IMG/VR virus record: IMGVR_UViG_3300041411_000129
Location: 1-64,000 of that record
Strand: one strand, 5' to 3'
DNA length: 64,000 nucleotides
Shown here: piece after piece, positions 1 through 64,000 of the stretch
Numbering within the stretch: position 1 is the first letter of the stretch
How the letters are laid out: the number at the start of each line of letters is the position of its first letter
Notes under the pieces: generated by a model
Databases searched by the model: none
The model's input: the letters and a program-made list of their open reading frames with translations, nothing else
What the model was told of the DNA's origin: nothing
Translations under genes and position numbers: made by a program

Positions 1-490
1 TCTTACCTACCATGACTTTAGATCCTGCGGTGAAGAAGTAGCTGCTGGACTTAACCGTCAGCTCCACCTTTGTCGCCTCAGAGTCGATTGGACCGTCCTC
101 AACATCGTTCTGAGTGAGAACCCAACCTGACCCCGCGTTGATAGCCGCAAGGGCCCCGTAGATCGTTGTAGCTGCACCGAGGTCGATGTTGGAGAGACTA
201 ACGCTCTTACCAGCAATCGAAGCCCGGTTATACCGAACTACCATTTGTCCTTGATAACCCTGACCAACAACCGAATTCAGAGTTACCTGAGTGTTAAAAC
301 GGATATCGTCCGCCGGCGTAGCCACAGGTGGTCCAATAGTCACTTGGCGAGCCAGCAGGGTGCTACTGTTTTCAAGGTTGATCTGCGCCAGAAGTCCAGC
401 ACCATCGGCAGCCAAGGGTGTCGGCGTGTTGATGGTGGTGTACATCACAAACGTATCAATAGATCGGATAGCTTGTTGGGGATTTGCCAT
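1..490 (-). CDS. Tail-fibre-family structural protein, partial (runs off left edge; not in ORF track)
   Basis: Manual translation MANPQQAIRSIDTFVMY...GYQGQMVVRYNRASI...TAGSKVMVG; paralog of 1615..2298 (YYNRA, APGSTVNVG); SD AGGTG upstream. Confidence 0.75.
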   Translation of the reverse strand, partial: MANPQQAIRSIDTFVMYTTINTPTPLAADGAGLLAQINLENSSTLLARQVTIGPPVATPADDIRFNTQVTLNSVVGQGYQGQMVVRYNRASIAGKSVSLSNIDLGAATTIYGALAAINAGSGWVLTQNDVEDGPIDSEATKVELTVKSSSYFFTAGSKVMVGK

Positions 491-492
491 GA

Positions 493-1602
493 CTACACCT
501 TAGGCTTGACTTTGACTGTCAATCCAGCCAAAAGAGGTTGAGTCCAGGCTTGCCCGGACGGGTTCTTGTCCGAGCCGAATACCTTATCTACGAATATCTG
601 GGTGCCACCATAAGTGACATTGACATCTGGTGTTTCAACACCACCTGCCGTTAGCGACACACCCACTTTACCGTACGGAGTCACTGTCCACTGAACGCCG
701 CGAGTCTTGACGTTTACAGCTTTGATATTGGCATTCAGTGGGATAGCCGAAGCATCGTAAGTGATGGCTGCTTGAGACATTGGTTCGTCGGTGAGGACGT
801 AGTTCGTACCAATTGCAAGTGACGGGTTACTGTATCCTTTCTTCAACGCATCCAATACCGTACCTGTCGCTGGGTTGACGGTTGTCCACGCAGGCGCCAC
901 TACGTTAGCGATCGGAAGTTTATCGATAACCACAGGACCCAGAGGTTGAGGTTTCTCGCCAGCTTCCCATTCGACGTAGTACATGTCCCGCCATGACCAG
1001 TAGCATGGTGTACCTTGCGGCACATTGGAAGTAAGCAGCGAACCGAGCGCCAGCCATAGTTCCTGAGTACCTGGAGTGGCTGAAACGGCTGTCGTCATGA
1101 AGCTAGGCATCGGTAGCGGCGCTAGGGCTTTCGAATCGACCCAACGGTTAACGACGCCGTTCACGAAATCTAACTGATGCTCTAGGTAGTACTGTTTATT
1201 GAGAGCGTACCCAGGTAGATCAGTTTTAGAGAACACCGTTAGAGCATTGGTGCCGCCGGCGTCGTAGGTATTCATGTAGCTTAGGACTTGAGTGTCTGGA
1301 GATACCGACGCTACAGAATATCGAATCCCGTGGAAGAGATTCGATGTAGGACCTATACTCGGGATAGCTGTCTTGACATTCCCGTGAATACGGTTACGGT
1401 TGTTACCGTAATTGGTGTTGATGATGGTCGTATAAACCATCAGCCAACCAAGCGCAGTAGTTTGCGCGGTGATGAACTGAGAACCACTGCTGGCCATGAT
1501 CTCAAACATCGTGTTTGGGATTGGTCCGCGCCCAATGCTAGCACCGCTACCACCGATAGACGTTGTCGGGACATCCCAACCAGACATTGCATGAATCTTC
1601 AT
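493..1602 (-). CDS. Virion structural protein (putative tail fibre/tip, beta-rich)
   Basis: 369 aa; paralog of 2310 and 3296 ORFs (YYLEH..DF..G...RW, RD.Y, GP); SD AAGGAG. Confidence 0.7.
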   Translation of the reverse strand: MKIHAMSGWDVPTTSIGGSGASIGRGPIPNTMFEIMASSGSQFITAQTTALGWLMVYTTIINTNYGNNRNRIHGNVKTAIPSIGPTSNLFHGIRYSVASVSPDTQVLSYMNTYDAGGTNALTVFSKTDLPGYALNKQYYLEHQLDFVNGVVNRWVDSKALAPLPMPSFMTTAVSATPGTQELWLALGSLLTSNVPQGTPCYWSWRDMYYVEWEAGEKPQPLGPVVIDKLPIANVVAPAWTTVNPATGTVLDALKKGYSNPSLAIGTNYVLTDEPMSQAAITYDASAIPLNANIKAVNVKTRGVQWTVTPYGKVGVSLTAGGVETPDVNVTYGGTQIFVDKVFGSDKNPSGQAWTQPLLAGLTVKVKPKV

Positions 1603-1614
1603 GATTGGGCTCCT

Positions 1615-2298
1615 TTACGGGAAGAGTAACATATCGGACTTGAATACGCTGGACAGCGTAGTTGTGAAGCCTACGTTGACAGTCGATCCAGGCGCGAAGA
1701 TATAGCTGGTAGCCGCTGCGGTAATGGTAACCTCAGTGGCACCCGACGGAATCGCATCGTTAACAATGTCAGCTGTGGTCAATACCATGCCAGTGGCAGT
1801 GTTAATAGCCGAGATCAACGCATGGGTATTAGCCGCTGCGCCGATTACGATCCCAGCGATGTTACCGGCGCTGGAAAGCTTACTCATCGGAGCTCGGTTG
1901 TAGTACCAGTACATGCTACCTGACAACAGAGACGATGGTTGAGCCGAGAGTAATGCCTTACTGTCATACCCAGCTAAATCAGTGGCAACTTCCACAGGAC
2001 CTAGCGTGAACTGAGATGCTGGTCGTACCGACTTTGACTTCTGAAGAATCAGAGTCATTAAGGACGACGCGCCATTTGCCCCGGTTGGCAGTTTAGCGAA
2101 CGGCACCATTGCGTATCCATTCAGAGTACGCAGCGCAACGGTGTTAGCCGGCTGCCCAATCGCATAACCGTTAAACGTCCGCAACGATATTGGGGCTGGA
2201 GGCTTTATCAGCCCATAAGCCTGGATGTTGGAGACTTTCGCCCCCATCGCATCCCTCGTCAGGGCGTAACCCTGAATAGTGGAAATGTTAACAGACAT
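1615..2298 (-). CDS. Tail-fibre-family structural protein
   Basis: 227 aa; four N-terminal short repeats plus family motif Y-x-Y-N-R. Confidence 0.7.
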   Translation of the reverse strand: MSVNISTIQGYALTRDAMGAKVSNIQAYGLIKPPAPISLRTFNGYAIGQPANTVALRTLNGYAMVPFAKLPTGANGASSLMTLILQKSKSVRPASQFTLGPVEVATDLAGYDSKALLSAQPSSLLSGSMYWYYNRAPMSKLSSAGNIAGIVIGAAANTHALISAINTATGMVLTTADIVNDAIPSGATEVTITAAATSYIFAPGSTVNVGFTTTLSSVFKSDMLLFP

Positions 2299-2309
2299 GG
2301 ACTACTCCA

Positions 2310-3278
2310 TTACGCATCAGGCGTTACGATGAAATCCGTGGCGTCAATACTGGCGCTGTCCCACGATCCACCGGCTGGGTTCTTGTGGAATACACCACCG
2401 CTGCCGTTATAACTGTACGAGCCGGATGGGCCTGAGAACGTCTTACCCACAACTTCGTCGGCGCCATTCTTGATCTTACTCGTACAAGTGACTGGGCCGG
2501 CGCCGTTAGAGCTCACGCCAACCACTACCTCGAGGGCAGTTACGACCGTTCCTGCTGGGAGTGTGACCTTCAGGCTAGCGGCGAGAGGACCTTTGGTAGT
2601 AGTGTTCGATGTAGCAATCTTGTCTGTAGGTATTGAGCCAGCTTCATAGACCGCATCTACCAATGCAGTACCACCAGGTGTGGTGGTCCAATCGGCACCA
2701 GTTGCAGCGTCAATGCTGATTGGTACTACCTGCTGAGGACCCTGTGGTCCTACGGGAAGTCCTTGGGCGGCGCCTTGGTCATCACAGATGTAGAAGTCGC
2801 GATAATCGTACCGACCATTCAAACTACCCTTGGCCTCAAGACCAAGCGTCATGCTACGCCCAGTGCCGGCAGCGGTGTTGGCGATCTTGACGCCGTTGAT
2901 CCAACGCTCAACTACACCCGTGGTAACGTCGTACGAGAACTCAAGATACACGGTGTTGCCGCTGACTGGAATCAACGTATCTAAGAGAACGTAGTTCCCG
3001 CCAATATAGACGAGACCTGCACCGCCTCTGGCATTGAGAATGATTCGGCAGCGATAGCCGAACCAGATCTTATTCACAGGAGCTACCAGATACGGGTCCA
3101 ATGGAATCGAAACGCGTTCACTACCACTGGCAGTGGCGTTACTTACGATCCAACCATTGACCAAAGTATTCTGTGCCGACAAGTCAGCGCCGCGCGTCAT
3201 CCCGTGAGTGGCGTAGTTAATCCACGACGTAACGCCCTGCGGCAAATGCTCGAAGCCGATAACTGCTCTAATTGCCAT
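2310..3278 (-). CDS. Virion structural protein (putative tail fibre/tip)
   Basis: 322 aa, G/T/S/A-rich; paralog of 493 and 3296. Confidence 0.7.
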   Translation of the reverse strand: MAIRAVIGFEHLPQGVTSWINYATHGMTRGADLSAQNTLVNGWIVSNATASGSERVSIPLDPYLVAPVNKIWFGYRCRIILNARGGAGLVYIGGNYVLLDTLIPVSGNTVYLEFSYDVTTGVVERWINGVKIANTAAGTGRSMTLGLEAKGSLNGRYDYRDFYICDDQGAAQGLPVGPQGPQQVVPISIDAATGADWTTTPGGTALVDAVYEAGSIPTDKIATSNTTTKGPLAASLKVTLPAGTVVTALEVVVGVSSNGAGPVTCTSKIKNGADEVVGKTFSGPSGSYSYNGSGGVFHKNPAGGSWDSASIDATDFIVTPDA

Positions 3279-3295
3279 GATTATAAAACCTCTTA

Positions 3296-4342
3296 TCAGA
3301 CGACCGTATCAGGCGTCAGTTTGACCGCAGTGGCGTCGAGCTTAGCCAGAGACCAATCGGCACCATCTGGTGCTTTGGTATACAGCCCAACAGGAGATAC
3401 CGACGCAGCGCCAGTTGGTGAGCTGACGAACTTAGCTGCGAGAGTTGTCCCGCCTTGCGTTAGTTCGACCTTACTTGTAGATGCTGCATCACCAAGGCTA
3501 GCTCCGGAGATATCCAGCTTTACAGCTGCGATACGAAATCCAGCAGGGATATCGTGTTTAAGACTCGTATCGAGTGGGGTCTTATCGGCGGCTGATGTGA
3601 CTGCGTTTGCGGATGGGTAAGGTGCGTTCAGCGTATCCACGATCGTACCGCCACCGGCAGCGACCCAACCAGCACCAGAGGCAGCATCGACTTGAACTGG
3701 ATAGATCCGCTGCGATCCAATTGGTCCAGTCATCCCATCCCCGGCAACATCGTCTAAGACGTATATATCGCGGATAGCGTAACGTCCACCAGCGGACGTA
3801 CCCAGTCGGAAGGTTAGGCATCCATTACCAGCCACAAATGCAGCCTTACTACCAGCTGCCATAACCGGACCAGTGTAGTTGGCAATCGCTACACCGTTAA
3901 TCAATGTCGATGTAACCCCGCTTACAAAGTCATACGTATGTTCTACGTAATACTCAGTACCGACACCAGTCAACCAAGGAGCTCCGCCAGTACCCGCCAA
4001 GAACAAATAACACGCCACGTCATTAGGTGTGGTATCTGCTGTAAGATGACAGATAGAGTGTGCGCCGGTATACGCTGCCAGAGTCTTGATACGGTAACCG
4101 ATTGTCAGCTTGTTAGGGTTGTTTGGAACAAATCCTTTCAAGGAGATTGGTACAATCTGATCGAACCCGTTAGACATCCCCGAGATCCAACCATCTTGGT
4201 CAATAGCGCAGCGGGCAATGTTAGTGCCTTGAGCAGCGCCTGGAAGACCAGACAACGTCCACCAGTCAGGAAACGCCACCGTGGCAACGGTAGGGTTGGT
4301 GGTCTTTAAGGCAAGATCTGTGCCAAAGAATGCACGAAGCAT
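3296..4342 (-). CDS. Virion structural protein (putative tail fibre/tip)
   Basis: 348 aa; paralog of 2310 (GYR, YYVEHTYD, RYAIRDIY, DAASGAGW); SD GAGGAG. Confidence 0.7.
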   Translation of the reverse strand: MLRAFFGTDLALKTTNPTVATVAFPDWWTLSGLPGAAQGTNIARCAIDQDGWISGMSNGFDQIVPISLKGFVPNNPNKLTIGYRIKTLAAYTGAHSICHLTADTTPNDVACYLFLAGTGGAPWLTGVGTEYYVEHTYDFVSGVTSTLINGVAIANYTGPVMAAGSKAAFVAGNGCLTFRLGTSAGGRYAIRDIYVLDDVAGDGMTGPIGSQRIYPVQVDAASGAGWVAAGGGTIVDTLNAPYPSANAVTSAADKTPLDTSLKHDIPAGFRIAAVKLDISGASLGDAASTSKVELTQGGTTLAAKFVSSPTGAASVSPVGLYTKAPDGADWSLAKLDATAVKLTPDTVV

Positions 4343-4346
4343 GATG

Positions 4347-4718
4347 TTACTCCTCGCTGTCTGTGGTTTCAGCAGGCACTTCTACAACCGGATCATTCCA
4401 GCAGAGGTAGAAGCGGCCACAAGGCGCTACAGAGCGCGCTGGGAAGCTGATGCAGAGCGCGTACTTGAATATGCTGAAGGTGGGCAGGCTGTGTTTGTTG
4501 AGACCGTTAAACAAGACCTCAGCGCCTAACAGGGAGAACTCATTCGAGTCAGGCTGAGTGTTCCACAGACTACGTTCGGCCTCAGGGCCGTATGTCGACA
4601 GAGCTGTGGTGACGAGCCGTGCATTGATGATGTCCATCTCACCAAGCTGAATCTTTGCCAGCTGGTCACCTATTCCGGTGAAGTCTGTCCGAATCAGGTA
4701 ATTTGGCCAATCATTCAT
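4347..4718 (-). CDS. Hypothetical protein within fibre array
   Basis: 123 aa, co-oriented, SD GGGGA; lacks family motifs. Confidence 0.6.
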   Translation of the reverse strand: MNDWPNYLIRTDFTGIGDQLAKIQLGEMDIINARLVTTALSTYGPEAERSLWNTQPDSNEFSLLGAEVLFNGLNKHSLPTFSIFKYALCISFPARSVAPCGRFYLCWNDPVVEVPAETTDSEE

Positions 4719-4739
4719 TTCTGAATTCCCCCAATGTAA

Positions 4740-5234
4740 TTAAAATGCCAGCAGAGTGTTGCCGTTGAATGCCGTGGCGATGTCAGGATAACCACCGAAC
4801 TTCAACGTAGCTGACCCTGTCCAACCGAGGTGTCCTTCAACAGCTTCGATCTGAACGTTTATTTTACCGTTTACGGTAAAGCTCGGATGATCCACAAGTT
4901 CCGCTACAGTGAATGGTACACGCAGATAAGCTAGGACTATCGGAATCCAAGTTGCCACTGAAGCAGCATCTGGACAGACACAGTTGGCGAGGTTAAAGTT
5001 TTCAAGCGGCTGCAATGGGAGGCGATCGTAGAAAATGGTTGTAAACCCAATCGTCTTGGTAGATGCTGGTGCTGAGTTCACTTGAATGGCTGTGTTCTTA
5101 CCATATTGGGTGATCTCATCAGCGGTTGCGGCGCGTGGCGTACCGAAGATAAGATCGGCTGCAACGAACGACAGACCGGAAGCCACGCTGACCATTGCGA
5201 CAAGGTCAGCCGTACTAGATACGAAAATAGTCAT
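4740..5234 (-). CDS. Tail-fibre-family structural protein (phiKZ gp131-like N-terminal domain)
   Basis: FGTP, NT, FYDRL and LGWTGS motifs shared across the array. Confidence 0.7.
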   Translation of the reverse strand: MTIFVSSTADLVAMVSVASGLSFVAADLIFGTPRAATADEITQYGKNTAIQVNSAPASTKTIGFTTIFYDRLPLQPLENFNLANCVCPDAASVATWIPIVLAYLRVPFTVAELVDHPSFTVNGKINVQIEAVEGHLGWTGSATLKFGGYPDIATAFNGNTLLAF

Positions 5235-5245
5235 GGCGGACCCTG

Positions 5246-6142
5246 TTAAGTATATTGAAGAAGGCAGCGGCCAGTGAACCAGCTATCTGGGTTGGACTGG
5301 ATAACTACGACTGAGGTGTACTTAGTCGAGTCAACCTCAGGCACTGCGGCGTTTGGAAGCGTATATCGGAACCACTGGATGTTTTGAGTACCACCCGGTG
5401 TGTTGGCGTTCCCAATGTTCCATCCGGTTTGACCGCTATTCGCATTCAGCCAATCACAGATCGTTTGAATACCGGCGTTTGCACCACCAGTTGGATTGTA
5501 GGTCGTAGGGATGGCACTCAGCGTAGTTTTGATGGCTGTTGCATCCTGACTGAGGGTCATGAACTCACCGGTCGGTTTACGACCGACTGAGAAATCATTA
5601 CCGCCAGGATATAGCCGTCCGATCAGACCACGGTTAGCGTCAGTGATAACGTCCGTAATTGGACGCTTACCCAAAGTCCAGAGAATACTGAAGGTGCCTT
5701 TGTAACACAGGCAGGCAGCAATAGGTCCACGAGTAGCCGCTGAACCAGATGCGATGTTTTGGCTAGAGGCAACATCATCGACGGTGAGACTGATGCCGTA
5801 TCTTGCAGCGACCCAAGGAACCCACTGAGCCGGGAATGCGCTAGTGGTCGTGTAATAATTGTCCAGCTTCAGCGTGATGTTTCTGAACAATGCGGTCAGA
5901 TCGATACGACGATATTTAACCGTAACCTGACCAATACCGCCAGAAGCAGCCGTTGGTTTGACTACGATACTGGTATCGTTCTTGAACGGATCAGCGCCAT
6001 CGACAGCGATGGCTGTCGGTGTGCCGAAGGTGACAGAACCCAACGGAAAAACATCTTTGAATCCGGGGTTACTCTTCTCAATCAGATCGTAGATCATCTC
6101 CGATTGAGGTTTACGGTAATCTGTAGGAACCGCAGTAGCCAT
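5246..6142 (-). CDS. Tail-fibre-family structural protein
   Basis: Start moved to ATG 6142 (SD GGGAG); FGTP, KYRRIDL, YPGGNDF; close paralog of 7087. Confidence 0.75.
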   Translation of the reverse strand: MATAVPTDYRKPQSEMIYDLIEKSNPGFKDVFPLGSVTFGTPTAIAVDGADPFKNDTSIVVKPTAASGGIGQVTVKYRRIDLTALFRNITLKLDNYYTTTSAFPAQWVPWVAARYGISLTVDDVASSQNIASGSAATRGPIAACLCYKGTFSILWTLGKRPITDVITDANRGLIGRLYPGGNDFSVGRKPTGEFMTLSQDATAIKTTLSAIPTTYNPTGGANAGIQTICDWLNANSGQTGWNIGNANTPGGTQNIQWFRYTLPNAAVPEVDSTKYTSVVVIQSNPDSWFTGRCLLQYT

Positions 6143-6163
6143 GATTAATCTCCCAATGGAAGT

Positions 6164-6190
6164 AGCAGACGGATTTCGCCATCCGTCTGC
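6164..6190. terminator. Intergenic stem-loop
   Basis: GCAGACGGAT-TTCGCC-ATCCGTCTGC perfect 10-bp stem; no clear U-tract. Confidence 0.5.
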
Positions 6191-6196
6191 ATCCAC

Positions 6197-7075
6197 TTAT
6201 GCCGCGTTCGGATCGAACGGATCGTTATAGTGGAGATACATGACACCGGCTGGCGTGAGTACAGTATCCGCCAGTTTCAACTCCATTACGTACTTGTACG
6301 CTGGGTTGGTTGGCAGAGATGCGGAGTTCAGACCGTTACTGAGAACAGTAGCGCCAGACAGGTTCCACGTAGTTGCACCCGGAGTGTTAACCCAGAGAGC
6401 CTTACCGGCGGAGACGTCGATTGCCTTGAACGCAGTGACGAGCTGATCGGCTTGAGTGCTGTCAATAACACCTGGAGCCATCGCCTGCACTTGAGTAAAG
6501 TACGAGGTGAAGTCATAGCCGTACATGTACAGTTGAGCGAAAGTATCGGTATCCAGCGTAGTCGGATAGTTGAGACCAGGCAGCGCTGTAACCTGAATCA
6601 ACTCATCGATTGGAGCGGAACCTTTAGTAACAACGATACTCAGATTGCCGATCCAGCCGACACTACCCGGTTTAGCCGAAAGTACGGCCGTCATGGTGTT
6701 ATCGCCGTTATCAACCAACGGAGCATCATTCAAGTCATCGGTCGTGAACTGAATACCAGTCCAATACTGAATCATCGGGAACAACGTATACACCGTGTCA
6801 GCTGTATACGCCGAAACCTTGAAGCCTGGAATGTTGGCGTCAATCAGATCATTCAATTTCAAACGATCGTAGGTCAGGACCTTAGTGCCCTGATAAGCAC
6901 CACCATCTTTGGCTGTTACACGCAGCGCGGTGTTGTGAGCGGTGACCTGACCTTGCCAAGTACCCTCTACAACTTGCGGCACGCCGAAGACGACGTCTGC
7001 CGCTGTGAACGCCGTCGAGTTGGCAGCATTGAGCGCTGCCAAGAAATCGTCGACAGACTTTGTCATGTAAGACAT
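6197..7075 (-). CDS. Tail-fibre-family structural protein
   Basis: Start moved to ATG 7075 (SD GAGGA); TYDRLKL, GWIG, LPGLNYP, LHYNDP. Confidence 0.8.
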   Translation of the reverse strand: MSYMTKSVDDFLAALNAANSTAFTAADVVFGVPQVVEGTWQGQVTAHNTALRVTAKDGGAYQGTKVLTYDRLKLNDLIDANIPGFKVSAYTADTVYTLFPMIQYWTGIQFTTDDLNDAPLVDNGDNTMTAVLSAKPGSVGWIGNLSIVVTKGSAPIDELIQVTALPGLNYPTTLDTDTFAQLYMYGYDFTSYFTQVQAMAPGVIDSTQADQLVTAFKAIDVSAGKALWVNTPGATTWNLSGATVLSNGLNSASLPTNPAYKYVMELKLADTVLTPAGVMYLHYNDPFDPNAA

Positions 7076-7086
7076 TGGTTCTATCC

Positions 7087-8055
7087 TCAGACGTTGTAGT
7101 GGATGTAGTGGTGACCAGCGCCACAACCCAGTGCAGTATCTTCAACAGGGACGGTGAGGATCAGTACACGGTTGTAGTACTTAGAGTTAGCCAAAGGCGC
7201 AGAATCTCGACCAGCTTGAGTACTCAGGTCAACTACGCGACCAGCCCAGGTCTGGTAGACATACGCTGGAGCACCTCTACCAGCATACGCCAGGCCTTTC
7301 CCGTACAGTCGATTCAGTTCATCGATGAACCGATTACAGAAGGCGACGAGTTCGTTACTTGCACCTTCCCAACTGCCAGGGTAGTTGTTCCACTTAGTCC
7401 CGGCCAAGATGAACGCAGACCAATCGATGGCGTAAGCCATACCGCTGACAATTGTCGGATGTCCTGGAGTCACGAAGTCGTTACCACCTGGGAACATACG
7501 GGCATTGAGATCAGTCACAGTGATCATCGTACTGAGATCCTGCGGAGCACCTTTCCACTTCAGTGCGAACTGGCCGGTGTAAGCAAGGCTCGTCGACTTG
7601 GTCTGTACGGTAACGGTTCTGGTGTAGAATCCATCTTCGATCGTAGTGCCGCGAGTGATGTTCTGATCGACCACATCGTCTGTAGTCAGGTTGATGCCGT
7701 ACTTCGCATTGATGATCGGAAGCAGGGCATACACACTGAACACGATGGCGTTCTGTCCTGCGGTAGAACCTTGGTTTACCGAATACCGATCAATCTGTAG
7801 CGTGATACTGCGGAACAGGACACCCATATCGCGGCGGCGATAGTTGACTTCTTTACGACCGATGAAGTCTTGACCGGCGATTGCACTCAAGGTGATCTTG
7901 GTGTTCATCGCCGAGTTGCCTGGAACCGTGGCTGGAGCAGGGACGCCGAGCAAGACGTTGGTCTTAGTCACCGGAATCCAGTTTTCCACGCCTTGGTTTG
8001 CCAAGTTGATGAGGTCATAAACCTCATCGATAGGCGGTTTACTGAAAATAGGCAT
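7087..8055 (-). CDS. Tail-fibre-family structural protein
   Basis: NYRRRD, FPGGNDF, C-terminal IHYN. Confidence 0.8.
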   Translation of the reverse strand: MPIFSKPPIDEVYDLINLANQGVENWIPVTKTNVLLGVPAPATVPGNSAMNTKITLSAIAGQDFIGRKEVNYRRRDMGVLFRSITLQIDRYSVNQGSTAGQNAIVFSVYALLPIINAKYGINLTTDDVVDQNITRGTTIEDGFYTRTVTVQTKSTSLAYTGQFALKWKGAPQDLSTMITVTDLNARMFPGGNDFVTPGHPTIVSGMAYAIDWSAFILAGTKWNNYPGSWEGASNELVAFCNRFIDELNRLYGKGLAYAGRGAPAYVYQTWAGRVVDLSTQAGRDSAPLANSKYYNRVLILTVPVEDTALGCGAGHHYIHYNV

Positions 8056-8060
8056 CTTGA

Positions 8061-8861
8061 TTAAGCCTCTTCGAGGATGTTGTAATGAAGATACATCGGC
8101 CCGATCATCTGGTCACTGTAGAAGCCTGCCTGAACAACCACTCGGTCAAACCTAGGGTTGCTGTCAGGGACCGCCGAGGTTGGATAGTCGGTAATGTAAC
8201 CTTCATTCCAGCCTGGGATGCCGAGATATGAGCAGGCGTTTTGAAGCGCCGCCCAATCCGTGTAACGCTGACCTGGGCTAGTCGGTTTGATTGCATCACG
8301 AAGACTGGTGAAGTCAACATCCCACGTAACCATCCGAGCAGACATCTTCGAGTTCACCACATCCGGATGATTACGGACTGGCAGAATCTTGATACCAACG
8401 ATGCTATCTAAGAAGGCTTTGGAGTGAGTGAGGTTGATTACAGCCGAACCGATGAAGCCACGGCTGTCAGGCTTAGCCGTCAGCACGAGTTCTTCAGACT
8501 CTCCGTTAGCCACCGTGGGAGGCGTGAACGGTTCGAAGTCATCAACGGTAAGGAAAAGACCGAACGCGCCGTTAATCAGCTTTACAACGCTTGCAGGAGT
8601 GAATTCCTCAAGACTGCGTACATCGGCAGCCTGAATAATGTCACCCAGCACCAAACGTTTGTAATAGATGTCGACTTCATTGTAGTAACCACGCCCCGGA
8701 ACCGACTTTACAGTCAGCTTGGTGTTAGCGGTTTCTGTAGCAACGACTTCGATATCTTGCAGACTAACGTTCATCTCAGTGAACGTCTTTGGCGGCACGT
8801 TGAGGACGTTGAGTTCCTCAATGATCTTACTGGTAGCAGAAGGAACAGTCTCAACAGCCAT
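8061..8861 (-). CDS. Tail-fibre-family structural protein
   Basis: YYKRL, GFIGS, C-terminal LHYN. Confidence 0.8.
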   Translation of the reverse strand: MAVETVPSATSKIIEELNVLNVPPKTFTEMNVSLQDIEVVATETANTKLTVKSVPGRGYYNEVDIYYKRLVLGDIIQAADVRSLEEFTPASVVKLINGAFGLFLTVDDFEPFTPPTVANGESEELVLTAKPDSRGFIGSAVINLTHSKAFLDSIVGIKILPVRNHPDVVNSKMSARMVTWDVDFTSLRDAIKPTSPGQRYTDWAALQNACSYLGIPGWNEGYITDYPTSAVPDSNPRFDRVVVQAGFYSDQMIGPMYLHYNILEEA

Positions 8862-8872
8862 GACTACACCTC

Positions 8873-9706
8873 TTAATCCACAATCGGATCGTTAAAGTGG
8901 AGAACCAATTGACCAGACCACCCCAACGACATGGTGTCATCGAGATCAACGATGATCACATGGTCGTAGTCCTGATTGGAGACAGGCTCGCCAGACGTCG
9001 GGCCAGCGTAACTAATCGTTGCCCCATCCAGAGAGAAGCGGGAAGCTCCGACCAGTTGCCACGCATCGCCAGAGGCTGCCACAAGGGCATCTTTGATGAT
9101 ACCGAGATCAGCTGTACCAACAACGACGTTAATCAGAGTGGCGTAATACGGACTCATGTCACGCCAGTAGGAGTAACCCACCGAAGCGTACGGCTTGGTA
9201 ATCTGAGGTGATGGGTAGTTCAAGCCCGGCAGTTGCGTAACGGCAATCACGTCTTCTAGAGGCTGTGCCCCAAGTGTGACGTGGAAAGTAACTTCACCGA
9301 TCCAGCCGATACTGTCAGGTTCAGCAACGAGGATCACATCGCCAGCGCCGTCCACTAAAGTCAACGCATTGGAGACGATGTCATTCGCTTCAAAGCCGAT
9401 GCCGTGGCGCTTGTTCAGCAGAGTCACGAAGTCGTCAGTTGTCTGAATGTCATACGCCTTGATGTTCGGACTGATCAGGATCGGCAGATCCGCCAGATCA
9501 AGACGCTTATAGCGGATGGTCGTACTACCGTCGTACGGGCTCAGTGGATTGAGCGCAGTGACCAGCAGCGAAGTATTGGTGCCTGATGCATCCGGCGCTA
9601 CTGGAGTAGGCGTACCGAACGTATACTCGCCCTCAACCAGCTCGACGTTGTTTAACGTCTTGATTGCGCCGAGAATCTCATCAAGCGGTCTTTTATACAA
9701 AGCCAT
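8873..9706 (-). CDS. Tail-fibre-family structural protein
   Basis: FGTP, RYKRLDL, GWIG, LPGLNYP, LHFNDP; close paralog of 6197. Confidence 0.8.
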   Translation of the reverse strand: MALYKRPLDEILGAIKTLNNVELVEGEYTFGTPTPVAPDASGTNTSLLVTALNPLSPYDGSTTIRYKRLDLADLPILISPNIKAYDIQTTDDFVTLLNKRHGIGFEANDIVSNALTLVDGAGDVILVAEPDSIGWIGEVTFHVTLGAQPLEDVIAVTQLPGLNYPSPQITKPYASVGYSYWRDMSPYYATLINVVVGTADLGIIKDALVAASGDAWQLVGASRFSLDGATISYAGPTSGEPVSNQDYDHVIIVDLDDTMSLGWSGQLVLHFNDPIVD

Positions 9707-9718
9707 ATCGAAACCTCT

Positions 9719-10516
9719 TTATGACCGGTTGAAGTGAATATACGCGTCGCCCTTGTAGCCGTTGATGTCGATACCAGTCTGGATGCAGACGTTGGTGAAA
9801 TCTTTGTTGGCTTCGGGTACGTCTTTTGTCGAATACGATTTCACTGTCTGCGTCATGAACACAGGGATGTCTGGGAAGCCCATCTCGATGAACATCTTCT
9901 GGACAGCCGGCCAGTTGGTCCAACCGTACCAAGCAACACCAAGGATGTTGGAGTAGTACGAGAAGTCCAGACCCCACGTCGCCATGTCGAGGGAAGGTTT
10001 ACCCAAGTCAAGCGGATTATGGTGAGTCAGAACATCCAGCTCTTTGTTAGCAATCGCTACAGACAGCTGAGGACGAATACGAATGAACTGGATAACGAAT
10101 GAACCTTCGTAACCCAACGAGTTAGGGCTAGCCTTGATTACCAAGTTAGCTTGCTCGTTACCACCCAACCAATCGATCGGCTCGTTGACGATGTCGATAG
10201 GGAGGAAGTTGGTGCCGAGGCGTTTGTTCAGGATTGGCAGCAGACGATGAATGTTCGTCTGACCCAAGTCGTTAATAATCGGACGCACACCACCGAAGAT
10301 CTGATCCAGGTTAATACGGCGATAACCAAACCGCGCGTAACCTTCGTAGTCCTTGTTGTCGTACATCGTAACGGTCGGGAGTTCGATGGAACCATCTGCC
10401 AACGACTTCACGTTGCCATAGTAAAGACCACCTACTTCCAACGGTACACTCAAAGCGTTCTGTTGGTTGATGAGACCGATCAGCGCTTCTTCCGACGATC
10501 CCGGTAAAAGTAACAT
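9719..10516 (-). CDS. Tail-fibre-family structural protein
   Basis: GYRRINL, SLGYEG, IHFN; SD AGGAG. Confidence 0.8.
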   Translation of the reverse strand: MLLLPGSSEEALIGLINQQNALSVPLEVGGLYYGNVKSLADGSIELPTVTMYDNKDYEGYARFGYRRINLDQIFGGVRPIINDLGQTNIHRLLPILNKRLGTNFLPIDIVNEPIDWLGGNEQANLVIKASPNSLGYEGSFVIQFIRIRPQLSVAIANKELDVLTHHNPLDLGKPSLDMATWGLDFSYYSNILGVAWYGWTNWPAVQKMFIEMGFPDIPVFMTQTVKSYSTKDVPEANKDFTNVCIQTGIDINGYKGDAYIHFNRS

Positions 10517-10552
10517 AAGGCATCTCCTGGAGTCGAAGCTGACTTAAACGGT

Positions 10553-10588
10553 AAATAAGAGAGGACGAGGCCGAAACCCCGCCCTCTC
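10553..10588 (-). terminator. Intrinsic terminator after the 10624..11145 gene
   Basis: Minus strand GAGAGGGCGGGG-TTTCGG-CCTCGTCCTCTC-TTATTT; pairs fully with G-U only on the minus strand. Confidence 0.75.
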
Positions 10589-10623
10589 AGATTTATTTGT
10601 ATTAAGACAGTGGTGAAGACCTA

Positions 10624-11145
10624 TTAAACCGGAACGTAGGTCAGACCGTTCAGATCAGTCACGGTCAGGTATTCAGCCAGGTCGATCTCGTCGGAACGGA
10701 GATGGAAGGTCAAGCTGCCGATATACGCCAGCGAGTCAGCCTTCGCCACGACTTGTACGTCGTGAGTTTCGTTCGGGATACCGCCAGTGAAGGTCGGCAG
10801 GTCGCCATCAACGAAGTCTTCCACGCCGAGGTTGATGCTCAGCAGTGCGTTCAGCTGAGGGATGATGTCGGCGATCTTGGTCGACTCACCCAGGCTGAAG
10901 GTTGCGTCCTTGCCGCTTGGCACGAGGATCGCGGTGTTCAGGTGCAGACGGTTGTACTTGAAGGTCTGGGAACCGGTGAAGCCCGAGCCAGCTTTGGCGG
11001 TCAGGGTCACGGAGGTGTTCAGCAGACCAGTGCTGTTTACGGTTGGCAGACCGATGTCGACAACGCCGTAGGTAATACCTTTGTTGTTGTCGGAGTTGAT
11101 AAGGTCAAGGACTACGACCTTGCTTGCTTTAGTCATATCGCTCAT
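10624..11145 (-). CDS. Short tail-fibre-family structural protein, probably abundant
   Basis: FKYNRL, SLAYIG, TDLNGLTY; strong codon bias like the capsid gene. Confidence 0.85.
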   Translation of the reverse strand: MSDMTKASKVVVLDLINSDNNKGITYGVVDIGLPTVNSTGLLNTSVTLTAKAGSGFTGSQTFKYNRLHLNTAILVPSGKDATFSLGESTKIADIIPQLNALLSINLGVEDFVDGDLPTFTGGIPNETHDVQVVAKADSLAYIGSLTFHLRSDEIDLAEYLTVTDLNGLTYVPV

Positions 11146-11192
11146 TACAGGTACTCTTCAGTAAGTAAGGACAAGTCGGCCTTGGCCAACCA

Positions 11193-11201
11193 CATAGAAT
11201 T
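11193..11201 (-). promoter_or_regulatory. Putative late promoter (AATTCTATG)
   Basis: Same 9-mer recurs at 11775-11783; TATG is the phiKZ late-promoter core. Confidence 0.45.
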
Positions 11202-11216
11202 CTGCATGTTCATGGA

Positions 11217-11744
11217 TCAAACGACAGGCTCGTAGGTCAAGCCAGAGAGATCAGTAACAGGCAGATAAGCGCTCAGAGGAATCAGCTCTGGCTTCACCTC
11301 AAGGATCAATGTGTCGAGATAAACCATCGAGTCAAAGGTAACCTTGAGTTCGACGTTAGCCGACAGCACGGAACTTAGATCCGGCAGGGGTTTGTCGATG
11401 ATCTTGTTTGCCGAAAGATTGATGTTCAACCTTTCATTGATAGCAGGCAAGAGATCGGACAGATTCACTTCATCCGTGATCGTGAACGCTAGTGACGTCG
11501 TATCTGGATCGACGAAGTCTACTAACCTTACTCGATTGTAATAGAAGCTTTGACTACCCTCGTAGCCTCTTCCCGCGATGGCTGTACCAACCATCAGGGT
11601 ATTACGGTTTACCCCAGCTACAGGGGTAAAAACGCTCGGAGTGCCAAACGTCACTTGGCTAGACGTCAAGGTCCGGTTCTGGTTATCTTGACGAATGAGA
11701 TCGATAACGACGTCTATCTCACTCCGTGTGTAGTCAATGGCCAT
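11217..11744 (-). CDS. Short tail-fibre-family structural protein
   Basis: Paralog of 10624 (GSQSFYYNR, TDLSGLTY). Confidence 0.8.
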   Translation of the reverse strand: MAIDYTRSEIDVVIDLIRQDNQNRTLTSSQVTFGTPSVFTPVAGVNRNTLMVGTAIAGRGYEGSQSFYYNRVRLVDFVDPDTTSLAFTITDEVNLSDLLPAINERLNINLSANKIIDKPLPDLSSVLSANVELKVTFDSMVYLDTLILEVKPELIPLSAYLPVTDLSGLTYEPVV

Positions 11745-11774
11745 ACACGAGTTCTCGTTAAGGAGTCAGGAGGT

Positions 11775-11783
11775 CATAGAATT
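11775..11783 (-). promoter_or_regulatory. Putative late promoter (AATTCTATG)
   Basis: Identical to the 11193-11201 motif, upstream of a structural gene. Confidence 0.45.
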
Positions 11784-11787
11784 TCGG

Positions 11788-12327
11788 TCAGTTAATCAAC
11801 TGATCGTAAACTCCACCATCGGTCATTGGCTCGCCCCCAGGCGCTACAAGGCCGTTCAATACGTTGTTCGGGAATTGTGACGCTAGGGTGAGGACTCCGT
11901 TGCTTGCGTTGAGTACAAGCGTTCCTAGCCACACGAATGACCTATTTGTAACGGTGATGGTAACAACACCATTCACGTTGGTGTAATCTTTGATATCGTT
12001 CAGACTTAAAACAAAGTTGTATTTAAGTCTAAGGGCAGTCACCACGCTAGCTGGCGTGATCTCCCCCAGTACTTCGACACTGACAACTGGCTCGCCAATA
12101 TCGATGAATGCTTGCTGCATGTCCAAGCGGTTGTAGTAGTAGACGTAACTACCGGTGATCTGCTTACCACGAGCCGTGGCGCCTACCTTGGTGTTCTTTC
12201 CATCGAACTCGCCAGGCACCAATCCGGTGAAAGACAAATTCGACGTACTCAGCGTTACGCCGTATCCTTCTAGGATGGCCTGATTCGCTACCTGAATCAT
12301 CTCGGCCAGCATTTCCTCACCGGTCAT
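11788..12327 (-). CDS. Short tail-fibre-family structural protein
   Basis: YYYNRLD, VWLGTL, NVLNGL. Confidence 0.75.
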   Translation of the reverse strand: MTGEEMLAEMIQVANQAILEGYGVTLSTSNLSFTGLVPGEFDGKNTKVGATARGKQITGSYVYYYNRLDMQQAFIDIGEPVVSVEVLGEITPASVVTALRLKYNFVLSLNDIKDYTNVNGVVTITVTNRSFVWLGTLVLNASNGVLTLASQFPNNVLNGLVAPGGEPMTDGGVYDQLIN

Positions 12328-12387
12328 AGTCGATACCTGTGCATAAATGGATTAACTGTACATCCTATTTGGATTGGAATGAAAAAG

Positions 12388-12405
12388 ATTACAGTCATAT
12401 ATTGT
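12388..12405 (+). promoter_or_regulatory. Putative early (virion RNAP) promoter
   Basis: ATTACAGTCATATATTGT; similar motifs at 15998, 20863 and 36632; resembles phiKZ early TATATTAC. Confidence 0.7.
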
Positions 12406-12445
12406 CGGAGTACACATAACAACGAGATCCATTCTGGATACGTTG

Positions 12446-12461
12446 AACGACCGAGGAGGTC
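12446..12461 (+). promoter_or_regulatory. RBS hairpin copy 1 (AAC GACC GAGGA GGTC)
   Basis: Repeated motif directly before the ATG. Confidence 0.85.
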
Positions 12462-12464
12462 ACC

Positions 12465-12803
12465 ATGTCCACAGTTTTCAATGTAAAAGCAGCTTACGAG
12501 GCTGTAACCAACATCCCTGAGATGATTAAATGGTTACAGGACGTTCAAGCTGTGATGCTCGAGGAGATCGATAACTGGACCTATACCGGGTCTGGCGATT
12601 TCCGTGCCAAGATCGCTGCCCTCGATGAGTGGACAGCCAAGCACCTCTCGCAGATGGCTAACGTCAGCGAGTTGTGGATCACGCTTGATCATGATCAAGC
12701 GATGGCAAAGCTCAACGACTTCAGTGATAGGCTAGATGCCCATCGCGCAAGTATCGTTGAGTTCGGGCAGAAGGTGGAGGAACTGAAGGCCGATCTTGGC
12801 TAA
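12465..12803 (+). CDS. Hypothetical early protein (helical)
   Basis: 112 aa, strong SD; N-terminus paralogous to the next gene. Confidence 0.85.
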   Translation: MSTVFNVKAAYEAVTNIPEMIKWLQDVQAVMLEEIDNWTYTGSGDFRAKIAALDEWTAKHLSQMANVSELWITLDHDQAMAKLNDFSDRLDAHRASIVEFGQKVEELKADLG

Positions 12804-12846
12804 GGTTTCCCACTTAACAACGTCATCCATTTCGGGTGACGTCACC

Positions 12847-12862
12847 AACGACCGTGGAGGTC
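12847..12862 (+). promoter_or_regulatory. RBS hairpin copy 2 (AAC GACC GTGGA GGTC)
   Basis: Repeated motif; defines start at 12866. Confidence 0.85.
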
Positions 12863-12865
12863 CAG

Positions 12866-13114
12866 ATGTCAGAGTTCAATGCGAAAGAAGCTTACGAGTT
12901 AGTTGTAGACAAAGCTGGCATGATTGATTGGGTGCTTTCAGTTAGCGATCAGCTTTCTAAAGAATCCGATCGTCGAGCTGCTGCTATCTCGATGGGGCGG
13001 CATGCTACCTTGATGTCTAACGAGGAGTGGGATGCGCTGGCTAAAGAGTACACCGATTGGACCATGCAGGAACAATCTCTGACCGCCTTCTGCTTCTCTT
13101 TGTTCAAACCCTAG
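12866..13114 (+). CDS. Hypothetical early protein, paralog of 12465
   Basis: MSEFNAKEAYELV..MIDW versus MSTVFNVKAAYEAV..MIKW. Confidence 0.8.
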   Translation: MSEFNAKEAYELVVDKAGMIDWVLSVSDQLSKESDRRAAAISMGRHATLMSNEEWDALAKEYTDWTMQEQSLTAFCFSLFKP

Positions 13115-13118
13115 ATAC

Positions 13119-13143
13119 AAAAGGCCGGCAATACTGCCGGCCT
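13119..13143. terminator. Stem-loop (short U-tract on minus strand)
   Basis: AAA-AGGCCGGCA-ATAC-TGCCGGCCT. Confidence 0.55.
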
Positions 13144-13148
13144 ATCCC

Positions 13149-13164
13149 AACGACTGAGGAAGTC
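13149..13164 (+). promoter_or_regulatory. RBS hairpin copy 3 (AAC GACT GAGGA AGTC)
   Basis: Compensatory C-G to T-A stem change. Confidence 0.85.
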
Positions 13165-13169
13165 CGACC

Positions 13170-13499
13170 ATGATGAACATCCCGACATTCTTGAAGCTGT
13201 GCGCAGTAGTTGCAACCATTGGCGCCGCAGCTGGTGCTACCGTAAGCTATCTGGAACGTAAAGAGAATCTCCGGAAGGCCGAAGTTATCAAACGCAACAT
13301 CTCCGATCTGGTACGTCTCTGCGATGACATCGTTGCACTGTACGGTCAGAAATCTCTGAGCGCCCAACAGTTGGCAAACCTGATGGAGATCCGTCGTCGT
13401 AACGATAGCAAGTTCGCCAACATGCGGTACGATGAGATCCTGGTGATTCAAAGCCAGATCGAAGTTATCTACAACGTTCTTAACTCCAGCCGTCCCTAA
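13170..13499 (+). CDS. Hypothetical early protein with N-terminal membrane anchor
   Basis: Hydrophobic N-terminus; paralog of 13518 (L.G...LS..Q...L...R....FA...Y.E). Confidence 0.85.
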   Translation: MMNIPTFLKLCAVVATIGAAAGATVSYLERKENLRKAEVIKRNISDLVRLCDDIVALYGQKSLSAQQLANLMEIRRRNDSKFANMRYDEILVIQSQIEVIYNVLNSSRP

Positions 13500-13513
13500 C
13501 GTCCGAGGAGGAC
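13498..13513 (+). promoter_or_regulatory. RBS hairpin copy 4 (AAC GTCC GAGGA GGAC)
   Basis: Compensatory A-T to T-A stem change. Confidence 0.85.
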
Positions 13514-13517
13514 TATC

Positions 13518-13856
13518 ATGATTTCCGATGCAATCAAAATCGCAGCAGGCTTGACAACAATCGCAGCGACTGTCGGTGGGTTGATTTATTACGTCAGTAA
13601 GAAAACCGCCGAGAACGACCTCCTGCTTATCAAACAGAAGGTTGGCGCTAACATCGACTTCATCGATGCTTACGTCGCCCTGATGGGTAGCGATGCTCTG
13701 TCGGTGAAACAGATGGGTGAGTTGGAGCAGCTGCGTCAAGACTACAAGGTCAACTTCGCCACCTGTACGTACAACGAGATGGTTATCCTGTTGGCTCAAT
13801 CCAACGGCATCTACATGACCGTCCGTGACGCTGCGAAAGCGCATCAGAAGAAATGA
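13518..13856 (+). CDS. Hypothetical early protein with N-terminal membrane anchor
   Basis: Paralog of 13170. Confidence 0.85.
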   Translation: MISDAIKIAAGLTTIAATVGGLIYYVSKKTAENDLLLIKQKVGANIDFIDAYVALMGSDALSVKQMGELEQLRQDYKVNFATCTYNEMVILLAQSNGIYMTVRDAAKAHQKK

Positions 13857-14314
13857 TCGGTAAAGATCCGGTTGAACTGTTTCTTACTGAGTTAGCAGAG
13901 AGCGTTCCAAACGCTCTCGTTGTTTTTACTCAAGGTAATTGTTTCAAGCTGTACTTGATACTGCGTAGGGTTTACCCGCAAGCAAAGCCGTACTACGCGA
14001 TGTGTCCAGGACATGTTTACACGGAGATCGACGGAAGCTACTACGACATCTGGGGTAAAGTCTCCAGCATCGAATTGAAGCGAATGCAGAACTACCTGAT
14101 CTACCTCCCTGAAGAACCGCGGATATTCAAAGAAGCATTCCGCTGGCAATACCAACCCGAACTCGAAACGACTGAGGAAGTCTCATGCAAAGCATCGAAC
14201 AGCAAATCAAAGATGATGTCACTAAAGTCATTGGTGACAAGAACACTCTCGCGGCTATCGACGAAGCTATCGAAAGCACTGACTACGGCAAGAAGTTCCA
14301 CGCCAACTGGATGA
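13853..14314 (+). CDS. Putative transglutaminase/papain-like Cys-His-Asp protein
   Basis: GNCF...GHVY...YYDIWG; ATGA overlap with upstream stop. Confidence 0.6.
   Translation: MIGKDPVELFLTELAESVPNALVVFTQGNCFKLYLILRRVYPQAKPYYAMCPGHVYTEIDGSYYDIWGKVSSIELKRMQNYLIYLPEEPRIFKEAFRWQYQPELETTEEVSCKASNSKSKMMSLKSLVTRTLSRLSTKLSKALTTARSSTPTG
14167..14182 (+). promoter_or_regulatory. RBS hairpin copy 5 (AAC GACT GAGGA AGTC)
   Basis: Identical to copy 3; lies inside the upstream ORF. Confidence 0.85.
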
Positions 14315-14712
14315 TCGCCCGCGGCTTCTACAACCTCGGCATGAACATCGACTGGACGATTGCCGTTGAGCGTGCCAACGACGTTGTCGCGAAAGATCCG
14401 GATGACCTGGGCTGCAAGATGGCATTCATCGACGCCGACGGCATCGAGACTCTCATCATCCCAGGTAAACACGGCGGCGCTGTCATGCGTGCTAATAAGA
14501 CCGTAGAACTCTACGGTAAGTACAAGTCCTGCAATCTTGACGTGTGGATGGCTCTTGATGGCATCAGCCTTACACACACCTTGCTGGACCTCATGACGCA
14601 AGGTCTTCCATTCATGGGCCTTCTGCCAATCCTCGATTCCATTATCGAGAAGAAAGCAGACCGTGATGAGATGACCCGCCTCCACGCCAAATTCAGAAGC
14701 TACCTCGCTTAA
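14185..14712 (+). CDS. Hypothetical early protein
   Basis: 175 aa, typical codon usage, SD present. Confidence 0.85.
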   Translation: MQSIEQQIKDDVTKVIGDKNTLAAIDEAIESTDYGKKFHANWMIARGFYNLGMNIDWTIAVERANDVVAKDPDDLGCKMAFIDADGIETLIIPGKHGGAVMRANKTVELYGKYKSCNLDVWMALDGISLTHTLLDLMTQGLPFMGLLPILDSIIEKKADRDEMTRLHAKFRSYLA

Positions 14713-14722
14713 GGAAACAATC

Positions 14723-15076
14723 ATGTCACTCGTATCTACAACCATCATGGGTAATGACCTGGTGCTCGGTTCTCATGACGACCCACCAGTCGGTCACCGG
14801 GTTGGTTCGGTTCCGGTGAAGTTCGATAACGGTAAGACCGAGTACATCAGCGTATTCGGTTCTATCCACATCTACACCGACTCCAGAGAGCGTGATCACT
14901 TCGAATCAGAACTGCGTAAGTTCTGCCAAGATCCTGATACCGTTCAGAAGGTTCTCGGTGTCGCAGTCCAGAGCGCCCACGCTAAACGCTTCAACCCCTC
15001 ACGCTCCCAAACCGATCGCGGCTATTATCGCGCCGGTCGTAACGGGAATGTGGAATCACACCAACGCAGCATGTAA
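14723..15076 (+). CDS. Hypothetical early protein
   Basis: 117 aa, SD TAAGGA. Confidence 0.8.
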   Translation: MSLVSTTIMGNDLVLGSHDDPPVGHRVGSVPVKFDNGKTEYISVFGSIHIYTDSRERDHFESELRKFCQDPDTVQKVLGVAVQSAHAKRFNPSRSQTDRGYYRAGRNGNVESHQRSM

Positions 15077-15089
15077 CACCATTATACCT

Positions 15090-15105
15090 AACGACCGCGG
15101 AGGTC
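15090..15105 (+). promoter_or_regulatory. RBS hairpin copy 6 (AAC GACC GCGGA GGTC)
   Basis: Repeated motif before ATG 15110. Confidence 0.85.
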
Positions 15106-15109
15106 ACAG

Positions 15110-15628
15110 ATGTCTACTTACAAAGCATACAAACTTGAAGGCCGTAAAGTTGTTCTCTCCGAGAATGGCGTATCGAAAGTAATCATTCCACCAGTTGGCA
15201 TTTGCTTCAGTGAAATGCGTAACACTTGGCAAGCCAACATCCTGGACGAGAACGGCGAATGGATGGCAGTGCGTTACAGCGCTAACACCCACGGTTTCAT
15301 GGAAGCACTTCAGATGGCAATGGATGTGCGGGAACTGTCCCTTAAGTTCCTCCTCAATGTTCGTATGCTCCCACGCTTGCGTAAAGCTTATGACATCAAA
15401 GAAGTAGGTGGTTTGTTCCGAGTTCGCGACCCTATCGAGAAGTGCTACAAGTTCTTCACGACTAAAGCTTTCGCTAAAGCCTTCAACGAGGCAGTCACAG
15501 CGAAGTGGGTTGATAACCATCGGTTCGATGCAGACGAAATGGTTCAGCCGTACATGCCAGAGATTCCATTGGTACGGATGGACTACCTTACAGCCATTAG
15601 CCCAGCTGCCTCACGGAGCATTCACTAA
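15110..15628 (+). CDS. Putative AP2-domain DNA-binding protein
   Basis: GICF...WQANI...RYSANTHGFMEALQMAMDVR fits the AP2 pattern; no HNH motif. Confidence 0.6.
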   Translation: MSTYKAYKLEGRKVVLSENGVSKVIIPPVGICFSEMRNTWQANILDENGEWMAVRYSANTHGFMEALQMAMDVRELSLKFLLNVRMLPRLRKAYDIKEVGGLFRVRDPIEKCYKFFTTKAFAKAFNEAVTAKWVDNHRFDADEMVQPYMPEIPLVRMDYLTAISPAASRSIH

Positions 15629-15786
15629 TGAATAAGCCAGGGATTCCGTTGGAAGATGTAATCGACGCTTCTGTAAAGCGCCGCAAGCGTCGTAACCGCG
15701 ATAAGGCTATCCGCGCATCTTGCGCAGTATTCATCGCGCTCAACGTTGTATTCATCATCGGTTATTCGGTAAGCAAGTATGTCTGA
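15628..15786 (+). CDS. Small membrane protein, 52 aa (not in ORF track)
   Basis: MNKPGIPLEDVIDASVKRRKRRNRDKAIRASCAVFIALNVVFIIGYSVSKYV; TAATG overlap, SD GGAG. Confidence 0.7.
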   Translation: MNKPGIPLEDVIDASVKRRKRRNRDKAIRASCAVFIALNVVFIIGYSVSKYV

Positions 15787-15997
15787 GGTCGAACCTGAGT
15801 TTGAAGAAGAAAGGGTTGACAATCTGACTCTGTGGTTACTTGCAGCGGCACTGTCGTTCGGTCTTTCCATCTCGATGGTCTACATCGACTGGCATGATCG
15901 GACGAGCCGCTGCGTCGGCTCTAAAGAAGTGGTACGTGCTGGTATCGCACTGGACGTAAGTTCAGGGGTAGTTGTTCGAGACTGCCCAGTCGAATAA
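15779..15997 (+). CDS. Small membrane protein
   Basis: 72 aa, one TM segment, two C-terminal Cys. Confidence 0.65.
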   Translation: MSEVEPEFEEERVDNLTLWLLAAALSFGLSISMVYIDWHDRTSRCVGSKEVVRAGIALDVSSGVVVRDCPVE

Positions 15998-16015
15998 ATT
16001 ACAGACAGATATCAT
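15998..16015 (+). promoter_or_regulatory. Putative early promoter
   Basis: ATTACAGACAGATATCAT. Confidence 0.65.
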
Positions 16016-16051
16016 CCACTCGCAACAATCACCTAATGCAAGGAGTTTCAA

Positions 16052-16198
16052 ATGCGTGAAGTACTATTGATCAGCTTCGGTATTGGTCTCGGCTATTACA
16101 TTCGTCATCTGCGTGCGCAGCGCGACGATGAGGAGTTGAAGCTTAAAGGTGCTGAAGCAGCAGCAGCTCGTAAGGCGGCTGAATCGGCAACTGCCTAA
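16052..16198 (+). CDS. Small membrane-anchored protein, 48 aa (not in ORF track)
   Basis: MREVLLISFGIGLGYYIRHLRAQRDDEELKLKGAEAAAARKAAESATA; SD AAGGAG; own promoter and terminator. Confidence 0.8.
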   Translation: MREVLLISFGIGLGYYIRHLRAQRDDEELKLKGAEAAAARKAAESATA

Positions 16199-16202
16199 AC
16201 GG

Positions 16203-16249
16203 CATAGAGAGCGTGGCGCAAGCCACGCTCTCATTACTTCTTTTTTTTT
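16203..16249. terminator. Bidirectional terminator
   Basis: GAGAGCGTGGC-GCAA-GCCACGCTCTC then T9, between convergent genes. Confidence 0.9.
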
Positions 16250-16262
16250 GTCGTGAAATCGA

Positions 16263-17807
16263 TCAATCGTCGAAGTCGCGCCAATCAGAACCACCTTCGC
16301 CATTGGTAGTACGCGCACCTACTTTCTTATACGAAAGATCTTCGTCAAGAAGCAGATCGTACTTGAAGCCCATCATTGGGTAATCTAAGAACTTCAATGC
16401 GTAATACTTATCCTGTTCCTGAGTTGCACCGATCTTACGATGCTTACCCCATTGGAACTCAGCCCATGCTTGACCTTGGTGAATAGTCTTCGCGGTAAAG
16501 ACCTCATAGTCAAACTCGGTGTTGAGCTTCTTGGAACCCTCGTAGTAGCCTTTATCCACCAGACGCTTGATGTAGTCGTCAGGATAGGTACGGGCCAAGT
16601 CACGAGTCGCTGGAGACAGTTGGTGAGCTGTGTACGCAAAGATGTTGTTTGGTGACGTGAACTTACGGACGCGACGGTGCGCTCCTTGAATCTCGTCACC
16701 AGCAACAGCCGCCACGATGTTGTTCTTGGTCAGCAGGTTGATGTAGTCGCAACCAGCCGAAACAATCTCGTAGCCTTCTTTGATGAATTGCTTCAAGTCG
16801 TCGATGTAGTCGTCGACGTCTGCACCACGAGTGTAGTCCAGAATCATGACGTGCCAGCCATTGGCTGTCATCTTGTCGAAAACGTACTGAGCGATCTCAC
16901 GAGAGTCGACGCCCTTAGTTACAACAGGTAGACCAAACTCGTATTGCATCAACAGCGTGTATAGCTTCTGAAGAACCAGCTCGGGTTTATCTTCCGCAGT
17001 AGCAAACACATGCAGCGGTTTCTTCGTCTCATCGAACAGCACGGGACTGTTGAAGATACAGAATGCAAACAGCTGATCCAGCAGAGTACCGGACTTGTTC
17101 ATACCCGGCAATGCGGATACGTTAGCCCATTCACCACGACGTGCGCCTTCCTGATCACCAGTCATCCGGTTAGCGGCCTTGAAGCCGTATTTGAGGATAG
17201 CTCGTGGATCAATGGCAAGCTGAGCCATCGCGTAGACTTCCGACAGGCTTTCAACATCACTGATGTCAATGCGGCGCATCGCACCACCAGCTTGACGCTT
17301 ACCAGACAATGGAAGCTCTGTCATCTTGGCGATGATCTCTTCACGGAAGCGTGCAACGTCACCGACCTTCTCACGATCAAAGCCGAGCTTACGTGCAGCG
17401 TCACGCAGGAGTTTCGTGAACTCCTCTACCCCGATAAAGTCGTACAGCTCGGCTGTTGCTTCATCGAGTTTATCCTTGGCTGCATCAGGATCGTCCACCA
17501 GAAGAATGGTGCGGGTAAATAGATCATATAGGCGATCATTATCCCCTGCGGCGATTCGGATGCGACCCATTAGGTCGTTAATGTCGTACGGATGCTCTGA
17601 TCCTTTCTTCTTCATCCAGATGACTAAGTTCCGAACTCGGGACAAAGCGTTGTGTTCCCGGTTGGAGTTTGAAGCATCATCAGTTAGATGAAGGTGATCG
17701 AGTGTACGATCGATTACATTGAGCAAAGCCTCAGGGTCATTCTTGCCCGAATGACTCGAGTAGTACATGGCACTGATGGCCTTGGCTAACAGTAGCTTAA
17801 TTTCCAT
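16263..17807 (-). CDS. dnaB: DnaB-like replicative helicase (phiKZ gp118-like)
   Basis: Walker A variant ALPGMNKS, DYINLL, TAHQLS, GKHR motifs; divergent from capsid operon. Confidence 0.9.
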   Translation of the reverse strand: MEIKLLLAKAISAMYYSSHSGKNDPEALLNVIDRTLDHLHLTDDASNSNREHNALSRVRNLVIWMKKKGSEHPYDINDLMGRIRIAAGDNDRLYDLFTRTILLVDDPDAAKDKLDEATAELYDFIGVEEFTKLLRDAARKLGFDREKVGDVARFREEIIAKMTELPLSGKRQAGGAMRRIDISDVESLSEVYAMAQLAIDPRAILKYGFKAANRMTGDQEGARRGEWANVSALPGMNKSGTLLDQLFAFCIFNSPVLFDETKKPLHVFATAEDKPELVLQKLYTLLMQYEFGLPVVTKGVDSREIAQYVFDKMTANGWHVMILDYTRGADVDDYIDDLKQFIKEGYEIVSAGCDYINLLTKNNIVAAVAGDEIQGAHRRVRKFTSPNNIFAYTAHQLSPATRDLARTYPDDYIKRLVDKGYYEGSKKLNTEFDYEVFTAKTIHQGQAWAEFQWGKHRKIGATQEQDKYYALKFLDYPMMGFKYDLLLDEDLSYKKVGARTTNGEGGSDWRDFDD

Positions 17808-17845
17808 ACCGCCTCACCGCAGGCAAATTGAATTGGGGATATCTC

Positions 17846-18373
17846 ATGAGTAAGCCAGTCAGTATTCGCTACATCCCAAAATGGTTGAGCGGTGCTATGA
17901 CGCACTACGGGACTGACATCAAAGAATTCGAAAGCATAGTATCGAGACACGATGTGGATCTTTACAAACTGGCGAACCATCTGTTCCGAGCTCGTCTGAA
18001 CAGTATGGGTCTGGATGAGTTCGTTTTCCCAGATGCCGATGCTGGTAAAGGCTTCAGCTCTGACGATGCTGTGTTCGCACTGTTCGGTGGTAATCCACAA
18101 CAGTTGGCGATCCCGCAATTCGTCCTGGGTTACTTCGACATCTATCCTGACAAGTACGATGGTATCATCATCGTCGAGCGGGAAGGTGGTGAAGTAAAGG
18201 ATGTTATGAAAGAACTGCTGAAAGCTGTCGCCCTTTATCGGGGCGTCGATGTGGCTTACGCGTCCGTTGTCTTCAGAAGATATCTGGAGAAAGTAAATAA
18301 AGACCTTGACCCAGGCAGCAGTCATGCGGTCGAACTTACTCGTGAGTTGACGAACAACGACCAACACGAGTGA
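17846..18373 (+). CDS. Conserved hypothetical/virion protein (phiKZ gp119 position)
   Basis: Between dnaB and capsid gene; ATG 17846 with SD GGGGA. Confidence 0.7.
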   Translation: MSKPVSIRYIPKWLSGAMTHYGTDIKEFESIVSRHDVDLYKLANHLFRARLNSMGLDEFVFPDADAGKGFSSDDAVFALFGGNPQQLAIPQFVLGYFDIYPDKYDGIIIVEREGGEVKDVMKELLKAVALYRGVDVAYASVVFRRYLEKVNKDLDPGSSHAVELTRELTNNDQHE

Positions 18374-18552
18374 TAAGTGATACATGTTATGCAAATCACT
18401 GCTATTACGGTGATATGTATAAACACACGGTTTCCATAACGCCTGCGGGACGTAGGATCGCTGTCTCTAGTCGACTAGTGACAGGTCGGCGTCGATCCTA
18501 AAATAGAAGCTTCTATCCTTCGGCAACACCAAATTGCAATTTGGAGCAATTC

Positions 18553-20739
18553 ATGAGCAAGATCGTAATTGACAAAAAATCCGGTATGCCGGATCTGGAA
18601 CACGTTTCCGCAGTGAAGATCAAAGATCACCTGCTGAACGGCACCGGCTACAGCACCGAAGCTAGCGACCTGTTGGCCGCTCTGCAAAACGGTAGCTTCG
18701 AAGCCCGCGGCACTCTGTCCCAAATCGCCGGTGAACTGGCTCCAGTGCTGCAAACCAGCATCGAGAACCAGAAAGCCGAATACGCCAACCCTGCCGGTCT
18801 GGCCGCTGCATCGTTCCTGAAAGCATTCGGTAGCAAGCCTTCCGACCTGCTGCGCCTGCAAACCTCGATGGAAGGCAAGTCGCTGACCGACGGCACCCGT
18901 TACGCTCACGCTGACGGCTCCGAATACGACAGCGTCTACTCCACCGAATCGTACGACAACCAGTCGCTGATCGACCACCTGTCGATTTCGATCGGTCTGA
19001 ACTACAAGATCGCTCGCCAGGGTCCGGCGATGGAAATGATCTACCGCACTGTGCCTCTGTCCCCAGAGCAAGGCGGTATCGACATCCAGATCCCGAACCT
19101 GTACGTCGAAAACACCCTGCAACACGCCCTGGACGGTTCCGAGTCGGACTTCGGCCTGCGCCGTGTAATGGACTCCGCGATCGACTTCACCGTTCTGAAC
19201 GACAACAGCACTCAGCTGATCCCTGGCTATAACGCCACTTCCGCTGCGAACTTCGTCGCCACTTCGGTTATCACCCCGTTCGAATACGTCAACGGTCGCC
19301 GTACCGTTACCACCTCCGGCCTGGCCGTTGGTAAGACCATCAACCTGCTCGGCATCGGCCAGATCGATTCCGTACAGCGCGTTGGTCAGGCTGACTACAC
19401 TGAAGCCCTGGACCGCAACATCGGTATCGAATCCGTGTTCCTGAGCCTCGGCGCAGACACCATTCGTTTCGACACCAAGGGTCTGCCTTACAGTCGCTTC
19501 GTGAAGACTCCAGAGCAAGGCGGTCGCGCCATGGCGCTGAACTTCCCGCTGACCACCCTGGAAATCAACAAAGACACCTTGACCTACAACGATGCCGCTC
19601 CTGCTGGCGCCGTGTTCGGTACTATCGCCAGTGGCGATTACAAGGTTCGTCTGAAGACCATCATCAACGGTCAAGCTGACGTTGAGCGCGGCACTGTGAA
19701 CATCAACGCCGGTTCGCTGGAAGTGATGTACATCAAGAACGCCGCTGGCGACAAGATCGACCTGGCTGCTGGCGTCGGCAAGACCATCGTTGATGGCCTA
19801 GCTGCACTGGCTACTTCCGCCTGGTGGCCTGATGCTCGCCTGACCAACACCAACCACCGTCACCTGGGCCTGATGCTCAACGTACGTAACGTGACCGAAC
19901 GTCTGCTGACCCGTCAGCGCGCGCCGTTCTTCGTACCGTACCCACTGAGCGAAAACCGCGACCAGACCGTAATGGACTGGCTGACCTTCGCCGTTGGTTC
20001 CTACATCAACAACGAAGCGGTGGGCACCCTGATCGGTTACCACGAGCGCCTGATGCGTCTGACTGGCGGCCTGCGTGGCGAGCTGACCGGTGGTGACTTC
20101 GAAATCAACGCACTGCCTATCGAAGGTATTGGCCGCTGGTTGGTCAACCCTTACGTTCAGGAACTGGACGTTGACTTGATGGAAACCGCTCAGTCGCAGG
20201 AAACTGTGGCAAACGTGGAAAACGGTATCGAAGTGCTGGTCAACACCCTGCGCTCCGTGTCGTTCGACATCCTGCAACGCACCAACTACGAAAACGCCTG
20301 CCGTTACATGGACGGTGGCGAGATCACTTCGAAGTGGCGCATTGCCCTGGTTACCAGCAAGAAGATCGAGCGCTTCATGACGATCCAAGGCGACAGCCGC
20401 ACCCTGGGTGCCGGCCTGAGCTACCAGCTGGAAGCCGATGTCGACCAGCGTCTGTCGGACGTGATGTACCTCACCATCGTTCGCGATGGCGAAGGCGTGG
20501 ACGCTCTGTCCGCCGGTGCAATGCTGTTGACTCCGACCCTCGTGTCGACCATCAGCGTTACCCGTAACAACCGTCCTGGTAACGAAGCTGTTGTACAGCC
20601 TCGCTTCCAGCACTACAACTTCCTGCCGATCATCGTCAAGCTGAACATCAAAGGCGTCGACGAGCTGCTGGAAAGCACCCTGCCTTTTCGTATCAAAGGC
20701 GACATTAATACCACTGATGTTAGCAGCCCCGCTCCGTAA
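18553..20739 (+). CDS. Major capsid protein precursor (phiKZ gp120-like)
   Basis: About 728 aa, extreme codon bias, N-terminal S-x-E protease motifs (STE, SFE, SIE, SME), C-terminal VQPRFQHY..LPII; start at ATG after GGAG. Confidence 0.92.
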   Translation: MSKIVIDKKSGMPDLEHVSAVKIKDHLLNGTGYSTEASDLLAALQNGSFEARGTLSQIAGELAPVLQTSIENQKAEYANPAGLAAASFLKAFGSKPSDLLRLQTSMEGKSLTDGTRYAHADGSEYDSVYSTESYDNQSLIDHLSISIGLNYKIARQGPAMEMIYRTVPLSPEQGGIDIQIPNLYVENTLQHALDGSESDFGLRRVMDSAIDFTVLNDNSTQLIPGYNATSAANFVATSVITPFEYVNGRRTVTTSGLAVGKTINLLGIGQIDSVQRVGQADYTEALDRNIGIESVFLSLGADTIRFDTKGLPYSRFVKTPEQGGRAMALNFPLTTLEINKDTLTYNDAAPAGAVFGTIASGDYKVRLKTIINGQADVERGTVNINAGSLEVMYIKNAAGDKIDLAAGVGKTIVDGLAALATSAWWPDARLTNTNHRHLGLMLNVRNVTERLLTRQRAPFFVPYPLSENRDQTVMDWLTFAVGSYINNEAVGTLIGYHERLMRLTGGLRGELTGGDFEINALPIEGIGRWLVNPYVQELDVDLMETAQSQETVANVENGIEVLVNTLRSVSFDILQRTNYENACRYMDGGEITSKWRIALVTSKKIERFMTIQGDSRTLGAGLSYQLEADVDQRLSDVMYLTIVRDGEGVDALSAGAMLLTPTLVSTISVTRNNRPGNEAVVQPRFQHYNFLPIIVKLNIKGVDELLESTLPFRIKGDINTTDVSSPAP

Positions 20740-20802
20740 CTTGGAGCTACCTCCGGAAGTAGTTCCGGAGCTGCCTAATCCTTAGTGGGATTAATGGGTG
20801 AA

Positions 20803-20834
20803 CATAAAGCCGGGACTTCGGTCCCGGCTTTATG
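20803..20834. terminator. Terminator-like hairpin after capsid gene
   Basis: CATAAAGCCGGGAC-TTCG-GTCCCGGCTTTATG. Confidence 0.85.
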
Positions 20835-20862
20835 CCGTCTACGGCAATTCACGTATAAAGAA

Positions 20863-20880
20863 ATTACAGACATACATTAC
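20863..20880 (+). promoter_or_regulatory. Putative early promoter for the operon containing the nvRNAP subunit
   Basis: ATTACAGACATACATTAC. Confidence 0.75.
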
Positions 20881-20951
20881 TAAAATAGGCGTAGTAGGAA
20901 AAGAGTAAAACCATTGGGGACCGTAGTTATATACACAGGGGCAATAAGGTT

Positions 20952-22067
20952 ATGGATAGTTCGGGACGTCGTTTTGTTCCGTTCGATAAGTTCACCTCTC
21001 GTGCAGAGTTGAGCGATCCCGATTTGAAGGGTCGTGAGAACGCAGCGTTTACAATGCGCTACGTTAATGCGTCAAGTCGGACTATAAGCGTCAAAACCAG
21101 AATGGGCGTGCATTCGATTCTCAAACCGAAGCAGTACACTCAGGGCGGTGAGTACATTGACGTCTTTCTCGAATGGACTATGACTAAGGAATCTTACAAA
21201 TCGACCTATGTTGATTTCTTAGACCGGCATCGAAATCCGCAAGGGTTAGCAGCAGAAATCATCAATGCCTTTGAAGCGAGATTGAATTCTTGGTCTCATC
21301 AGGGCCGGTTGACTACTCTCACGATTCATGTGGAGATTCAACTGAATGATGTTGTTAATGCCGGGGGTACTGTGTACTTGGAAGAGTTGGATCTATTGAT
21401 CTCGCTCGAACCAGAAGTTGAGAAGTTTGAGGAGCATCCGTTCAGTAACTTTAATCGGTTGCAGTATGGATTAGCCGCTGACCTACCTCACTTGGGTAAA
21501 GATACTCTGCTGTTCTCGATCAAAGCCGTAGACAATAGTTCTCTTAGAAATAGACATGATCGGTTTATGCTGTTAGGCAACACCGTTCACCATATTCCAA
21601 TTGAACGCGATTTAAGGTTACGTGACGGTGTACATGTCACAACTCGGCGACCAGCCGCAGTGAAGAACGTCATTGGGTCTGGTGCAACCATCCACACTGA
21701 ACATCTGTCGTTTGAAGATGCAGATGCTCGGTTCAACTTAGCTGACAGTATTGAGAAAGCCCAAGCTGGTGTTAGTTGGCAAGAAATGCGTAAAGAAGAA
21801 ATAGCCCGCAGAGCGCACGAACAGAAAATGAAAGAGTTCGATCGAGCTGGGGAGAAAGCTGACACAGACCACACGTATACGCGAGAGAAGACAGAGTCCG
21901 AAAGGGCATTCGCTCGCGAGCGTGAGGAATGGCTTCGCTGGAAACATCGCGAAGACGATGTTAAAGAGAAGACTAAAAACTTGGGCGACTGGATTCGTTT
22001 GGTCGGTGGGATAATCACATCGTCGCTAACTGTGTTAACGATGGTGGCTAAAATGAAACCTTCATAG
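20952..22067 (+). CDS. Conserved hypothetical protein (phiKZ gp122-like), C-terminal coiled coil and hydrophobic tip
   Basis: 371 aa; position before the RNAP subunit. Confidence 0.75.
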   Translation: MDSSGRRFVPFDKFTSRAELSDPDLKGRENAAFTMRYVNASSRTISVKTRMGVHSILKPKQYTQGGEYIDVFLEWTMTKESYKSTYVDFLDRHRNPQGLAAEIINAFEARLNSWSHQGRLTTLTIHVEIQLNDVVNAGGTVYLEELDLLISLEPEVEKFEEHPFSNFNRLQYGLAADLPHLGKDTLLFSIKAVDNSSLRNRHDRFMLLGNTVHHIPIERDLRLRDGVHVTTRRPAAVKNVIGSGATIHTEHLSFEDADARFNLADSIEKAQAGVSWQEMRKEEIARRAHEQKMKEFDRAGEKADTDHTYTREKTESERAFAREREEWLRWKHREDDVKEKTKNLGDWIRLVGGIITSSLTVLTMVAKMKPS

Positions 22068-22083
22068 ATGGGTAGGGGATGGA

Positions 22084-23736
22084 ATGCATACTTGGTTATT
22101 TGACGACTTGCAGAAGAGGATGCCTGTTTTCAATCAGGACATTCTGGATGGACTCGCCTATCGTGGCTTGGACGATGCTAAGGGACTCGTAGATCAGACT
22201 ATTGCGTGTGCTGAAAACAGTTATCCAGATGACTTCGAGTACAACGGATCTTACATCTGTAGTCCTCAGGAAGCGTACAGCGTTATGTCATCTTCGCTGA
22301 CACGGTCCGATCGTTCCACCCCCTCCATCGACTTAGCGCAAAGCGATGTCTACATGGTGAAGTATCAGTTCTCCTGTAATGGCGTTCAGCTATATCCGCG
22401 CTATTTCTGCTTGCCTGCTCCAAGGCGCGGTGGGTTGCTCACCATTACAGGTAAACAGTTCGCCATCGGCGATGTACTAACAGACCCTGGCCTATCGATA
22501 GGCCAGGACTTTGTGTTCATCCGTATGTCACGCGCTCCGGTTACATTCAAGCGCCTGATCTACACCGTTTTGAAAGATGGAGAAGATTACTCCGAGTACA
22601 TTGCTTATTCTTGGCTGCACCACCGGTCCGCCAACAATAACAAGAAGTCGGAAAGTGATACCATCACGCTTGGTAAGGTGATGTCTACTCTGCCGCATTA
22701 TCTCTTCTGCCGTTATGGCTTGAAAGAGACGTTCGCTCGGTTTGCGTATTGCGATGTTGCAATCGTTACCGAAGAGTTCTTGGCCGAGAACCCCGTTGAC
22801 CCTGAAAAGTATACCGTAGTCAGATCAGCCAAGTCCCGGCCGGCTGCATTGAAGCTGCGTGTGCATTACCCCGATATCGCTACAAACCTCTGCCTGATCA
22901 TTCCTAAAGCTGCTACCAATCAGCTGACCATGGCGTTTGCCTTGGCGTTCTTCTATCTGGTCGATCTGTTCCCTCAGGATCTGCTGGTTGAAGACTTGCT
23001 CGGCGATGACATCTGGAAGCGCTGGATGGGTTACGTTCTCTTTGGCGACCAGATGTCTGTTGGTAAGCTGGTTGAGAACGTGGTGAGTCACCTCATCAGC
23101 CTGGATGATTACGTGGACATCGAAGTACGCAAGACTCTGCTGGATGAAGAGAACTTGGATGTTGAAAACCTCTACGAGTTCTTTGCTTACATTCTCGTTC
23201 AGATCGATCACCTGATTGATTCGAAAGCGGAATCCATTGGCTCCATGTATGGTAAACGCTTGGTGACTGCGCAGTATGTACTGCGTGACATCTACGAGCA
23301 GATCTTCCGGTGTCTCTTCGAGATCACGAATAACCGGAAGCGTAAGCACACAGCGGATGACTACAACAAGATCTTGGGTAAGTTCTTTATGCCCACGATC
23401 ATCTTCAACCTGCGCAAGACTAGCAGCAAACCGTTTATGTCCAGCGTGTCTACCCCTGGCGACAACATGTTCTTCCGAATCACCTCTCGCTTGGTAATGC
23501 AGGCGCAAACGAGTGCTGGGCGTAAATCCCAGAACTTGAACGTGAACGATCCACAATCGTGGCTCGACGGTTCGATTGCTGAAGGGGGTAACCACCTTAT
23601 CCTTCCGAAGCACTCCCCACTGGGTCGTAATACGATCAACCCGACAGTGGAACTGGACGAGAAGAATACGATTGTGCGGAAAGAACACATGAAGCCAATC
23701 GTTGCACATATCGACGCGGCTATCGGCCGAAACTAA
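22084..23736 (+). CDS. Non-virion RNA polymerase beta-like subunit, N-terminal part (phiKZ gp123-like)
   Basis: 550 aa; LP...G.L.I.G beta-type motif, SMYGKRL, GR..INP; synteny. Confidence 0.85.
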   Translation: MHTWLFDDLQKRMPVFNQDILDGLAYRGLDDAKGLVDQTIACAENSYPDDFEYNGSYICSPQEAYSVMSSSLTRSDRSTPSIDLAQSDVYMVKYQFSCNGVQLYPRYFCLPAPRRGGLLTITGKQFAIGDVLTDPGLSIGQDFVFIRMSRAPVTFKRLIYTVLKDGEDYSEYIAYSWLHHRSANNNKKSESDTITLGKVMSTLPHYLFCRYGLKETFARFAYCDVAIVTEEFLAENPVDPEKYTVVRSAKSRPAALKLRVHYPDIATNLCLIIPKAATNQLTMAFALAFFYLVDLFPQDLLVEDLLGDDIWKRWMGYVLFGDQMSVGKLVENVVSHLISLDDYVDIEVRKTLLDEENLDVENLYEFFAYILVQIDHLIDSKAESIGSMYGKRLVTAQYVLRDIYEQIFRCLFEITNNRKRKHTADDYNKILGKFFMPTIIFNLRKTSSKPFMSSVSTPGDNMFFRITSRLVMQAQTSAGRKSQNLNVNDPQSWLDGSIAEGGNHLILPKHSPLGRNTINPTVELDEKNTIVRKEHMKPIVAHIDAAIGRN

Positions 23737-23760
23737 TTTAACTCAAGAATAGGAAGATGT

Positions 23761-25713
23761 ATGGCAAGCGACTCTCGTGAAGCGGAACGGATCTGGGACC
23801 TCGTCTTTGACGAGACCATCCGTTACATCGAGGCGAAAGCTGATGGCGTCGATGTTCGGGATGATTTCATTCTGGATCTTCGTCGCAGTTATGCTGAAAA
23901 CCTCGGCAAGCATCGTTATAACAACAGCAACATGGACAAGCTGGTCAAACTGACCTTTGCGAATCTTCGTAACATCGAAGACGAACTGGGTCAGCGCGGC
24001 GATCGCGAGAAGGACATCATCCGTCTTGGCGTTGAAGCGATGGTGGATGGTCACTTCGCTGAATCCGTTTTCGCCGATCCAAAGCTTGTTCGTGAATTGC
24101 CGCGTGATGCTGAGCGCGGTATGGAAGATGCAATGCGTCTGGCTGCTAAGCTGGCCGGCGCTGGACGCCGTCGTGGTGGTCGTGACGATCGTGATGACGA
24201 TCGTGATGATCGCCGTGGCGGTGGTGCTCGTTGGAGTACCCGTGATGATCGTGATGATCGGGACCGTGACCGCGGTGGCCGTGATCGTGATCGACGTGAT
24301 ACTCGCCGTAGTGGTCCTCGTGACAGCCGTTCGGTTAACGATGGTGCTGATCACTGGGACGTTCTCTCTGACATCGGTGTTGCTACTGATGAACGAGATG
24401 ATCGCGATGATCGTCGGGATGAACCACGTCGCGAAGAACCACGCCGTGAGCGTGAGCCCGAACGTCGTGAACCTGAATACGAACATCCAGAAGAACCACT
24501 GCCGCATCTGGAAGCTCGCAACACTCACGTAGATGGTCCTGACCATACGCGTGCAAACCCGTACGAAGATTACTGGCTGAATGATGAGCATTGGCGTGTC
24601 GCTCACTTGTCCGGCTGGAAACTTACTGGCGATGGTGAACAACTGATCACCGCCGTCCCAACCCTTTACGACGTCAACCAATACATCAAGTATTACGTCA
24701 TGGATAGCAGCGGCGAAGTCCGCGAGGAGTTAGTTGAAGTGGATAACGAAAACAAGCAATTGGCACACAGCCTGCGTGAAGATACCCAATCGATCGATGC
24801 TCCTAAAGCAGCACCTACCGGCGGTATCTCGCTGAAGGCGTTGAAAGAAGGCGTTACCGATATCAGCCTGGAGCTGGACAAGCCTGGTCTGAAGCTGGGT
24901 GACCTGATCAAGCAGATCCCTACTGACCAGTTGACCTTCTCCAACGCTCTCGCTGCCGACAGCATTATCAGTGCCGTATTCCAAGGGCGTGTTCGCCTGA
25001 ACTCGGAAGATGCACCGGTGCGTGTTGACGTGCAATTCCTGCGTACCCCTATCGCAGTGCAAGACAATGCTCAACTGGATCTGGTTGCCAAAGTCGGCGC
25101 TGCCAATACACTGACCCAGGCTGCTGAGCTGCTGGAAGAACTGAAGCCACAATTCGAGAAGCCGGTATTCGAGCTTCTGAACAAACGCTTCACCGAAAAC
25201 CTGCTGCGCTCCGCGAAATACCAGTTCCAATTCGACAAGGTTACCAAGCTGGACTTCAGCCGCCACTACGGCCGCTTCCTGGATGCGTACGGCACCAAGC
25301 GTGGCGCTGCCGAAGCAGCACAGTTCGCTCAGCGTGTCGGTCACGTAACCACCCTGTCCACCGCTTACGTCTCCGCTGAAGAAATCGCCGACATCGCCGG
25401 TGATCTGATCACCGACGTGAAGAATCCGAAGGCTCTGGTCTTCTTGGATGTTCTGGCAGTAGCGAGCTTCGCTGCAACCATCGACGAACTGGGCATCGGC
25501 CTGGCTCTGACCATGGACGAAACCGGTCTGGCTGTTACTCAGTCTTCCAACCGTGAACTCTTCACCACCCTGCGTGGTCTGTACTCGGCCCTCGAGCAGC
25601 AAACCCCGCCGGGCCTGAAGCCTCGCCTCTTGCTGTCCACCTCTGACAACCGCCTGATTGAAGTACTGCCTTACGCTTGCCGCCTGGAATCTTTCATCCT
25701 GGCTGCTGTGTAA
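23761..25713 (+). CDS. Conserved hypothetical protein (phiKZ gp124 position) with R/D/E low-complexity region
   Basis: 650 aa, strong codon bias. Confidence 0.8.
   Translation: MASDSREAERIWDLVFDETIRYIEAKADGVDVRDDFILDLRRSYAENLGKHRYNNSNMDKLVKLTFANLRNIEDELGQRGDREKDIIRLGVEAMVDGHFAESVFADPKLVRELPRDAERGMEDAMRLAAKLAGAGRRRGGRDDRDDDRDDRRGGGARWSTRDDRDDRDRDRGGRDRDRRDTRRSGPRDSRSVNDGADHWDVLSDIGVATDERDDRDDRRDEPRREEPRREREPERREPEYEHPEEPLPHLEARNTHVDGPDHTRANPYEDYWLNDEHWRVAHLSGWKLTGDGEQLITAVPTLYDVNQYIKYYVMDSSGEVREELVEVDNENKQLAHSLREDTQSIDAPKAAPTGGISLKALKEGVTDISLELDKPGLKLGDLIKQIPTDQLTFSNALAADSIISAVFQGRVRLNSEDAPVRVDVQFLRTPIAVQDNAQLDLVAKVGAANTLTQAAELLEELKPQFEKPVFELLNKRFTENLLRSAKYQFQFDKVTKLDFSRHYGRFLDAYGTKRGAAEAAQFAQRVGHVTTLSTAYVSAEEIADIAGDLITDVKNPKALVFLDVLAVASFAATIDELGIGLALTMDETGLAVTQSSNRELFTTLRGLYSALEQQTPPGLKPRLLLSTSDNRLIEVLPYACRLESFILAAV
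24166..24500 (+). repeat. Low-complexity coding repeat (CGTGATGAT-like; RDDR, EPRR)
   Basis: RDDRDDDRDDRR, RDRDRRD, EPRREEPRREREPERRE. Confidence 0.8.
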
Positions 25714-25860
25714 GCTTTACCATCAGGTTCCTGCTACGCCAAGCACAGAGGTGGTCAGTAATGTGGCCGCACCCATCAACTTAACCGTAATACTGTAGGA
25801 CGAATCCGTGGGCCCGTAATGGGCCCTCGGTGCATTATCCGAGAGGTAGTGTTTTTTTTT
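25714..25860 (+). ncRNA. Candidate structured RNA or attenuator
   Basis: Several hairpins, complementary loops and a T9 tract. Confidence 0.35.
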
Positions 25861-25878
25861 GCCTGAAAACAACAGGGG

Positions 25879-26523
25879 ATGACGATGACTTCTATCATCG
25901 AACGCTTGGCATTTGCTAATCCTGAAGAAGAAGCTTCTTTTGAAGCCTCCGGGATGGAGTACGAAAACGAGATTTACATCTCGGGTTATGATCTTCAGCA
26001 GATCGTCACCACAGCGACGTATCACGAGGGTCAAGAGCAATGGGGGATCTTTGTACCAAAGTCTGATCAGAACGCCTCCAGCGGCTCTATACGCGTTCGT
26101 ATGACCGAACACGAAGACAGCTCAGTGGTTTATGAACAAACCACCAAGACTGACGCTAAAGAGAAGGGTAAGCTTGAGAACGAGCGTCCTTCTGATGAAG
26201 TAATGTTCGGCCAGTTTAAACTGATGGCTGATCAGGGTCTCATCAAGATGCGCTATGTCATCGAAGCTACCACCCGTGATGGCGTTCCCTTCAAGTTTGA
26301 AGTGGACATCTTCCGTAACGGTAAGGGTGAGGTAGTTCCATGGGCGAAGATCGACGCTGAACTTCCGGATGGTTATGAACTGACCCCTGAAGAGATCCCA
26401 TTCACTCACGATGAACTCATCATCCTGACCCCTGCCATGAAAGTGGACCGTCAGGCTGAAGTGAACAAGAAGGTCGCTAAGTTGTACGAGACCTACTTCC
26501 GCAGTCCTAACGTACACGTATGA
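25879..26523 (+). CDS. CYTH-like (triphosphate tunnel) protein
   Basis: E-x-E near N-terminus, IRVR, TTK, E-N-E, KMRY, FEVDIF, KIDAE. Confidence 0.75.
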   Translation: MTMTSIIERLAFANPEEEASFEASGMEYENEIYISGYDLQQIVTTATYHEGQEQWGIFVPKSDQNASSGSIRVRMTEHEDSSVVYEQTTKTDAKEKGKLENERPSDEVMFGQFKLMADQGLIKMRYVIEATTRDGVPFKFEVDIFRNGKGEVVPWAKIDAELPDGYELTPEEIPFTHDELIILTPAMKVDRQAEVNKKVAKLYETYFRSPNVHV

Positions 26524-26531
26524 GGTGCTGC

Positions 26532-26681
26532 ATGTACGCTAACAAACTAGCGCTGGCTATTCATGCTGCGTTGTTTCCTACTGAATACAGTGAACAGCAG
26601 CGGCGTGAGGACGAAGCGTGGGCTCGGCGGCTCTATCAGATCAAACATCCGAATGCGATGCCGATATACTTCGTTACTTGA
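26532..26681 (+). CDS. Small hypothetical protein, 49 aa (not in ORF track)
   Basis: MYANKLALAIHAALFPTEY...IYFVT; SD GAGGTG. Confidence 0.6.
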   Translation: MYANKLALAIHAALFPTEYSEQQRREDEAWARRLYQIKHPNAMPIYFVT

Positions 26682-26694
26682 TGGCATAAGCCGA

Positions 26695-26743
26695 CATAAA
26701 GACCGTGGGTAAACCCACGGTCTTTATGCTCTTTCTTTTTTTT
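26695..26743. terminator. Bidirectional terminator
   Basis: CATAAAGACCGTGGG-TAAA-CCCACGGTCTTTATG plus T-tract. Confidence 0.9.
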
Positions 26744-26768
26744 GTGTAACCACCCTAGCAGTGAGTTA

Positions 26769-27209
26769 TCACATCGAACTAAGCACTTTGATCAGCTCGA
26801 TGATTTCTGGGATGTTCAATCCATTCTTGGCAGCAACCAATGTGGTGACAAACAGAATACCGAGACCAACCAATTTTTGAAGCTCACTCGGCGACCATGG
26901 AGCTGTTGGCGCTTGAGCTGTCGCAGGGGTTTGGAGAGGGGTAGGAGTCGGATTCTGACCACCGGCAGCCACGCCGAGACTCGAGGTCAGAATCATATCC
27001 TGCGTAGCCACGTCCAGGGTTGCGAGTGCATCCTGGATCTCCTTAGCTTCTGCGGTGCTTGGGTCCAACTGACGATCACTTGGAAGGAAGCCGTTGACCA
27101 ATGTGATCAACGTAGGCTCCCAGGTGAAGCCCACCGCCGGGTTCTTTGCCATAAGCGAGATAGCATCTCTTACGTTCATGGGAACCACCAGATGTCGTGT
27201 GAAGTGCAT
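26769..27209 (-). CDS. Hypothetical membrane protein
   Basis: P/T/A linker and C-terminal hydrophobic segment; start uncertain. Confidence 0.65.
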   Translation of the reverse strand: MHFTRHLVVPMNVRDAISLMAKNPAVGFTWEPTLITLVNGFLPSDRQLDPSTAEAKEIQDALATLDVATQDMILTSSLGVAAGGQNPTPTPLQTPATAQAPTAPWSPSELQKLVGLGILFVTTLVAAKNGLNIPEIIELIKVLSSM

Positions 27210-27249
27210 GACGGCCTAAGGCCATCATTAATCTACATTAACTCCCTGT

Positions 27250-27843
27250 TTATGTAAATGCTTTAGCGGCGTCAAGCGCAAGGAATCTGCACACAGTGAT
27301 GCCGTCAACAGAGTGTTCGTCAAGATCCTTGATTGAGATGCCCTCCCCCTCAACGATGTTCACATCATCCATAATAAATTGACGAATTAATTCTTTATCG
27401 GTTTTATATTGCCCTTCCGGACACACCGCTTTCTTTGCCTTACCGGGAGAAACTTCGACGAATTGTAATGTCCGTCTATGTTTATAGCAAGTGTCGTCCA
27501 AATACTTCATGGCCGTTACAAGCGTCCGGTAGGTACTGATGTTTAGATGAGAAAACGGAGCCTCACATCCTACGATGTCTGGGTCGTACTCATCCAGTAT
27601 TTCTGCAAGGCGGTCATTTACAACAAGCAACCGAGCGTCAAGGTTGCCTCTGTTCGATGCAACCCCCGCGTACTTGTTATAAGCTGATTTATCAGCAGTA
27701 ACAGTTTCAGCAAAGATTACAGTCGATATACCTGTACGAAGATCGTGGTCTACAATCGTAAACCCGACCGTATTGGTGCCGTTGTCGATACCGAGGATTC
27801 GATATATCCAATGGCCGCTGAATCCTGGCTTAAGTTCGAACAT
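27250..27843 (-). CDS. ruvC: RuvC-like Holliday junction resolvase
   Basis: ILGIDNG, GCEAP, KKAV, DEHSVDG acidic motifs. Confidence 0.85.
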   Translation of the reverse strand: MFELKPGFSGHWIYRILGIDNGTNTVGFTIVDHDLRTGISTVIFAETVTADKSAYNKYAGVASNRGNLDARLLVVNDRLAEILDEYDPDIVGCEAPFSHLNISTYRTLVTAMKYLDDTCYKHRRTLQFVEVSPGKAKKAVCPEGQYKTDKELIRQFIMDDVNIVEGEGISIKDLDEHSVDGITVCRFLALDAAKAFT

Positions 27844-27851
27844 GACTGGTA

Positions 27852-27878
27852 GGCGCTACCGAAGTAGCGCCACTCCTT
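27852..27878 (-). promoter_or_regulatory. SD plus UUCG hairpin in ruvC initiation region
   Basis: AAGGAG-T-GGCGCTAC-TTCG-GTAGCGCC-8 nt-ATG. Confidence 0.7.
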
Positions 27879-28763
27879 TTAAGCGCCGGTGCCGATCGTT
27901 TCAAGGGTAGGGATCGACTGAGTGCCGAGCATCGGGATTTGGTTACCGACGTCGAATTGCAGAGTCAATTCCTGTTCGTTGTAGTACAACGCCTTGTGGT
28001 CAGCAGCGAACGCGTAGATTTGAGTACCGATCGCTTCGTTGAACTGGGTAGTACCCGAAGTGGTCTGTACGGTAACGGTGCGGTCAGCGGCTGTGCAGAG
28101 TGCGAACTCCGACATGATCGCATATTCCTCGTCACCACCATACAAGATCTTGGACACGTTGACGTACTCTTGCACGTCAGTGGTGGACAAGACGACAGGC
28201 AGCAAGGCAGATACTGCCAGCTTCACGTCAGTGGTGGTAGCGGCGCCGGTAGATGGCAGCTGGATCGGTTCTGGGTACAGGTTCGAGGTGTTAGGCACGA
28301 ACACGACTTCAGTAACGATACCATCTTCGGTAGTGATCTTCTTCATCACTACAGTCACATCATCCGTGGAGACGTGAATACGCAGACCGAAGTAAGCGTA
28401 GTAGTTGACGCCGTCAACCAACATCTCTACACGCAGAGCGTACTTGTCGCGGATGGACTTTGGAAAGTCGTCATCCACAGGACGCATTGCCATCGGCATT
28501 GGGTTGTAGAGCGAAGCGTTGTCGGCGTAGTGGTCCAGGATCGAAGTCTTGGCAATGCCGTTGTTACCGATCGACGCGGTGTGACCTTTGTTACCGGCCA
28601 TGAGGATGCAGAGCTTCACACGCTCAGTGGCGGTAGGACGCGCGTTCTCCTGAACTTCAAGACGCTCGTTCATGGTGGACTTGGCATCGATCACCGGATT
28701 TTGTCCGAGGAGTAACGAAACCAGAAGCTTAGCGCCGTAGACTGTGGCTTGTACCGTATTCAT
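27879..28763 (-). CDS. Virion structural protein (tail/baseplate)
   Basis: 294 aa; GNKGH, KYALR, YYAYF motifs as recalled for phiKZ-like virion proteins. Confidence 0.7.
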   Translation of the reverse strand: MNTVQATVYGAKLLVSLLLGQNPVIDAKSTMNERLEVQENARPTATERVKLCILMAGNKGHTASIGNNGIAKTSILDHYADNASLYNPMPMAMRPVDDDFPKSIRDKYALRVEMLVDGVNYYAYFGLRIHVSTDDVTVVMKKITTEDGIVTEVVFVPNTSNLYPEPIQLPSTGAATTTDVKLAVSALLPVVLSTTDVQEYVNVSKILYGGDEEYAIMSEFALCTAADRTVTVQTTSGTTQFNEAIGTQIYAFAADHKALYYNEQELTLQFDVGNQIPMLGTQSIPTLETIGTGA

Positions 28764-28772
28764 AGCTGTCCC

Positions 28773-29747
28773 TTAACGTGAGAAGAGTGGTGGTGTGGAT
28801 GCGTGGTTAAACGGCAGGTTTCCGGGAACCTTGCTGTCCGAGTACCGGTACGCAATCTTGAGGACACCAGTGATGTTGTTACACCATTTGCTCAGATCGA
28901 GACAGAACACGTAATTGTACGCTGGATCATTCACGGTGTGCGCAGTGCTCACGAAGCCGTTGTAGATGACTTCTGAGCCGTGGACGTTGAAAGGCAGTTC
29001 CTGATCAGGCACTGACACCCATTCGTCGCCAGTGAGACGACGGAGCAGCTGTGGTAGATTTACGAGGTCTGTCCACACGTAGCCAGTCGGAATCGTGTAC
29101 AGATACGACTCAGTTGCCCGACGATCATCGTGGGGCATGAAGGCGTCCGATAACTTCAGTTCACCATCTTCCAGAATCAAATCAACTGGAGGTAAGTCTT
29201 GGTTGCTGTCGCTATAGAACTGACGGATGTCCAACAGCGAATCGATAGTCGCACCGAGCAGCGTCAGAGACTGACGCGTGATCACTTTGAAGCTACCTGT
29301 GAAGATCAAGTGATCGCCAGAGATAATGATCAGGTAATCTGTGTTCTGAAGAGCTGGCAACAGTCCCTCACCGATAGGTTCCTGAGAAACCAGTTCGATG
29401 GTGATTAACGCAGGCTCCAACAACAGACCGTACTGTTCGTGCAGTGCAGTGATGATCGCAGCATCTGTAAGTTCAGGAACGTGAACCGCACAAGGCTCAC
29501 CGTTCAAGATTTGACCGATGTCTACCCGGCGATACATCAGGCGCTGAACTTCTTCACTCCAACCGTTGGTCGAGGCGAACTTGATATCAACCGACGTCAG
29601 TCCTTCCTCACCTTCATTAACTGGAAGACCGAACAGTAACTGCTCAGGTTTCAGCAACCGGTTGTTTGTAGCGTTGATGTAGTCGACCAACAGCTCCTTA
29701 GAGGGCTTGCTGTATCGAGCTATCCTTGGTTTCTTGAGTGTGTACAT
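28773..29747 (-). CDS. Virion structural protein, tail-fibre-family N-terminal domain
   Basis: FGLP, MYRRVDI, FTGS. Confidence 0.7.
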   Translation of the reverse strand: MYTLKKPRIARYSKPSKELLVDYINATNNRLLKPEQLLFGLPVNEGEEGLTSVDIKFASTNGWSEEVQRLMYRRVDIGQILNGEPCAVHVPELTDAAIITALHEQYGLLLEPALITIELVSQEPIGEGLLPALQNTDYLIIISGDHLIFTGSFKVITRQSLTLLGATIDSLLDIRQFYSDSNQDLPPVDLILEDGELKLSDAFMPHDDRRATESYLYTIPTGYVWTDLVNLPQLLRRLTGDEWVSVPDQELPFNVHGSEVIYNGFVSTAHTVNDPAYNYVFCLDLSKWCNNITGVLKIAYRYSDSKVPGNLPFNHASTPPLFSR

Positions 29748-29762
29748 TTATCACCTCAGGCC

Positions 29763-30272
29763 CTATAAAGCAGGTGGCCACAATCCGTCAAGTATATTGT
29801 TCGAGAAAGCGTCGGAGAGGAGGATCGAAGTCCCAGGTTCTCCCAGCGTTACTGTCGTTTCACCAACCCATCTCAACGAATTCGGTTTGGCCTTGAGGAT
29901 GAAGCTGCTACCCGTCACGAGTGCGTTCTCAAAGTCCATGTCCGTAATCACCAAGCCTGAAGCCAACGCGATGTTGTTCATCACGCCCTTTACCGTAATG
30001 GGCGGCGTTAGATCCAGACTCATACCACCGAAGACGTCCGCTACATGCAATCTATTGTAGCGGTACGTCATCTGACCTGTATGCTGTCTATAGATGTTTT
30101 CATCTCTAGACTCATGCGTGGTGATCACCACGTTGGTCACAGCACCTTCAACAATCATCGGAGGACCGATGGATGCGAACTCTGCTCTCAAGTGGAGATT
30201 GAAATGGTTATTGGCCATGATCAGTAACGCCACGGCAGGATCGAACTTCAATAACCGTAGCGTGTCAGTCAT
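29763..30272 (-). CDS. Virion structural protein, tail-fibre family
   Basis: YRYNRL, SLRWVG, NILDGL. Confidence 0.7.
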   Translation of the reverse strand: MTDTLRLLKFDPAVALLIMANNHFNLHLRAEFASIGPPMIVEGAVTNVVITTHESRDENIYRQHTGQMTYRYNRLHVADVFGGMSLDLTPPITVKGVMNNIALASGLVITDMDFENALVTGSSFILKAKPNSLRWVGETTVTLGEPGTSILLSDAFSNNILDGLWPPAL

Positions 30273-30290
30273 GGGATTATCCGTTAGGTC

Positions 30291-31250
30291 TTAAGGTGTC
30301 CGAGTGTATTCAACCAAGATGGCGCCACAGTAAGCCAACGAGTTGTTAGCAAACGTCACTGGGAAGGAAGCCTTAGCCCCTACCGCAATAGTAGGCATCG
30401 CAGTTGGTTTAATATCAGTCGCTGCAATCACACATCCCATTTGCGCTGAAAGTAACGCAGCGAGTTGTGTCATGTTAGCGTAGCCTGGTCCACCGAACTT
30501 AACAGGGCGTCTGAAGGTCAATGGCCACGATCTGCGACCGTAGTAGACCGTTAGTGCCCCGATGTATGGAACGCCGTTGAACGTCAACAGGAGCGCTGTG
30601 TTGTCACCGGCATCCTGAGGTCCATTCTCAGATACCTGAGAGATGGTAAACATGTTCGATTGGATCGGCTCTGCCAACGAGGCAGCATTCATCAAGTTCA
30701 GGTGGGTAGCAATCTGATTCTTGATGTTAAGGCTAATGAATGCATCGGTGTGAGACAACGTCAGCGTATTAACCAGAATGCGGCCAGCGATCTCAAGACC
30801 CAGACGGGCAATCACGCAATCAATTTCACCTACCCACCGATACGAGTCGGCGGCTGAGATTACTGCGACTGTACCTAACTGATCGTAGCTGTCTTCAACG
30901 AAGTCAGTTTCACCGATTGGAATCCTGTACGGCCAGAAGAGATTACCCATCAAGTCTTTTGGAGTCGATGGTATCTCAGCCGCTACAGATAGATTCACCC
31001 CAGACAAGAAAGCTGGCAGGCTAAGCCGTTGGTATTCGAATGTGAACGTACCCACTCGATCCCACAGACTAACCGGAGCCTTACTCTTGTCGATCGACAC
31101 CTTAACGCTGGTATTGACACCGCCAAGCGATACAGGTGCTTCTATCTTCAGATGTGTGGCTTTGAGGGGAGCTTTTAACTTCTCCCCAATTTGAGCCCTC
31201 AACGCATCGAGTGGATGCATCTTCAAGAGTGTTTCTGGTGCAATGCTCAT
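30291..31250 (-). CDS. Virion structural protein, two family domains
   Basis: FEYQRL..SYRWVG and VYYGRR..SLAYCG. Confidence 0.7.
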   Translation of the reverse strand: MSIAPETLLKMHPLDALRAQIGEKLKAPLKATHLKIEAPVSLGGVNTSVKVSIDKSKAPVSLWDRVGTFTFEYQRLSLPAFLSGVNLSVAAEIPSTPKDLMGNLFWPYRIPIGETDFVEDSYDQLGTVAVISAADSYRWVGEIDCVIARLGLEIAGRILVNTLTLSHTDAFISLNIKNQIATHLNLMNAASLAEPIQSNMFTISQVSENGPQDAGDNTALLLTFNGVPYIGALTVYYGRRSWPLTFRRPVKFGGPGYANMTQLAALLSAQMGCVIAATDIKPTAMPTIAVGAKASFPVTFANNSLAYCGAILVEYTRTP

Positions 31251-31260
31251 GAGTGCATCC

Positions 31261-33489
31261 TTAGATACCCAGGAAGTTCTTTCTACGCGCTTCGGTCAGG
31301 AGTTCATATCCGACGAGACTATCGTCGATGATCAGACTACCCAGCGGTTGGTCAGGGATCGGAAGATACCCAACAACATCCGTCTGAACAATCTCGCTGA
31401 TGTCAGTCTGAGGACTTTCAATCAACGTCATTCTTGGAAGCGGCATGTCGATCTGTTGTTTCAGCTCGATGCTACCTACAAGCTTGATACCAACGTCAGC
31501 AGGGACCTTAGCCATTACCCGTAGGTCTCTGGCGGTCATGTTGACTTTCGGATACGGCATCAACTGCTGCATGTACATCTTGCCGTTTTCATGAAGATTC
31601 ATGATAGTAGGCAGAGGGTTCTCTACGTCGTAGTAACTGTCGGACCATTCTTTAGGAACGGAAAGCTTTGGGAACTTACCATCAACAATCTTAATAGGAC
31701 TGTCGTTGATCTGACCGATGTATTGAACCGTGTACGAAGACAGCGCTGTCATGACGCGAAGCATCGCAGAGTGGACTTCACGCACCCGCGTTGCGTTAGA
31801 AAGATTACTACCTGTAGCTGTGTTGAAGATCTGGTCAGCCATCATGGAGAATTCGAGATCCCCCATTCCGGTAATGTCGATGCCGACACTATTCAACCAG
31901 TTGTCGTAGTTCATCTCACCCGCAAGGTCAATGCGGATGTCCATGTAGCAATGGTCGATGATCGTGTGCAGCTCACCTTCGGCTTTGTAGTCGCCGTTGT
32001 AGTTCCGCATGTCACGATGATGCAACATCAAAGCTTGAATTTCTTTACAGGTGTCGCGGAATGCTTCGATGCTGACGTACGTACCGATCTGCACCTGAGT
32101 ATCCAGAATGTAGTCGATGTAGTATTCAGGCACCTTCTTACGCGTTGTCATGCTCATCAACCTTTCCTTGGTAGGCAAAGGGATACGACGAACACGACGA
32201 GCGTTCACGATCGGAACATGAGAAAGCTTCTGACCGATAGAACGGTTGTAGGCGTAGAGGTAGAAAATAAAGGCATTCTTAACCGAGAGACGGTAGAGAT
32301 CACCGTTTGCAGGGTTAGTGAACACGACCACTGAATTAAAGCGTTTGTAATGCGCCAAGTAAATCCAATGGTTGAGCAACACCTCTGTCAGCGTGAATGG
32401 CTCAGCATCAGTCCGGTCAACCACGTTCGATTCGAGTACCTTGGTCTTAAGCCGGTTGCCCTTGAACTTGTTCATCTCAGCGAAGACATCTTCTACGACG
32501 TCGTCCTGAATAACGATGTTGTCACGAGCGAGCGGAGTCTCGAGTTCAAGAAGTTCCTGAGGACTCTTAACACTGCTACCCATCGCAGGCTCAATGCCGT
32601 TAATGGTCTTACGAACGAATACAACCAGTGGCTTCAGATCAATCGTCAGCCTTTCGTAGTCGTGCTCAAGATCGTAGCCTGCCAACGAGAAGCCGCGGTC
32701 AGTCAGATACTTCTGAGTAATCAGATCGAACGTCTCGCCACGACCGAGGTTCAAGTTCAAGTAACGGATGTTCCGGTACGTAAACAGTTTCTGCTTCAGC
32801 GTCATGAGATCGAACTCATCACCTACAGCTTGGTTAAAGCTGCTGATGTATTGACGCAGGTGGTAACTGTGGGCCTGATCCGTTTTGCAGACAGCCTTAC
32901 GACTGTTCAATACCACTTGAGTCAGGCGGGTATAAAGGATACCTAAGAACGCTGGATAGTAGAACGGCTCGAACAATGCGTAGTCCGAGTTATCCCACCG
33001 TTTAAAGCAATGGGTGATGTAACGCTGGATATCAGGAATCAACTGTTGCTCTGAGGCCTCCACCAGAGACGCGTCATACTTGAGGATAGTATGGTCAGCG
33101 GCTTGGATAGCTGTCCCTATGTCAATCGGGTTAACGATCCCGTTGATCAGCATTTGTTGATCCGGGTAAGCCGCTACCAATTCCTGATAGTAGCTGCTCC
33201 CGTAGGTGTATTCCTTTCTCGTTGCAGCGTGGATCTTTAAGTTGGCTTGTGTGAAGTCAATGATCGTGTTGTCATCGAGGGAGGTTACTTGCATCATCAC
33301 GTTACTGGAATGATACAAACCCGCGTTGTTCCTGTAGTACTTCCAGGTGTACGGATCATTGAGATCGACAGCTATCCCCGCTTTAAGTAACCGCCGGTTC
33401 ATCATGTCGGCAGTGTAGCTACTTTTAATCACGAGTGTCGCGACAAGCTTTATAATGCTTTTGATGTAAAGCCTGTAGTAGGCATTCAT
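31261..33489 (-). CDS. Virion structural/baseplate protein (phiKZ gp128-like)
   Basis: 742 aa; WKYY, SLDD, LSSYTVQ; divergent from portal gene. Confidence 0.75.
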   Translation of the reverse strand: MNAYYRLYIKSIIKLVATLVIKSSYTADMMNRRLLKAGIAVDLNDPYTWKYYRNNAGLYHSSNVMMQVTSLDDNTIIDFTQANLKIHAATRKEYTYGSSYYQELVAAYPDQQMLINGIVNPIDIGTAIQAADHTILKYDASLVEASEQQLIPDIQRYITHCFKRWDNSDYALFEPFYYPAFLGILYTRLTQVVLNSRKAVCKTDQAHSYHLRQYISSFNQAVGDEFDLMTLKQKLFTYRNIRYLNLNLGRGETFDLITQKYLTDRGFSLAGYDLEHDYERLTIDLKPLVVFVRKTINGIEPAMGSSVKSPQELLELETPLARDNIVIQDDVVEDVFAEMNKFKGNRLKTKVLESNVVDRTDAEPFTLTEVLLNHWIYLAHYKRFNSVVVFTNPANGDLYRLSVKNAFIFYLYAYNRSIGQKLSHVPIVNARRVRRIPLPTKERLMSMTTRKKVPEYYIDYILDTQVQIGTYVSIEAFRDTCKEIQALMLHHRDMRNYNGDYKAEGELHTIIDHCYMDIRIDLAGEMNYDNWLNSVGIDITGMGDLEFSMMADQIFNTATGSNLSNATRVREVHSAMLRVMTALSSYTVQYIGQINDSPIKIVDGKFPKLSVPKEWSDSYYDVENPLPTIMNLHENGKMYMQQLMPYPKVNMTARDLRVMAKVPADVGIKLVGSIELKQQIDMPLPRMTLIESPQTDISEIVQTDVVGYLPIPDQPLGSLIIDDSLVGYELLTEARRKNFLGI

Positions 33490-33521
33490 GACTTACCCCG
33501 ATCTTAGTAGGAGAGGATTAA

Positions 33522-36380
33522 ATGGCAGCAGATGACGAACGCGCGCAGAAGAAAGTCTCGCAGTTCAGGAATTTAAGTAAGGCTGATGAACGCGTTCTTG
33601 GTCGTCTGGTCACTGACCGTACCGATCCGAACCGCGGTAAACTCAAGGATGTCGATCTCAGTGCCGTGGGGGCCGTAACACGCCGCACACTTCGTGACGC
33701 CACTGACATTCGTAACATCTTCCAAGTTCAGCCGGACTTGAACATTGCTCGAGAAATCCTGGTCAGCGCTGTGGTATCGCCAGGCGATCTATCGTCGACC
33801 ACATTGATCTTCAGTAGCAAGATCGACGGCAAAGAAACGGCGCTCACAGCCCAGATGGTGGATGTCATCGAGAAATTCTTCATTACTGAGAAGAACCTCG
33901 ACAAGAAGATCACCGGCTGGATTGATGATGCATTGGTTTGGTCGGGCGCACACCCAATCATGATTATCCCCGAGGCTTCTATCGATCGGATGATCAACGG
34001 CGCTCAATCGGCCAGTATGGAGTCCGTGGCTAGCTTTGACGGCGAATGGATGAATGGCTGGTATAAGCCAAAAGGCATCCTCGGTCTGGCTCTACCGACA
34101 GCAAAGGGCATCGACTACGTCAGCTTGGAGTCAAGCCAACGGAGGATAAACACCACGGATATGGCGGATTATCATACCATCAAGATGATGGGTGATACTA
34201 AAGAAACAAAGGGTAAGAAGATCTCTCTCCCTATCCGCGTTACCGACAACTTGGCAGCATTCCGTATGCCGGCCGTGATGGAAGCCAAACGCACCAAGAT
34301 GCGCGAATCGGTTTACGGTAACCCTTCGATGGAATCCCGTCGCCGCCGTCGGGCTCAGCGTGAAGCTGATGCTTCTCAGAATGCTAATGGTGAAGGCACA
34401 GGTGTTGGCAAGAAAGCTGCTCAATCTCCGGGCGCAGTTCACAGCCAGTTCTTCAAACCCCCACAGGGAATGAAGCGTAGCCGCCTTGAGGTCGTGCCTA
34501 CTCGTAAGCAGGTTGGTGGCGAAGCCATCGGTCACCCTCTTGAGTATCACCTCGCTATCGAAGCTGTGATGCCTATCTGTGTTCCGGGTGACCCAACCAA
34601 CATCGTTGGGTATTTGGTAGCTCAGGATCAGAATGGATTCCCGCTATCATTCTCACGGCGGGTGGATTATTACAGCGACATTCGTCGCGGTGCAATGGGT
34701 GGTGATCAGGTTGGCTCCAGTAGCCAAGTCTCTGGTGAGTTGCTCAACATGGCAAACGAAACCCTCAACGGGGGTATCTCGAATGCCAGTGATGCATTGA
34801 TCGACCGTTTGGTTCAGTTGCACGGTGAGGTGGTTGAACACGACATCATCGCTCGGATCTCTTCTGGTCTGCTCGGTGGTGAAGTTGAAATCGCTCGTAG
34901 CGAGCACATCGACAAGTTGATGTTTGCACGTACCATGAAGAACCAGCAAACCATCCTGCTGTACGTTCCTGCTGAGCTCATGATCTACATGTGCTTCGAT
35001 GTGAACGAGTATGGTGTTGGTAAATCGATCCTTGACGACGCTAAGGCGTTGGCAGCAATGCGTGCAACTCTGCTCGTAGCCAACATCATCGGCGCTGTGA
35101 AGAACGCGATTCCTGGTAAAGACATCAACATCACGTTGGACGCTAAGGACGGTGACCCGGTTGGTACGGTTACATTCCTGTCGAACGAAGCGATGGCGCT
35201 GTCGTATCACCAGTTCCCAACTGGTATCATCAGTGTTCAAGGTTTGGCTGAACAACTTCAGATGTCGGGTTACTCGGTTAACGTAACGGGCCACCCTGCT
35301 TATCCTGAAGTATCGACCACCATTACCCCGCGTGAAAGCAACTACGTGCCTGTTGACACCGACCTGCTGAACTCGCTGCGTAGTGACCTGCATCGGGTGT
35401 TCTCTCTGACGCCTGAGATGGTCGATGGCGTGAATGAGCCTGACTTTGCTACGACGGTGGTGGCTAACCACTTGATGCTCCTGAAACGCGTCATGGTGCT
35501 TCAGAACATCGCTAACCCACAGATCACTGACTACGTACGTGTGTTCACGTATAACTCGGGGATTCTGCTGGAACAGCTGATGGACATCATTGATAACAAC
35601 GAGAAGCTCATCCCTGATGAGTACAAGGAAGATCCTGAGGCTTTCCTCGAGGCTTTCCTGAACTCACTCGTCGTTAACCTGCCAGCGCCTAGCACTGACA
35701 ACCTGACCAAACAGATCGAGTTGTACACCAAGTATTCGGAAGCTCTGGATCTCCTCCTACCAGCCTACGTTACCGAAGAGTACTTCCACGGTTACACCAG
35801 CGACACGGTCAAAGAAGCAATCCCAACAGTCATCGCATCGCTCAAGGGTATCGAGCTGCGTCGTTGGATGCGTGAACGTGGGTTCTTCCGTGAGTTGGAT
35901 ATCTTCGTCAACACTGAAGATGGCAGCCCACTGATGAACCTCAACGAAGAAATGAAGCAGCACGTTGCAGCGTTGAACGCTGGTCTGGGTGATTACATCA
36001 AGATCGTGGCTGAAGATGCTTATAAGCATCGTAAGGATCAGGAACGTCTGAAGAAGCTTGACCAGAAAGTGAAAGACGCCATGGCGGAACTTGGTCAGGA
36101 TGAACCAGAGCCAGAACCTGACTTCGATGCAGAAGCTCCAGTGCCGGACATTACCGATCCTGATGCAGAAGAACCAGCAGCTGAAGATGAGCTGTCTCTG
36201 GACGAACCTGCACCGGAAGAGGAAGCTCCGGCTGAAGAAGAGAAGCCTGAAGATGCTGAAGAAACTCCTGAAGAGGAGAAACCAGTGGAAGAAGAGGCTC
36301 CTGTAGAAGAACCTGTTGAAGATGAACCAACTGATGGTAAGCCTGCGGCCCCTGAAGATGAGTTCAAGCTTGACTTGTAA
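33522..36380 (+). CDS. Portal protein (phiKZ gp129-like) with acidic C-terminal tail
   Basis: 952 aa; S-M-E-S motifs, GVGKSIL; synteny. Confidence 0.8.
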   Translation: MAADDERAQKKVSQFRNLSKADERVLGRLVTDRTDPNRGKLKDVDLSAVGAVTRRTLRDATDIRNIFQVQPDLNIAREILVSAVVSPGDLSSTTLIFSSKIDGKETALTAQMVDVIEKFFITEKNLDKKITGWIDDALVWSGAHPIMIIPEASIDRMINGAQSASMESVASFDGEWMNGWYKPKGILGLALPTAKGIDYVSLESSQRRINTTDMADYHTIKMMGDTKETKGKKISLPIRVTDNLAAFRMPAVMEAKRTKMRESVYGNPSMESRRRRRAQREADASQNANGEGTGVGKKAAQSPGAVHSQFFKPPQGMKRSRLEVVPTRKQVGGEAIGHPLEYHLAIEAVMPICVPGDPTNIVGYLVAQDQNGFPLSFSRRVDYYSDIRRGAMGGDQVGSSSQVSGELLNMANETLNGGISNASDALIDRLVQLHGEVVEHDIIARISSGLLGGEVEIARSEHIDKLMFARTMKNQQTILLYVPAELMIYMCFDVNEYGVGKSILDDAKALAAMRATLLVANIIGAVKNAIPGKDINITLDAKDGDPVGTVTFLSNEAMALSYHQFPTGIISVQGLAEQLQMSGYSVNVTGHPAYPEVSTTITPRESNYVPVDTDLLNSLRSDLHRVFSLTPEMVDGVNEPDFATTVVANHLMLLKRVMVLQNIANPQITDYVRVFTYNSGILLEQLMDIIDNNEKLIPDEYKEDPEAFLEAFLNSLVVNLPAPSTDNLTKQIELYTKYSEALDLLLPAYVTEEYFHGYTSDTVKEAIPTVIASLKGIELRRWMRERGFFRELDIFVNTEDGSPLMNLNEEMKQHVAALNAGLGDYIKIVAEDAYKHRKDQERLKKLDQKVKDAMAELGQDEPEPEPDFDAEAPVPDITDPDAEEPAAEDELSLDEPAPEEEAPAEEEKPEDAEETPEEEKPVEEEAPVEEPVEDEPTDGKPAAPEDEFKLDL

Positions 36381-36389
36381 GTGATTGGG

Positions 36390-36430
36390 GTGGACAGGAT
36401 CTTAATGGTCCTGTCCACTTCGCTTTATGC
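36390..36430 (+). terminator. Hairpin after portal gene
   Basis: GTGGACAGGAT...GTCCTGTCCAC-TTCGCTTTATG. Confidence 0.7.
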
Positions 36431-36631
36431 TGCGTGTTAATTATTCACTATCACACTTGCTTTTATGTTAAAGAGCTTTCTTCCTTATTCTAGAGGAGAC
36501 GTAGTAACCTAGACTAGAAGTCTAGGGGACGAAGTCGACGATGGACTAACGTGAAGGAGTCGTAGACGACTGAACCTCTCTAGTTCTTTACTAGGGAAGG
36601 GGAGGGGGCTTTTTGCTGTATAGTCAAATTT

Positions 36632-36649
36632 ACTTGGGTGATACATTAC
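36632..36649 (+). promoter_or_regulatory. Putative early promoter
   Basis: Ends in ATACATTAC, same 3' half as 20863. Confidence 0.55.
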
Positions 36650-36684
36650 AAATCCGATAAGCAATCCCCCGAGGAAACAACATC

Positions 36685-37311
36685 ATGATCAGTGGCACGA
36701 TGAGATTCGCCGTAGGCTGCGTAGTTGCTGCTGGTGGCCTCTTGGTGACTTACAAAGCAGGTATGGACCTGTACGAGAAGCATCAGCAGAACAAAGAGAT
36801 CCGCGCCTACAAAGAGGCGCTCAGAATCCACAACAGCTATTACGAGGAAGAATACAAACTACCATTAGCAGACTACATGGAACGGCTGGCTGTACCGTTT
36901 CGGTACGTCCATCGCTTTCCGTACGTTAAATGCACAAAGCCCGAGAAGTACGAAATCCTGATGTGTCCTTTCGGGGTACTCATCAATCATGACGTAGCGC
37001 TGATGCTAGCGTGCGCTATGGCGCGTAAGCAGTTCCAGTACGACTACCCTAAGGTTCTTGGCGGGGGTCCTCTGGTGTGGTCTGTAGCGCAGACGCGTTA
37101 TGTCACGCAAGACAATCTGGAAAGCGGAATGAGAGACCTGTTCCACGCCGAGTATACGGCTGAGCAGTATCTCGAACAATGCTTGCACTTCCGCAAGCAG
37201 ATGAAAGAACACAAGGGAGAACCAATCGTTCTCTTCGTCCAGAAACAATCCAAAATCATTCGCCACTTACTCAATGATGATTCATTCGAACCCGGCGAAG
37301 ACATGCTCTAA
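36685..37311 (+). CDS. Hypothetical early protein with N-terminal hydrophobic segment
   Basis: 208 aa, SD GAGGA. Confidence 0.8.
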   Translation: MISGTMRFAVGCVVAAGGLLVTYKAGMDLYEKHQQNKEIRAYKEALRIHNSYYEEEYKLPLADYMERLAVPFRYVHRFPYVKCTKPEKYEILMCPFGVLINHDVALMLACAMARKQFQYDYPKVLGGGPLVWSVAQTRYVTQDNLESGMRDLFHAEYTAEQYLEQCLHFRKQMKEHKGEPIVLFVQKQSKIIRHLLNDDSFEPGEDML

Positions 37312-37323
37312 AGGAGAGTAGCA

Positions 37324-37698
37324 ATGCCTGAAGTTAAAGCAACACTCAGTCCAGAAGTGGAACGTTTCCACAATAACCTCGAGTTCACCCTCGAATGCAT
37401 CACCACTCCTGAAACAGTAAAGAAGATCCTCGACGATCTGGCTGCGAAGGGCTACCATCTGGAACTGTGGCAGAAGATGGCGCATCCTCCCAGGCTTCCC
37501 GGTAACTTTGACTTCAACGAAACCTACGAACCTGAGCGAGGCGCTCCGGATGCAGACGAAGGCATCTACGCTAACCTGGGTTATTACATCGCACGATACA
37601 CCGGTCTGAGCGTCCGTGCTGATCAGGTGGCATACCTGATGGGTCAGATGCGTGAAGAGCTTCAGTACGAGTTCTTCTACCGTCCAGTAACCGCCTAA
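37324..37698 (+). CDS. Hypothetical protein
   Basis: 124 aa, SD AAGGAG. Confidence 0.8.
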   Translation: MPEVKATLSPEVERFHNNLEFTLECITTPETVKKILDDLAAKGYHLELWQKMAHPPRLPGNFDFNETYEPERGAPDADEGIYANLGYYIARYTGLSVRADQVAYLMGQMREELQYEFFYRPVTA

Positions 37699-37701
37699 CG
37701 G

Positions 37702-37747
37702 CATACAGAGCGTGGGGCAACCCACGCTCTGCTTACTTCTTTTTTTT
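37702..37747. terminator. Bidirectional terminator, near copy of 16203
   Basis: CAGAGCGTGGG-GCAA-CCCACGCTCTG then T8. Confidence 0.9.
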
Positions 37748-37753
37748 GTCTGA

Positions 37754-38434
37754 TTACGCCGCTTTGACGTACTTCGACTGTGCGCCTTTGGCCATCTTGT
37801 TGTTGACCTTGTGCAGACACTCTTGACGCAGGATGATACCGTCGTTGTTCACGTCCAGACCTTTGTTAGGAACGAACTGAGCATCGCCGGTTTTCCACAT
37901 GACGTACGAGTCTGGCTTACCAACAGCTACTGGCCAGATGATCGCCATGTACAGATCGCCGAGATTAGAAATCTTCTTGGCGTACGGCTTGAAGTGCAGG
38001 TAGACGTATTCCAACTGCTCGACCTGAGACATCTTCGCCAAAGCTTCGACGGTAGTGCCCAGACCGATAGCAGTAGCCTTCATGAACTGGATGAGACCAG
38101 TCGCCGAAGATACAGGACTACGGGTACTGGCCTTGAACTCCTCACCGGTTTCCCACGCCATGCAAGACATGAAGTCCTGAATCATGACAGGCGGGAGGTT
38201 GAGACGTTTGATGATCTCAGCCAGCTTGGTGAGTTCGGCTTGAGTGAACTTCGTACCCCAGAGGATCTTGTTCACACCGAATGGACGCGAGGCATCGACG
38301 GTACTTGCCTTCAGTGCGTCAAGCGCACCTTGAGACCTGTTACCCCAGATACCATCAGCGATTCCACATGGGAACCCAGCGGCATTCAGATAGCCCTGGG
38401 TCTCCATGATTACTTCTTTCAGAGTTTGTGCCAC
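37754..38434 (-). CDS. Modular endolysin: peptidoglycan-binding domain plus lysozyme-like/lytic transglycosylase domain
   Basis: ADGIWGNRS (PG-binding), MAWET catalytic Glu, SSATGLIQFM. Confidence 0.9.
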   Translation of the reverse strand: MAQTLKEVIMETQGYLNAAGFPCGIADGIWGNRSQGALDALKASTVDASRPFGVNKILWGTKFTQAELTKLAEIIKRLNLPPVMIQDFMSCMAWETGEEFKASTRSPVSSATGLIQFMKATAIGLGTTVEALAKMSQVEQLEYVYLHFKPYAKKISNLGDLYMAIIWPVAVGKPDSYVMWKTGDAQFVPNKGLDVNNDGIILRQECLHKVNNKMAKGAQSKYVKAA

Positions 38435-38445
38435 GAGGCTTCTCC

Positions 38446-39069
38446 TTAAATGGTTTTGAGATGAGACAATGCAACTTGCACTGCGTCAAACTCACCAGTC
38501 GGAAGGATGACAAGGTCAACATGCTGTTGGACCGTATCGCGGGTGTAATCGATACCGAGGTTCTGAGACGTGAGGCTCAGAGGCTGGCCAGCGACTGCGT
38601 TGAACGCCATGGTCAATTCCACAGCGTCCAATCCAGCCCACTTGGCCATGGTTTCGACGAACACCTTGCTTTGAGCCAAGATGTTTGCTTTCTCAACAGT
38701 ACCGAGCATCTCAGCCCCTGCTTCCGCGTAATGCGTGTAGTAGGAGTTAACTGCCCAGTATTCTGCCATGATCGGCGTCGCTACAAGTCCGCGGGTAAAC
38801 GTGTCGAACCACTTAGTACCGTTGGGAGCATCCAGAAGCGTCCCAGCTGCGTACTGCGCGGCGGTTTCTGGCTTACTCGAGTAAGTCATCACCTGATACT
38901 CCAACACGCCTACAGAAGCTCTAGGGCCGTTACAGACCCAGCGTGCTGCGTGGATGCGAGCGTATTGAGCCAGCCCAGGCGCTCGGTACAGAAACAGCCC
39001 ACGATCCAGCCCGGCGTACGGGTTAGTCGATTGGACATTGGTAGGAAGTTCTGGTACTGGCTGTGTCAT
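38446..39069 (-). CDS. Hypothetical protein, possibly tail-fibre associated
   Basis: 207 aa at the end of the fibre cassette. Confidence 0.7.
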   Translation of the reverse strand: MTQPVPELPTNVQSTNPYAGLDRGLFLYRAPGLAQYARIHAARWVCNGPRASVGVLEYQVMTYSSKPETAAQYAAGTLLDAPNGTKWFDTFTRGLVATPIMAEYWAVNSYYTHYAEAGAEMLGTVEKANILAQSKVFVETMAKWAGLDAVELTMAFNAVAGQPLSLTSQNLGIDYTRDTVQQHVDLVILPTGEFDAVQVALSHLKTI

Positions 39070-39092
39070 CTAATCGTTTCCTTAAAGGATCA

Positions 39093-39830
39093 TTATAGAG
39101 GGTTCCACGACGATGGAAGCTTGACGAGGTTGTCGTAGTCGCCGAGTGTGGCAGGAATTGCAGAACCAATCGGGCTATGGCTGACGCGGAATGTGTCAAT
39201 CCGCAGACAGTTAGCAAACGACATCGAAACGATACCAGCAGGACCAGTGGTGATCCTGCCGATGTACATTACCGATACCGATTCAGGTGGAGAGTCAGCC
39301 CGACACTGATAAGTAACGATACCGAACGTCGAACGAACGTAAACGTAAAACGTCTTGTTCGCTGGCGCTGGATCGATAGCCAGTAGGTTGATTGACGTCG
39401 GTTGAAGAACGTAGGGTGTTCCGGACAAGATCGTGTTCATCACACGGTTGCACGATGCCACCCATCCGTTAAACGTCCACGACGCATTCACCTGCGGATC
39501 AGTCAACTCATCCACCCAACCGTAACTGGAGACAGGGACGATCGAGATCGGAACCTTCTGCCCCAATTTGTTGTTGATGGTGTTAGCTGTATACGAGCCG
39601 ATGGTATCCATAGACTCGTTGTGCGGATTGTTTCTTAACGCCTTGTGTGCCGCCAGCGCATCGCGCGCCGGCTTCAACAGACCTAACCAATCAAACGTAC
39701 CGATCAGATCAGCGTCATCCGCTTCAAGAGCCAATGCGCGCTTACGAGCGAGCAGACGTTTAATCTGCTCATCGTAGTGTCTGAAGTACTTACTGACCAG
39801 GAGATACCCGGCCGTAATAGGACCTGCCAT
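39093..39830 (-). CDS. Short tail-fibre protein (cassette B)
   Basis: Start at ATG 39830 (SD AAGGAGG); NNPH, NKTFYVY, RIDTFRVS..GSAIP. Confidence 0.8.
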   Translation of the reverse strand: MAGPITAGYLLVSKYFRHYDEQIKRLLARKRALALEADDADLIGTFDWLGLLKPARDALAAHKALRNNPHNESMDTIGSYTANTINNKLGQKVPISIVPVSSYGWVDELTDPQVNASWTFNGWVASCNRVMNTILSGTPYVLQPTSINLLAIDPAPANKTFYVYVRSTFGIVTYQCRADSPPESVSVMYIGRITTGPAGIVSMSFANCLRIDTFRVSHSPIGSAIPATLGDYDNLVKLPSSWNPL

Positions 39831-39841
39831 GGTGACCTCCT

Positions 39842-40522
39842 TTAAGTCGTCCAACCACTGTTGATGTTGGAAGGCGCAGCCTGAGTACCAGTAGATGCAG
39901 GGATAGCCAGACCACGAGGAACTTGAGTTACAGCAGCCTGACCTAGTCGAACAATCTGAACCATCGCCGGCGTATAAACACCACCAGCATAGTTCACAGC
40001 GCCGAAGATGATCTTGTTCAAGCTCTCAGTCACGTTGGTTGTAACTGCAACCGAAGCTACGCGGTTAGGCGCAAGTCCAGTGACGTTAACCACCACGTAC
40101 TGCCTGGCGGCTGTACTCAAGGTGAGGTTAGCAGCCGCTACGTTGACCTTACGACCTTGGAAGATCATGGTAAAGGCAGGGACGTTCAACATCCCTGCGC
40201 CTACCGTTACTGCTACCAAAGGAACCTTACTTACAGGTACTGCATCCTTTGGATAGTAGTTGACCTTCTGAAGATCGAACTGAGTCTTCGACATGCCGCC
40301 CAACAGAGCGAGAGTATCGCCGTGGGCGTTGACCGTGTCTTCGTGAGTCTTGACTTCCCCACGGATGATGGCAACAAGATCCGCAAGCGAATACCCATTG
40401 ATACGATCCGAGTTGTACGCACGAACGGCGAACTGAGCGGCTCGGTCGATGAGGCGCTTTACTTCCTCCTTCCACAACCCGAACTTGGTCTCTAAGTTCT
40501 GCCGGATCTCTTCTTCCGTCAT
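39842..40522 (-). CDS. Short tail-fibre protein (cassette B)
   Basis: NAHG, PVSK, GLAIP. Confidence 0.75.
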   Translation of the reverse strand: MTEEEIRQNLETKFGLWKEEVKRLIDRAAQFAVRAYNSDRINGYSLADLVAIIRGEVKTHEDTVNAHGDTLALLGGMSKTQFDLQKVNYYPKDAVPVSKVPLVAVTVGAGMLNVPAFTMIFQGRKVNVAAANLTLSTAARQYVVVNVTGLAPNRVASVAVTTNVTESLNKIIFGAVNYAGGVYTPAMVQIVRLGQAAVTQVPRGLAIPASTGTQAAPSNINSGWTT

Positions 40523-40524
40523 GT

Positions 40525-43461
40525 TTATCTCCAGTTCAGGCGGCCAGGTGTGTTAGGCGTACCGGACGTGAGTGGGATACCAGAACCTTGCGATGCACGA
40601 GCAAGAACCATTCCACCGATAGCCACCCGCTTCGCAGTGATAACTGCGTTGAGACCAGCGTTCGTAGTGGTGAAGTAACCTAGGTACAGAGAAGCCTCGG
40701 CAACCGGAGTCGCTGTAGAGCCATCAACGATCTTGTACGACAACACACCAGCGATCTTCACGATCCAGACGTGATACGTCTTGTTGATGTCCACCCCAGG
40801 CGTTAGCTCGTAGGTAGTCTGTCCAATCGACTGATAGACGCCATCCAACATAGCCGGCGCATCATCAGAGAAGTAAACAGTCCACGCACTCACCGTTTTC
40901 TGGGATACGATCACGATTGAGTTGTTGATGTTCGCAATCTGTGCATCGTAATACTGGTTGAGTCCCTGAGACGGCGGCGCGGATGTAGCCACCAATGTCC
41001 CAATCATCTTCGTACCGCAGTCAATCTGACCACGAATAAATTCGGATGATTTCGTGAAGTACAATCCACGGTTAGGGAAGTTCAAGAATCCGCAAGGTGC
41101 GACATGAACGTAGTTCCAGAAGGGATCACCGATGAACGACCAAACACCACCAGTCCATGTGGCGAGAATCATCAGCTGCTCACGGTCACCTGAAACCAGG
41201 TTAACTACCGGTGGCGTCAGGCCGAGTGTATAGCCGTTACTGGTTGGACGAATTACAGTTTGACCAGCCTCAGCCCAATAATCCAAGGAAATGGAATTAC
41301 TAGCCCCGTAGACACTATTCACTTGCGCAAATGTACCCGTCTGAAGACTGGCGGCGGTAACGTTTTGACGACTACCTGCGATGTCCACGCTATAAAGGAA
41401 CATGCGTGTGACACGATCGCTACCGATATACAGCCCGCTGACGAATGGTGGTAAGCCACCGTATAGCTGAGGTACGATCAACTCGAATAGCAGGTTCTCA
41501 GCGGTGTTCGGTCCGTAGTACAGACCGATACCTCGCGCAGCCAGATTGTTGATGATCTGCTGTTTGAGACTGTTCATCACCGCTGGCGATGTTTGCACAG
41601 TACCTGAGCTATTCATGTTGGTATCGATGTTGTACGCCCGAACCAACGGCCCATCTCGGCTGGTAAAACGCGCCTGACTAACGAAGAAGCCACCTGGACC
41701 CGATTCATTAAGCAACTGGATGGCATTACCTTCAGCAATACCCAGAGTGTTCAACTGATATCGGTTCTTCGTAGGAGAGAATCCGCGATAGGCGTATGCG
41801 GCAGTAACTGACGAGTATTGGTAGTCTGGGTTACCTTCCAATACAGATCTAACTCCCCAGCGACCGTATTGGTTAGCTGAATTCCGCGCGTTGTTCACGC
41901 AACTGACCACGTAATCGCCGATGTTGGAGTGAGCTGCAAATGACTCAGTCAAACCGCTACCATACCGACCAGTGAGGTTAGTGCCGAGGGTTTTAGGTCC
42001 CCAGAGTGTGCGAGCATCAAAGATGGTGAACGGGTCAGCGTTCTGAGGATAATCGATACGGTACAGAGTCCGCGATGTGTAATACGTGGATGTCTGGTGA
42101 GTCCACATCTGGTTGAACTTCGTGGTATATATCGATGCTGCCGATTGACCACCCAGCGTAGACAAGAAAATACCAGACGTAGCCAGCGGGGCAGCGGGGC
42201 TATCGTTGAACGTGAACACGGCGCCATTGTAGTTGATCACAGCCTTTTGGTTGTAATAACGAGCAACGTCAATAACCTTGTTGTCAGGGATCAGGAAGTT
42301 GAAAACGTAGTTCCGACCAATCTCTGAGGTCGCGCCATCCACAGCGTAGAACTGCTGATAGAACTGCTGGAAAACGTTGACACGCCCGTCTTCCCGAACC
42401 ATTACCTGTCTACCACAACTCGCGTTAACGAGTGAGTGCATCCCAGCTGGGCTACCAGTCATGACGAACGGAGTTTGACCGCTATCGAACAACTGGATGT
42501 CATCGCTACCAATAACACCGCCCGATCCACGGTTAATGGTCCAACCAGTCACACGTTCGAATCCACCCAACGTACCTGAGATCAGATTAGCGACAGGGCA
42601 CCGCCAAACTCGATAACCGATCTTATTTTCAGCGAAGAGATCGATCAGGAAGTAAGCCCAACCGCCTTTGATGTAACCCATAGGCACGCCGAACTGGGCA
42701 GGACCGGCGCCGGTATGTTCCATGTAGCCCCGAAGAACTACGTTGAAGAGATAACCTTCAGGAATGAAGAAGCCGGTATGTTTCGTGTGGTCCATCGTGT
42801 TATTTGTAAGCGACACGAAGTATCCGTTACGAGCTCCATCAGACTTGTTACACATCACGCCGATGATGAGATCTTGGCTACCATGAAGGATCGCCATTGC
42901 TCTCAAGCTGGCTGGGAAATAGGCCGGCTCATATCGGGTGTTGGACATGATGATCTTGGTGAGGTCCGTCTCTGTCTGCGCGTTGCGGATGTAGCCGTAG
43001 TAAACCCCTTTGGAGTCACCGTCAGTACCTGTCCGCAACATCATCAGAGTGCCGTTGTCCTCCATCATCATCGCCACGGTACTCCAAGGAGTCAGGTTAG
43101 AACCCGACTCAAAGGAACCAGTGATGTTCGGCGGAAGGAATTCACGGTCACCGTAGAAAGACATTGGAACGCCAGAGTCCGCATCCAAGATGAGGTCGAG
43201 GCTGGCGTCGAATTCTTCCTTGTTGTAACTGCCAAGACTGTTCGGAACATCCTTGTGGATATTCTGACCTTTCTTGTCGGTGTGTGCAGTTACTTCAGCA
43301 AGCAATTGTGCCTGAACTTGGGCAGCTGTTTTGTTTTCCAGCTTGTCGGCGTAATCAGCATGCTGGGTACGATCAGCTGGCCGTGCCAGCGCAGCCATGA
43401 GTTCAGTTTTGAATTCCCTGAACCCAGCAGCAACAGCAGCAAGGGCTGTAGTCTTCGACAT
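40525..43461 (-). CDS. Long tail-fibre/receptor-binding protein (cassette B)
   Basis: 978 aa; FESG, EDNGTL, GSGIP; paralog of 45650. Confidence 0.8.
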   Translation of the reverse strand: MSKTTALAAVAAGFREFKTELMAALARPADRTQHADYADKLENKTAAQVQAQLLAEVTAHTDKKGQNIHKDVPNSLGSYNKEEFDASLDLILDADSGVPMSFYGDREFLPPNITGSFESGSNLTPWSTVAMMMEDNGTLMMLRTGTDGDSKGVYYGYIRNAQTETDLTKIIMSNTRYEPAYFPASLRAMAILHGSQDLIIGVMCNKSDGARNGYFVSLTNNTMDHTKHTGFFIPEGYLFNVVLRGYMEHTGAGPAQFGVPMGYIKGGWAYFLIDLFAENKIGYRVWRCPVANLISGTLGGFERVTGWTINRGSGGVIGSDDIQLFDSGQTPFVMTGSPAGMHSLVNASCGRQVMVREDGRVNVFQQFYQQFYAVDGATSEIGRNYVFNFLIPDNKVIDVARYYNQKAVINYNGAVFTFNDSPAAPLATSGIFLSTLGGQSAASIYTTKFNQMWTHQTSTYYTSRTLYRIDYPQNADPFTIFDARTLWGPKTLGTNLTGRYGSGLTESFAAHSNIGDYVVSCVNNARNSANQYGRWGVRSVLEGNPDYQYSSVTAAYAYRGFSPTKNRYQLNTLGIAEGNAIQLLNESGPGGFFVSQARFTSRDGPLVRAYNIDTNMNSSGTVQTSPAVMNSLKQQIINNLAARGIGLYYGPNTAENLLFELIVPQLYGGLPPFVSGLYIGSDRVTRMFLYSVDIAGSRQNVTAASLQTGTFAQVNSVYGASNSISLDYWAEAGQTVIRPTSNGYTLGLTPPVVNLVSGDREQLMILATWTGGVWSFIGDPFWNYVHVAPCGFLNFPNRGLYFTKSSEFIRGQIDCGTKMIGTLVATSAPPSQGLNQYYDAQIANINNSIVIVSQKTVSAWTVYFSDDAPAMLDGVYQSIGQTTYELTPGVDINKTYHVWIVKIAGVLSYKIVDGSTATPVAEASLYLGYFTTTNAGLNAVITAKRVAIGGMVLARASQGSGIPLTSGTPNTPGRLNWR

Positions 43462-43488
43462 CGTAGAAACTCCTGGATGCGCTTTGGT

Positions 43489-44130
43489 TTAAAGTAACGC
43501 CAGTTCGCCAGCGGCTGTTTCGAAGCAGAGAGCGAGCTTCATGCAGAAGTCATCGATCGAATCGAACTTCTTGCCGACCTGAGTCAGAAGCAGTTGACGA
43601 GATGCCAGATCACCATCGCGGATAGCCGCGGCGATATCAGCATTGGACTCGACAACGTACTTCATGCCATACAGGTCGTAGGCGCTATGCAAGTGCGGTG
43701 CAGGAACGAACTGGGAAGGAACCCCGATAAGGTCACCCCACGCCACTGGGCGGTTATCGTTCTGCAACGCTTCGATGGCTTGTTTGAGTGCATACGTAGA
43801 GAATGAAAATTCACCACCTACGTACTGGCACGTCAGAAGGATGTTGGTACTGACATCTGGATTAACGATCTGCACTGCCGAGTAGACAGCTTGGCCGGCG
43901 GCGTTAGACGCTTCCCGGTAGTAGTGAACCAGGTTGTAGTCATCGACTGCATCCAGCTCACGACCGTTAGCCGCATCCTTGATGATGACGTTACCGCCGA
44001 AGAATGGACCGTAGTCAGCAACGAAGATCCGACCTTTCACCGATCCAATCGAGTGCGCCTCATCGATCACTTTGTTATCAGGACTTGTCCCGAAAAGGTC
44101 GAGAGGATATTTGAAGATAGTGTTAGCCAT
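43489..44130 (-). CDS. Virion structural protein, fibre attachment candidate (cassette B)
   Basis: YPLD..G...NKVI.E, GPFF, GG.F, P..H.H; paralog of 48570. Confidence 0.8.
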   Translation of the reverse strand: MANTIFKYPLDLFGTSPDNKVIDEAHSIGSVKGRIFVADYGPFFGGNVIIKDAANGRELDAVDDYNLVHYYREASNAAGQAVYSAVQIVNPDVSTNILLTCQYVGGEFSFSTYALKQAIEALQNDNRPVAWGDLIGVPSQFVPAPHLHSAYDLYGMKYVVESNADIAAAIRDGDLASRQLLLTQVGKKFDSIDDFCMKLALCFETAAGELALL

Positions 44131-44196
44131 TTCAGCATAACCCCGAAAGAAGAGGATTGGAGATTACTAGCCGTCTGAGTACAAAGGATTTGCGAC

Positions 44197-44916
44197 TTAC
44201 GAAATCCACGCAGGATTAAGTTGAGCCAACAAGTCAGGCGTGCTGGTAGTAACAGGGATTGCAGAACCTACAGGCGTTGCAGAGACACGGTACGTATCGA
44301 TGCGAGTAACCCGTTGGATAGCGAAGGAAGAGATCCCTGCGGCGCCAGTGACGACCTTACCGATGTACATCCTACCGCTTGTCTCGGCAAATGCATCTGG
44401 CGACACCAGATACTTGATTACAGACCCATCGAACCGCAGATAAACGAAGAACGTTTTGTTCGCCGCATTCGGTACGAGTGCGTTGAGGTCGATGTTGATA
44501 ATCGGAGCTGGTAAATCGTACCCAGCCATCATCGATGGAACTTGAGCCGTGAAGGACAGAACCCATCCAGAAAACGAGATGGGTAGAGCCGATCCAGCGA
44601 AATCACCATACCGGCTGATAGGCAGCGATCCACGAGGGATAGCGATACCCAACACTACATTAACCGTTGCGTTATCCACGCCATCAAGACTATCAGCGGT
44701 GATTCCGTGCGGGTTATTCCTATCAGCAGCGTGCGTTGTACCAATAGCTTTGCCGGCGTCAATGAGTGTGGTTGCTGTATCCGTTCCGATTAGTTTGGAG
44801 TTGTCGGCCAAACCAGCGGTATCCGGCTTCCTACTTAATGCCGCTAAGACTTTTACACGAAGCGCATCAAACGCGTCGTGCATTATCTGAATTAGCTGGG
44901 AATTATCTTCAGCCAT
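44197..44916 (-). CDS. Short tail-fibre protein (cassette A)
   Basis: NNPHG, PISRYG, NKTFFVY, RIDTYRVS..GSAIP. Confidence 0.8.
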   Translation of the reverse strand: MAEDNSQLIQIMHDAFDALRVKVLAALSRKPDTAGLADNSKLIGTDTATTLIDAGKAIGTTHAADRNNPHGITADSLDGVDNATVNVVLGIAIPRGSLPISRYGDFAGSALPISFSGWVLSFTAQVPSMMAGYDLPAPIINIDLNALVPNAANKTFFVYLRFDGSVIKYLVSPDAFAETSGRMYIGKVVTGAAGISSFAIQRVTRIDTYRVSATPVGSAIPVTTSTPDLLAQLNPAWIS

Positions 44917-44928
44917 GAGTTACTCCGA

Positions 44929-45645
44929 TTAACTTAACCAATCGTTACCGATGTGGTCGTTAAAGACCGGCAGGTCAGCAGTGCTAGGAATCGCCCCACC
45001 AACAGCATCTTTGGAGATACGGTAATGATCAAGCTTAGTCACTGCGGTCAGGTTAACTGCTGTAAACGTGTTAGCGTTGGTCGTTACAGTACCAATGAAG
45101 AAGCGAGTCCACGTTTCAATTAGCGTTGTTTCAGACACCGTGTACTGGGCAACGCCGCCGACAATTTCGACGTACACCTTGTACGTCTTGTTAGCAGGGT
45201 CACCGAACAGCGCTACGAAGTCGAGCGATTGCGCAGGGAGGCTGTAATACGTACCCCACATGAGCAAAGGGTTCTCTGTCAGGAAGTTCAGAACGAACTG
45301 AACGTAACCAGTCAAGACGATAGTCCCACCGAGATCACCAAACTGAGAGACGGGAAGAATACCTTGAACCAATTTCTCAGCCGCTGTTGCATTCACAGCC
45401 GCAGGTGTTGGTGCATCCAGAATAACTGGGGTTAACCCATGTGGATTGTTCGTCAACAGAGCGTGAGCTGAGATAGACGAATCGATTTGAGTTTTCATAC
45501 TCGACGGAATCACCCCATTGAGCGCGGTACTGTCGTCAGCAGTACCGGCCGTTGGAGCTTTCCGGGTCAAGATGCGAGTGATTTGGTTAGTGAACGATGT
45601 CACCTTCGTCTTCAGCTCTTCAATCTTTTCCAGAAGCGTTGACAT
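44929..45645 (-). CDS. Short tail-fibre protein (cassette A)
   Basis: NNPHG, PVSQFG, NKTYKVY, GGAIP. Confidence 0.8.
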   Translation of the reverse strand: MSTLLEKIEELKTKVTSFTNQITRILTRKAPTAGTADDSTALNGVIPSSMKTQIDSSISAHALLTNNPHGLTPVILDAPTPAAVNATAAEKLVQGILPVSQFGDLGGTIVLTGYVQFVLNFLTENPLLMWGTYYSLPAQSLDFVALFGDPANKTYKVYVEIVGGVAQYTVSETTLIETWTRFFIGTVTTNANTFTAVNLTAVTKLDHYRISKDAVGGAIPSTADLPVFNDHIGNDWLS

Positions 45646-45649
45646 TTGA

Positions 45650-48553
45650 TCAGCTCCATTCCAAGGTGTCTGGGGATGAAGGCAAGCCGTTACTCACAGG
45701 AATCGACGAACCCTTCGCTTCAGTGTTGAGGCGGAAGGTGCCAATGCGAGTGACTTTATCTGTAACGATCGAAGTGATCTTCACGTCGTTCGTAGTGATA
45801 GTACCTAGGTACATCGTACCGATACCCTCTGGAGAAGGACCAGCTTCAATCGCGTACGAACAGCTATCACCTGACTGCTTCAGATAAATGTAGAACGTCT
45901 TATTCTTCAAGGTTCCTTCCGCAGTAAACAGAAGGGACAAGTCGATGCTTTGCACCGGCATCACGAAGTACTTCCCACCAATCACAACAGGCACAGGTTC
46001 AGAGAAGTAAACGATCCATCCTTGCGCCACTTCTTGGGAAGCGAGAACTGTACGCTGCTCAATAGGTGGTACTGTCGCCTTAACCCAAGTATCGAATTCA
46101 GCTTCAGTTTTAGCGATTGGTAGGAATACCAATTTAGTCGCATCGTCAGAGATACCTGATTCAGCCAACGTAGACCAGCTATAACCAAACCCTAAGTCAG
46201 GTGAAGCGACGAAGTTGCGGGTGTTGGTATAATGGTTGAAGAGAACGTTGTTGAACACGTTAGCGCTGACAAACAACCCGGTTGACTTCTTGTACTTGAA
46301 CGCAACGCTGGACAGAGCGGCAGAGCCTGGTACGTTTACGTTCCAGACGTTCGATGCACCAATGAGGAAAGCATCAGCCACTTCGTAGATGCAGCAGGCG
46401 CCAGCGTTATTCGAGTTAACCGAAGAATATCCGATACTCGCAGCAGTGTTTGTGTACAATATCCCAGGAGCGAGTATCACGCCAATGCTGGCAATTGCAA
46501 TCACGTTACCTGCACCATCAGTAGACAGGTTAACCTGGGCTACAGTGATACCGTGCTTCTTGTCAGTTGTCATGAAACTACACATGACGAACGGTGGACA
46601 TGCGGTGGCAGTCGGGATTACCAGATCGACTTTGATCGTATCGACGCTATAGCCAAGACCTGTCAGTTGTGAACTGAGCATGCCTTCGAGCGAGGTCATC
46701 AAAGCAGCGCTGATGGCGACCGTAGGACCTACCGCCAACTCTGGACTGATACTAGACGCACCCGTCAGCTTAACGCCGCTGATGAACCGCTTACCAGATA
46801 CGGTAATGATCCCACCCGATGAGACCTCCTGCACCAAACAAACATAGTTCGATTCAGTCAACCCGTCGTCAGCTACATATTTCCGAACAGTCGACGGTTT
46901 ATAGCCAGTCATATCTGACAGATATAGCGACGAGTAATTGTAGGTCGGAGATCCTTCCAATTGGGTATATGCTACACCACGTTTCCAATTACCGGCCGCG
47001 TCAACACCATCTGACCACAGAAGTAGTTTAGTTGGAGAAACGAGAACAGGGGTTACCAAGTTACCGCCGATTGGCGAACCGTATTGAGCCCGGTTAGTCA
47101 CAGCAGCAACGATAGTGGTTTCTGCAACCAGACACTTAAGCGCATTGAACTTATTCGTCCAACCAGTGACTTTACCGTAACTAATGCCGACGCCGTCTAC
47201 GGTGTTCTGATTTGAGATCCGCGCCACGTTACCGGAGTCATCGAACGCGTATTGCGATTGCTGAGCGCCTGGTGAAGACATGGCATCGAGAGTCTGACCA
47301 TCAAATACCGGACCGCTGTAGATATCAGCTGTAACCGTTGTAGATGTAGCGGTGTTCTGAACGTCGAACCCAGGGTCGAGCTGAGCCACCTTCGTTACTG
47401 GATTGTACGTCCAGCTAAACGTCATTGTCTTATACGCCGCGCCAGTCACGACGTAACGAGACTGAGACCAGACCTTAGTGCGAATAGTTCCATCAGGACC
47501 CACAGCCGATGCAAGCGCTGGAACACCGTAGTACATCGCGTTGACCGAGCTGAATGTACCGCTATTGAGAACCATCGGCTTGTCAGCAGGGACAGTACTC
47601 ATGAGTTTATCGCAGAACCGCATCGTACTCCTGTTAGAGTACAGTACGTTTCCGAAACCAGTTGTGGTGATATCGGTCACTGGAGTCACATCCAGTTCGC
47701 CACCGTTTGCTGCAACTACGTCAGCCAGAGGAACCGTAGAGACGTCGACTTCCCATGGATTAGCGCCGGAGCTAACGTTCGTTAGTCCGTAGTAGATGAC
47801 GAGATCCCCAGCGACAAAACACTCACCAGTACCACCACCCATCGCCGCGAACGTGGCTTGAGTTACGATACCGCCCGTATGCTTACTGTCGTCCATGGTG
47901 CCGTTGGTCAACGCTAGGAAATAATCACCTGCAACACCATCGGCATCTTGAAGCTGACCGAAAACAACAGTGCTCGAGCACGAGAATACGGTCTGTGCAG
48001 TCATCCCAACTGGAAAGAAGGAAGGATGATACCGTTTGTTTGTCTTCGTCGGTTGTTGGTTTGGTTTACTGGTAGCCCCTGCAACGTAAGCGTAGAACAC
48101 ACCGCGTACAGAACCGTTGGTTGCGTTACGCAGATAAACTAGCGTGCCGTCATCTTCGAACATCATCGCAGCGGTTTTTGGGTTGAATGTGGTTGTACCA
48201 GATTCGAACGTACCCAAGATACCTGTCGGCAGATAGTTGTTACTACCGAACCGAGAGATGGGGCAGATGCCAGATGGAAGCAGCGGTGCTTGAACAGCAG
48301 TCCACTGATCCTTACTGAGGATACCTACCGACGCCGCGCTATCGTTGTGAGCAGCTTTACCGGTCAACCCAACGTGCGAGTCCACTGCACCGCGAATGAA
48401 CGCGGTGAGTGCCGTTAACGCCATCCCGCCAACCTTGAGAGTATTGTCGGCCAGTACAGCGAACTTACGTTTGTTTTTGACGATATCGGCCGTCAGGCTG
48501 TACAGTCGATTCATCGCCGCTTTGTTCTCGGCGATCTTCTCGCTTAAACTCAT
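45650..48553 (-). CDS. Long tail-fibre/receptor-binding protein (cassette A)
   Basis: 967 aa; PISRFG, FESG, EDDGTL, GSSIP. Confidence 0.8.
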   Translation of the reverse strand: MSLSEKIAENKAAMNRLYSLTADIVKNKRKFAVLADNTLKVGGMALTALTAFIRGAVDSHVGLTGKAAHNDSAASVGILSKDQWTAVQAPLLPSGICPISRFGSNNYLPTGILGTFESGTTTFNPKTAAMMFEDDGTLVYLRNATNGSVRGVFYAYVAGATSKPNQQPTKTNKRYHPSFFPVGMTAQTVFSCSSTVVFGQLQDADGVAGDYFLALTNGTMDDSKHTGGIVTQATFAAMGGGTGECFVAGDLVIYYGLTNVSSGANPWEVDVSTVPLADVVAANGGELDVTPVTDITTTGFGNVLYSNRSTMRFCDKLMSTVPADKPMVLNSGTFSSVNAMYYGVPALASAVGPDGTIRTKVWSQSRYVVTGAAYKTMTFSWTYNPVTKVAQLDPGFDVQNTATSTTVTADIYSGPVFDGQTLDAMSSPGAQQSQYAFDDSGNVARISNQNTVDGVGISYGKVTGWTNKFNALKCLVAETTIVAAVTNRAQYGSPIGGNLVTPVLVSPTKLLLWSDGVDAAGNWKRGVAYTQLEGSPTYNYSSLYLSDMTGYKPSTVRKYVADDGLTESNYVCLVQEVSSGGIITVSGKRFISGVKLTGASSISPELAVGPTVAISAALMTSLEGMLSSQLTGLGYSVDTIKVDLVIPTATACPPFVMCSFMTTDKKHGITVAQVNLSTDGAGNVIAIASIGVILAPGILYTNTAASIGYSSVNSNNAGACCIYEVADAFLIGASNVWNVNVPGSAALSSVAFKYKKSTGLFVSANVFNNVLFNHYTNTRNFVASPDLGFGYSWSTLAESGISDDATKLVFLPIAKTEAEFDTWVKATVPPIEQRTVLASQEVAQGWIVYFSEPVPVVIGGKYFVMPVQSIDLSLLFTAEGTLKNKTFYIYLKQSGDSCSYAIEAGPSPEGIGTMYLGTITTNDVKITSIVTDKVTRIGTFRLNTEAKGSSIPVSNGLPSSPDTLEWS

Positions 48554-48569
48554 GGGATGGCATCCTTGG

Positions 48570-49295
48570 TTAAATGTTGGACAGTTGATCGGCTGCGGTG
48601 TTGTAAGAGTCAGTCATCGAAACAACCAAGTTCTCAACGTCATCGGCAGATACACCGAAGCCCAATGCTTCAAGACGTGCGTCGATCTCGTCTGCTGTGT
48701 AGAACTCAGACATAAGGATCGGCGGATTCTGCAACCAATCGTTAGTACGTTCACGAATCGCAGATGCGATATCGTAGTTCGACGCGATCAGTTCAGCCAT
48801 ACCGGTCAAGTCATCTGCCGGGTGGTTGTGCTCGGTCGGTGGATAGACTTCTGGTTTATCACTAACTTCATCGAAGGTGACAAAGCGTGGGTCGGCAATC
48901 TTGTTCGACATGATCTCGAGGATCTTGTTCTCAGGAAGAGTCCAGTTACCACCAAGGGTCTGGTAGGTCTGAACGAGCTCGCCGGAGAGAGTCAAGTCGA
49001 AAAGCAGGATACTGGCGTAGACGCCGCCGAGCTTATTCTGCAACTCGTAACTCGCAGCATTAAAGCGGTGACCAGGCGCCCAGTCCGTCCCACGGATCAG
49101 AGTCCGACCAGTAGGAGTATGTTTGAGAACCATGGTGTCACGGAAGAACGGACCAGCCCACGGAAGGATGAAGTGGAACTCCAATTCTTCTTGCGGAGGC
49201 TGTAGTGTGCGCTTCTCGTTGATGACCTTGTTCGTTAGAGCAGCGCCCGTTTCATCCAATGGGTAAAGATATTGCGTGACGTCATCGGTAGCCAT
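48570..49295 (-). CDS. Virion structural protein, fibre attachment candidate (cassette A)
   Basis: Paralog of 43489. Confidence 0.8.
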   Translation of the reverse strand: MATDDVTQYLYPLDETGAALTNKVINEKRTLQPPQEELEFHFILPWAGPFFRDTMVLKHTPTGRTLIRGTDWAPGHRFNAASYELQNKLGGVYASILLFDLTLSGELVQTYQTLGGNWTLPENKILEIMSNKIADPRFVTFDEVSDKPEVYPPTEHNHPADDLTGMAELIASNYDIASAIRERTNDWLQNPPILMSEFYTADEIDARLEALGFGVSADDVENLVVSMTDSYNTAADQLSNI

Positions 49296-49375
49296 TTACT
49301 GGTCCCCATTAAAATATGAGCCTCAACGGTTTATCGAGGTAATGAACATATGATTTTTTACTTGAGGTGTTTTAT

Positions 49376-50638
49376 ATGTATACCTGCGTAAAAGCACTCA
49401 TTCGCCAACGAGGCGATAATCAGAGATTGACTGAAGCGCAGGTAGGCGATGCGGCAGTTCGTACTCTGATGGCTGAGAACAGTACGGTCTATTTGATCCT
49501 GACACATCCGACCATTAATCATCAGGTCGGCTTGGATCTGGATACGATTGAAGATGTCATCTACCGTATTGCTGATGGCATTACTGTGGATCAGTGGCTT
49601 CAGTCGAGAGGCGATGAAACGCTGCCAACGTCGGACACCTTGATGAAGGTAGAAGCTGCTTCGTGCGGTTACAATGACCTCTTTGCGGCTGGCTACAAGA
49701 TCCAACTCCAACACCCAACTGCGGGTGAAGGCACGCAGCTGCCTGATAGCGAACTTACAGACATTCTGGTAACGAAGTCTGACTTCGATTACAAGATGTT
49801 GTTTGACTACGGCCTTGCCACGGTCAATGGTCTTCTCCACATCACTGATTACTCGACTCGTGGTTGGAAGATCAAAGAAGGTGGCCGTTCGACTCAGTTT
49901 GCCAAGCGTCACGATCTGGGTCTGATCAGCTTCAAGAACGTCGGTAAGTTGACATGTATTCCGATCAAACCTGAGATGGTCCTGCCTTATGGTGGCCTTC
50001 CGATGAAGAACGGTTTCATCATCAACACACCTGGCGTTGATCTGACCAACAAAGTCGTCATGCTGTCTGTCGGCGGTTACCTCCACTTTGCCAATGAATG
50101 TTACACCGTCATTGGCGATCGTTCGATTAAGTTCGACTGGTGGAAATACCCGCTGGAACACCGCTACTACAATTCCAACAAACTCATCAACATGAAAGCG
50201 TTCCTCGATACGATGGTACGCAACGAAGACCATGGCGATGCGCTGGACTTGAATCAAGCGAACAGCGACGCGTCCATCACGGCGTACATGTCTTTACCGC
50301 AGTCGTTCATCATCCTGCTGGATGCCAAGAACTTCTACTACGAGCGACATGCTCTAGAACGCACCGGTCTGCCTGGTCGCTACTACAGCTACGAACTGCC
50401 GAAGTTCCCAATGCAGCTCGAGAACGGTTTGCTTCCGGCTTACGTGGCAATGCCTGAGTCGGGTATGTATTCTCTCGCAATCTACGAGAACCTGATTCGT
50501 AGCTTCCAGCATGACACGAAGAAGCCTGCCGACGACATGTACTTCAACGGCGCTCGGAAATCTTCCAACCTCGGCCATTACGCTTCTGCGTATCTGCTCG
50601 AGATGGGGACTGAGTTCTTGGCTAACCCTCCCGTTTAG
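49376..50638 (+). CDS. Conserved protein, probably virion structural
   Basis: About 420 aa; TVNGLLH, LSVGGYL, QSFII; SD GAGGTG. Confidence 0.7.
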   Translation: MYTCVKALIRQRGDNQRLTEAQVGDAAVRTLMAENSTVYLILTHPTINHQVGLDLDTIEDVIYRIADGITVDQWLQSRGDETLPTSDTLMKVEAASCGYNDLFAAGYKIQLQHPTAGEGTQLPDSELTDILVTKSDFDYKMLFDYGLATVNGLLHITDYSTRGWKIKEGGRSTQFAKRHDLGLISFKNVGKLTCIPIKPEMVLPYGGLPMKNGFIINTPGVDLTNKVVMLSVGGYLHFANECYTVIGDRSIKFDWWKYPLEHRYYNSNKLINMKAFLDTMVRNEDHGDALDLNQANSDASITAYMSLPQSFIILLDAKNFYYERHALERTGLPGRYYSYELPKFPMQLENGLLPAYVAMPESGMYSLAIYENLIRSFQHDTKKPADDMYFNGARKSSNLGHYASAYLLEMGTEFLANPPV

Positions 50639-50646
50639 GAATCTCT

Positions 50647-50958
50647 ATGTTCAGAGAAAACTTAGTAGGGCTCGAAGAACTCATTCGTTTAGGTAAAGGC
50701 GCCGTCTTCGTTCCATTCAATGTCGGTGGTCCAACCCAAGGCGAACTTCGAATCATCCTCAGTATCAATGAGACTACCTTACGGCACGTTTCATTGATTC
50801 CTAAATGGAAGCTGGAGGGCGGTAAACTCGTCATGGAACGTAGATACTGTGAGATCAATTTGATCAAAAAGAACCTCGAGCACTACAAGTTCATTCTGAT
50901 CGAAGATTTAGACTCACTATTGAAGGACGTGGCTGACACTAACGCCTGTCTCAACTAG
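50647..50958 (+). CDS. Hypothetical protein
   Basis: 103 aa, SD AGGA. Confidence 0.7.
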   Translation: MFRENLVGLEELIRLGKGAVFVPFNVGGPTQGELRIILSINETTLRHVSLIPKWKLEGGKLVMERRYCEINLIKKNLEHYKFILIEDLDSLLKDVADTNACLN

Positions 50959-50964
50959 ATGTGA

Positions 50965-50997
50965 CATAAGAGCCGGGGCTTCCCCCGGCTCTCTATG
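50965..50997. terminator. Hairpin between convergent genes
   Basis: CATA-AGAGCCGGGG-CTTC-CCCCGGCTCT-CTATG. Confidence 0.8.
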
Positions 50998-51000
50998 CTG

Positions 51001-51267
51001 TCAAGTTGGTAATGTCATCCACGGATTACCGTTTGCTTCGTGAGTACATGAGGCTTTGTTACCAGTACGGACAACAGGAACACCATCGATCGTCATCCAT
51101 GCGGAACCTTCAACCATCTTAGGTCCTGCGTGAGAGCCCGTACCGTGACCTGTAACGTCATCCCCTAGCAAGGATATCGGTTTACCGAGAACTGTCCATG
51201 TAGGCTTCCCTGGGCCGCTAATAACCCCACCTGCTTGCGATTCGCCTACGAGTGAAATAGGTAGCAT
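51001..51267 (-). CDS. PAAR-like spike tip protein
   Basis: G.PISLLGD, IDGVPVVRTG..SC.H, His/Cys ligands; TGATG coupling with spike gene. Confidence 0.9.
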   Translation of the reverse strand: MLPISLVGESQAGGVISGPGKPTWTVLGKPISLLGDDVTGHGTGSHAGPKMVEGSAWMTIDGVPVVRTGNKASCTHEANGNPWMTLPT

Positions 51268-52085
51268 CAAGTAGTACCTGCGAATTTAGGTGTTTTGAGG
51301 GTAGTGCCACCGGCGTTCATTGTAAGAACGGAACCACCACCATCAATCACGGATTGTACACCGGCTTTCATTTTAATGTTCTTACCAGCATTAACGATGA
51401 AATCACGTTCAGCTTTAGCGTTGATGTCCTGAGGTGCATATGCCTTGATGTCCATCTGATCAAGCTTAACGAAAGTTCCCTTAGCGTTCTGCAAGTGGAT
51501 CAGGTTCAAAGCGCTAGCGAGGAACATGAAGTTACCGATGTCGTCCTTAACAGTGAACGTACCTTCGGCGAAGTCAAAGAACATCTCGTACAGATAAGGC
51601 TCGCCATTCGCCTGACAGCTACGGAACGAGAACATCTTACTGTGGGAAGAGAGTTCGAACCAGTACATGTTGTCAAGACCGAGAGTTGTAGAACCTTCGT
51701 CTTGAGTGGCACTGATACCGAAGATGATCGTCTCAAGCTTTCTGAGGTTGTCATCCAGACCCATGGTCCGCCAATAGTACTTATCGTGGTCCGCTGTTTG
51801 CAGGATCTCCACACGCTCGCCACGACGTACATCCGGTGCAGTCAACCGGTTGGAGCCAGAAGGGAGCCAAGTCGCTGTGATGCTGTTGGAGGAGATCATA
51901 CCGCCACTCACGGCGTTACCATCGATGTCTTTGGTCTGATAAGTCTCAGCTGTCTCGTTCCCGGTCAATTCACCATCACGCATCGGCAGCCATTCAATAG
52001 GGACCACATCAACGGTCTTGCTACCCAGCTCTTTGTTCGTATCGATACGACCAATACCGACCGTCCTGAAAACGGATACCTCCAT
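51267..52085 (-). CDS. Baseplate central spike (phiKZ gp164-like)
   Basis: TAPDVRRGE.V OB-fold motif, C-terminal beta repeats, adjacent PAAR gene. Confidence 0.8.
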   Translation of the reverse strand: MEVSVFRTVGIGRIDTNKELGSKTVDVVPIEWLPMRDGELTGNETAETYQTKDIDGNAVSGGMISSNSITATWLPSGSNRLTAPDVRRGERVEILQTADHDKYYWRTMGLDDNLRKLETIIFGISATQDEGSTTLGLDNMYWFELSSHSKMFSFRSCQANGEPYLYEMFFDFAEGTFTVKDDIGNFMFLASALNLIHLQNAKGTFVKLDQMDIKAYAPQDINAKAERDFIVNAGKNIKMKAGVQSVIDGGGSVLTMNAGGTTLKTPKFAGTT

Positions 52086-52158
52086 GCTGAGATCCTCTTA
52101 AATCAAATTTAACTAAACGTCTTAATGATACAATAGCACTACTCACGGAGCATCCGCG

Positions 52159-54591
52159 ATGCAGTTCCTGTACATCGAATTAGTAAACTGCAACCGTACC
52201 GCACTCAACGGAAAGAAGTCCGTAAAGATCACACCTGAAACTAAAACTCAGATGATCTTGGGTACTAACGGTAGCGGTAAGTCAAGTCTTATCAGCATTG
52301 GCTTCTCACCACTCCCTCCTGATCCTGATGATTTCGATAAGGACGGGTACTGGTGCTCGAAGTTTATCCACAAAGGTCACACGTACAAATGCGAGGCATG
52401 GTACGGGGATAAGAATTCTTATTCATTCATAGTAGACGGTGGTGAGAACCTTAACAAAGGCAGAACCATCACTGCTCAACTCGAGTTGGTCAAGATTCAT
52501 ATCGGCTACACTCGCGACCTGCATGCGCTTCTGACGGGTGAGGTTAAGTTCACCACAATGAACGCTCTCCAGCGTCAGCAGTGGATCAGCCGCTTCGCTA
52601 CAGCTGACTTCACGTACGCCTTCGCCAAGTATAAAGAATGGCGCGGGATGTTGAGCAAGGCGAATAACATCGTTGACTGGGTGAGCGATCACTTGGTTGA
52701 GGCTAAGTCCCGTTTGATGGACCCTGCCGACGTCGCTGAGATGCGCAAGAAGGCTGATGAGCTACACGAGACTCTTGACACGTTGATGCGTGAACCTAAG
52801 TCCGGTATTGGCGCTATGAATGAGTTCGAGCTTCAAGACCTCATCCGTAGAACCGATCAAGAGATCTGCAACCTGTTGATGGAAGAGTATCCTGAGATTG
52901 CCAACATGCGCAGTCAAGCGGATATGGATTTCACACTGGCTGAGGTCGACATGATCTTCAACCAGTACACCGGTGAGATGAAGGTTCACGGCGAGCGTTT
53001 GTCTGAGCTGGAAACTCTGAAAGTTAAAGCTCAGCAGATGTTGAAGGTAGATCCTAACATCTTGCAGGCCGAGATCGAACAGCTTCGCAAAGACCTCAAC
53101 TCTTTGCCAGCTTTGGTTACCGGTATTCACGAGAGCTTGCTGATTCCAGCCGCTGATGCGATTACCGATCTTCGGATGGGTACAGCTGGACTTCCTCCTG
53201 AGCGTAAGACTCTGGGTGATGTGATGGCCATCTCCGAAGTCATCATGTTTAAGCGCATGAAGGCTAACCAGTTCGGCGGTGCGATAGATGACATCCAACG
53301 TCAGATCGAACACATCCACAAATGTGAATCGGTTATCTGCCCAAGCTGCACTCATTCGTTTAAGCCGGGTGTTGAACCAGGTACGCTTGAGGAGTTGGAG
53401 ACACGCCTGAATAAAGGCGAGGCACTGACTAAGGGTCTTGACGTTGAGTTGGAAGAGTTGTCGGGCAAACTTGAAGAAGTCCAAGAGGTCGCCAATTCTT
53501 ACGAACATATGGAAGATCTCAGGAAGAAGTATCAGGGTCGTTATCCGGGCTTGTTCTCGTACCTCGATCAGAAGGGCTGGACTTCGATCGGTCGTGGTCT
53601 CTCAGCGGCGTATGCTGCGTATGAGCGTGATGTTCACAACTCAGGTCTTCGTAAGAAAGCGCAGGAACGTCTTGACATCGTAATGGATGCCATCAGTCGG
53701 TTCAACCAAGAAGGCGGTGAGATGTCCGCAGTCATGGAGAACTACTACAAGGCTAAGGCCGCGTACGAAGCTGCATTCGCTAACGTGAGTATGGCTCGTG
53801 ATGACAAAGCGAACGTGATGCGCCTGAGTAAGGCGATGCAGGACTACGAACGCCGGTACAATCACGCTGAAGAGCTGTACGAGACACTTCGCGTTGAACT
53901 GATTCGTTACTGCAACAACCAAGGCGATCTTCTGATTGAAGATCTCATCAAGAAGACCAAGACGTCTATCGGTATTCATGAGAACGCTTTGGCTGAACAG
54001 GATGCTCACGAGACTCTGGTAAAGGATCTCGAGAATCAACTTGTAGCAGCGGCTACTCAGCAAGCAGCGATGAAGAAGCTCGTGGACGCCATGTGTCCTA
54101 AGAAAGGTCTGCTGGCGGAACAGATCACTCACCAGATGCTCACGGTGATCAACGTCGTCAACAAGATCATTCAGCGAGTGTGGGAATACCCGCTCACCGT
54201 TTCACCGAGTAATGTCGATGAAGAGAAGGGGATTGATTACAAGTTCCCGCTCAGAGTCGATAAGGTTCCTCGCAGCGACGTTAGTAAAGGTAATGGTTCG
54301 TCCAAGGATATTGTCGATCAGGCTTTCAGGCTGGCAGGTTACGCTTGCATGAACTTGACCGACTACCCACTATACTTGGATGAGTTGGGTTCTTCCTTCG
54401 ATGAAACCCACCAGTACAAGTTGCTTCCGTTGATTAAGGAATTGGCTGACGATCCACGGTTCTCCCAGATTCTGATTATTAGCCATGCTTTGATCGGTCA
54501 GACGGCGTTCCCTAGTTCGCAGACGATTATCCTCGATGACCGTAACATCAACTACCCTCACACTTACAACGAACATGTGGAGTTTGCCTAA
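52159..54591 (+). CDS. sbcC: SbcC/Rad50-like SMC ATPase
   Basis: Walker A GTNGSGKS, coiled coils, CPSC hook, LYLDE, ISH. Confidence 0.92.
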   Translation: MQFLYIELVNCNRTALNGKKSVKITPETKTQMILGTNGSGKSSLISIGFSPLPPDPDDFDKDGYWCSKFIHKGHTYKCEAWYGDKNSYSFIVDGGENLNKGRTITAQLELVKIHIGYTRDLHALLTGEVKFTTMNALQRQQWISRFATADFTYAFAKYKEWRGMLSKANNIVDWVSDHLVEAKSRLMDPADVAEMRKKADELHETLDTLMREPKSGIGAMNEFELQDLIRRTDQEICNLLMEEYPEIANMRSQADMDFTLAEVDMIFNQYTGEMKVHGERLSELETLKVKAQQMLKVDPNILQAEIEQLRKDLNSLPALVTGIHESLLIPAADAITDLRMGTAGLPPERKTLGDVMAISEVIMFKRMKANQFGGAIDDIQRQIEHIHKCESVICPSCTHSFKPGVEPGTLEELETRLNKGEALTKGLDVELEELSGKLEEVQEVANSYEHMEDLRKKYQGRYPGLFSYLDQKGWTSIGRGLSAAYAAYERDVHNSGLRKKAQERLDIVMDAISRFNQEGGEMSAVMENYYKAKAAYEAAFANVSMARDDKANVMRLSKAMQDYERRYNHAEELYETLRVELIRYCNNQGDLLIEDLIKKTKTSIGIHENALAEQDAHETLVKDLENQLVAAATQQAAMKKLVDAMCPKKGLLAEQITHQMLTVINVVNKIIQRVWEYPLTVSPSNVDEEKGIDYKFPLRVDKVPRSDVSKGNGSSKDIVDQAFRLAGYACMNLTDYPLYLDELGSSFDETHQYKLLPLIKELADDPRFSQILIISHALIGQTAFPSSQTIILDDRNINYPHTYNEHVEFA

Positions 54592-54776
54592 TGGTACTCG
54601 GTATCTTCTTTCTGATCGTCTTCCTTATCATCGCTTCGATCATCTGGCGTATGGAGCGTGGGCAGAAGTTCCTGCACAAATTGTGTGCGTCGGTGGGATG
54701 TAGTTTTGTCATCACCGCGCTCATTGTGTTTGGTGCAGCAAAAGAACTGGCGTCACTGAAGTTCCTCTTCAGTTGA
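54591..54776 (+). CDS. Small two-TM membrane protein
   Basis: 61 aa, TAATG coupling. Confidence 0.65.
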   Translation: MVLGIFFLIVFLIIASIIWRMERGQKFLHKLCASVGCSFVITALIVFGAAKELASLKFLFS

Positions 54777-54797
54777 CCCAACACGGAGGAATTAATC

Positions 54798-55043
54798 ATG
54801 GACAACAATCCAGAAGGTTACGTCGGCGAAGCGTTGGTAACGGGTTTCGGTATTAACGAAATCCATATTCGTCTCAGTTACGGTAGGATGCGCTTGCGGA
54901 TTCCTTACAAGACTGAAGAAGCGTTGTGGGAGAAGTATCAAGTGGATGATGTAGTTCACGTCTATCTTACCGCCGGTGATGGATGTGCAGAACTCCGCTT
55001 GAAGACCCCACCGCCTCCGGCTGCATTTCCTTCAGAGATGTAA
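54798..55043 (+). CDS. Hypothetical protein
   Basis: 81 aa, SD GGAGG. Confidence 0.75.
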   Translation: MDNNPEGYVGEALVTGFGINEIHIRLSYGRMRLRIPYKTEEALWEKYQVDDVVHVYLTAGDGCAELRLKTPPPPAAFPSEM

Positions 55044-55047
55044 ACAG

Positions 55048-55078
55048 CATAAAGCCCGGCCTTGAGCCGGGCTTTATG
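55048..55078. terminator. Hairpin between convergent genes
   Basis: CATAAAGCCCGGC-CTTGA-GCCGGGCTTTATG. Confidence 0.85.
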
Positions 55079-55085
55079 TTTGTCA

Positions 55086-55730
55086 TCAGCCGCCTGGAGC
55101 AGAACCTTCCAGTTCTGCAATGCGATCGTTGAGCTTCTCGATGGTTTCGATAAATGTTGCTTGGGCCGTTTTATAAGCCTCTATCTGAGCCAGCAATACG
55201 AGGTTCTCAGCGTAAGGGGTGGTACGGATAGTGATGGCAGCAGAACGTGCCGCGGCGTCAGCTACAGCTTGTTCCTGAGTCACCGCATCGGTAGTTGGGA
55301 TCGTGGCAACCGACACCGTGCTCTCAACGCCGATATAATCCGACACCGCTTGCTTTACAGATTGCGTCAAACGAGTGAGATCGTAGCTATCCGGCAAGAT
55401 GCCGAGATCAACAGTCGCTACCATCCAACTGTGAGGAACAACGCCCATGTTCGGATACGACTCGATATACGTATCCGGAACGTAGATTGCTTTCTCACTG
55501 TCAGACATCAGTGTGATGATTGCAGCGCCTGCGGCGACGTCAGCCTGATAGTCAGCCTCAACTAAGCTAACAGGCGTGTACACCAGTGCTAGAGGATCTA
55601 CACCGCGAGTGATGAGGTCCTCGAAAGAACGCTCACCGGTAACGCGGTAGACAACCGTTGCTTTGGCATTGAAGGGTGCCCGTAAAACGAACAGACCCCT
55701 CGAACCCAATGGCGGAGTGATTCTAGCCAT
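55086..55730 (-). CDS. Conserved hypothetical/virion protein
   Basis: 214 aa; YVPDTYIESYP, DLGILPD; C-terminal coiled coil. Confidence 0.75.
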   Translation of the reverse strand: MARITPPLGSRGLFVLRAPFNAKATVVYRVTGERSFEDLITRGVDPLALVYTPVSLVEADYQADVAAGAAIITLMSDSEKAIYVPDTYIESYPNMGVVPHSWMVATVDLGILPDSYDLTRLTQSVKQAVSDYIGVESTVSVATIPTTDAVTQEQAVADAAARSAAITIRTTPYAENLVLLAQIEAYKTAQATFIETIEKLNDRIAELEGSAPGG

Positions 55731-55741
55731 ACGTCAATACC

Positions 55742-57073
55742 TCATGGAGTGACTGGAATAGTCGCTTGAGCGATATCGACGCTGTACTTGGTAACTACCA
55801 GATACAGGAACTTGTTGAAGCTCTTGGCGATGTAAACCACGTCATCGCGAATCAGACGGTTGAAGCCGGTAGGAACGCCAGAGTCACGCGTCATCTCTTC
55901 AGCGTGCATCAGCATCTCAGCGAGTATCAGGCAGAACTGGCGAGTTTCCTCTTTCATCTGCATGAAATCTACGTGAGTAGTCGGCACGTTGATGTAGTCA
56001 GGGTAACGCTCGATGAACTGATCGATACCGTCACGGTTCTCAGGTCCACCAACAACAGCCAGCATTACGGAACGGAACTGCGAAGGGACGATGTTCAACA
56101 CCTTATCGATGTGAGCATCGGTGTACTTAACACCCTTACAGGTCTTGTGGCAGATTTGCATCGACTGCTGTACGCCAGCGATGCCGGCCCAGATGCCGGT
56201 TTGACGAACTTCCTGTGGTACAGCCCAGTTCATGTAGAGCGGAGTCGCGATGAACTCAGTCGACGTAAAAAGGTCAGGGAAGATCGTTGCCCAATCGTCA
56301 CGATCATGTTCGCTGTTATCGAGGATATAATCCCGGATAGCTTCTTTGACGGCATCGAGGTTGTCGCCAGCCGGACCGTAGATCACAGTCACCCAGTTGG
56401 TGTCGATGGTCTTGGTCTTGTCGGTTGGGTCAGTCCAGGCAAACACATCGTTTCGCATTACTGTTTCAGGGAAGACGCCCTTAGCGATGTTCATGCGGTT
56501 AAAGATGTCGGACTGCTGGATCGCCTGAACCATTTCCAGTACGGTGTCGTAGTCGTCGAAGAACGAATCGAGTGCCACGACCGGAGGAACCGGCAGGATG
56601 GTGAACTCGTCGTACTGGTTGTAGAACGAATCATCAGCGAACCAAATCCGCCAGCTTGTAGTAGCCGACTGATTCAATGGTGCGATGTTGATGTATTCAG
56701 GGCAGAAGTAGTTATCGAATGCCGTTTGGATGCCGGAGTCGATCAGATCGAACTGAGTACCGAAGTGCTGAATGAAGGCTTGAGTGAAGCTATCCTTCTC
56801 TTCAGTGAAGGTCCCAAGCTTGGCCTGAGTGTAGATCCAGTTGATCGCAGTCAAGCACGAGAAGGCGATCTCATCCGACACTACGGTCGGTACATCGTTG
56901 ACTTTGTAAGAGAACCCTACGAGGGTCTCGGCACCAAAGTCGGAGAAGGAATGCCACGTCTTTTCACGGGCAGCTGTTTTGGATCTGTCAGCCAGCTCGC
57001 CAATCGGTGAGACCACGCCAAGCGTGTTGTCCACCAACGATCCGATCTGGGCAAACGCCTTGAAAATATTCAC
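55742..57073 (-). CDS. Virion structural protein (phiKZ gp157-like)
   Basis: 443 aa; SPIGEL, IYGPAG, IFPDLF..TEF. Confidence 0.75.
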   Translation of the reverse strand: MNIFKAFAQIGSLVDNTLGVVSPIGELADRSKTAAREKTWHSFSDFGAETLVGFSYKVNDVPTVVSDEIAFSCLTAINWIYTQAKLGTFTEEKDSFTQAFIQHFGTQFDLIDSGIQTAFDNYFCPEYINIAPLNQSATTSWRIWFADDSFYNQYDEFTILPVPPVVALDSFFDDYDTVLEMVQAIQQSDIFNRMNIAKGVFPETVMRNDVFAWTDPTDKTKTIDTNWVTVIYGPAGDNLDAVKEAIRDYILDNSEHDRDDWATIFPDLFTSTEFIATPLYMNWAVPQEVRQTGIWAGIAGVQQSMQICHKTCKGVKYTDAHIDKVLNIVPSQFRSVMLAVVGGPENRDGIDQFIERYPDYINVPTTHVDFMQMKEETRQFCLILAEMLMHAEEMTRDSGVPTGFNRLIRDDVVYIAKSFNKFLYLVVTKYSVDIAQATIPVTP

Positions 57074-57186
57074 TGTTAATACCTCGGTTTGCGAGCGGCG
57101 AAAGGTATGACCGTAAGTGATGTAAAAACTTACACCATGTAGCCTGGAACTATATTATTTTTCAAGAACTTTAGGGGACTATCGTA

Positions 57187-57609
57187 GTGGCACTCTCGAC
57201 CCTGCTACTTTTACTAAAGTCCTTATTTCCTTTTCTGAAAGAAATTCTTCTGCGAGATAAGACTTTAAAAGCATTCGTCGGCGATAACAAGACGGCTACC
57301 TTCTTGTTGTCTATCTTAGTCCTGGTGTTCATCCTGTTCCTCGCCGTCGTCGATGTCTTATCCGTAAAGAATAAAGAACTCGAAGCGATGAAAGAGTCGG
57401 GTGCTTTCACCACACCACATCTGGAAGATGCGAATAAACGTATCAAGGAGCTTGAAGATCAACTTAAACTCTGCCGACCGGTGCAACCTGATGTTAGTCA
57501 GGGGAATCACCATCCAACCACCAACGTAGCGAGCGAAGGCAAGAAAGGTAAGTCCCTAAAGGACTACGCCTCGTCGCGTCTGAAGAGTCTCGATGATAAC
57601 GGTAAATAA
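57187..57609 (+). CDS. Putative inner-membrane spanin (Rz-like)
   Basis: TM segment followed by coiled coil and a Cys. Confidence 0.55.
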   Translation: MALSTLLLLLKSLFPFLKEILLRDKTLKAFVGDNKTATFLLSILVLVFILFLAVVDVLSVKNKELEAMKESGAFTTPHLEDANKRIKELEDQLKLCRPVQPDVSQGNHHPTTNVASEGKKGKSLKDYASSRLKSLDDNGK

Positions 57610-57611
57610 CC

Positions 57612-57992
57612 ATGTTGAACTTACGTCTAAATATGCGTCTGATGTTGCAACTTCCATTGCTTCTCTTGGGATCATGCACGCCGGTGATTCCAAGTACATC
57701 GATCGTCATTTATACGGTTGAGAGCCCTGCGCCTCAAGTGCAGCACAAGAAATCTCAGCCGGTGCAAAAGAAGCAAGCGCGTAAAGTCACCGATAATGCT
57801 GAGAAGTGCGAACGCATGGAGCTGGCTGTTATCGAGACATACAAGATCCCTGACCTACCGGATCTCACTAATCTCTCTCCAGACGACGACCCAGCCGTAG
57901 TGGACGCGCTGTATGAACACATCAAGCTGTTGCGAAGTGAGCTCAAGCGTGTGATGGCAGATTACAAATGTACGGTAAGTGGTACTCCGTGA
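57612..57992 (+). CDS. Putative outer-membrane spanin lipoprotein (Rz1-like)
   Basis: Lipobox LLLLGSC, Pro-rich segment, two further Cys; start uncertain. Confidence 0.6.
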   Translation: MLNLRLNMRLMLQLPLLLLGSCTPVIPSTSIVIYTVESPAPQVQHKKSQPVQKKQARKVTDNAEKCERMELAVIETYKIPDLPDLTNLSPDDDPAVVDALYEHIKLLRSELKRVMADYKCTVSGTP

Positions 57993-58056
57993 GTGGTTGA
58001 TTCAAAAGATACAAAACTGACCAATACTCTAGGCGTACCTCTTAAGGAATTCAAGA

Positions 58057-59544
58057 ATGGCTGATACACCAGTAGCAACTGGAGCGGTCCTTTATACGGA
58101 CGGCGGTTTCTTAGCCGATAAACGTATCGGCGGATGGGGTGTTCACGGTTACACTTTCATCGATGAAGCTCCAAAGAAAGGCACGGGTAACCCGAAAGCC
58201 GTGCCTTCTGATAAAGGCTATCTCGGTGACAACATCGTGGGCAACAAGGTCACTCCGATCGAGTACATCGATCTGATTGGTGGCCGCAGGGATTACGGGA
58301 GCAACAACGAGGTCGAACTCGAAGCAATGTATCGTGCATTGCTGTGGCTTCAAGAAAACCCTGAGATCATCAAAGCGGTATTGCTCAGCGATTCGATGTT
58401 CGTGGTGAAGGGTACTGACTTCCTACCGGCATGGGCAGAGGGCGGTAAGTGGCTCAATAAGAAGGGCGGTCCAATTAAGTACCGCCCTCTGTGGGAAAAG
58501 TACAAAGAGGTCTGGGATGACCTGAGGTCGAAGATCTCCATTGAGATGAACCACGTCAAGGCTCACAATGGGGAAATGGGCAACACCATCGCTGACTCCC
58601 ACGCCGGGAGAGGTTTGGTGTTAGGAACGAAGAAGGACGATACGATCATCCGCGATCGTAAAGTCGCTCAAGGGTATTGGGGTAATAAGAACGTCATCCC
58701 GCGTATTCTCCAAGCCCCTCGTTGGTATTTCGCAACAAACGATCTCGAGTACAAACGAGCAGACGGCACAACTGTCTACTACGTTGGTTCGCACGGCACG
58801 AAAGATAAGGAAGACGAACTGTACGGCAAACCGTACGCTGACAACTTCCTTGGCGTGGTACGGGTCAAAGAGCCCGATCCAGTAATGGAAACCTTGCGTC
58901 TCACAGCTATCGCAAAAGATGCCAAGCAGTACGGCGCTATTGTGATTGCGCACTTGGATGCAATCTTCTCTCCCAAGACGTACAAAGAGCTTTCTGACTA
59001 CAACACCACCTTCCTGTATCCGTCCAAGAAAGGCGTCGACTTGCTCGATTCCAAGGACGTTCCAGTACTGGTGGAGATGCGGCCAGCAGGCTTAGGTTTC
59101 AGGGGTGTGCAGTCTTGGGACGGCATGAGTAGGGTTCTAGATGGAGTCCTTGAAGGTGATGATTACTACGTCCTCACCGACATTACGGACTTACTCTATG
59201 AGGAGAAGGGCGATAAGAAAGTCGTCCGGAAACTCAAGCCGAGTATTTCCCAAATTGTCAAATACCTCGATGTAGGGGTGACATTCAACTTGGAGAAAGC
59301 TAAGGATGAACCCAAACCGTTCATCGGTAAAGTGCGTTTGGTCTTGGGTGGCGATATACTGACACGGAACCAGTTGGCGGCTCTGGCAGAGGACGTTAAG
59401 TCCGTTAAAGTAGTGTGCTGGAGGGAATCTGATAACGTAGGACGTTACGCTACCATGGTAGAGCTGTTGTCTGGTGATGTCGGCATTTGGGCACGGACAG
59501 CATCAAACATCTACTATCACACGATCAAGCAGAAGACTAACTGA
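58057..59544 (+). CDS. rnhA: Ribonuclease HI with long C-terminal extension (phiKZ gp155-like)
   Basis: LYTDGG, SNNEVELEA, LSDS, HVKAHNG..GN..AD. Confidence 0.92.
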   Translation: MADTPVATGAVLYTDGGFLADKRIGGWGVHGYTFIDEAPKKGTGNPKAVPSDKGYLGDNIVGNKVTPIEYIDLIGGRRDYGSNNEVELEAMYRALLWLQENPEIIKAVLLSDSMFVVKGTDFLPAWAEGGKWLNKKGGPIKYRPLWEKYKEVWDDLRSKISIEMNHVKAHNGEMGNTIADSHAGRGLVLGTKKDDTIIRDRKVAQGYWGNKNVIPRILQAPRWYFATNDLEYKRADGTTVYYVGSHGTKDKEDELYGKPYADNFLGVVRVKEPDPVMETLRLTAIAKDAKQYGAIVIAHLDAIFSPKTYKELSDYNTTFLYPSKKGVDLLDSKDVPVLVEMRPAGLGFRGVQSWDGMSRVLDGVLEGDDYYVLTDITDLLYEEKGDKKVVRKLKPSISQIVKYLDVGVTFNLEKAKDEPKPFIGKVRLVLGGDILTRNQLAALAEDVKSVKVVCWRESDNVGRYATMVELLSGDVGIWARTASNIYYHTIKQKTN

Positions 59545-59561
59545 TCGTAGAGGTCTCACTA

Positions 59562-59978
59562 ATGAACGTCGACAGACTGGCATCGGGTAATTATCCGGTA
59601 GTTGTACAACATCATCCAGTCAATGATGGTGAACTAAGTCCGAAGCACAGCATAAAACGATTTATCTTCGTTACATCGCTGTGGTGCTGGATGAATCATA
59701 TCGACAAACCCACCGCTTGTGCGATGGAGGAGTTAAATGATCGGTTCAAGTTAGTTATGAGGTCGAAAGCGTTATTGTTCCCTGCGGCCATGAGCAAGAT
59801 GGTCTGGGGTAAGATCGACCTCGCGACCATTCATACTCGCTACAGACAACGGAAGATTCGGATCGAAGATGCAGTTACCGAGCTGATGCGTTGCGCGCCC
59901 TCTTGGGTACGCTACGACAGTGACGAGTTGCTCCTTCGGGACGTTGAGGCGATCTTCCGTAGCGTCAAAACGGTGTGA
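59562..59978 (+). CDS. Hypothetical protein
   Basis: 138 aa, SD GAGGT. Confidence 0.75.
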   Translation: MNVDRLASGNYPVVVQHHPVNDGELSPKHSIKRFIFVTSLWCWMNHIDKPTACAMEELNDRFKLVMRSKALLFPAAMSKMVWGKIDLATIHTRYRQRKIRIEDAVTELMRCAPSWVRYDSDELLLRDVEAIFRSVKTV

Positions 59979-59982
59979 GCAG

Positions 59983-60022
59983 CATACACTCCCCAGCAGA
60001 CAACTGCTGGGGAGTGTATATG
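59983..60022. terminator. Hairpin between convergent genes
   Basis: CATACACTCCCCAGCAG-ACAA-CTGCTGGGGAGTGTATATG. Confidence 0.85.
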
Positions 60023-60025
60023 CCC

Positions 60026-60886
60026 TTATGACTTCAATGCGACGACAATATCGTCACGAGCATTCGTCATGGCGCTGGTGAACTGTTCGGTCATATCGAC
60101 CAATACAGCACCTGCGGTAACGGTAATGCCGACCTTGTAGAACAGGTCAGAAAGCTGGGAGGTGACGAGACCAGACATCTCATCGCCATCTTTACCGTCC
60201 AGCTCTTTACGCAGTTCCGTAACCAGAACAACCAGACGGTTGATCAGCTTCTGGATATTGACGAAGTCTACCGCACCGACGTCAGCATTCAGTTTGTTGA
60301 TCAGGATGAACGCTTCTTCGATATCAGCATTACGCTCGACTACTTTGCCGAGTGTAGTCTGGTTACGACCGCCGTTCTGGAAGAAGCCTTTGATCTTGTC
60401 AAAGTCTTCCTGAGGAATCAATGCGAGGTTCTTCGCCAGATCCCTGATACCCGATTGTGCCTTGAGGCGATCAGGTTCATTGAGAGCGACCGCCAGCTTG
60501 GTGTTGACCGCCTTGAGAGTGATCTCAGTGGTTTCAACAGCTGGGAGGATGGTCTCGATCAGGAAGCGCAGGAAAGGCACCCACTGACCGCTGAAGCCCG
60601 GTGGAACGGCAACGTAGATACCGCGGGTCTTCTGGTAGTCTTTACCAACCAGAACTTCCTTCAGTTCTTCGGTGTCGATCTTCTGCTTGACGTAGTTGCC
60701 AAGCTTCAGGCCGTTGCAGTACGTGGTGAAGTTTTCGATGTAGCTCTTGAAGGTGGTCGCAAGACCGGACAGGAAGGCCAGAGCTTTCGACTCAGTGGAC
60801 AGCATGCTGCCTTCTTCGATCAAGCTTGGAAGGGTGCTAGCAGATTCCGACGTATAGTCAGCCAGCGTCTTGTTAACTTTCGACAT
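60026..60886 (-). CDS. Virion head protein (phiKZ gp153-like), likely proteolytically processed
   Basis: N-terminal LSTES motif, VPPGF, helical; synteny. Confidence 0.7.
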   Translation of the reverse strand: MSKVNKTLADYTSESASTLPSLIEEGSMLSTESKALAFLSGLATTFKSYIENFTTYCNGLKLGNYVKQKIDTEELKEVLVGKDYQKTRGIYVAVPPGFSGQWVPFLRFLIETILPAVETTEITLKAVNTKLAVALNEPDRLKAQSGIRDLAKNLALIPQEDFDKIKGFFQNGGRNQTTLGKVVERNADIEEAFILINKLNADVGAVDFVNIQKLINRLVVLVTELRKELDGKDGDEMSGLVTSQLSDLFYKVGITVTAGAVLVDMTEQFTSAMTNARDDIVVALKS

Positions 60887-60989
60887 GAGCAGATGCTCCC
60901 TCAGAGTGCAAAATTAGGTAAACCCATAGCAGAGTCTATTTATTTACGCAACGTGTGTATGTTGTGTGAAATTATCAACGGAGCAGGAC

Positions 60990-62486
60990 ATGTCTTACGC
61001 ATCTCTCTGGAAACCCGCGCCAGCGTTCTACCCAATGCCAAACACCGGCACTGTCCTTGACATCTCGTCGGGTAGCTGGGTAAAGGGACACAAAGGACAA
61101 ATGATCTTGAACGGCGGCTTCGCCCTGTTCTGGTCTATTGCTGCATTGCCAAACATGGGTAAGTCCACCATCGCAGCCGGTTGCTGCGGTGCGGTACTGC
61201 GCGCTTTCCCTGATGCTGCACTTCACGTACATGATACTGAAACCACCATGGTGGCCGAACGTGTCGAACGTCTTACCCGTTTGGGTATGGGTGCTCCATC
61301 GAAGTACAACCGTGTTCCTGAATGTCTGATGTCTGAAGGCCGGATGTTCTTCACCAACTCCGTTGACTACGATGGTACTCAATGGTTCGAGCTGGTCAAG
61401 AAATTCGCCAAGCAGCGCTTCAAAGAAGAGAAGCGTATTCAGCTTGAGATCCTGAACCCTCAGGACGGTAAGCCGTACGAGTACTTCAACCCGGTCATCG
61501 AATTCTGCGACTCCTTCTCTGGCCTGAAAGCCGAGAACGCCGTAGCGATGTTGGCTGAGAACGAAGTCGGCACCAAAGACATGAACATGTTGGCGATGCG
61601 TGTCAACAGTGGTAAGAGTCAGATCGTCGATCAGATCAACGACCTTGCTGCGCGTCATGCGATCTACTTCCTCGGCACGGCGCACGTCGGTGCATCGTAC
61701 CAACTTGACCCACGCTCCCCTACTATCAAGACGTTGAAGTGGCTGAAGGGCGATATCAAGCTCAAGCGTGTGCCTGAGAACTTCTCGTTCCAGACCGGCA
61801 ACTGCTACATCATCACTCACTTCTCGCCGATGTTGAACGGCAGTGGTAAGGATGCGATGCCAGAGTACCCGTACGAGCCGGGTGACGAGGATAAGCAGAC
61901 CGACCTGATCGAGATCAAGGTTACCAACCAGCGTGGCAAGTTCGGCATCTCAGGCGTTCCTATCCCTCTGGTTATTTCTCAGAAGGACGGCTTCCTGCCA
62001 TACATGTCTAACTTCGTCTTCCTGAAAGAAGAAGGCGGTAAGTTTGGTTTCGAAGGTAACGACCGCAACTACGCGCTGTCGCTCTGCCCTGACATCAAAC
62101 TGCAACGGACCAACGTTCGTCAGAAGTTCCGCGAGAACCCACGCCTGCAACACGCGGCTTACATTCTCGTAACCCTGTACTGGATGTTCACGTACTGGAC
62201 TGAGTTCGATGACGGCCTACGCTGCACTCCGGCGCAGTTGTATGAAGAAATCAAGGCCATGGGGTACGATTGGGATGCGCTGCTGGATTCTCGCTATTGG
62301 TTCATGCCAATCGAAGCCGGTAAGGACATTCCGTTCACATCCGCTATGGACCTCCTTCGTATCCGGGCCGGTCGGTATCACCCTTACTGGTATCCAAAAT
62401 CACGTAAAGAAATGGGACTCCCAGAGCCAGTTGACATTGCCGTAGTCGCTGAGTGTGTGGTTCCAAAGGAATCAACAGGAAAATAA
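60990..62486 (+). CDS. uvsX: UvsX/RecA-like recombinase (phiKZ gp152-like)
   Basis: Walker A PNMGKST, DTE, DSFS, TAHVG, RGKFG. Confidence 0.88.
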   Translation: MSYASLWKPAPAFYPMPNTGTVLDISSGSWVKGHKGQMILNGGFALFWSIAALPNMGKSTIAAGCCGAVLRAFPDAALHVHDTETTMVAERVERLTRLGMGAPSKYNRVPECLMSEGRMFFTNSVDYDGTQWFELVKKFAKQRFKEEKRIQLEILNPQDGKPYEYFNPVIEFCDSFSGLKAENAVAMLAENEVGTKDMNMLAMRVNSGKSQIVDQINDLAARHAIYFLGTAHVGASYQLDPRSPTIKTLKWLKGDIKLKRVPENFSFQTGNCYIITHFSPMLNGSGKDAMPEYPYEPGDEDKQTDLIEIKVTNQRGKFGISGVPIPLVISQKDGFLPYMSNFVFLKEEGGKFGFEGNDRNYALSLCPDIKLQRTNVRQKFRENPRLQHAAYILVTLYWMFTYWTEFDDGLRCTPAQLYEEIKAMGYDWDALLDSRYWFMPIEAGKDIPFTSAMDLLRIRAGRYHPYWYPKSRKEMGLPEPVDIAVVAECVVPKESTGK

Positions 62487-62490
62487 CATC

Positions 62491-62772
62491 ATGGCCAATT
62501 CACTGGTTACGAAGGTCAGCGACCTGCTGTCTAATCAGAACGCGAAACTCGCGGCTAACTTTAATGCCACGTTCCATGTGAACGCGGAGACAGAAGAAGA
62601 CGAACTCCGGGCACTCAACAAATACTTCCGTCACGAGTTGAGCAAGATCCGGATCTCTACACTGGACGAGTGTGAGTGTCTGCGAAACGATATCGCGCCA
62701 GTGTATTGGCTGAAGTATTTCGAGACTCACGTCCTGCCGACTCTGGTGCGTTTCAATCTTCCCGAGGGCTAA
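62491..62772 (+). CDS. Conserved hypothetical protein
   Basis: ATG 62491 after AGGA; W...F...VLP.LVRF.LP. Confidence 0.75.
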   Translation: MANSLVTKVSDLLSNQNAKLAANFNATFHVNAETEEDELRALNKYFRHELSKIRISTLDECECLRNDIAPVYWLKYFETHVLPTLVRFNLPEG

Positions 62773-62778
62773 TTCCAC

Positions 62779-63516
62779 ATGAACGCTAAACGTAAGAAAG
62801 TCACGGAAAAGATGTTGGAGCGAATCGCGTCCATCATTCCCGGCGACGATACGAACGTGAAGATCTTCAGGGAAAAACTCGAGGCAATGAATGATGACGA
62901 GTTTGAATCTTACTTGCGTAAGCTCAAGCCCGTCAAAACTCAGGAAGACATCGCTAACCGCGAGTGGATTCCATTCTACGTTCCTAACCTCTCAGGTAAG
63001 CGGGTAAGTATTGCCCGCAACTACCAGATTGCGAAAGGCATGGGACGTAGCTTGGATCACCGTCTGGTAATGACTGACCCTTCAACGGGTTTGCAGTACG
63101 TCACTCCGCACGCATATCCGGTTCTCGATCTTCCAGTGCGTCGACAGGCTCAGACGGTCGCTAAGAAGCGATCTATCCCTGAGCATAACCAACGTATCGA
63201 CGACCTGACCGAACAGCCTACAAGCGAGTCTAAGGGCAGCCGTATCTCCTCTCCTGAGGGTGTGGCGCTCTTGTCTCGTGGTCTTGACAACACGATGCTT
63301 GAATTCGTGAAGATCCGTGGTGGTGACACCGCAGGTTATCGCGAGTACAAACGTCTGCTTATCGAGACGGGTGAGGTCAGCTACGCACAGTTGGATGGGT
63401 TGGGTATCGCTAAATCTACCAAGACTGCATCGATTATCTTTAATTGCATGCACATTGGTAACAACCTCGATCCAAGTACTAAGGTGCCTGCCGATGCCAT
63501 GCCCGACACGCTCTGA
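62779..63516 (+). CDS. Virion RNA polymerase beta-like subunit, C-terminal part (phiKZ gp149-like)
   Basis: TEQP..SKGSRISSPE..AL...EFVKIRGGD parallels the RpoB C-terminal TQQP..GGQRFGEME..TVKSDD region. Confidence 0.85.
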   Translation: MNAKRKKVTEKMLERIASIIPGDDTNVKIFREKLEAMNDDEFESYLRKLKPVKTQEDIANREWIPFYVPNLSGKRVSIARNYQIAKGMGRSLDHRLVMTDPSTGLQYVTPHAYPVLDLPVRRQAQTVAKKRSIPEHNQRIDDLTEQPTSESKGSRISSPEGVALLSRGLDNTMLEFVKIRGGDTAGYREYKRLLIETGEVSYAQLDGLGIAKSTKTASIIFNCMHIGNNLDPSTKVPADAMPDTL

Positions 63517-63517
63517 A

Positions 63518-63985
63518 ATGATGAAGCTGATTACCGATATCGTGTTCAGGTATTGCAGTACGCCTGAACGCATCGGTTCGATGCTGACTCTCGCCACTGC
63601 TTCGAAGCTACAGATCAACTTCCGGACTTCCCTGCACTCTAAAACAGGCTGCTTGAAGCTTTGGGATTTCATCGAGGTCCAAACGGACGTCAGTGATCCT
63701 GAGTTCATGGAAGTTCTGATGAACATGGTTGGCGAGTTTATGTTCCTTGCCGAGGTGGATGACACCGCCTTCAACACTGAAATCGCCGGTCCTCTGGCCA
63801 GAACTCTGGCGTGGGTGAAAGACGCTGCCGGTACGCCTGACTCACTACGTGAGATGGCTGCCAATGTCGAGACGTATCGTGAGATGCTCAACTTCAACAA
63901 GTGGGCGGCTTTCGTCTACCTGATGTCGATGACCGATCTGATGCGCGTATTGACAGCGTTAAAGAACGAAGCTGCTAAAGGTTAA
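63518..63985 (+). CDS. Conserved hypothetical protein
   Basis: About 155 aa following the RNAP subunit; start trimmed to avoid overlap. Confidence 0.7.
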   Translation: MMKLITDIVFRYCSTPERIGSMLTLATASKLQINFRTSLHSKTGCLKLWDFIEVQTDVSDPEFMEVLMNMVGEFMFLAEVDDTAFNTEIAGPLARTLAWVKDAAGTPDSLREMAANVETYREMLNFNKWAAFVYLMSMTDLMRVLTALKNEAAKG

Positions 63986-64000
63986 CTCCGAGGTTCTCAA

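What the first reader, a model, noticed from the sequence alone, without database searches (positions are those of the whole stretch)
12446..15105. Six-copy RBS hairpin with compensatory changes across the early island: candidate translational regulon
Seen: six starts are preceded 2-5 nt upstream by AAC + 4-bp stem + GNGGA loop. The copies are GACC-GAGGA-GGTC (12446), GACC-GTGGA-GGTC (12847), GACT-GAGGA-AGTC (13149, 14167), GTCC-GAGGA-GGAC (13498) and GACC-GCGGA-GGTC (15090). Every stem substitution is compensated (C-G to T-A, A-T to T-A), and only loop position 2 varies freely. The SD core lies in the loop. I did not see this motif before any core gene. Known: CsrA/RsmA/RsmE bind GGA in hairpin loops overlapping the SD (consensus A/U-CANGGANG-U/A). 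Here the loop is GNGGA rather than ANGGA, and the AAC leader is invariant. Inference: a site for an RNA-binding protein (a phage factor, or host Rsm at altered affinity) that co-regulates translation or selects these mRNAs, for example for export or preferential translation. It could also serve as microhomology for gene duplication.
Basis: partly seen in the sequence, partly recalled or inferred. Interest (0 to 1): 0.85.

Follow-up and report, generated by a model that had tools for sequence, protein, structure and literature searches.

The report
Conserved hairpin ribosome-binding site, jumbo phage
A subset of small accessory genes in an uncultivated phiKZ-like giant phage, probably early ones, each start with the same tiny RNA hairpin that carries the ribosome-binding site; its stem is kept by compensatory mutations and it marks points where gene cassettes are swapped, but what it does has not been shown.

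Summary
Six copies of AAC + 4-bp stem + GNGGA loop sit 2-5 nt before six ATGs at 12446-15105. A covariance model finds no other copy in the 64-kb window.

The window is the first 64 kb of a 254-kb phiKZ-like jumbo phage contig. That genome holds at least 16 copies, and relatives hold many more, in front of at least 24 unrelated small ORFans.

Stems change only by paired substitutions, including at orthologous sites. No broken copies exist.

More distant relatives carry a different uniform version, GTCC-UUAGGA-GGAC, at the same syntenic genes. Two cultured relatives have none.

The window island starts at a conserved promoter of the kind that marks early operons in these phages. Two cassette gain, loss or replacement events end exactly in the motif.

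Best reading: a selected, portable RNA hairpin ribosome-binding module. The loop fits the GNRNA pentaloop family, and its 3' half plus the 3' arm form the Shine-Dalgarno sequence. It probably tunes or insulates initiation in cis. An operator for an RNA-binding protein is the main rival.

It fails two features of the CsrA/Rsm consensus. The closest analogue is the Start-Associated Sequences of cluster K mycobacteriophages, whose function is also unknown.

The parts
12388..12414 (+). Candidate early (virion RNA polymerase) promoter: A-rich tract, ATTACAGTCATATATTG (12388-12404), then GTACA (12410-12414)
   Evidence: The same 17-mer (ATTACAGTCAYAYATWG) lies 45-65 nt upstream of the first hairpin of clusters in L003, L009, L021, L046, L056, L061, L062 and L073. 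The only other intergenic look-alikes in the window are at 15998 and 20863, the latter ahead of the non-virion RNAP beta gene. Review PMC7598289 states that only early promoters are detectable as conserved AT-rich motifs in these phages. The timing is inferred, not shown.
12425..12441 (+). Short leader hairpin (AUCC / AUUCU loop / GGAU) between promoter and first RBS hairpin
   Evidence: Read by eye, not tested. Related CC-ATTYC-GG hairpins follow the promoter in L009, L021, L046 and L061. One also precedes copy 2, at about 12813-12833.
12446..12461 (+). RBS hairpin copy 1: AAC GACC GAGGA GGTC, 3 nt before the ATG of gene A
   Evidence: 27.4 bits
12465..12803 (+). Gene A, 112 aa ORFan
   Evidence: Paralogue of B (33% aa, E 9e-5). 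No Pfam or PHROG family.
12847..12862 (+). RBS hairpin copy 2: AAC GACC GTGGA GGTC, 3 nt before the ATG of gene B
   Evidence: 29.4 bits. Left end of the gene-B indel seen in L079.
12866..13114 (+). Gene B, 82 aa ORFan; absent from the 97%-identical contig L079
13149..13164 (+). RBS hairpin copy 3: AAC GACT GAGGA AGTC, 5 nt before the ATG of gene C
   Evidence: 25.4 bits. It is the right end of the gene-B indel. Homology to the 188-kb relative also resumes here after the A+B replacement.
13170..13499 (+). Gene C, 109 aa, N-terminal hydrophobic segment
   Evidence: paralogue of D, 29% aa, E 8e-13. The membrane segment is read from the sequence, not predicted by a tool.
13498..13513 (+). RBS hairpin copy 4: AAC GTCC GAGGA GGAC, 4 nt before the ATG of gene D; AA of AAC is part of gene C's TAA stop
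   Evidence: 29.9 bits. The orthologous site in the 188-kb relative and in L019 is GACC/GGTC, a compensatory swap.
13518..13856 (+). Gene D, 112 aa, N-terminal hydrophobic segment
13853..14314 (+). Gene E, YunG-like protein. Its start overlaps D's stop (ATGA), it has no hairpin, and its ORF runs through copy 5 and overlaps gene F by 130 nt
   Evidence: PF24591 E 1.7e-17, phrog_4814, translation. Most of this gene is missing in the 188-kb relative.
14167..14182 (+). RBS hairpin copy 5: AAC GACT GAGGA AGTC, 2 nt before the ATG of gene F
   Evidence: 24.7 bits
14185..14712 (+). Gene F, 175 aa ORFan
   Evidence: no family, no phage hit
14723..15076 (+). Gene G, 117 aa, ordinary SD (AAGGAA) without hairpin
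   Evidence: Homologues in L002, L016, L064, L113 and L145.
15090..15105 (+). RBS hairpin copy 6: AAC GACC GCGGA GGTC, 4 nt before the ATG of gene H
   Evidence: 30.5 bits. H orthologues at 43-47% aa identity keep A[AT]C-GACC-GNGGA-GGTC in L002, L016 and L064. L113 and L145 carry GTCC-TTTGGA-GGAC instead.
15110..15628 (+). Gene H, 172 aa, the most widely conserved island gene
15628..16198 (+). Genes I (15628-15786), J (15779-15997) and K (16052-16198): small proteins with hydrophobic segments. I and J start by overlap with the preceding gene; K has its own promoter-like site at 15998 and a plain SD. None has a hairpin.
16207..16232 (+). Terminator-like hairpin followed by a T-run, closing the island

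Best explanation
The motif is a self-folding, portable ribosome-binding module in the mRNA. A 4-bp stem closes a five-base loop G-N-G-G-A. The loop's GGA plus the first bases of the 3' arm form the Shine-Dalgarno sequence (GGAGG, or GGAAG in two copies), 2-6 nt before the AUG. The flanks are G-poor.

It heads the independently initiated small accessory genes of operons that begin at a conserved, probably early (virion RNA polymerase) promoter. This holds in this phiKZ-like jumbo phage and its uncultivated relatives.

Shown:
- the copies, their position and their strand;
- their restriction to this gene class in the window;
- selection for base pairing;
- long-term conservation in front of diverged and unrelated genes;
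- coincidence with cassette junctions.

Inferred mechanism: the hairpin acts in cis on initiation.
- The loop displays GG(A) to nucleate pairing with the 16S anti-SD.
- The stem half-masks an otherwise very strong SD and keeps the G-rich site from pairing with neighbouring sequence.
- A cassette would then be translated at a set rate wherever it lands.

The loop fits the GNRNA pentaloop family (sheared G.A pair, fourth base flipped out). That fit would explain why G1 and A5 never vary while position 2 is free.

As a by-product, the repeated 16-mer serves as microhomology for gain, loss and replacement of cassettes.

The same structure could also be read by a protein; that is the main rival.
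For: - Copies and chance.
- Genome-wide spread: at least 16 copies in the source contig, all on one strand and all 1-9 nt before a start.
- Not inherited with the genes: the 49 downstream proteins fall into 26 clusters. In the window, six copies precede four unrelated families, and the A/B and C/D paralogues share only 29-33% aa.
- Pairing is selected. In 228 kb of related sequence, sites chosen without regard to pairing (A-N-C + N4 + GNGGA + N4 near a start) have [4,6,2,0,36] for 0 to 4 pairs.
- Three of the four stem pairs show changes on both sides. Position 2 takes AU, UA, CG and GC.
- Orthologous sites swap GTCC/GGAC with GACC/GGTC, and GCCC/GGGC with GGCC/GGCC.
- The hairpin, not SD strength, is what is conserved. 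GG-arm copies hold 4 of the 5 strongest SD:anti-SD energies among 65 genes, but the AGTC copies are average.
- Right-arm variants GGAC, GGGC, GGCC and AGTC lose anti-SD complementarity yet keep the stem.
- Conserved in front of H orthologues at 43-46% aa identity.
- G-poor flanks.
- All 50 loops fit G-N-R-N-A (family description in PMC9830547 and PMC12550061).
- Promoter association.
- Cassette junctions.
Against: - The stem is thermodynamically weak. Local folds are no more stable than shuffled sequence (z -1.2 to +0.9), and one of six minimum-energy folds does not use it.
- A purely cis-acting role does not obviously need the conserved AAC, the near-fixed G-C first pair or the invariant C-G third pair.
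- All copies within a genome share one loop type while a sister lineage uses another. That pattern is the one expected when an operator co-evolves with a protein.
- No expression or structure data exist for this uncultivated phage.
- Early timing rests on a promoter analogy.
- Not every gene behind such a promoter has the hairpin (16052 and 20952).
- Most loci outside the window were fetched by the motif itself, so copy counts there are biased.
Confidence: 0.5

Rival explanations
1. The hairpin is an operator for a trans-acting RNA-binding protein that regulates this gene class as a translational regulon. The protein could be a phage repressor that shuts off early accessory genes, by the logic of T4 RegA or the MS2 coat protein. 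It could also be a boxB/N-like arginine-rich protein, or the host's CsrA/Rsm.
For: - Sequence-specific conservation beyond pairing: loop G1 50/50, third pair C-G 45/45 distinct rows, first pair G-C 43/45, and the AAC flank.
- Confined to one gene class.
- The loop type is uniform within a genome but differs between lineages at orthologous genes. The window has 6 GNGGA and 0 U-type copies; L113 has 0 and 5.
- GGA in the loop of a hairpin of 4 bp or fewer overlapping the SD is the CsrA hallmark (PMC7652899).
- GNRNA pentaloops are classic protein platforms.
Against: - The A that CsrA contacts is an invariant G, and the loop is one base short.
- There is one hairpin per gene, not paired sites.
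- No RNA-binding domain was found in 40 window proteins, although three quarters of the genome was not seen.
- The same hairpin occurs in an unrelated temperate phage and widely in IMG/VR. That is awkward for a clade-specific factor.
Confidence: 0.3
2. The hairpin protects the SD region or the mRNA from a nuclease. Candidates are a GGAG-specific enzyme of the T4 RegB kind, or host RNase E acting on intercistronic regions early in infection.
For: - RegB cuts GGAG in the SDs of early T4 mRNAs, and secondary structure protects against it (PMC3014915).
- The hairpin sits at intercistronic positions of a polycistronic, probably early, transcript.
Against: - Two of the six copies have GGAA, not GGAG.
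- A 4-bp stem leaves GGA exposed in the loop.
- No RegB-like gene was seen.
- Core genes with GGAG SDs carry no such protection.
Confidence: 0.08
3. The repeat is only a recombination or cassette-junction sequence acting at the DNA level. Its complementarity would be kept by templated (quasi-palindrome) correction rather than by selection on RNA.
For: - L079 lacks gene B, with the junction inside copies 2 and 3.
- The 188-kb relative replaces A+B with an unrelated gene. Homology ends at 12463 and resumes at 13149.
- This resembles the PeSL cassettes of T4-like phages (PMC2839356).
Against: - Strict strand and position: always 1-9 nt before a start, with GGA invariant.
- Two other indels in the same island do not use the motif.
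- The shared stretch at the L079 junction is only about 6 nt.
- H orthologues keep the motif without any rearrangement.
Confidence: 0.07
4. The motif is an ordinary strong RBS copied by tandem duplication, so the resemblance is by descent or chance. Alternatively it is a palindromic site for a dimeric DNA-binding protein.
For: - A/B and C/D are paralogue pairs.
- GACC...GGTC is an inverted repeat in DNA.
Against: - The paralogues share only 29-33% aa while the 16-mer is almost intact.
- Four unrelated families in the window and at least 24 overall carry it.
- Paired substitutions restore complementarity rather than a fixed half-site sequence.
- The centre of the motif is asymmetric, and copies have a single orientation.
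Confidence: 0.03

Closest known systems
Start-Associated Sequences (SAS) of cluster K mycobacteriophages (GGGATAGGAGCCC)
   Same: - A 13-base asymmetric repeat with complementary outer bases around an SD core, 3-7 bp before start codons.
- 11-19 copies per genome, in one orientation.
- Found only at non-structural genes of unrelated families.
- Positions conserved that cannot pair with 16S rRNA.
- Function still unknown in 2025 (PMC3203893; PMC12699233).
   Different: - Different sequence, phage group and host phylum.
- SAS has 3 + 3 outer bases and a 7-base centre, with no reported covariation.
- About half of SAS carry an upstream 17-bp inverted repeat (ESAS), thought to bind a DNA-binding protein.
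- Here the stem covaries and cassette junctions fall in the motif.
CsrA/RsmA/RsmE binding sites
   Same: GGA in the loop of a short hairpin of 4 bp or fewer that overlaps the SD. Binding blocks the ribosome (PMC7652899).
   Different: - The consensus is A(N)GGA(N) in a six-base loop, with ACA and GGA 100% conserved in SELEX. Here the loop is G-N-G-G-A, five bases, with G invariant where CsrA contacts A.
- Natural targets usually have two or more sites for the dimer. Here there is one per gene.
PeSL (promoter-early stem-loop) cassettes of T4-like phages
   Same: Short conserved regulatory repeats between ORFan genes of hyperplastic regions. Recombination between them explains insertions, deletions and replacements between close relatives (PMC2839356; PMC4122927).
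   Different: - PeSLs are a promoter plus a terminator stem-loop.
- This motif is an RBS hairpin. Only the first gene of an island has a promoter, and the hairpin is far too weak to terminate.
boxB hairpins of lambdoid phages (GNRNA pentaloop bound by N)
   Same: A short stem closing a G-N-R-N-A pentaloop. G1 and A5 are fixed and position 2 is free, as in the GNRA-like fold with one base flipped out (PMC9830547; PMC12550061).
   Different: - boxB sits in nut sites, not at the SD, and works in transcription antitermination.
- Here positions 3-4 are fixed as GG because they are the SD.
- The sister lineage uses U-rich six-base loops that do not fit GNRNA.
T4 RegA and RegB control of early mRNAs; RNA-phage coat-protein operators
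   Same: Phage systems that act on the translation-initiation regions of many early mRNAs: RegA represses about 30, and RegB cuts GGAG in SDs (PMC3014915). From my own knowledge, not checked here: the MS2-type coat protein represses the replicase gene by binding a hairpin at its start.
   Different: - RegA sites are A+U-rich and unstructured.
- RegB needs unstructured GGAG, and two copies here lack GGAG.
- No RegA or RegB homologue was seen.

Membership tests
CsrA/Rsm binding site | GGA in the single-stranded loop of a hairpin | tested here: met
   GGA is loop positions 3-5 in all 50 aligned copies. The hairpin is predicted in 5 of 6 local folds.
CsrA/Rsm binding site | Short stem (four or fewer contiguous pairs) | tested here: met
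   4-bp stem. Criterion from PMC7652899.
CsrA/Rsm binding site | Conserved A two bases 5' of GGA (ANGGA; ACA 100% in SELEX) | tested here: not met
   G at that position in 50 of 50 copies.
CsrA/Rsm binding site | Six-base loop ANGGAN closed by AC/GU pairing | tested here: not met
   Five-base loop GNGGA closed by C-G or U-A.
CsrA/Rsm binding site | Binding by CsrA/RsmA/RsmE with effect on translation | not testable with these tools
   Needs EMSA, toeprinting or reporters. The host is unknown.
Start-Associated Sequence (cluster K mycobacteriophages) | Match to GGGATAGGAGCCC (two or fewer mismatches) in a cluster K genome | tested here: not met
   The sequence is AAC-GACC-GNGGA-GGTC in a phiKZ-like phage.
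Start-Associated Sequence (cluster K mycobacteriophages) | Asymmetric repeat with an SD core a few bases before starts of a subset of non-structural genes, in one orientation | tested here: met
   It works like an SAS but is not a member.
PeSL cassette (T4-like phages) | Promoter plus terminator stem-loop in each repeat | tested here: not met
   The promoter motif occurs only ahead of the first copy of a cluster. A 4-bp stem with no T-run is not a terminator; the only one found is at 16207-16232.
PeSL cassette (T4-like phages) | Indel and replacement boundaries between close relatives fall in the repeats | tested here: met
   Two of four events in this island do: the gene-B indel in L079 and the A+B replacement in the 188-kb relative.
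GNRNA pentaloop / boxB-type hairpin | Loop sequence G-N-R-N-A | tested here: met
   50 of 50 loops are G-N-G-G-A. Family definition in PMC9830547.
GNRNA pentaloop / boxB-type hairpin | GNRA-like fold with sheared G.A pair and flipped-out fourth base | not testable with these tools
   Needs NMR or chemical probing.
GNRNA pentaloop / boxB-type hairpin | Part of a nut site bound by an N-like antiterminator | not tested
   No boxA-like element or N homologue was looked for beyond the Pfam scans, which found none. The position at the SD argues against it.
T4 RegB target | Unstructured GGAG in the SD of early mRNAs | tested here: not met
   Copies 13149 and 14167 read GGAA. The site is structured, and structure protects against RegB.
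Rfam families | Match to any curated RNA family | tested here: not met
   Nothing near threshold in 12000-16500.

The most novel reading that the evidence does not exclude
The hairpins are operators of a dedicated, phage-encoded RNA-binding protein that has co-evolved with them. One lineage uses GNGGA pentaloops and the sister lineage uses UUAGGA-type loops. Together they would form a translational regulon that times or selects the early accessory mRNAs of nucleus-forming jumbo phages. This would be a structured-RNA counterpart of T4 RegA, built on a boxB-like GNRNA loop fused to the Shine-Dalgarno sequence.
Probability: 0.22. Interest if true: 0.8.

Novelty: new variant of a known kind. Interest (0 to 1): 0.6.

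Why it matters
Post-transcriptional control in phiKZ-like phages is poorly understood. Their early genes are mostly small ORFans with unknown roles in host takeover.

A 16-base signature that marks such genes would help in three ways:
- It gives a sequence-only way to find and group them in uncultivated jumbo phages.
- It points to a distinct initiation regime for them.
- It offers a compact, portable RBS element for engineering.

It is also a second, independent case of the start-associated sequences described in 2011 in mycobacteriophages and still unexplained. Here it comes with covariation evidence that the RNA structure matters, and with lineage-specific variants that make swap experiments straightforward. 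The junction data add a mechanism for turnover of accessory genes in these genomes.

Tried and rejected
- DNA searches of the island against GenBank phages, both near and distant, found nothing. tblastn with gene F found nothing.
- PHROGs and Pfam on the island proteins gave only YunG-like for gene E.
- Rfam gave nothing, and no tRNA was found.
- Literature searches for the motif strings found nothing relevant.
- The syntenic islands of two cultured relatives have no hairpin SD: Pseudomonas phage pPa_SNUABM_DT01 (L114) and Ralstonia phage RSL2 (L173). No cultured model was therefore found.
- DNA searches to place the other motif-bearing contigs gave nothing for L058 and L145. For L016 they gave only a helicase match to RSL2-like phages.
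- The scan of bacterial genomes returned at least 120 hits across all phyla. By my own rough estimate that is about chance level for 596 Gb, and it gives no host clue.
- A single-protein helicase search reached only close relatives plus L113.
- Folding energies do not set the region apart from shuffles. They say little for a 4-bp stem.
- Rejected: integron attC-like site. The motif is too short, tied to the strand and the start codon, and has the SD inside.
- Rejected: hairpin promoter of the N4 type. It lies inside the 5' UTR, 2-6 nt from the ATG.
- Rejected: RNA thermometer of the fourU or ROSE type. There is no U-run pairing with the SD.
- Rejected: antisense sRNA target. No reverse-complement copy was found on either strand of the window or the source contig.
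- The 100% pairing is circular, because those copies were chosen for perfect stems. Searches are the unbiased versions.

Full report
**What the window is.** PHROG matches identify a phiKZ-like jumbo phage: a 728-aa phiKZ-type major head protein, a DnaB-like helicase, virion structural paralogues and a multisubunit-RNAP subunit. The head protein is at most 37% identical to any GenBank phage; the best match is Pseudomonas phage pPa_SNUABM_DT01. ORF 22084-23736 is the homologue of the non-virion RNA polymerase beta subunit. No GenBank phage matches the island at the DNA level. A scan of IMG/VR shows that the window is positions 1-64000 of contig IMGVR_UViG_3300041411_000129, 253,921 bp, in the same coordinates.

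**The observation.** Spacers to the ATG are 3, 3, 5, 4, 2 and 4 nt.
- The pattern gives 6 hits against 0.67 expected.
- A perfect 4-bp stem around GNGGA occurs 7 times on both strands of 64 kb, and 6 of these are the copies.
- For GNGGA pentamers placed before ORF starts, the number of complementary flank pairs (0 to 4) is [16,15,10,3,6]. Elsewhere it is [128,125,63,12,1], which fits a random expectation. Sites are therefore either perfect hairpins or background.
- A covariance model built from 50 copies and scored at every window position returns the six at 24.7-30.5 bits, then nothing above 13.8 bits.
- My own gene calls show ordinary unstructured SDs at the other 59 genes.

**Anatomy of the island.**
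- On the + strand, a conserved 17-mer, ATTACAGTCATATATTG, sits at 12388 after an A-rich tract.
- A short leader hairpin follows, then eleven small genes (A to K).
- A terminator-like hairpin with a T-run lies at 16207-16232.
- Six genes carry the hairpin. Of the five that do not, three start by overlapping the previous gene (E, I, J), one has its own promoter-like site (K), and one has a plain SD (G).
- A/B and C/D are old paralogue pairs (33% and 29% aa). F and H are unrelated to them and to each other.
- By eye, five of the eleven proteins have a hydrophobic segment.
- Only E has a family, YunG-like. Its ORF reads through copy 5 and overlaps F by 130 nt.

**Beyond the window.** Three IMG/VR scans for the three stem variants show more copies in the same genome. 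They lie near 88.7 kb, 179.6-180.3 kb, 192.9 kb, 233.2 kb and 244.1-245.3 kb. That makes at least 16 copies, all on one strand and all 1-9 nt before a start.

A 188-kb relative (IMGVR_UViG_3300006051_000001) has a parallel set. More distant syntenic relatives also have it: L002, L016 and L064, with head protein 75% identical in L016 and L064, helicase 58-66% and protein H 43-46%. The 49 downstream proteins fall into 26 similarity clusters. The motif therefore does not simply travel with one gene family.

**Is the stem selected?**
- In 228 kb of related sequence I took sites chosen without regard to pairing: A-N-C, four bases, GNGGA, four bases, near a start. They have 0 to 4 pairs in [4,6,2,0,36] cases.
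- New stem variants appear: GCCC/GGGC and GGCC/GGCC, and TGCC/GGCA and TACC/GGTA in other phages. All are complementary.
- On the 50-copy alignment, three of the four pairs change on both sides. Position 2 takes AU, UA, CG and GC, and no pair is broken. The 100% figure there is circular, because I selected perfect stems.
- Orthologous sites differ by double changes. Copy 4 is GTCC/GGAC here and GACC/GGTC in the 188-kb relative and in L019. L021:593 against L046:1498 shows the same swap. L073:9513 (GCCC/GGGC) against L003:8104 (GGCC/GGCC) shows a C-G to G-C swap.
- Right-arm variants lose complementarity to the anti-SD but keep the stem. The AGTC copies have only average SD strength, while GG-arm copies hold 4 of the 5 strongest SDs of 65 genes.
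- The structure is therefore the conserved property, not SD strength.
- Against this, the stem is weak. Local folds are no more stable than shuffles, and one of six minimum-energy folds does not use it.

**A second version in a sister lineage.** L113 comes from a 248-kb contig fetched through the helicase (55% identical), so it is unbiased for the motif. It has no GNGGA copy. Its syntenic island has five copies of GTCC-TT(A/T)GGA-GGAC, 3-6 nt before ATGs, including one in front of the H orthologue.

A scan for that 14-mer finds the same design in many contigs of 174-277 kb: a GTCC/GGAC stem and 5-6-base U/A-rich loops ending in GGA. L145 has six copies and L162 four. The architecture is therefore older than either sequence version, and all copies in a genome share one version.

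Two cultured relatives, DT01 and RSL2, have plain SDs in the syntenic island.

**Not only jumbo phages.** A family of contigs (L008, L015, L048, L053, L058, L070) carries two copies after a shared 12-mer: GACC-GAGGA-GGTC and the doubly compensated TGCC-GAGGA-GGCA. L008 is a temperate phage of about 44 kb with an integrase, a RecE/Sak recombination pair and a primase-helicase.

Of 88 hits, 44 were 1-8 nt before an ATG. Two controls with the left arm permuted gave 7 loci (3 near an ATG, all one family) and 39 loci (6 near an ATG).

**Timing.** The 17-mer promoter-like motif precedes the first hairpin of clusters in eight further loci, at 45-65 nt. In the unbiased window its only intergenic look-alikes are at 15998, inside the island, and at 20863. 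The latter is ahead of the operon that holds the non-virion RNAP beta gene, which must be made by the injected enzyme. A review states that in RNAP-encoding jumbo phages a conserved AT-rich motif can be found by sequence analysis upstream of early operons, while middle and late promoters cannot be predicted that way (PMC7598289). Calling the island early is therefore a reasonable inference, not a result.

**Cassette junctions.**
- L079 is 97% identical to the window and lacks gene B. The alignment breaks at 12863 and resumes at 13147. The hybrid copy has copy 2's left flank and copy 3's stem.
- The 188-kb relative has an unrelated 106-aa gene in place of A+B. Homology ends at 12463 and resumes at 13149, which are the edges of copies 1 and 3.
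- Two other differences in the island do not use the motif: most of gene E is missing in the 188-kb relative, and an extra gene lies between G and H in L079 and the 188-kb relative.

**How it most likely works.** What is shown is a selected RNA hairpin fused to the SD, specific to a gene class and portable between unrelated genes and phages. I infer a cis-acting role in initiation.
- The loop exposes GG(A) for first contact with the anti-SD.
- The stem masks the rest of a strong SD and, with the G-poor flanks, shields the site from neighbouring sequence.
- This would suit genes that are shuffled often.
- All 50 loops fit G-N-R-N-A, the one well-established pentaloop family. In that family G1 and A5 form a sheared pair and the fourth base flips out (PMC9830547, PMC12550061). 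This would explain the fixed G1 and the free position 2 without a protein. It is a sequence-level fit only.

The main rival is a protein operator. In its favour are the conserved AAC, the near-fixed first and third pairs, and the genome-wide uniformity of the loop type with a switch between lineages. Against it are the spread to unrelated phages, the misfit to the CsrA consensus, and the lack of any RNA-binding domain in 40 window proteins, though three quarters of the genome was not examined.

**Comparison with known systems.** The closest analogue is the Start-Associated Sequence of cluster K mycobacteriophages. It has the same position, orientation, gene class and copy number, with complementary outer bases around an SD core, and its function is still open. 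By sequence and host this motif is not a member.

It shares with T4-type PeSLs the role of repeats at cassette boundaries, but it is neither a promoter nor a terminator. It shares the GGA-in-loop idea with CsrA sites but fails two consensus features. T4 RegA and RegB act on early initiation regions but need unstructured RNA. I found no paper describing this motif.

**Verdict.** The feature is real, well supported and not described before. It is best filed as a new variant of start-associated RBS motifs, with stronger structural evidence than its precedent. Its function is unproven.

Noticed in passing
window 12388-12414; also 15998-16014 and 20863-20879: A conserved promoter-like motif, A-rich tract + ATTACAG(T/A)CA.A.AT + GTACA, occurs only in + strand intergenic regions. 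It heads the accessory island, the small gene K, and the operon holding the non-virion RNAP beta gene. It is probably this phage's early (virion RNAP) promoter.
   Followed up: partly
window 12425-12441 and about 12813-12833; L009, L021, L046, L061 upstream of their first hairpin: A second small hairpin with a conserved AUUYC loop (CC-ATTYC-GG) sits between the promoter and the first RBS hairpin. Copy 2 keeps it without a promoter, so the A-to-B duplication included part of the leader.
   Followed up: no
L113:13880-17605 (- strand); L145, L162, L151, L115/L167, L116, L156, L131: A sister family of RBS hairpins, GTCC-(U/A)(U/A)NGGA-GGAC, has an invariant stem and variable 5-6-base loops. It occurs in many 174-277-kb IMG/VR contigs, with up to six copies in 4 kb.
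   Followed up: partly
L008:13338 and 13855 (- strand); L015, L048, L053, L058, L070: A temperate phage lineage of about 44 kb (integrase, RecE/Sak, primase-helicase) carries the same hairpin twice behind a shared 12-mer, TGGAAAACTA(A/C)C. One copy has the doubly compensated stem TGCC/GGCA.
   Followed up: partly
window 13853-14314: The YunG-like gene E has no stop before gene F. Its ORF runs through hairpin copy 5 and overlaps F by 130 nt in another frame. Most of E is deleted in the 188-kb relative.
   Followed up: partly
window 15076/15077; L079:7159-7517 (-); L061:3170-3580: Close relatives carry an extra gene of about 110 aa between G and H that the window lacks. It has a plain SD next to G's stop codon, and the junction is not in the hairpin.
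   Followed up: partly
window 6197-12327 (- strand): There is a run of paralogous genes: 11217-11744 and 11788-12327 match virion-structural PHROGs (phrog_1037/2935), and tblastn links the ORFs from 6197 onward at 25-36% aa. The one at 6197-7075 has a degenerate look-alike of the motif, AAC GTCT GAGGA TAGA, which is conserved in the 188-kb relative but does not form the 4-bp stem.
   Followed up: no
window 18534-18552: The major head gene's SD also lies in the loop of a possible 4-bp hairpin (TTGC AATTTGGA GCAA, 3 nt before the ATG). This may be chance.
   Followed up: no
window 15628-15786: Gene I (52 aa) has an arginine-rich stretch (KRRKRRNRDK) followed by a hydrophobic segment. It is most simply a small membrane protein, but it is the only arginine-rich peptide seen in the island.
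   Followed up: no
window 20805-20832: A strong stem-loop (CCGGGAC-TTCG-GTCCCGG, then TTTAT) lies downstream of the head gene, just before the promoter-like site at 20863. It looks like a terminator.
   Followed up: no

What the first reader, a model, noticed from the sequence alone, without database searches (positions are those of the whole stretch)
16203..60022. Two kinds of hairpin tail (U-tract versus TATG), possibly a two-polymerase termination code
Seen: hairpins at 20803, 26695, 50965, 55048 and 59983 are framed by CATA...TATG, and most lack a long U-tract. At 16203 and 37702 the plus strand (early islands) reads stem then T8-9, while the minus strand (dnaB, endolysin) reads stem then TATGCCG. 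26695 has both tails on the plus strand. The portal hairpin is followed by TTTATGC. The 10553 terminator is an exception (TTATTT). Known: phiKZ-like phages have separate virion and non-virion RNAPs, and TATG is the late-promoter core. Inference: hairpin+TATG may be a terminator, processing or re-initiation signal specific to the non-virion RNAP.
Basis: partly seen in the sequence, partly recalled or inferred. Interest (0 to 1): 0.6.

Follow-up and report, generated by a model that had tools for sequence, protein, structure and literature searches.

The report
Two terminator tails in a jumbo phage
The hairpins are this phiKZ-like jumbo phage's transcription terminators: the hairpin-plus-TATG form is a motif already published for phiKZ, but the extra run of eight or nine T's occurs only on the strand and units that carry early promoters, which fits (without proving) the idea that the phage's two RNA polymerases stop at different signals.

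Summary
Observation confirmed. All eight hairpins exist and fold far better than shuffles (z -5.4 to -9.3). The window is the first 64 kb of a 253,921-bp phiKZ-like phage from rhizosphere metagenomes.

Genome-wide, 52 of 104 post-gene hairpins carry TATG at the 3' stem edge, against a 2.5% background. The extended box is TATG-Y-Y-G-T, which is the terminator motif YTTATKYYGT already published for phiKZ and 201phi2-1. CATA...TATG framing marks convergent junctions, where both strands need the box. Half of the tandem sites have TATG without CATA.

The second tail is not a canonical U-tract. It is YTC-T8-9-G starting about 7 nt after the stem.

T-run tails are strictly plus-strand: 29/80 against 0/24 here, and 92/347 against 0/108 across four related genomes (p = 9e-13). 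So is a roughly 30-copy promoter motif, AAAnnTTACAGTCAYACATTAC, akin to phiKZ's early TATATTAC. It heads chimallin and three of the four nvRNAP-homologue loci; the fourth follows chimallin.

The first terminator after that motif is T-run type in 17 of 23 units (p = 0.0014). Late, structural and replication genes end in TATG-only hairpins.

The correlation with temporal class is supported by these proxies. Polymerase specificity is not shown, because no RNA data exist. SPN3US lacks the TATG class.

The parts
10546..10588 (-). Terminator hairpin (10559-10588) between tandem minus-strand genes, with the variant tail TTATTTACCGT (K=T form of the TTATKYYGT box).
   Evidence: (-26.1 kcal/mol, z -5.7)
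12374..12419 (+). Early-type promoter motif (AAAAAGATTACAGTCATATATTG...) heading ten small plus-strand ORFs, 12465-16198.
   Evidence: PWM score 37.9; map
15984..16029 (+). Weaker copy of the early-type promoter motif, upstream of the 48-aa ORF 16052-16198.
   Evidence: PWM score 16.8
16200..16249 (.). Bidirectional terminator at a convergent junction. Stem 16207-16232. Plus strand: spacer ATTACTTC then T9 (16241-16249), ending the early-type unit. Minus strand: TATGCCG (16200-16206), ending the DnaB-like helicase gene.
   Evidence: a paralogous copy at 37689-37747 is 88% identical
20803..20838 (+). Terminator after the major head protein gene (18541-20739): CATAAAGCCGGGAC-TTCG-GTCCCGGCTTTATG then CCGT. 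No T-run.
   Evidence: -28.4 kcal/mol, z -6.6
20849..20894 (+). Early-type promoter motif heading the unit 20952-26681, which contains the homologue of phiKZ nvRNAP subunit gp123 (22084-23736).
   Evidence: PWM score 30.6
25806..25860 (+). Hairpin 25806-25830 followed 22 nt later by T9 (25852-25860), inside the same early-type unit.
26693..26743 (.). Bidirectional terminator at a convergent junction carrying both tails on the plus strand: CATAAAG...CTTTATGC, spacer TCTTTC, then T8 (26736-26743). The minus strand reads stem + TATGTCGG.
   Evidence: (z -8.3 and -8.6)
36383..36432 (+). Terminator after the 952-aa virion structural (portal-like) gene: stem core 36390-36418, then TATGCTG at 36426-36432.
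36618..36663 (+). Weak early-type promoter motif (GATACATTAC) upstream of ORFs 36685-37698.
   Evidence: PWM score 14.3
37699..37747 (.). Bidirectional terminator. Stem 37706-37731. Plus strand: CTTACTTC + T8 (37740-37747). Minus strand: TATGCCG (37699-37705), ending the baseplate-hub/lysozyme-like gene 37754-38434.
50965..50997 (.). Bidirectional terminator at a convergent junction: CATA-AGAGCCGGGG-CTTC-CCCCGGCTCT-CTATG. TATG box on both strands, no T-run.
55046..55080 (.). Bidirectional terminator at a convergent junction, after the SbcC-like unit on plus and the virion-protein unit on minus: GCATAAAGCCCGGC...GCCGGGCTTTATG. Same stem as at least 9 other copies in the genome.
59982..60021 (.). 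Bidirectional terminator at a convergent junction, after the RNase H-like unit on plus: 16-bp stem with TATG box on both strands.
   Evidence: (-34.5 and -40.3 kcal/mol)

Best explanation
The hairpins are the phage's transcription terminators and they carry two separable 3' signals.

**Signal 1: the TATG box.** It reads TATG-Y-Y-G-T and begins at the 3' edge of a GC-rich stem. It is present on whichever strand an operon ends. At convergent junctions both strands need it, so the site becomes a perfect palindrome, CATA...TATG. This is the conserved phiKZ-type terminator.

**Signal 2: the pyrimidine tract.** It reads YTC-T8-9-G, starts about 7 nt after the stem, and is found only on the plus strand. 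It lies preferentially at the ends of units headed by the early-promoter motif, that is, units transcribed by the virion RNA polymerase.

**Most likely working (inferred).** The non-virion polymerase stops at hairpin + box. The box supplies a sequence-specific pause, possibly through the same beta-lobe contact with non-template TATG that the phiKZ enzyme uses at promoters, or as a G(-10)/Y(-1)/G(+1)-type pause. The virion polymerase needs the T8-9 tract, which fills the whole RNA:DNA hybrid with rU:dA. The same DNA would then be punctuated differently early and late.

**Shown:** the structures, the motifs, their strand and context distribution, and their conservation.

**Inferred:** that these are RNA 3' ends in this phage, the temporal classes, and which polymerase reads which tail.
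For: - Hairpin stability.
- TATG at the stem edge in 52/104 hairpins against a 2.5% background.
- Logos: CTT-TATG-C-Y-G-T here, CTG-TATG-C-Y-G-T in relative G001, TT-TATG-Y-Y-G-T in phiKZ. These equal the published YTTATKYYGT, found at 61 mapped phiKZ terminators and as 201phi2-1 motif A.
- The base of the stem changed (AAAG to ACAG) between this phage and G001 while TATG stayed. The conserved feature is therefore not U-richness.
- The box is strand-specific. Among tandem plus-strand sites, 14 have TATG without 5' CATA and 13 have both, whereas 15/15 convergent sites have both. At 16207 and 37706 the minus-strand TATG is unpaired.
- Hairpin-associated TATGs have Y 98% / Y 95% / G 55% downstream. 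The 126 other intergenic TATGs have flat context.
- T>=7 runs: 24 plus against 1 minus. Of 21 intergenic runs, 19 lie 0-20 nt (median about 7) after a hairpin, 8 are at convergent junctions, and only 3 are within 100 nt of a promoter motif.
- T-run tails by strand: plus 29/80 against minus 0/24 here; G001 18/68 against 0/26; phiKZ 25/100 against 0/30; DT01 20/99 against 0/28. Pooled p = 9e-13.
- Promoter motif: about 30 copies, all plus-strand; 26:1 in G001. The related TATATTAC is 23:0 in phiKZ intergenic regions.
- The motif directly precedes chimallin and the homologues of nvRNAP gp123, gp68 and gp71/73-gp74.
- The first terminator after the motif is T-run type in 17/23 units, permutation p = 0.0014.
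- Genes before T-run tails are small (median 152 aa against 304 aa, p = 9e-4) and mostly unannotated. TATG-only tails follow capsid, portal-like, terminase, DNA polymerase, helicases, baseplate and virion proteins.
- Orthologous gene ends keep the TATG class in 27 pairs.
- The phiKZ nvRNAP beta-like subunit GP123 binds non-template TATG.
Against: - No transcript data exist for this phage. Terminator function here rests on homology of the motif to mapped phiKZ sites.
- Temporal class is inferred from a promoter motif and gene content, not measured.
- Seven plus-strand ends carry both tails, and 6 of 23 motif-headed units meet a TATG-only hairpin first. The classes are not exclusive.
- In G001 the motif-to-T-run association is only p = 0.06. 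In phiKZ my crude tally is 9 U against 8 T, and some phiKZ T-runs may belong to the T-rich upstream part of early promoters.
- The box tolerates TGTG (8 of 60) and TTATT variants, which weakens a strict link to the TATG promoter pocket.
- SPN3US, also a two-polymerase jumbo phage, uses stem-adjacent U-tracts on both strands and almost no TATG. Such polymerases can therefore use ordinary terminators.
- PhuZ ends in a TATG-only hairpin here.
Confidence: 0.55

Rival explanations
1. There is one generic class of intrinsic terminator, read alike by both polymerases. The 'box' is just a short, imperfect U-tract (UUUAU) plus an ordinary elemental pause (Y-G). The T8-9 tract is a back-up or booster added to heavily transcribed early units. 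Its strand bias is a by-product of early units lying on the plus strand.
For: ARNold classed the phiKZ motif sites as intrinsic terminators. The box contains G-rich(-10)...Y-G as in the universal pause consensus (the consensus itself is from my own knowledge). TU sites carry both signals. SPN3US shows that jumbo-phage polymerases can use plain hairpin + U terminators on both strands.
Against: T-run tails are 0 of 108 on minus strands in four genomes, which is hard to explain if the tract were a general booster. In G001 the stem base is CUGUAUG, so U-richness is not what is conserved. The T-run starts about 7 nt from the stem, too far to act as the U-tract of that hairpin.
Confidence: 0.27
2. 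The TATG after the hairpin is the late-promoter core (T-3 A T G+1). The modules would be terminator-promoter cassettes that restart transcription for the next gene, and at convergent sites would fire antisense RNAs.
For: TATG is the essential phiKZ late-promoter core. In 27 tandem plus-strand sites the box lies 20-60 nt upstream of the next start codon. TATG/CATA is the second most depleted tetranucleotide (obs/exp 0.57), as expected of a functional signal.
Against: Thirty-three boxes sit at convergent junctions where no gene follows. The box has a conserved YYG(T) extension that is absent from hairpin-free intergenic TATGs and from phiKZ late promoters, which show no conservation downstream of TATG. 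phiKZ P119L has no upstream hairpin. The motif was found at mapped 3' ends, not 5' ends.
Confidence: 0.1
3. The hairpins are RNA processing or stability elements. The hairpin would protect the 3' end and UAUGYYG would be an endonuclease cleavage site, so the 3' ends are made by cutting rather than by termination.
For: Stable tetraloop hairpins (UUCG, GNRA) are typical 3' protectors. Long-read 3'-end mapping cannot by itself tell termination from processing (my own knowledge).
Against: There is no evidence for a cognate nuclease. This does not explain the strict plus-strand restriction of the T-run or its link to the early-promoter motif.
Confidence: 0.06
4. The hairpins are DNA-level repeats (REP/MITE-like palindromes or recombination sites) with no role in transcription.
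For: The same stem, CATAAAGCCCGGC, recurs in at least 10 copies here, and CATACAGCCCGGC recurs in G001. This looks like a repeat family.
Against: The sites lie almost only just after stop codons. The box follows the strand of the ending gene. Orthologous positions keep the hairpin and box with different stem sequences. The phiKZ equivalents are mapped RNA 3' ends.
Confidence: 0.02

Closest known systems
Conserved phiKZ terminator motif BCCYCCCCHWWDGGGRRGGBYTTATKYYGT (Putzeys et al. 2024, PMC10914365) and 201phi2-1 terminator motif A (PMC11512511)
   Same: A GC-rich stem-loop directly followed by TTAT-K-YY-GT. It lies after gene ends and is bidirectional at convergent genes. My own scan of phiKZ reproduces it, and the logo here is the same box.
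   Different: The stem sequence differs (GCCCGGC here, CCCTCCC in phiKZ). The papers call it an intrinsic terminator with a 'TTAT region'. As far as the text I could read shows, they do not separate a T-run class or link tails to strand, promoter class or polymerase.
Canonical bacterial intrinsic (Rho-independent) terminator
   Same: A GC-rich hairpin after a gene. An A-rich 5' flank and U-containing 3' flank give bidirectional action.
   Different: The TATG class has only UUUAU, or UGUAU in the relative. In the T-run class the run starts a median of about 7 nt after the stem instead of abutting it.
phiKZ late promoter core T(-3)ATG(+1), bound on the non-template strand by nvRNAP subunit GP123 (PMC4666361, PMC12809450)
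   Same: The same four bases. TATG is strongly avoided elsewhere in the genome.
   Different: The promoter has no conserved flanks and needs no hairpin. The terminator box has YYG(T) downstream and a hairpin upstream, and often faces no gene.
Oligo-T termination without a hairpin: eukaryotic RNA polymerase III, archaeal RNAP, and the vaccinia early T5NT signal used only by the virion-packaged polymerase (from my own knowledge, not tested here)
   Same: A run of T's on the non-template strand, associated with one transcription class. As in vaccinia, that class belongs to a virion-carried multisubunit polymerase.
   Different: Here 19 of 21 intergenic runs sit just downstream of a hairpin. The run is longer and uniform (T8-9, flanked YTC...G). 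No factor or mechanism is known.

Membership tests
phiKZ-type conserved terminator (hairpin + YTTATKYYGT) | GC-rich stem-loop placed just after the end of a gene or operon | tested here: met
   104 hairpins with dG <= -12 within the 3' region of called genes. Window examples have z -5.4 to -9.3.
phiKZ-type conserved terminator (hairpin + YTTATKYYGT) | 3' box TTAT-K-YY-GT starting at the stem edge | tested here: met
   Logo of 60 sites: T/T before TATG, then C 41/60, Y 59/60, G 34/60, Y 48/60. My phiKZ scan gives the same logo.
phiKZ-type conserved terminator (hairpin + YTTATKYYGT) | Coincides with mapped RNA 3' ends | not testable with these tools
   No RNA run holds this phage. Supplementary tables of the phiKZ and 201phi2-1 papers are not held.
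phiKZ-type conserved terminator (hairpin + YTTATKYYGT) | Host genome is a phiKZ-like phage with virion and non-virion multisubunit RNAPs | tested here: met
   Reciprocal best hits to phiKZ gp55, gp68, gp73, gp74 and gp123 (nvRNAP), gp80 (vRNAP), plus MCP, DnaB, PhuZ and terminase. Chimallin was identified by PHROG.
Canonical intrinsic terminator | U-tract of about 7-9 nt abutting the stem | tested here: not met
   The TATG class has UUUAUG or UGUAUG. T-runs begin a median of about 7 nt after the stem. SPN3US, by contrast, does show abutting U-tracts.
phiKZ late promoter (TATG, +1 = G) | Lies upstream of a co-directional gene and starts its transcript | tested here: not met
   Thirty-three hairpin-associated boxes are at convergent junctions. 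Transcription start sites could not be tested.
phiKZ late promoter (TATG, +1 = G) | No conserved sequence beyond the four bases | tested here: not met
   Hairpin-associated TATGs have Y, Y, G downstream, while other intergenic TATGs are flat.
Jumbo-phage early (vRNAP) promoter | Highly conserved AT-rich motif of about 10 nt, recurring upstream of presumed early operons on one strand (PMC7598289, PMC8244752) | tested here: met
   About 30 copies of AAAnnTTACAGTCAYACATTAC, all plus-strand and nearly all intergenic. The motif is conserved in G001 and shares ATTAC with phiKZ TATATTAC. It precedes chimallin and nvRNAP genes. Early timing itself was not tested.
Hairpin-independent oligo-T termination (Pol III / archaeal / vaccinia-early type) | The T-run alone suffices and no hairpin is needed | tested here: inconclusive
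   Nineteen of 21 intergenic T>=7 runs have a hairpin 0-20 nt upstream, one has one 22 nt upstream and one has none. Spacing argues against classical coupling, but co-occurrence is near-total.

The most novel reading that the evidence does not exclude
phiKZ-lineage jumbo phages use a two-signal termination code. The non-virion polymerase is stopped by a hairpin plus a non-template TATG-YYG box, read by the same beta-lobe pocket that recognises its promoters. The virion polymerase reads through such sites and stops only at a T8-9 tract that fills the whole hybrid. One stretch of DNA would therefore yield long early transcripts and short late ones.
Probability: 0.3. Interest if true: 0.8.

Novelty: new variant of a known kind. 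Interest (0 to 1): 0.55.

Why it matters
How the two non-canonical multisubunit RNA polymerases of nucleus-forming jumbo phages terminate is not known. In the papers I could read, the published terminator motif is treated as a single intrinsic class.

A strand- and class-restricted second tail, conserved from this soil phage to phiKZ, gives a concrete hypothesis. It can be checked against phiKZ ONT-cappable-seq data, which were sampled at ten time points although the published analysis may have pooled them, and with the purified nvRNAP. If it holds, it would explain how early and late programmes share the same DNA, and it would give class-specific terminators for engineering these phages.

If it fails, the finding reduces to another genome carrying the known phiKZ terminator motif.

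Tried and rejected
- **Megablast of 8 kb against the phage collection:** no match.
- **RNA evidence:** The look-up of sequencing runs found only DNA metagenomes from rhizosphere, root and soil.
That included a T9-to-T8 change at 16241 and a 224-bp insertion after the T-run in one strain. It is too little to test selection on the signals.
- **Rfam:** no family at gathering score in the window.
- **Supplementary tables:** those of the phiKZ and 201phi2-1 ONT-cappable-seq papers, which would have allowed a direct test of tail against promoter class, are not held. Ceyssens 2014 is not held either.
- **T-run as the T-rich upstream part of early promoters:** considered and rejected for this phage. 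Only 3 of 21 intergenic runs lie within 100 nt of a promoter motif, and 8 face the end of a minus-strand gene. It may hold for some phiKZ sites.
- **CATA...TATG as mere stem extension:** rejected because of the unpaired minus-strand boxes at 16207 and 37706 and the 14 tandem sites that lack CATA.
- **Promoter-to-terminator grammar in phiKZ:** my simple tally was inconclusive, 9 U against 8 T.
- **Early T-run count:** the 56:1 figure was an artefact of overlapping matches. The corrected figure is 24:1.
- **Not used:** the large protein searches, structure prediction and complex prediction, because the question did not need them.

Full report
**What the window is.** The window is bases 1-64,000 of a 253,921-bp virus record with direct terminal repeats. 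It has no near relative in the phage collection. Its proteins match phiKZ-like jumbo phages at about 25-38% identity.

- It encodes homologues of the phiKZ non-virion RNA polymerase subunits gp55, gp68, gp73, gp74 and gp123, and of the virion subunit gp80.
- It also encodes a chimallin, PhuZ, the major head protein and terminase.
- It shares the DnaB(-)/gp119-like(+)/MCP(+) arrangement of phiKZ.
- The same phage occurs in many rhizosphere, root and soil DNA metagenomes, but in no RNA run on record.

**Check of the observation.**
- Folded as RNA on the relevant strand, they reach -23 to -40 kcal/mol, z -5.4 to -9.3, with no shuffle out of 200 as stable.
- The tails are as described. At 16207 and 37706 the plus strand reads stem, eight bases, then T9 or T8, while the minus strand reads stem then TATGCCG. 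At 26695 TATGC is followed by T8. After the portal-like virion gene the stem is followed by TTTATGCTG. At 10559 the minus strand reads TTATTTACCGT.
- CATA and TATG are reverse complements, so where both are present they extend the stem. That is what the minimum-energy folds show.

**Genome-wide picture.** I called genes with a self-trained codon model (292 genes, 219 plus and 73 minus). I then looked for the best hairpin in the 3' region of each gene.
- Of 104 hairpins at dG <= -12, 52 have TATG and 8 TGTG within -8..+4 of the stem end. TATG occurs in 2.5% of random 19-nt windows.
- Aligned on TATG, the sites read C-T-T-TATG-C-Y-G-T.
- Intergenic TATGs next to a hairpin (75) have Y, Y, G downstream at 98%, 95% and 55%. 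The other 126 intergenic TATGs have no context at all.
- The box follows the strand on which a gene ends. All 15 plus-strand and 15 of 18 minus-strand boxes at convergent junctions are matched by CATA on the other arm. Of 27 tandem plus-strand boxes, 14 have no CATA.
- At 16207 and 37706 the minus-strand box is unpaired. It is therefore a sequence signal, not only a longer stem.

**This box is already known.** ONT-cappable-seq of phiKZ gave a conserved motif at 61 terminators, a stem-loop followed by a 'TTAT region': BCCYCCCCHWWDGGGRRGGBYTTATKYYGT. The commonest 201phi2-1 terminator motif resembles it. My own scan of the phiKZ genome gives TT-TATG-Y-Y-G-T.

A 248,574-bp relative from IMG/VR (G001; 157 reciprocal best hits, median 47% identity) gives C-T-G-TATG-C-Y-G-T. 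The bases next to the box changed (CTTTATG to CTGTATG) while TATG-YYG stayed. What is conserved is the box, not U-richness. Orthologous gene ends keep the TATG class in 27 pairs.

**The second tail is not a classical U-tract.**
- There are 24 distinct runs of T>=7 on the plus strand and one on the minus strand (correcting).
- Twenty-one are intergenic. Nineteen of these lie 0-20 nt (median about 7) downstream of a hairpin.
- They are uniform: T8-9, always preceded by C (usually YTC) and mostly followed by G.
- Eight face the end of a minus-strand gene, and only three are within 100 nt of a promoter motif. They belong to the terminator, not to a promoter.
- In sites with both tails the T-run follows the TATG box (for example CTTTATGCTCTTTC-T8).

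**Link to transcription class.**
- A promoter-like motif, AAAnnTTACAGTCAYACATTAC, occurs about 30 times, always on the plus strand and almost always intergenic. It is conserved in G001 at 26:1.
- It shares ATTAC with TATATTAC, the most enriched intergenic word of phiKZ, where it is 23:0 plus-strand in intergenic regions. Reviews describe exactly such a motif as the early, virion-polymerase promoter of these phages.
- Here it directly precedes chimallin and the homologues of gp123, gp68 and gp71/73-gp74. These are genes that must be made before the non-virion polymerase exists. The gp55 homologue follows chimallin.
- T-run tails occur at 29 of 80 plus-strand hairpins and 0 of 24 minus-strand ones (p = 1.6e-4).
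- The same holds in G001 (18/68 against 0/26), phiKZ (25/100 against 0/30) and Pseudomonas phage DT01 (20/99 against 0/28). Pooled: 92/347 against 0/108, p = 9e-13.
- The first non-trivial terminator after the motif is T-run type in 17 of 23 units here (label permutation p = 0.0014) and 9 of 16 in G001 (p = 0.06).
- Genes before T-run tails are short (median 152 aa against 304 aa, p = 9e-4) and mostly without PHROG annotation, apart from chimallin.
- TATG-only tails follow the major head protein, portal-like and other virion proteins, terminase, DNA polymerase, helicases, DnaB, baseplate proteins and RNase H-like protein.

**Interpretation.** Every minus-strand operon carries no early-promoter motif and is largely structural, so it should be read only by the non-virion enzyme. 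All of these end in hairpin + box and never in a T-run. Early-motif units end in T-runs.

A plausible mechanism for the box comes from the 2026 structure showing that the beta-like subunit GP123 binds non-template TATG under the beta-lobe. The same contact during elongation could pause the enzyme 6-9 nt past the hairpin. The Y-G that follows resembles the universal elemental pause (my own knowledge). The T8-9 tract equals the length of an RNA:DNA hybrid, so it could release a polymerase on its own, as oligo-T does for Pol III, archaeal RNAP and vaccinia early transcription (my own knowledge). These steps are inference.

**Limits and counter-evidence.**
- No RNA data exist for this phage.
- Temporal class is a proxy.
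- Seven ends carry both tails.
- Six early-motif units meet a TATG-only hairpin first.
- PhuZ ends TATG-only here.
- TGTG and TTATT variants exist.
- My phiKZ promoter-to-tail tally is inconclusive, and some phiKZ T-runs may be promoter parts.
- SPN3US has almost no TATG class and uses stem-adjacent U-tracts on both strands. The code, if real, is therefore specific to the phiKZ lineage.
- The re-initiation reading is disfavoured. Thirty-three boxes face no gene. The box context differs from promoter TATGs. P119L has no hairpin. The published motif marks 3' ends.

**Verdict.**
- Observation: confirmed.
- Interpretation: partly supported.
- The hairpin + TATG element is a new member of a published terminator family.
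- The strand- and class-restricted T8-9 tail, and the two-polymerase reading of it, were not described in the papers I could search. They are testable with existing phiKZ data and enzymes.

Noticed in passing
window 12440-12467, 12812-12838, 13146-13172; genome 88728, 103648, 192881, 233238, 234074, 240593, 244121 (start codons): A conserved translation-start motif, AACGACCG(A/T)GGAGGTC, lies a few bases before the ATG/GTG of many small early-type genes. GACC and GGTC could pair around the Shine-Dalgarno GAGGAGG.
   Followed up: no
whole genome G000: TATG/CATA is the second most under-represented tetranucleotide (obs/exp 0.57 under a Markov-2 model; CTAG is 0.52). Inside genes, TATG is 383 on the sense strand against 162 on the antisense strand. 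Intergenic density is about 4 times the coding density.
   Followed up: partly
window 55046-55080 and genome 102241, 144097, 172531, 199835, 236977, 246877, 249823, 250849: One stem sequence (CATAAAGCCCGGC...GCCGGGCTTTATG) recurs about ten times. The relative G001 has its own recurrent version (CATACAGCCCGGC), and phiKZ uses GCCCTCCC. This suggests homogenisation of terminators within each genome.
   Followed up: partly
genome 109684, 127004, 192527 and other tandem plus-strand sites: Eight of 34 tandem plus-strand hairpins without a plus-strand box still carry (G)GCATA on the 5' side. This is a minus-strand TATGCC box where no minus-strand gene ends, and may be a stop for antisense transcription.
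   Followed up: no
window 16248-16262: One environmental strain (run X4) has 224 extra bases between the T-run and the DnaB stop codon. Another (X7) has T8 instead of T9 at 16241.
   Followed up: no
window 16189-16249 and 37689-37747: The two plus-strand T-run terminators in the window are paralogous copies, 88% identical, including the last codons and stop of the preceding ORFs (GCCTAA(A)CGGCATA).
   Followed up: no
window 23761-25713: A 650-aa ORF lies next to the gp123-like RNAP subunit, in an early-type unit. It has no PHROG match. The recognisable chimallin homologue lies elsewhere, at 122214-124262.
   Followed up: no
Salmonella phage SPN3US (NC_027402), loci L063-L074: This two-polymerase jumbo phage has almost no hairpin + TATG terminators (4 of 81). 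It uses stem-adjacent U-tracts on both strands (7 of 19 on the minus strand), so the TATG box is lineage-specific.
   Followed up: partly
genome about 197996-199893: A 1.1-kb gene-free stretch contains tRNA-like sequences (seen in upstream strings). It was not scanned with the tRNA tool.
   Followed up: no

What the first reader, a model, noticed from the sequence alone, without database searches (positions are those of the whole stretch)
27841..27881. Split ribosome-binding site: UUCG hairpin between SD and ruvC start
Seen on the minus strand: stop TAA, AAGGAG, T, GGCGCTAC-TTCG-GTAGCGCC, TACCAGTC, ATG. The SD is 29 nt from the ATG linearly but 9 nt away if the 20-nt cUUCGg hairpin folds out. 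No closer SD is present. Known: T4 genes 38 and 25 use a hairpin to bring a distant SD to the start codon. Inference: structure-dependent initiation that tunes a potentially toxic resolvase. The hairpin may also stabilise or end the upstream structural transcript.
Basis: partly seen in the sequence, partly recalled or inferred. Interest (0 to 1): 0.6.

Follow-up and report, generated by a model that had tools for sequence, protein, structure and literature searches.

The report
Hairpin-split ribosome-binding site before phage ruvC
In an uncultured phiKZ-like giant phage, the ribosome-binding signal of the RuvC resolvase gene is separated from its start codon by a stable RNA hairpin, and eleven related phage lineages keep the same layout with unrelated hairpin sequences, so this looks like a selected "split" ribosome-binding site of the kind known from phage T4 genes 38 and 25.

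Summary
On the minus strand the order is TAA (27881-27879), AAGGAG (27878-27873), T, an 8-bp stem with a UUCG loop (27871-27852), 8 nt, then the ATG (27843-27841) of a 197-aa RuvC-like gene. The window is part of a 254-kb phiKZ-like jumbo phage from IMG/VR. The junction lies between homologues of phiKZ gp139 (virion protein) and gp140 (RuvC).

The main evidence is comparative. A clade of uncultured relatives carries 11 hairpins that are unrelated in sequence. All end 7-9 nt before the aligned ruvC ATG, and 10 of the 11 have a strong SD within -1 to 2 nt of the hairpin's 5' side. The effective SD-ATG spacing is 6-10 nt, and the genome's normal range is 5-11 nt. Within lineages the stems hardly vary (1 of 56 columns) while the loops do (7 of 16). 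Six stem types contain G·U pairs on the sense strand. Cultured relatives and about 50 more distant RuvC loci have an ordinary SD or none. In this genome every other strong intergenic hairpin with a recognisable SD and a reliable start has the reverse order, hairpin then SD then ATG.

Verdict: a real split ribosome-binding site, a new member of a known kind. Whether the hairpin also ends or stabilises the upstream transcript is untested, as is the claim that it tunes a toxic resolvase. The UUCG loop itself is not conserved.

The parts
27879..28763 (-). Upstream gene: 294-aa virion structural protein (DUF7208, homologue of 201phi2-1 gp224 / phiKZ gp139). Its TAA stop is at 27881-27879.
   Evidence: PF23838 8.8e-78 and phrog_3315 7.5e-71. 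tblastn finds 273 phiKZ-like phages. The 201phi2-1 gp224 annotation says it was identified in the virion by mass spectrometry and is similar to phiKZ gp139.
27873..27878 (-). Shine-Dalgarno sequence AAGGAG, directly after the stop codon, 29 nt upstream of the ruvC ATG in linear sequence.
   Evidence: It matches the genome's own SD consensus. The AGGAG core is invariant within the lineage while the base 5' of it varies. A strong SD sits in the same place relative to the hairpin in 10 of 11 hairpin types.
27852..27871 (-). Hairpin: 8-bp GC-rich stem (27871-27864 pairs with 27859-27852) capped by a UUCG tetraloop (27863-27860).
   Evidence: Energy -14.4 kcal/mol. Base-pair probability 0.99. Single copy in the genome. 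Replaced by 10 other unrelated stems at the same position in relatives.
27844..27851 (-). 8-nt single-stranded spacer between the hairpin and the start codon.
   Evidence: This spacer is 7-9 nt in all 19 distinct hairpin-bearing sequences.
27841..27843 (-). ATG start codon of ruvC.
   Evidence: It is the only candidate start in the open frame. Met1 is invariant and aligned in 10 divergent RuvC proteins.
27250..27843 (-). ruvC-like Holliday-junction resolvase gene, 197 aa (homologue of 201phi2-1 gp225 / phiKZ gp140).
   Evidence: PF02075 at 33.5 bits (cut-off 22.2) and phrog_159 2.4e-17. D20, E94, E176-H177 and D180 are invariant. Synteny with the DUF7208 gene is kept in cultured phages.

Best explanation
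This is a split (noncontiguous) ribosome-binding site. In the mRNA that runs from the gp139-like virion gene into ruvC, the 20-nt hairpin folds. Folding brings AAGGAG (27878-27873) to an effective distance of about 9 nt from the ruvC AUG. A 30S subunit can then pair its anti-SD with AAGGAG and place the AUG in the P site while the intact hairpin protrudes, as shown for T4 genes 38 and 25. The arrangement most likely arose when a hairpin came to lie in the 7-8-nt spacer of an ancestral ordinary site, the state kept in cultured relatives, where the SD overlaps or directly follows the stop codon. The hairpin resembles this genome's many intergenic hairpins, so it probably has a second role on the upstream transcript as a partial terminator or a 3'-end protector. 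That would set the ratio of virion protein to resolvase. Shown: the anatomy, and the selection on SD, stem pairing and both spacings. Inferred: that the ribosome uses the SD across the folded hairpin. Speculative: the second role and the direction of any tuning.
For: (1) The anatomy is exact, the hairpin is stable, and there is no nearer SD or other start. (2) IMG/VR and metagenome relatives with 55-82% identity in the upstream protein carry 11 stems whose anchored sequences are only 32% identical on average for the nine compared. All end 7-9 nt before the aligned ATG. Ten of the 11 have AAGGAG, AGGAGG or GGAG within -1 to 2 nt of the 5' side. Each segment folds better than at least 99% of its shuffles. 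(3) The stop-to-SD distance varies from 0 to 17 nt and the hairpin from 20 to 28 nt. The unit is therefore anchored to the ATG, not to the stop codon. (4) Within three lineages only 1 of 56 stem columns varies, and that change keeps pairing (A-U to G·U). By contrast 7 of 16 loop columns vary (Fisher p = 5e-5). L064 and L066 differ by U·G versus U-A at one pair. (5) G·U pairs on the sense strand occur in 6 of 11 stem types, so selection acts on the sense RNA and not on DNA or the antisense strand. (6) The effective spacing of 6-10 nt falls within the genome's own aligned SD spacing (5-11 nt, mode 6-7). (7) In the 254-kb genome this is the only true gene start with the order SD, hairpin, start. 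Other strong hairpins upstream of genes with a recognisable SD and a reliable start have the order hairpin, SD, ATG. (8) Cultured relatives (RP31, 201phi2-1, DT01, Xoo-sp14, Noxifer, Eowyn) and about 50 distant RuvC loci have an ordinary SD or none, and never this layout. (9) There is experimental precedent for the mechanism: T4 genes 38 and 25, and the thrS and rpmE split sites (PMC3014915, PMC7297116, PMC3936740).
Against: There is no experimental or expression evidence: no RNA runs were listed. One lineage (L014/L038/L048) has a very stable hairpin 8 nt before the ATG but no clear SD 5' of it, so the hairpin can persist without the bridge. The closing base pair of a helix adds some physical distance, so the true effective spacing exceeds the nominal 9 nt. 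The predicted accessibility of the SD is only moderate (0.13-0.70 unpaired), because it can pair with upstream coding sequence in silico. The stems were located by searching for pairing, so '72 of 72 paired' is by construction. The real evidence is their recurrence, position and energy relative to shuffles. The lineages share ancestry, so the 11 stem types are not 11 independent origins.
Confidence: 0.65

Rival explanations
1. The hairpin is only a transcription terminator or 3'-end stabiliser for the upstream late virion gene. On this view ruvC is translated poorly, without an SD or by re-initiation, from rare read-through transcripts, and the SD in front of the hairpin has no function for ruvC.
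For: This genome has 78 strong intergenic hairpins of the same style (GC-rich stems, with UUCG the commonest tetraloop), mostly after gene ends. 201phi2-1 has 132 mapped terminators, many of them factor-independent hairpins (PMC11512511). The L038 lineage keeps the hairpin without an SD.
Against: A relic SD would decay. Instead the SD core is conserved in 10 of 11 stem types and always abuts the hairpin, while the flanks vary. The hairpin-to-ATG distance is fixed at 7-9 nt, which a terminator does not need. No U tract follows on the sense strand. Every other such hairpin in the genome that lies upstream of a gene with a recognisable SD and a reliable start places that SD after the hairpin.
Confidence: 0.17
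2. The hairpin is a negative element. It holds the SD too far from the AUG and must melt for initiation, so it represses ruvC translation instead of assembling the ribosome-binding site.
For: Stable structure near a start codon usually inhibits initiation. Relatives do without the hairpin. A resolvase plausibly needs low expression (inference only).
Against: If the hairpin melted, the SD would be 29 nt from the AUG and useless, so the conserved SD and the fixed spacings would have no explanation. In T4 gene 25, destabilising the equivalent stem lowers translation (PMC3014915).
Confidence: 0.1
3. It is a DNA-level palindrome, for example a protein-binding site or a cruciform, or a terminator for antisense (+ strand) transcription.
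For: It is a perfect inverted repeat in DNA. The simple scan calls it terminator-like on the + strand, because the complement of the stop codon and SD is T-rich.
Against: The stems are unrelated in sequence between lineages, so there is no shared binding site. Six of 11 stem types need G·U pairs, which form only in sense-strand RNA and would be A/C mismatches on the other strand or in DNA. Stems of 8-12 bp are short for cruciform extrusion. The convergent + strand genes already end at the strong bidirectional hairpin at 26695-26728.
Confidence: 0.03
4. It is a chance juxtaposition of an SD-like hexamer, a hairpin and a start codon.
For: AAGGAG occurs 83 times on the two strands of the genome, and only 19 of these precede a start, so the hexamer alone is not rare.
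Against: The same three-part layout recurs with unrelated sequences in the relatives. It is unique in this genome and absent outside the clade.
Confidence: 0.01

Closest known systems
Split translation-initiation region of bacteriophage T4 gene 25, at the gene 26-25 junction (Nivinskas et al. 1999; Malys and Nivinskas 2009; reviewed in PMC3014915)
   Same: The SD is far from the AUG in linear sequence (27 nt in T4, 29 nt here). A stable hairpin lies wholly between them and gives a functional spacing (11 nt in T4, 9 nt here). The site is at an intercistronic junction of late genes in a large myovirus. The arrangement is restricted to one clade and absent from more distant relatives.
   Different: The phage family (phiKZ-like jumbo phage) and the genes (virion protein to RuvC) are unrelated. 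There is no sequence similarity. Here the stem sequence has turned over completely between lineages. The T4 case is proven by mutagenesis, reporters and DMS probing, whereas this one rests on comparative evidence only.
Split ribosome-binding site of T4 gene 38 (Gold 1988, as cited in PMC7297116 and PMC3014915)
   Same: A hairpin between the SD and the AUG shortens the effective spacing (22 to 5 nt).
   Different: The gene and the geometry differ. No homology.
E. coli thrS operator and rpmE noncontiguous initiation regions (Sacerdot et al. 1998; PMC7297116; modelled in PMC3936740)
   Same: The ribosome accommodates a stable hairpin inside its binding site without unfolding it.
   Different: In those cases the hairpin lies upstream of the SD, between a standby or enhancer segment and the SD-AUG, and it is an operator for an autoregulatory protein. 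Here it lies between the SD and the AUG, and no regulator is indicated.
Hairpin terminators of phiKZ-like phages and the hairpin-plus-TATG modules of this genome (PMC11512511; PMC4666361)
   Same: It is a GC-rich, tetraloop-capped hairpin just after a late structural gene, the same style as the 78 strong intergenic hairpins of this genome.
   Different: It has no U tract and no TATGC motif after it. It is the weakest of its class in this region of the genome. It is the only one placed between an SD and a start codon.

Membership tests
Split (hairpin-bridged) SD-AUG ribosome-binding site, T4 gene 38/25 type | The SD-like sequence lies too far from the start codon to act in linear sequence (more than about 15 nt). 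| tested here: met
   The spacer between AAGGAG and ATG is 29 nt. The genome's normal aligned spacing is 5-11 nt.
Split (hairpin-bridged) SD-AUG ribosome-binding site, T4 gene 38/25 type | A stable hairpin lies entirely between the SD and the start, and looping it out restores a functional spacing. | tested here: met
   The hairpin has an 8-bp stem and a UUCG loop, an energy of -14.4 kcal/mol and a pair probability of 0.99. The residual spacing is 1 + 8 = 9 nt.
Split (hairpin-bridged) SD-AUG ribosome-binding site, T4 gene 38/25 type | No alternative SD lies near the start and there is no alternative start codon. | tested here: met
   There is no SD motif in the 22 nt before the ATG. An in-frame TAG lies in the 3' arm and this is the only start candidate. 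Met1 is invariant in the alignment.
Split (hairpin-bridged) SD-AUG ribosome-binding site, T4 gene 38/25 type | The structure and geometry are conserved in relatives despite sequence change. | tested here: met
   There are 11 unrelated stems. The SD-to-hairpin distance is -1 to 2 nt and the hairpin-to-ATG distance is 7-9 nt. Stem columns vary in 1 of 56 cases against 7 of 16 for loops. One lineage lacks the SD.
Split (hairpin-bridged) SD-AUG ribosome-binding site, T4 gene 38/25 type | Destabilising the stem or mutating the SD lowers translation, and compensatory changes restore it. | not testable with these tools
   This needs reporter fusions, toeprinting or chemical probing.
Intrinsic (factor-independent) transcription terminator | A GC-rich hairpin. 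| tested here: met
   Six of the 8 pairs are G-C.
Intrinsic (factor-independent) transcription terminator | A U tract directly after the stem on the transcribed (sense) strand. | tested here: not met
   The sense-strand tail is TACCAGTC. Only the antisense strand has a T-rich tail.
Intrinsic (factor-independent) transcription terminator | Transcript 3' ends map at the hairpin. | not testable with these tools
   No RNA run was listed for this sequence.
Hairpin plus TATG (phiKZ-type late promoter) module of this genome | A TATG(C) motif abuts the 3' arm, and an SD and start follow further downstream. | tested here: not met
   The window has TCATG. Where relatives have TATG, its ATG is the ruvC start codon, and the phiKZ late start site is the G of TATG, which would remove that start codon (PMC4666361).
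RuvC-like Holliday-junction resolvase (PF02075), for the downstream gene | The profile match exceeds the curated cut-off and the acidic catalytic residues are conserved. | tested here: met
   33.5 bits against 22.2; phrog_159 at 2.4e-17. D20, E94 and D180 (with E176-H177) are invariant in 10 relatives.
Rfam RNA families | A match to any curated covariance model. | tested here: not met
   No hits at E up to 1 in 27000-28800.

The most novel reading that the evidence does not exclude
The hairpin may be one of the phage's own terminator or stabiliser hairpins built into a ribosome-binding site, so that a single RNA structure has two coupled jobs. It would end or protect most transcripts of the abundant virion protein gene. 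On the minority of read-through transcripts it would be the element that assembles the ruvC ribosome-binding site. This would fix a low, structure-dependent ratio of resolvase to virion protein. Such a combined terminator and ribosome-binding-site bridge has not been described for the T4 cases.
Probability: 0.3. Interest if true: 0.6.

Novelty: new member of a known kind. Interest (0 to 1): 0.5.

Why it matters
Natural ribosome-binding sites with a hairpin between the SD and the AUG are textbook curiosities known from very few cases, chiefly T4 genes 38 and 25. This case is in an unrelated phage group, phiKZ-like jumbo phages. It comes with unusually rich natural variation: 11 different stems of 8-12 bp, loops of 3-12 nt, and fixed flanking distances. 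That variation amounts to a ready-made mutational series for asking what hairpin sizes and spacings a 30S subunit tolerates between the SD and the P site. There are practical consequences too. Gene callers and translation-rate predictors that demand a nearby SD or an unstructured site would mis-score this start. Phage engineers who move such junctions need to keep the hairpin with the gene. If the hairpin is also a terminator, the junction shows how a phage sets the ratio of a structural protein to a nuclease with one element.

Tried and rejected
- **Nucleotide search of cultured phages:** a search with 2 kb around the site found nothing. Protein searches were needed.
- **Expression data:** no RNA sequencing run was listed, so read laying was not used and transcript ends could not be mapped.
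- **Cross-lineage alignment:** MAFFT with RNAalifold and MAFFT on equal-length hairpins misaligned the stems, because they share no sequence. Formal covariation tools (fold_alignment, the count of structure pairs, covariance models) were therefore not usable across lineages. I used a structure-anchored tally in Python instead, with the caveat that the stems were found by pairing.
- **Promoter at the start codon (rejected):** six lineages have TATG at the start. However, the phiKZ late transcription start is the G of TATG (PMC4666361), which would delete the AUG. The window itself has TCATG.
- **Repeat or mobile element (rejected):** the hairpin is single copy in the genome.
- **Second instance in the same genome:** none is convincing. 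The other matches are internal to ORFs or weak.
- **Rfam:** no match.
- **+ strand terminator (rejected):** the call is a by-product of the SD complement, and sense-strand G·U pairs argue against it.
- **Start-stop mini-ORF (GTG-TAA or GTG-TGA):** this sits in the 5' arm of the L028-type lineages only. It is not general and was not pursued.
- timed out and was rewritten. One search stopped on a regular expression and was fixed.
Full report
**What is there.** Reading window 27600-28100 on the minus strand confirms the finding base for base.
- The 294-aa ORF 27879-28763 ends with TAA (27881-27879).
- AAGGAG follows at 27878-27873, then a single T.
- Next is an 8-bp GC-rich stem closed by a C-G pair around a UUCG loop (27871-27852).
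- The 8-nt spacer TACCAGTC follows, then the ATG (27843-27841) of ORF 27250-27843.
- The linear SD-ATG distance is 29 nt, or 9 nt without the hairpin.
- The hairpin folds at -14.4 kcal/mol and has a base-pair probability of 0.99 in a 150-nt context.
- The broader 100-nt region is not unusually structured (z = 0.47), so only the local hairpin stands out.

**The genes and the genome.**
- The downstream protein is a RuvC-like resolvase (PF02075 at 33.5 bits against a cut-off of 22.2; phrog_159). D20, E94, E176-H177 and D180 are invariant among relatives.
- The upstream protein is a DUF7208 virion structural protein (8.8e-78). It is the homologue of 201phi2-1 gp224, whose record says it was found in the virion by mass spectrometry and resembles phiKZ gp139. 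The RuvC gene corresponds to 201phi2-1 gp225 / phiKZ gp140.
- The window is the first 64 kb of a 253,921-bp IMG/VR virus with direct terminal repeats.
- No cultured phage matches at the nucleotide level. Proteins are at most 36% identical to cultured phiKZ-like phages.

**Is the ATG the real start, and is AAGGAG a real SD?**
- An in-frame TAG lies in the 3' arm of the hairpin, so this ATG is the only ATG/GTG/TTG available.
- In an alignment of ten divergent RuvC proteins the initiator Met is an invariant, aligned column, 12-15 residues before the catalytic GIDNG motif.
- Of 166 long ORFs in the genome whose first start is ATG, 114 have an SD motif. The aligned spacing is 5-11 nt for nearly all, with a mode of 6-7 nt. 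AAGGAG, GAGG and AGGAG are typical.
- ruvC has no such motif in the 22 nt before its ATG. With the hairpin looped out, its spacing of 9 nt is within the normal range.
- AAGGAG alone is not rare: it occurs 83 times on both strands, and 19 of these precede a start. This single sequence cannot exclude coincidence.

**Comparative evidence, which is decisive.** Searches of IMG/VR and of metagenome contigs used the DUF7208 protein, its alignment A1 and the RuvC alignment A3. They returned a clade of uncultured relatives with 55-100% identity in the upstream protein. This clade is separated from cultured phages by a branch with 100/100 support.
- *Hairpin types.* Reading the junction in each relative gives 19 distinct hairpin-bearing sequences in 11 types whose stems are unrelated. 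Anchored stems of the nine types compared are 32% identical on average. Representative segments are:
  - window:27841-27879:-
  - L044:2393-2436
  - L027:2384-2429
  - L028:2422-2467
  - L032:2383-2426
  - L047:2385-2425
  - L049:2399-2443
  - L037:2412-2457
  - L038:2384-2426
  - the stretches ending at the ATG at position 1177 of L064 and of L069
- *Structure.* Stems are 8-12 bp, loops 3-12 nt and energies -10.7 to -20.8 kcal/mol. Each SD-to-ATG segment folds better than at least 99% of its shuffles. Pair probabilities are at least 0.93.
- *Fixed distances.* Every hairpin ends 7-9 nt before the aligned ATG. In ten of the eleven types a strong SD (AAGGAGG, AAGGAG, AGGAGG or GGAG) ends within -1 to 2 nt of the 5' arm. 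The effective spacing is 6-10 nt.
- *Variable distances.* The distance from the upstream stop codon to the SD ranges from 0 to 17 nt, and hairpin length from 20 to 28 nt. The unit is therefore anchored on the start codon, not on the stop.
- *Substitution pattern.* Within three lineages that have several members, only one of 56 stem columns varies, and that change is A-U to G·U. By contrast 7 of 16 loop columns and 4 of 24 spacer columns vary (Fisher p = 5e-5 for stem against loop). L064 and L066 differ by U·G versus U-A at one pair.
- *Strand.* Six stem types contain G·U pairs on the sense strand. These would be A/C mismatches in DNA or in the antisense RNA, so selection acts on the mRNA.
- *Loop.* The UUCG loop is not conserved. 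L040 has the window's stem with UUAG. Other lineages have GCGA, GAAA or GUAA loops, or longer ones.

**Where the layout is absent.**
- Cultured relatives keep the gp139-gp140 synteny but have a short junction. Most have an ordinary SD overlapping or just after the stop codon and 7-8 nt before the ATG (RP31, 201phi2-1, Xoo-sp14, DT01). In Noxifer and Eowyn the genes overlap.
- About 50 more distant RuvC loci in IMG/VR show an ordinary SD or none, and never the order SD, hairpin, ATG.
- Inside the clade, L035/L036/L050 have no hairpin and a normal AAGGGG with a 7-nt spacer. Their position in the tree is unresolved, so a single gain with or without a later loss cannot be decided.
- L014/L038/L048 keep a very stable hairpin 8 nt before the ATG but lack a clear SD on its 5' side. 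This is the main exception.

**Context in the same genome.**
- The 254-kb genome has 131 hairpins at or below -12 kcal/mol, 78 of them intergenic. UUCG is the commonest tetraloop, and many hairpins are followed directly by a TATGC(C/T)G motif. This fits the phiKZ late promoter TATG, whose G is the transcription start (PMC4666361).
- Where such hairpins lie upstream of genes that have a recognisable SD and a reliable start, the order is hairpin, then promoter-like motif, then SD, then ATG.
- A scan for the order SD, hairpin, start found only ruvC as a true gene start with a strong SD and a stable stem.
- The ruvC hairpin is single copy and matches no Rfam family.
- It has no U tract on the sense strand. 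A terminator-like call on the + strand is a by-product of the SD's complement.

**Mechanism.** The best explanation is a split ribosome-binding site of the T4 gene 38/25 kind.
- For those genes, a review reports that an intervening hairpin reduces the SD-AUG spacing from 22 to 5 nt and from 27 to 11 nt. It also reports that destabilising mutations lower translation, and that the gene 25 arrangement exists only in the close T-even phages (PMC3014915). PMC7297116 gives the same account.
- Ribosomes are also known to accommodate stable hairpins in the thrS and rpmE sites.
- Here the ancestral state, an SD at the stop codon and 7-8 nt before the ATG, appears to have been interrupted by a hairpin. 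The hairpin is tolerated because it folds out, and afterwards SD, pairing and both short distances stayed under selection.
- Why a hairpin is there at all is not shown. Its likeness to the genome's other intergenic hairpins suggests a partial terminator or 3'-end protector for the abundant virion protein mRNA. On that view ruvC is made only from read-through transcripts that carry the folded bridge.
- I put 0.65 on use of the SD across the folded hairpin and about 0.3 on the additional transcript-level role. 'Tuning a toxic resolvase' is inference only.

**Rivals.**
- A pure terminator or stabiliser with a functionless SD (0.17) does not explain the conserved SD or the fixed 7-9 nt distance.
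- A purely repressive hairpin (0.10) leaves the SD useless at 29 nt from the start.
- A DNA-level or antisense element (0.03) is contradicted by the sense-strand G·U pairs and by the unrelated stem sequences.
- Chance (0.01) is excluded by the recurrence of the layout.

**Limits.**
- There are no expression data: none was listed.
- Formal covariation tools could not be applied across lineages, because MAFFT cannot align unrelated stems. The pairing tally is structure-anchored and partly circular.
- The lineages are related, so counts of stem types are not counts of independent events.

**Verdict.** This is a new member of a known kind, with moderate interest (0.5).

Noticed in passing
window 16207-16232, 37706-37731, 50969-50992 (and many more in the genome, e.g. 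G000 67795-67816, 120654-120680, 215266-215289): Strong GC-rich tetraloop hairpins are followed directly by TATGC(C/T)G on one or both strands. They look like terminator-plus-late-promoter modules, because the phiKZ late promoter is TATG with its G at +1. The 254-kb genome has 78 strong intergenic hairpins, and UUCG is the commonest tetraloop.
   Followed up: partly
window 20803-20834, 26695-26728, 55046-55080 (also G000 144097-144127, 172531-172561, 199837-199867, 236977-237007, 246877-246905): This is a repeated palindromic family whose arms begin CATAAAG and end CTTTATG, often with a GCCCGGC core. The hairpin carries TATG on both strands. It sits between convergent or tandem transcription units and looks like a bidirectional terminator-promoter element.
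   Followed up: no
window 28773-29747, 29763-30272, 30291-31250 (minus strand): Three tandem paralogous DUF7941 / phrog_1037 virion structural genes lie upstream of the DUF7208 gene. A 742-aa phrog_3222 protein (31261-33489) precedes them.
   Followed up: no
L014:3880-3926 (= L038, L048): One lineage keeps a very stable hairpin (-19.7 kcal/mol, or -27.6 with an extended stem) 8 nt before the ruvC ATG but has no clear SD 5' of it. A GGGAGG lies buried in the 5' arm and loop. How ruvC is initiated there is unexplained.
   Followed up: partly
L028:2430-2440, L031, L045: In this lineage the 5' arm of the hairpin contains a GTG followed directly by TAA or TGA, 4 nt after the SD. This is a possible start-stop mini-ORF. 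It is not seen in other lineages.
   Followed up: no
L047:2414-2425 (= L068): A second in-frame ATG abuts the 3' arm of the hairpin, 9 nt before the aligned ruvC ATG. Only the downstream ATG has the conserved spacing.
   Followed up: no
L017:2025-2065 (Pseudomonas phage pPa_SNUABM_DT01): This cultured relative has a weak 5-bp hairpin spanning the upstream stop codon, with the SD after it and 8 nt before the ruvC ATG. This is the opposite order to the window's clade.
   Followed up: no
window 26742-27257 (+) versus 26769-27209 (-): Two long ORFs overlap on opposite strands just downstream of ruvC. Neither has a family match. The minus-strand ORF fits the gene direction, and the convergent units meet at the 26695-26728 hairpin.
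   Followed up: no
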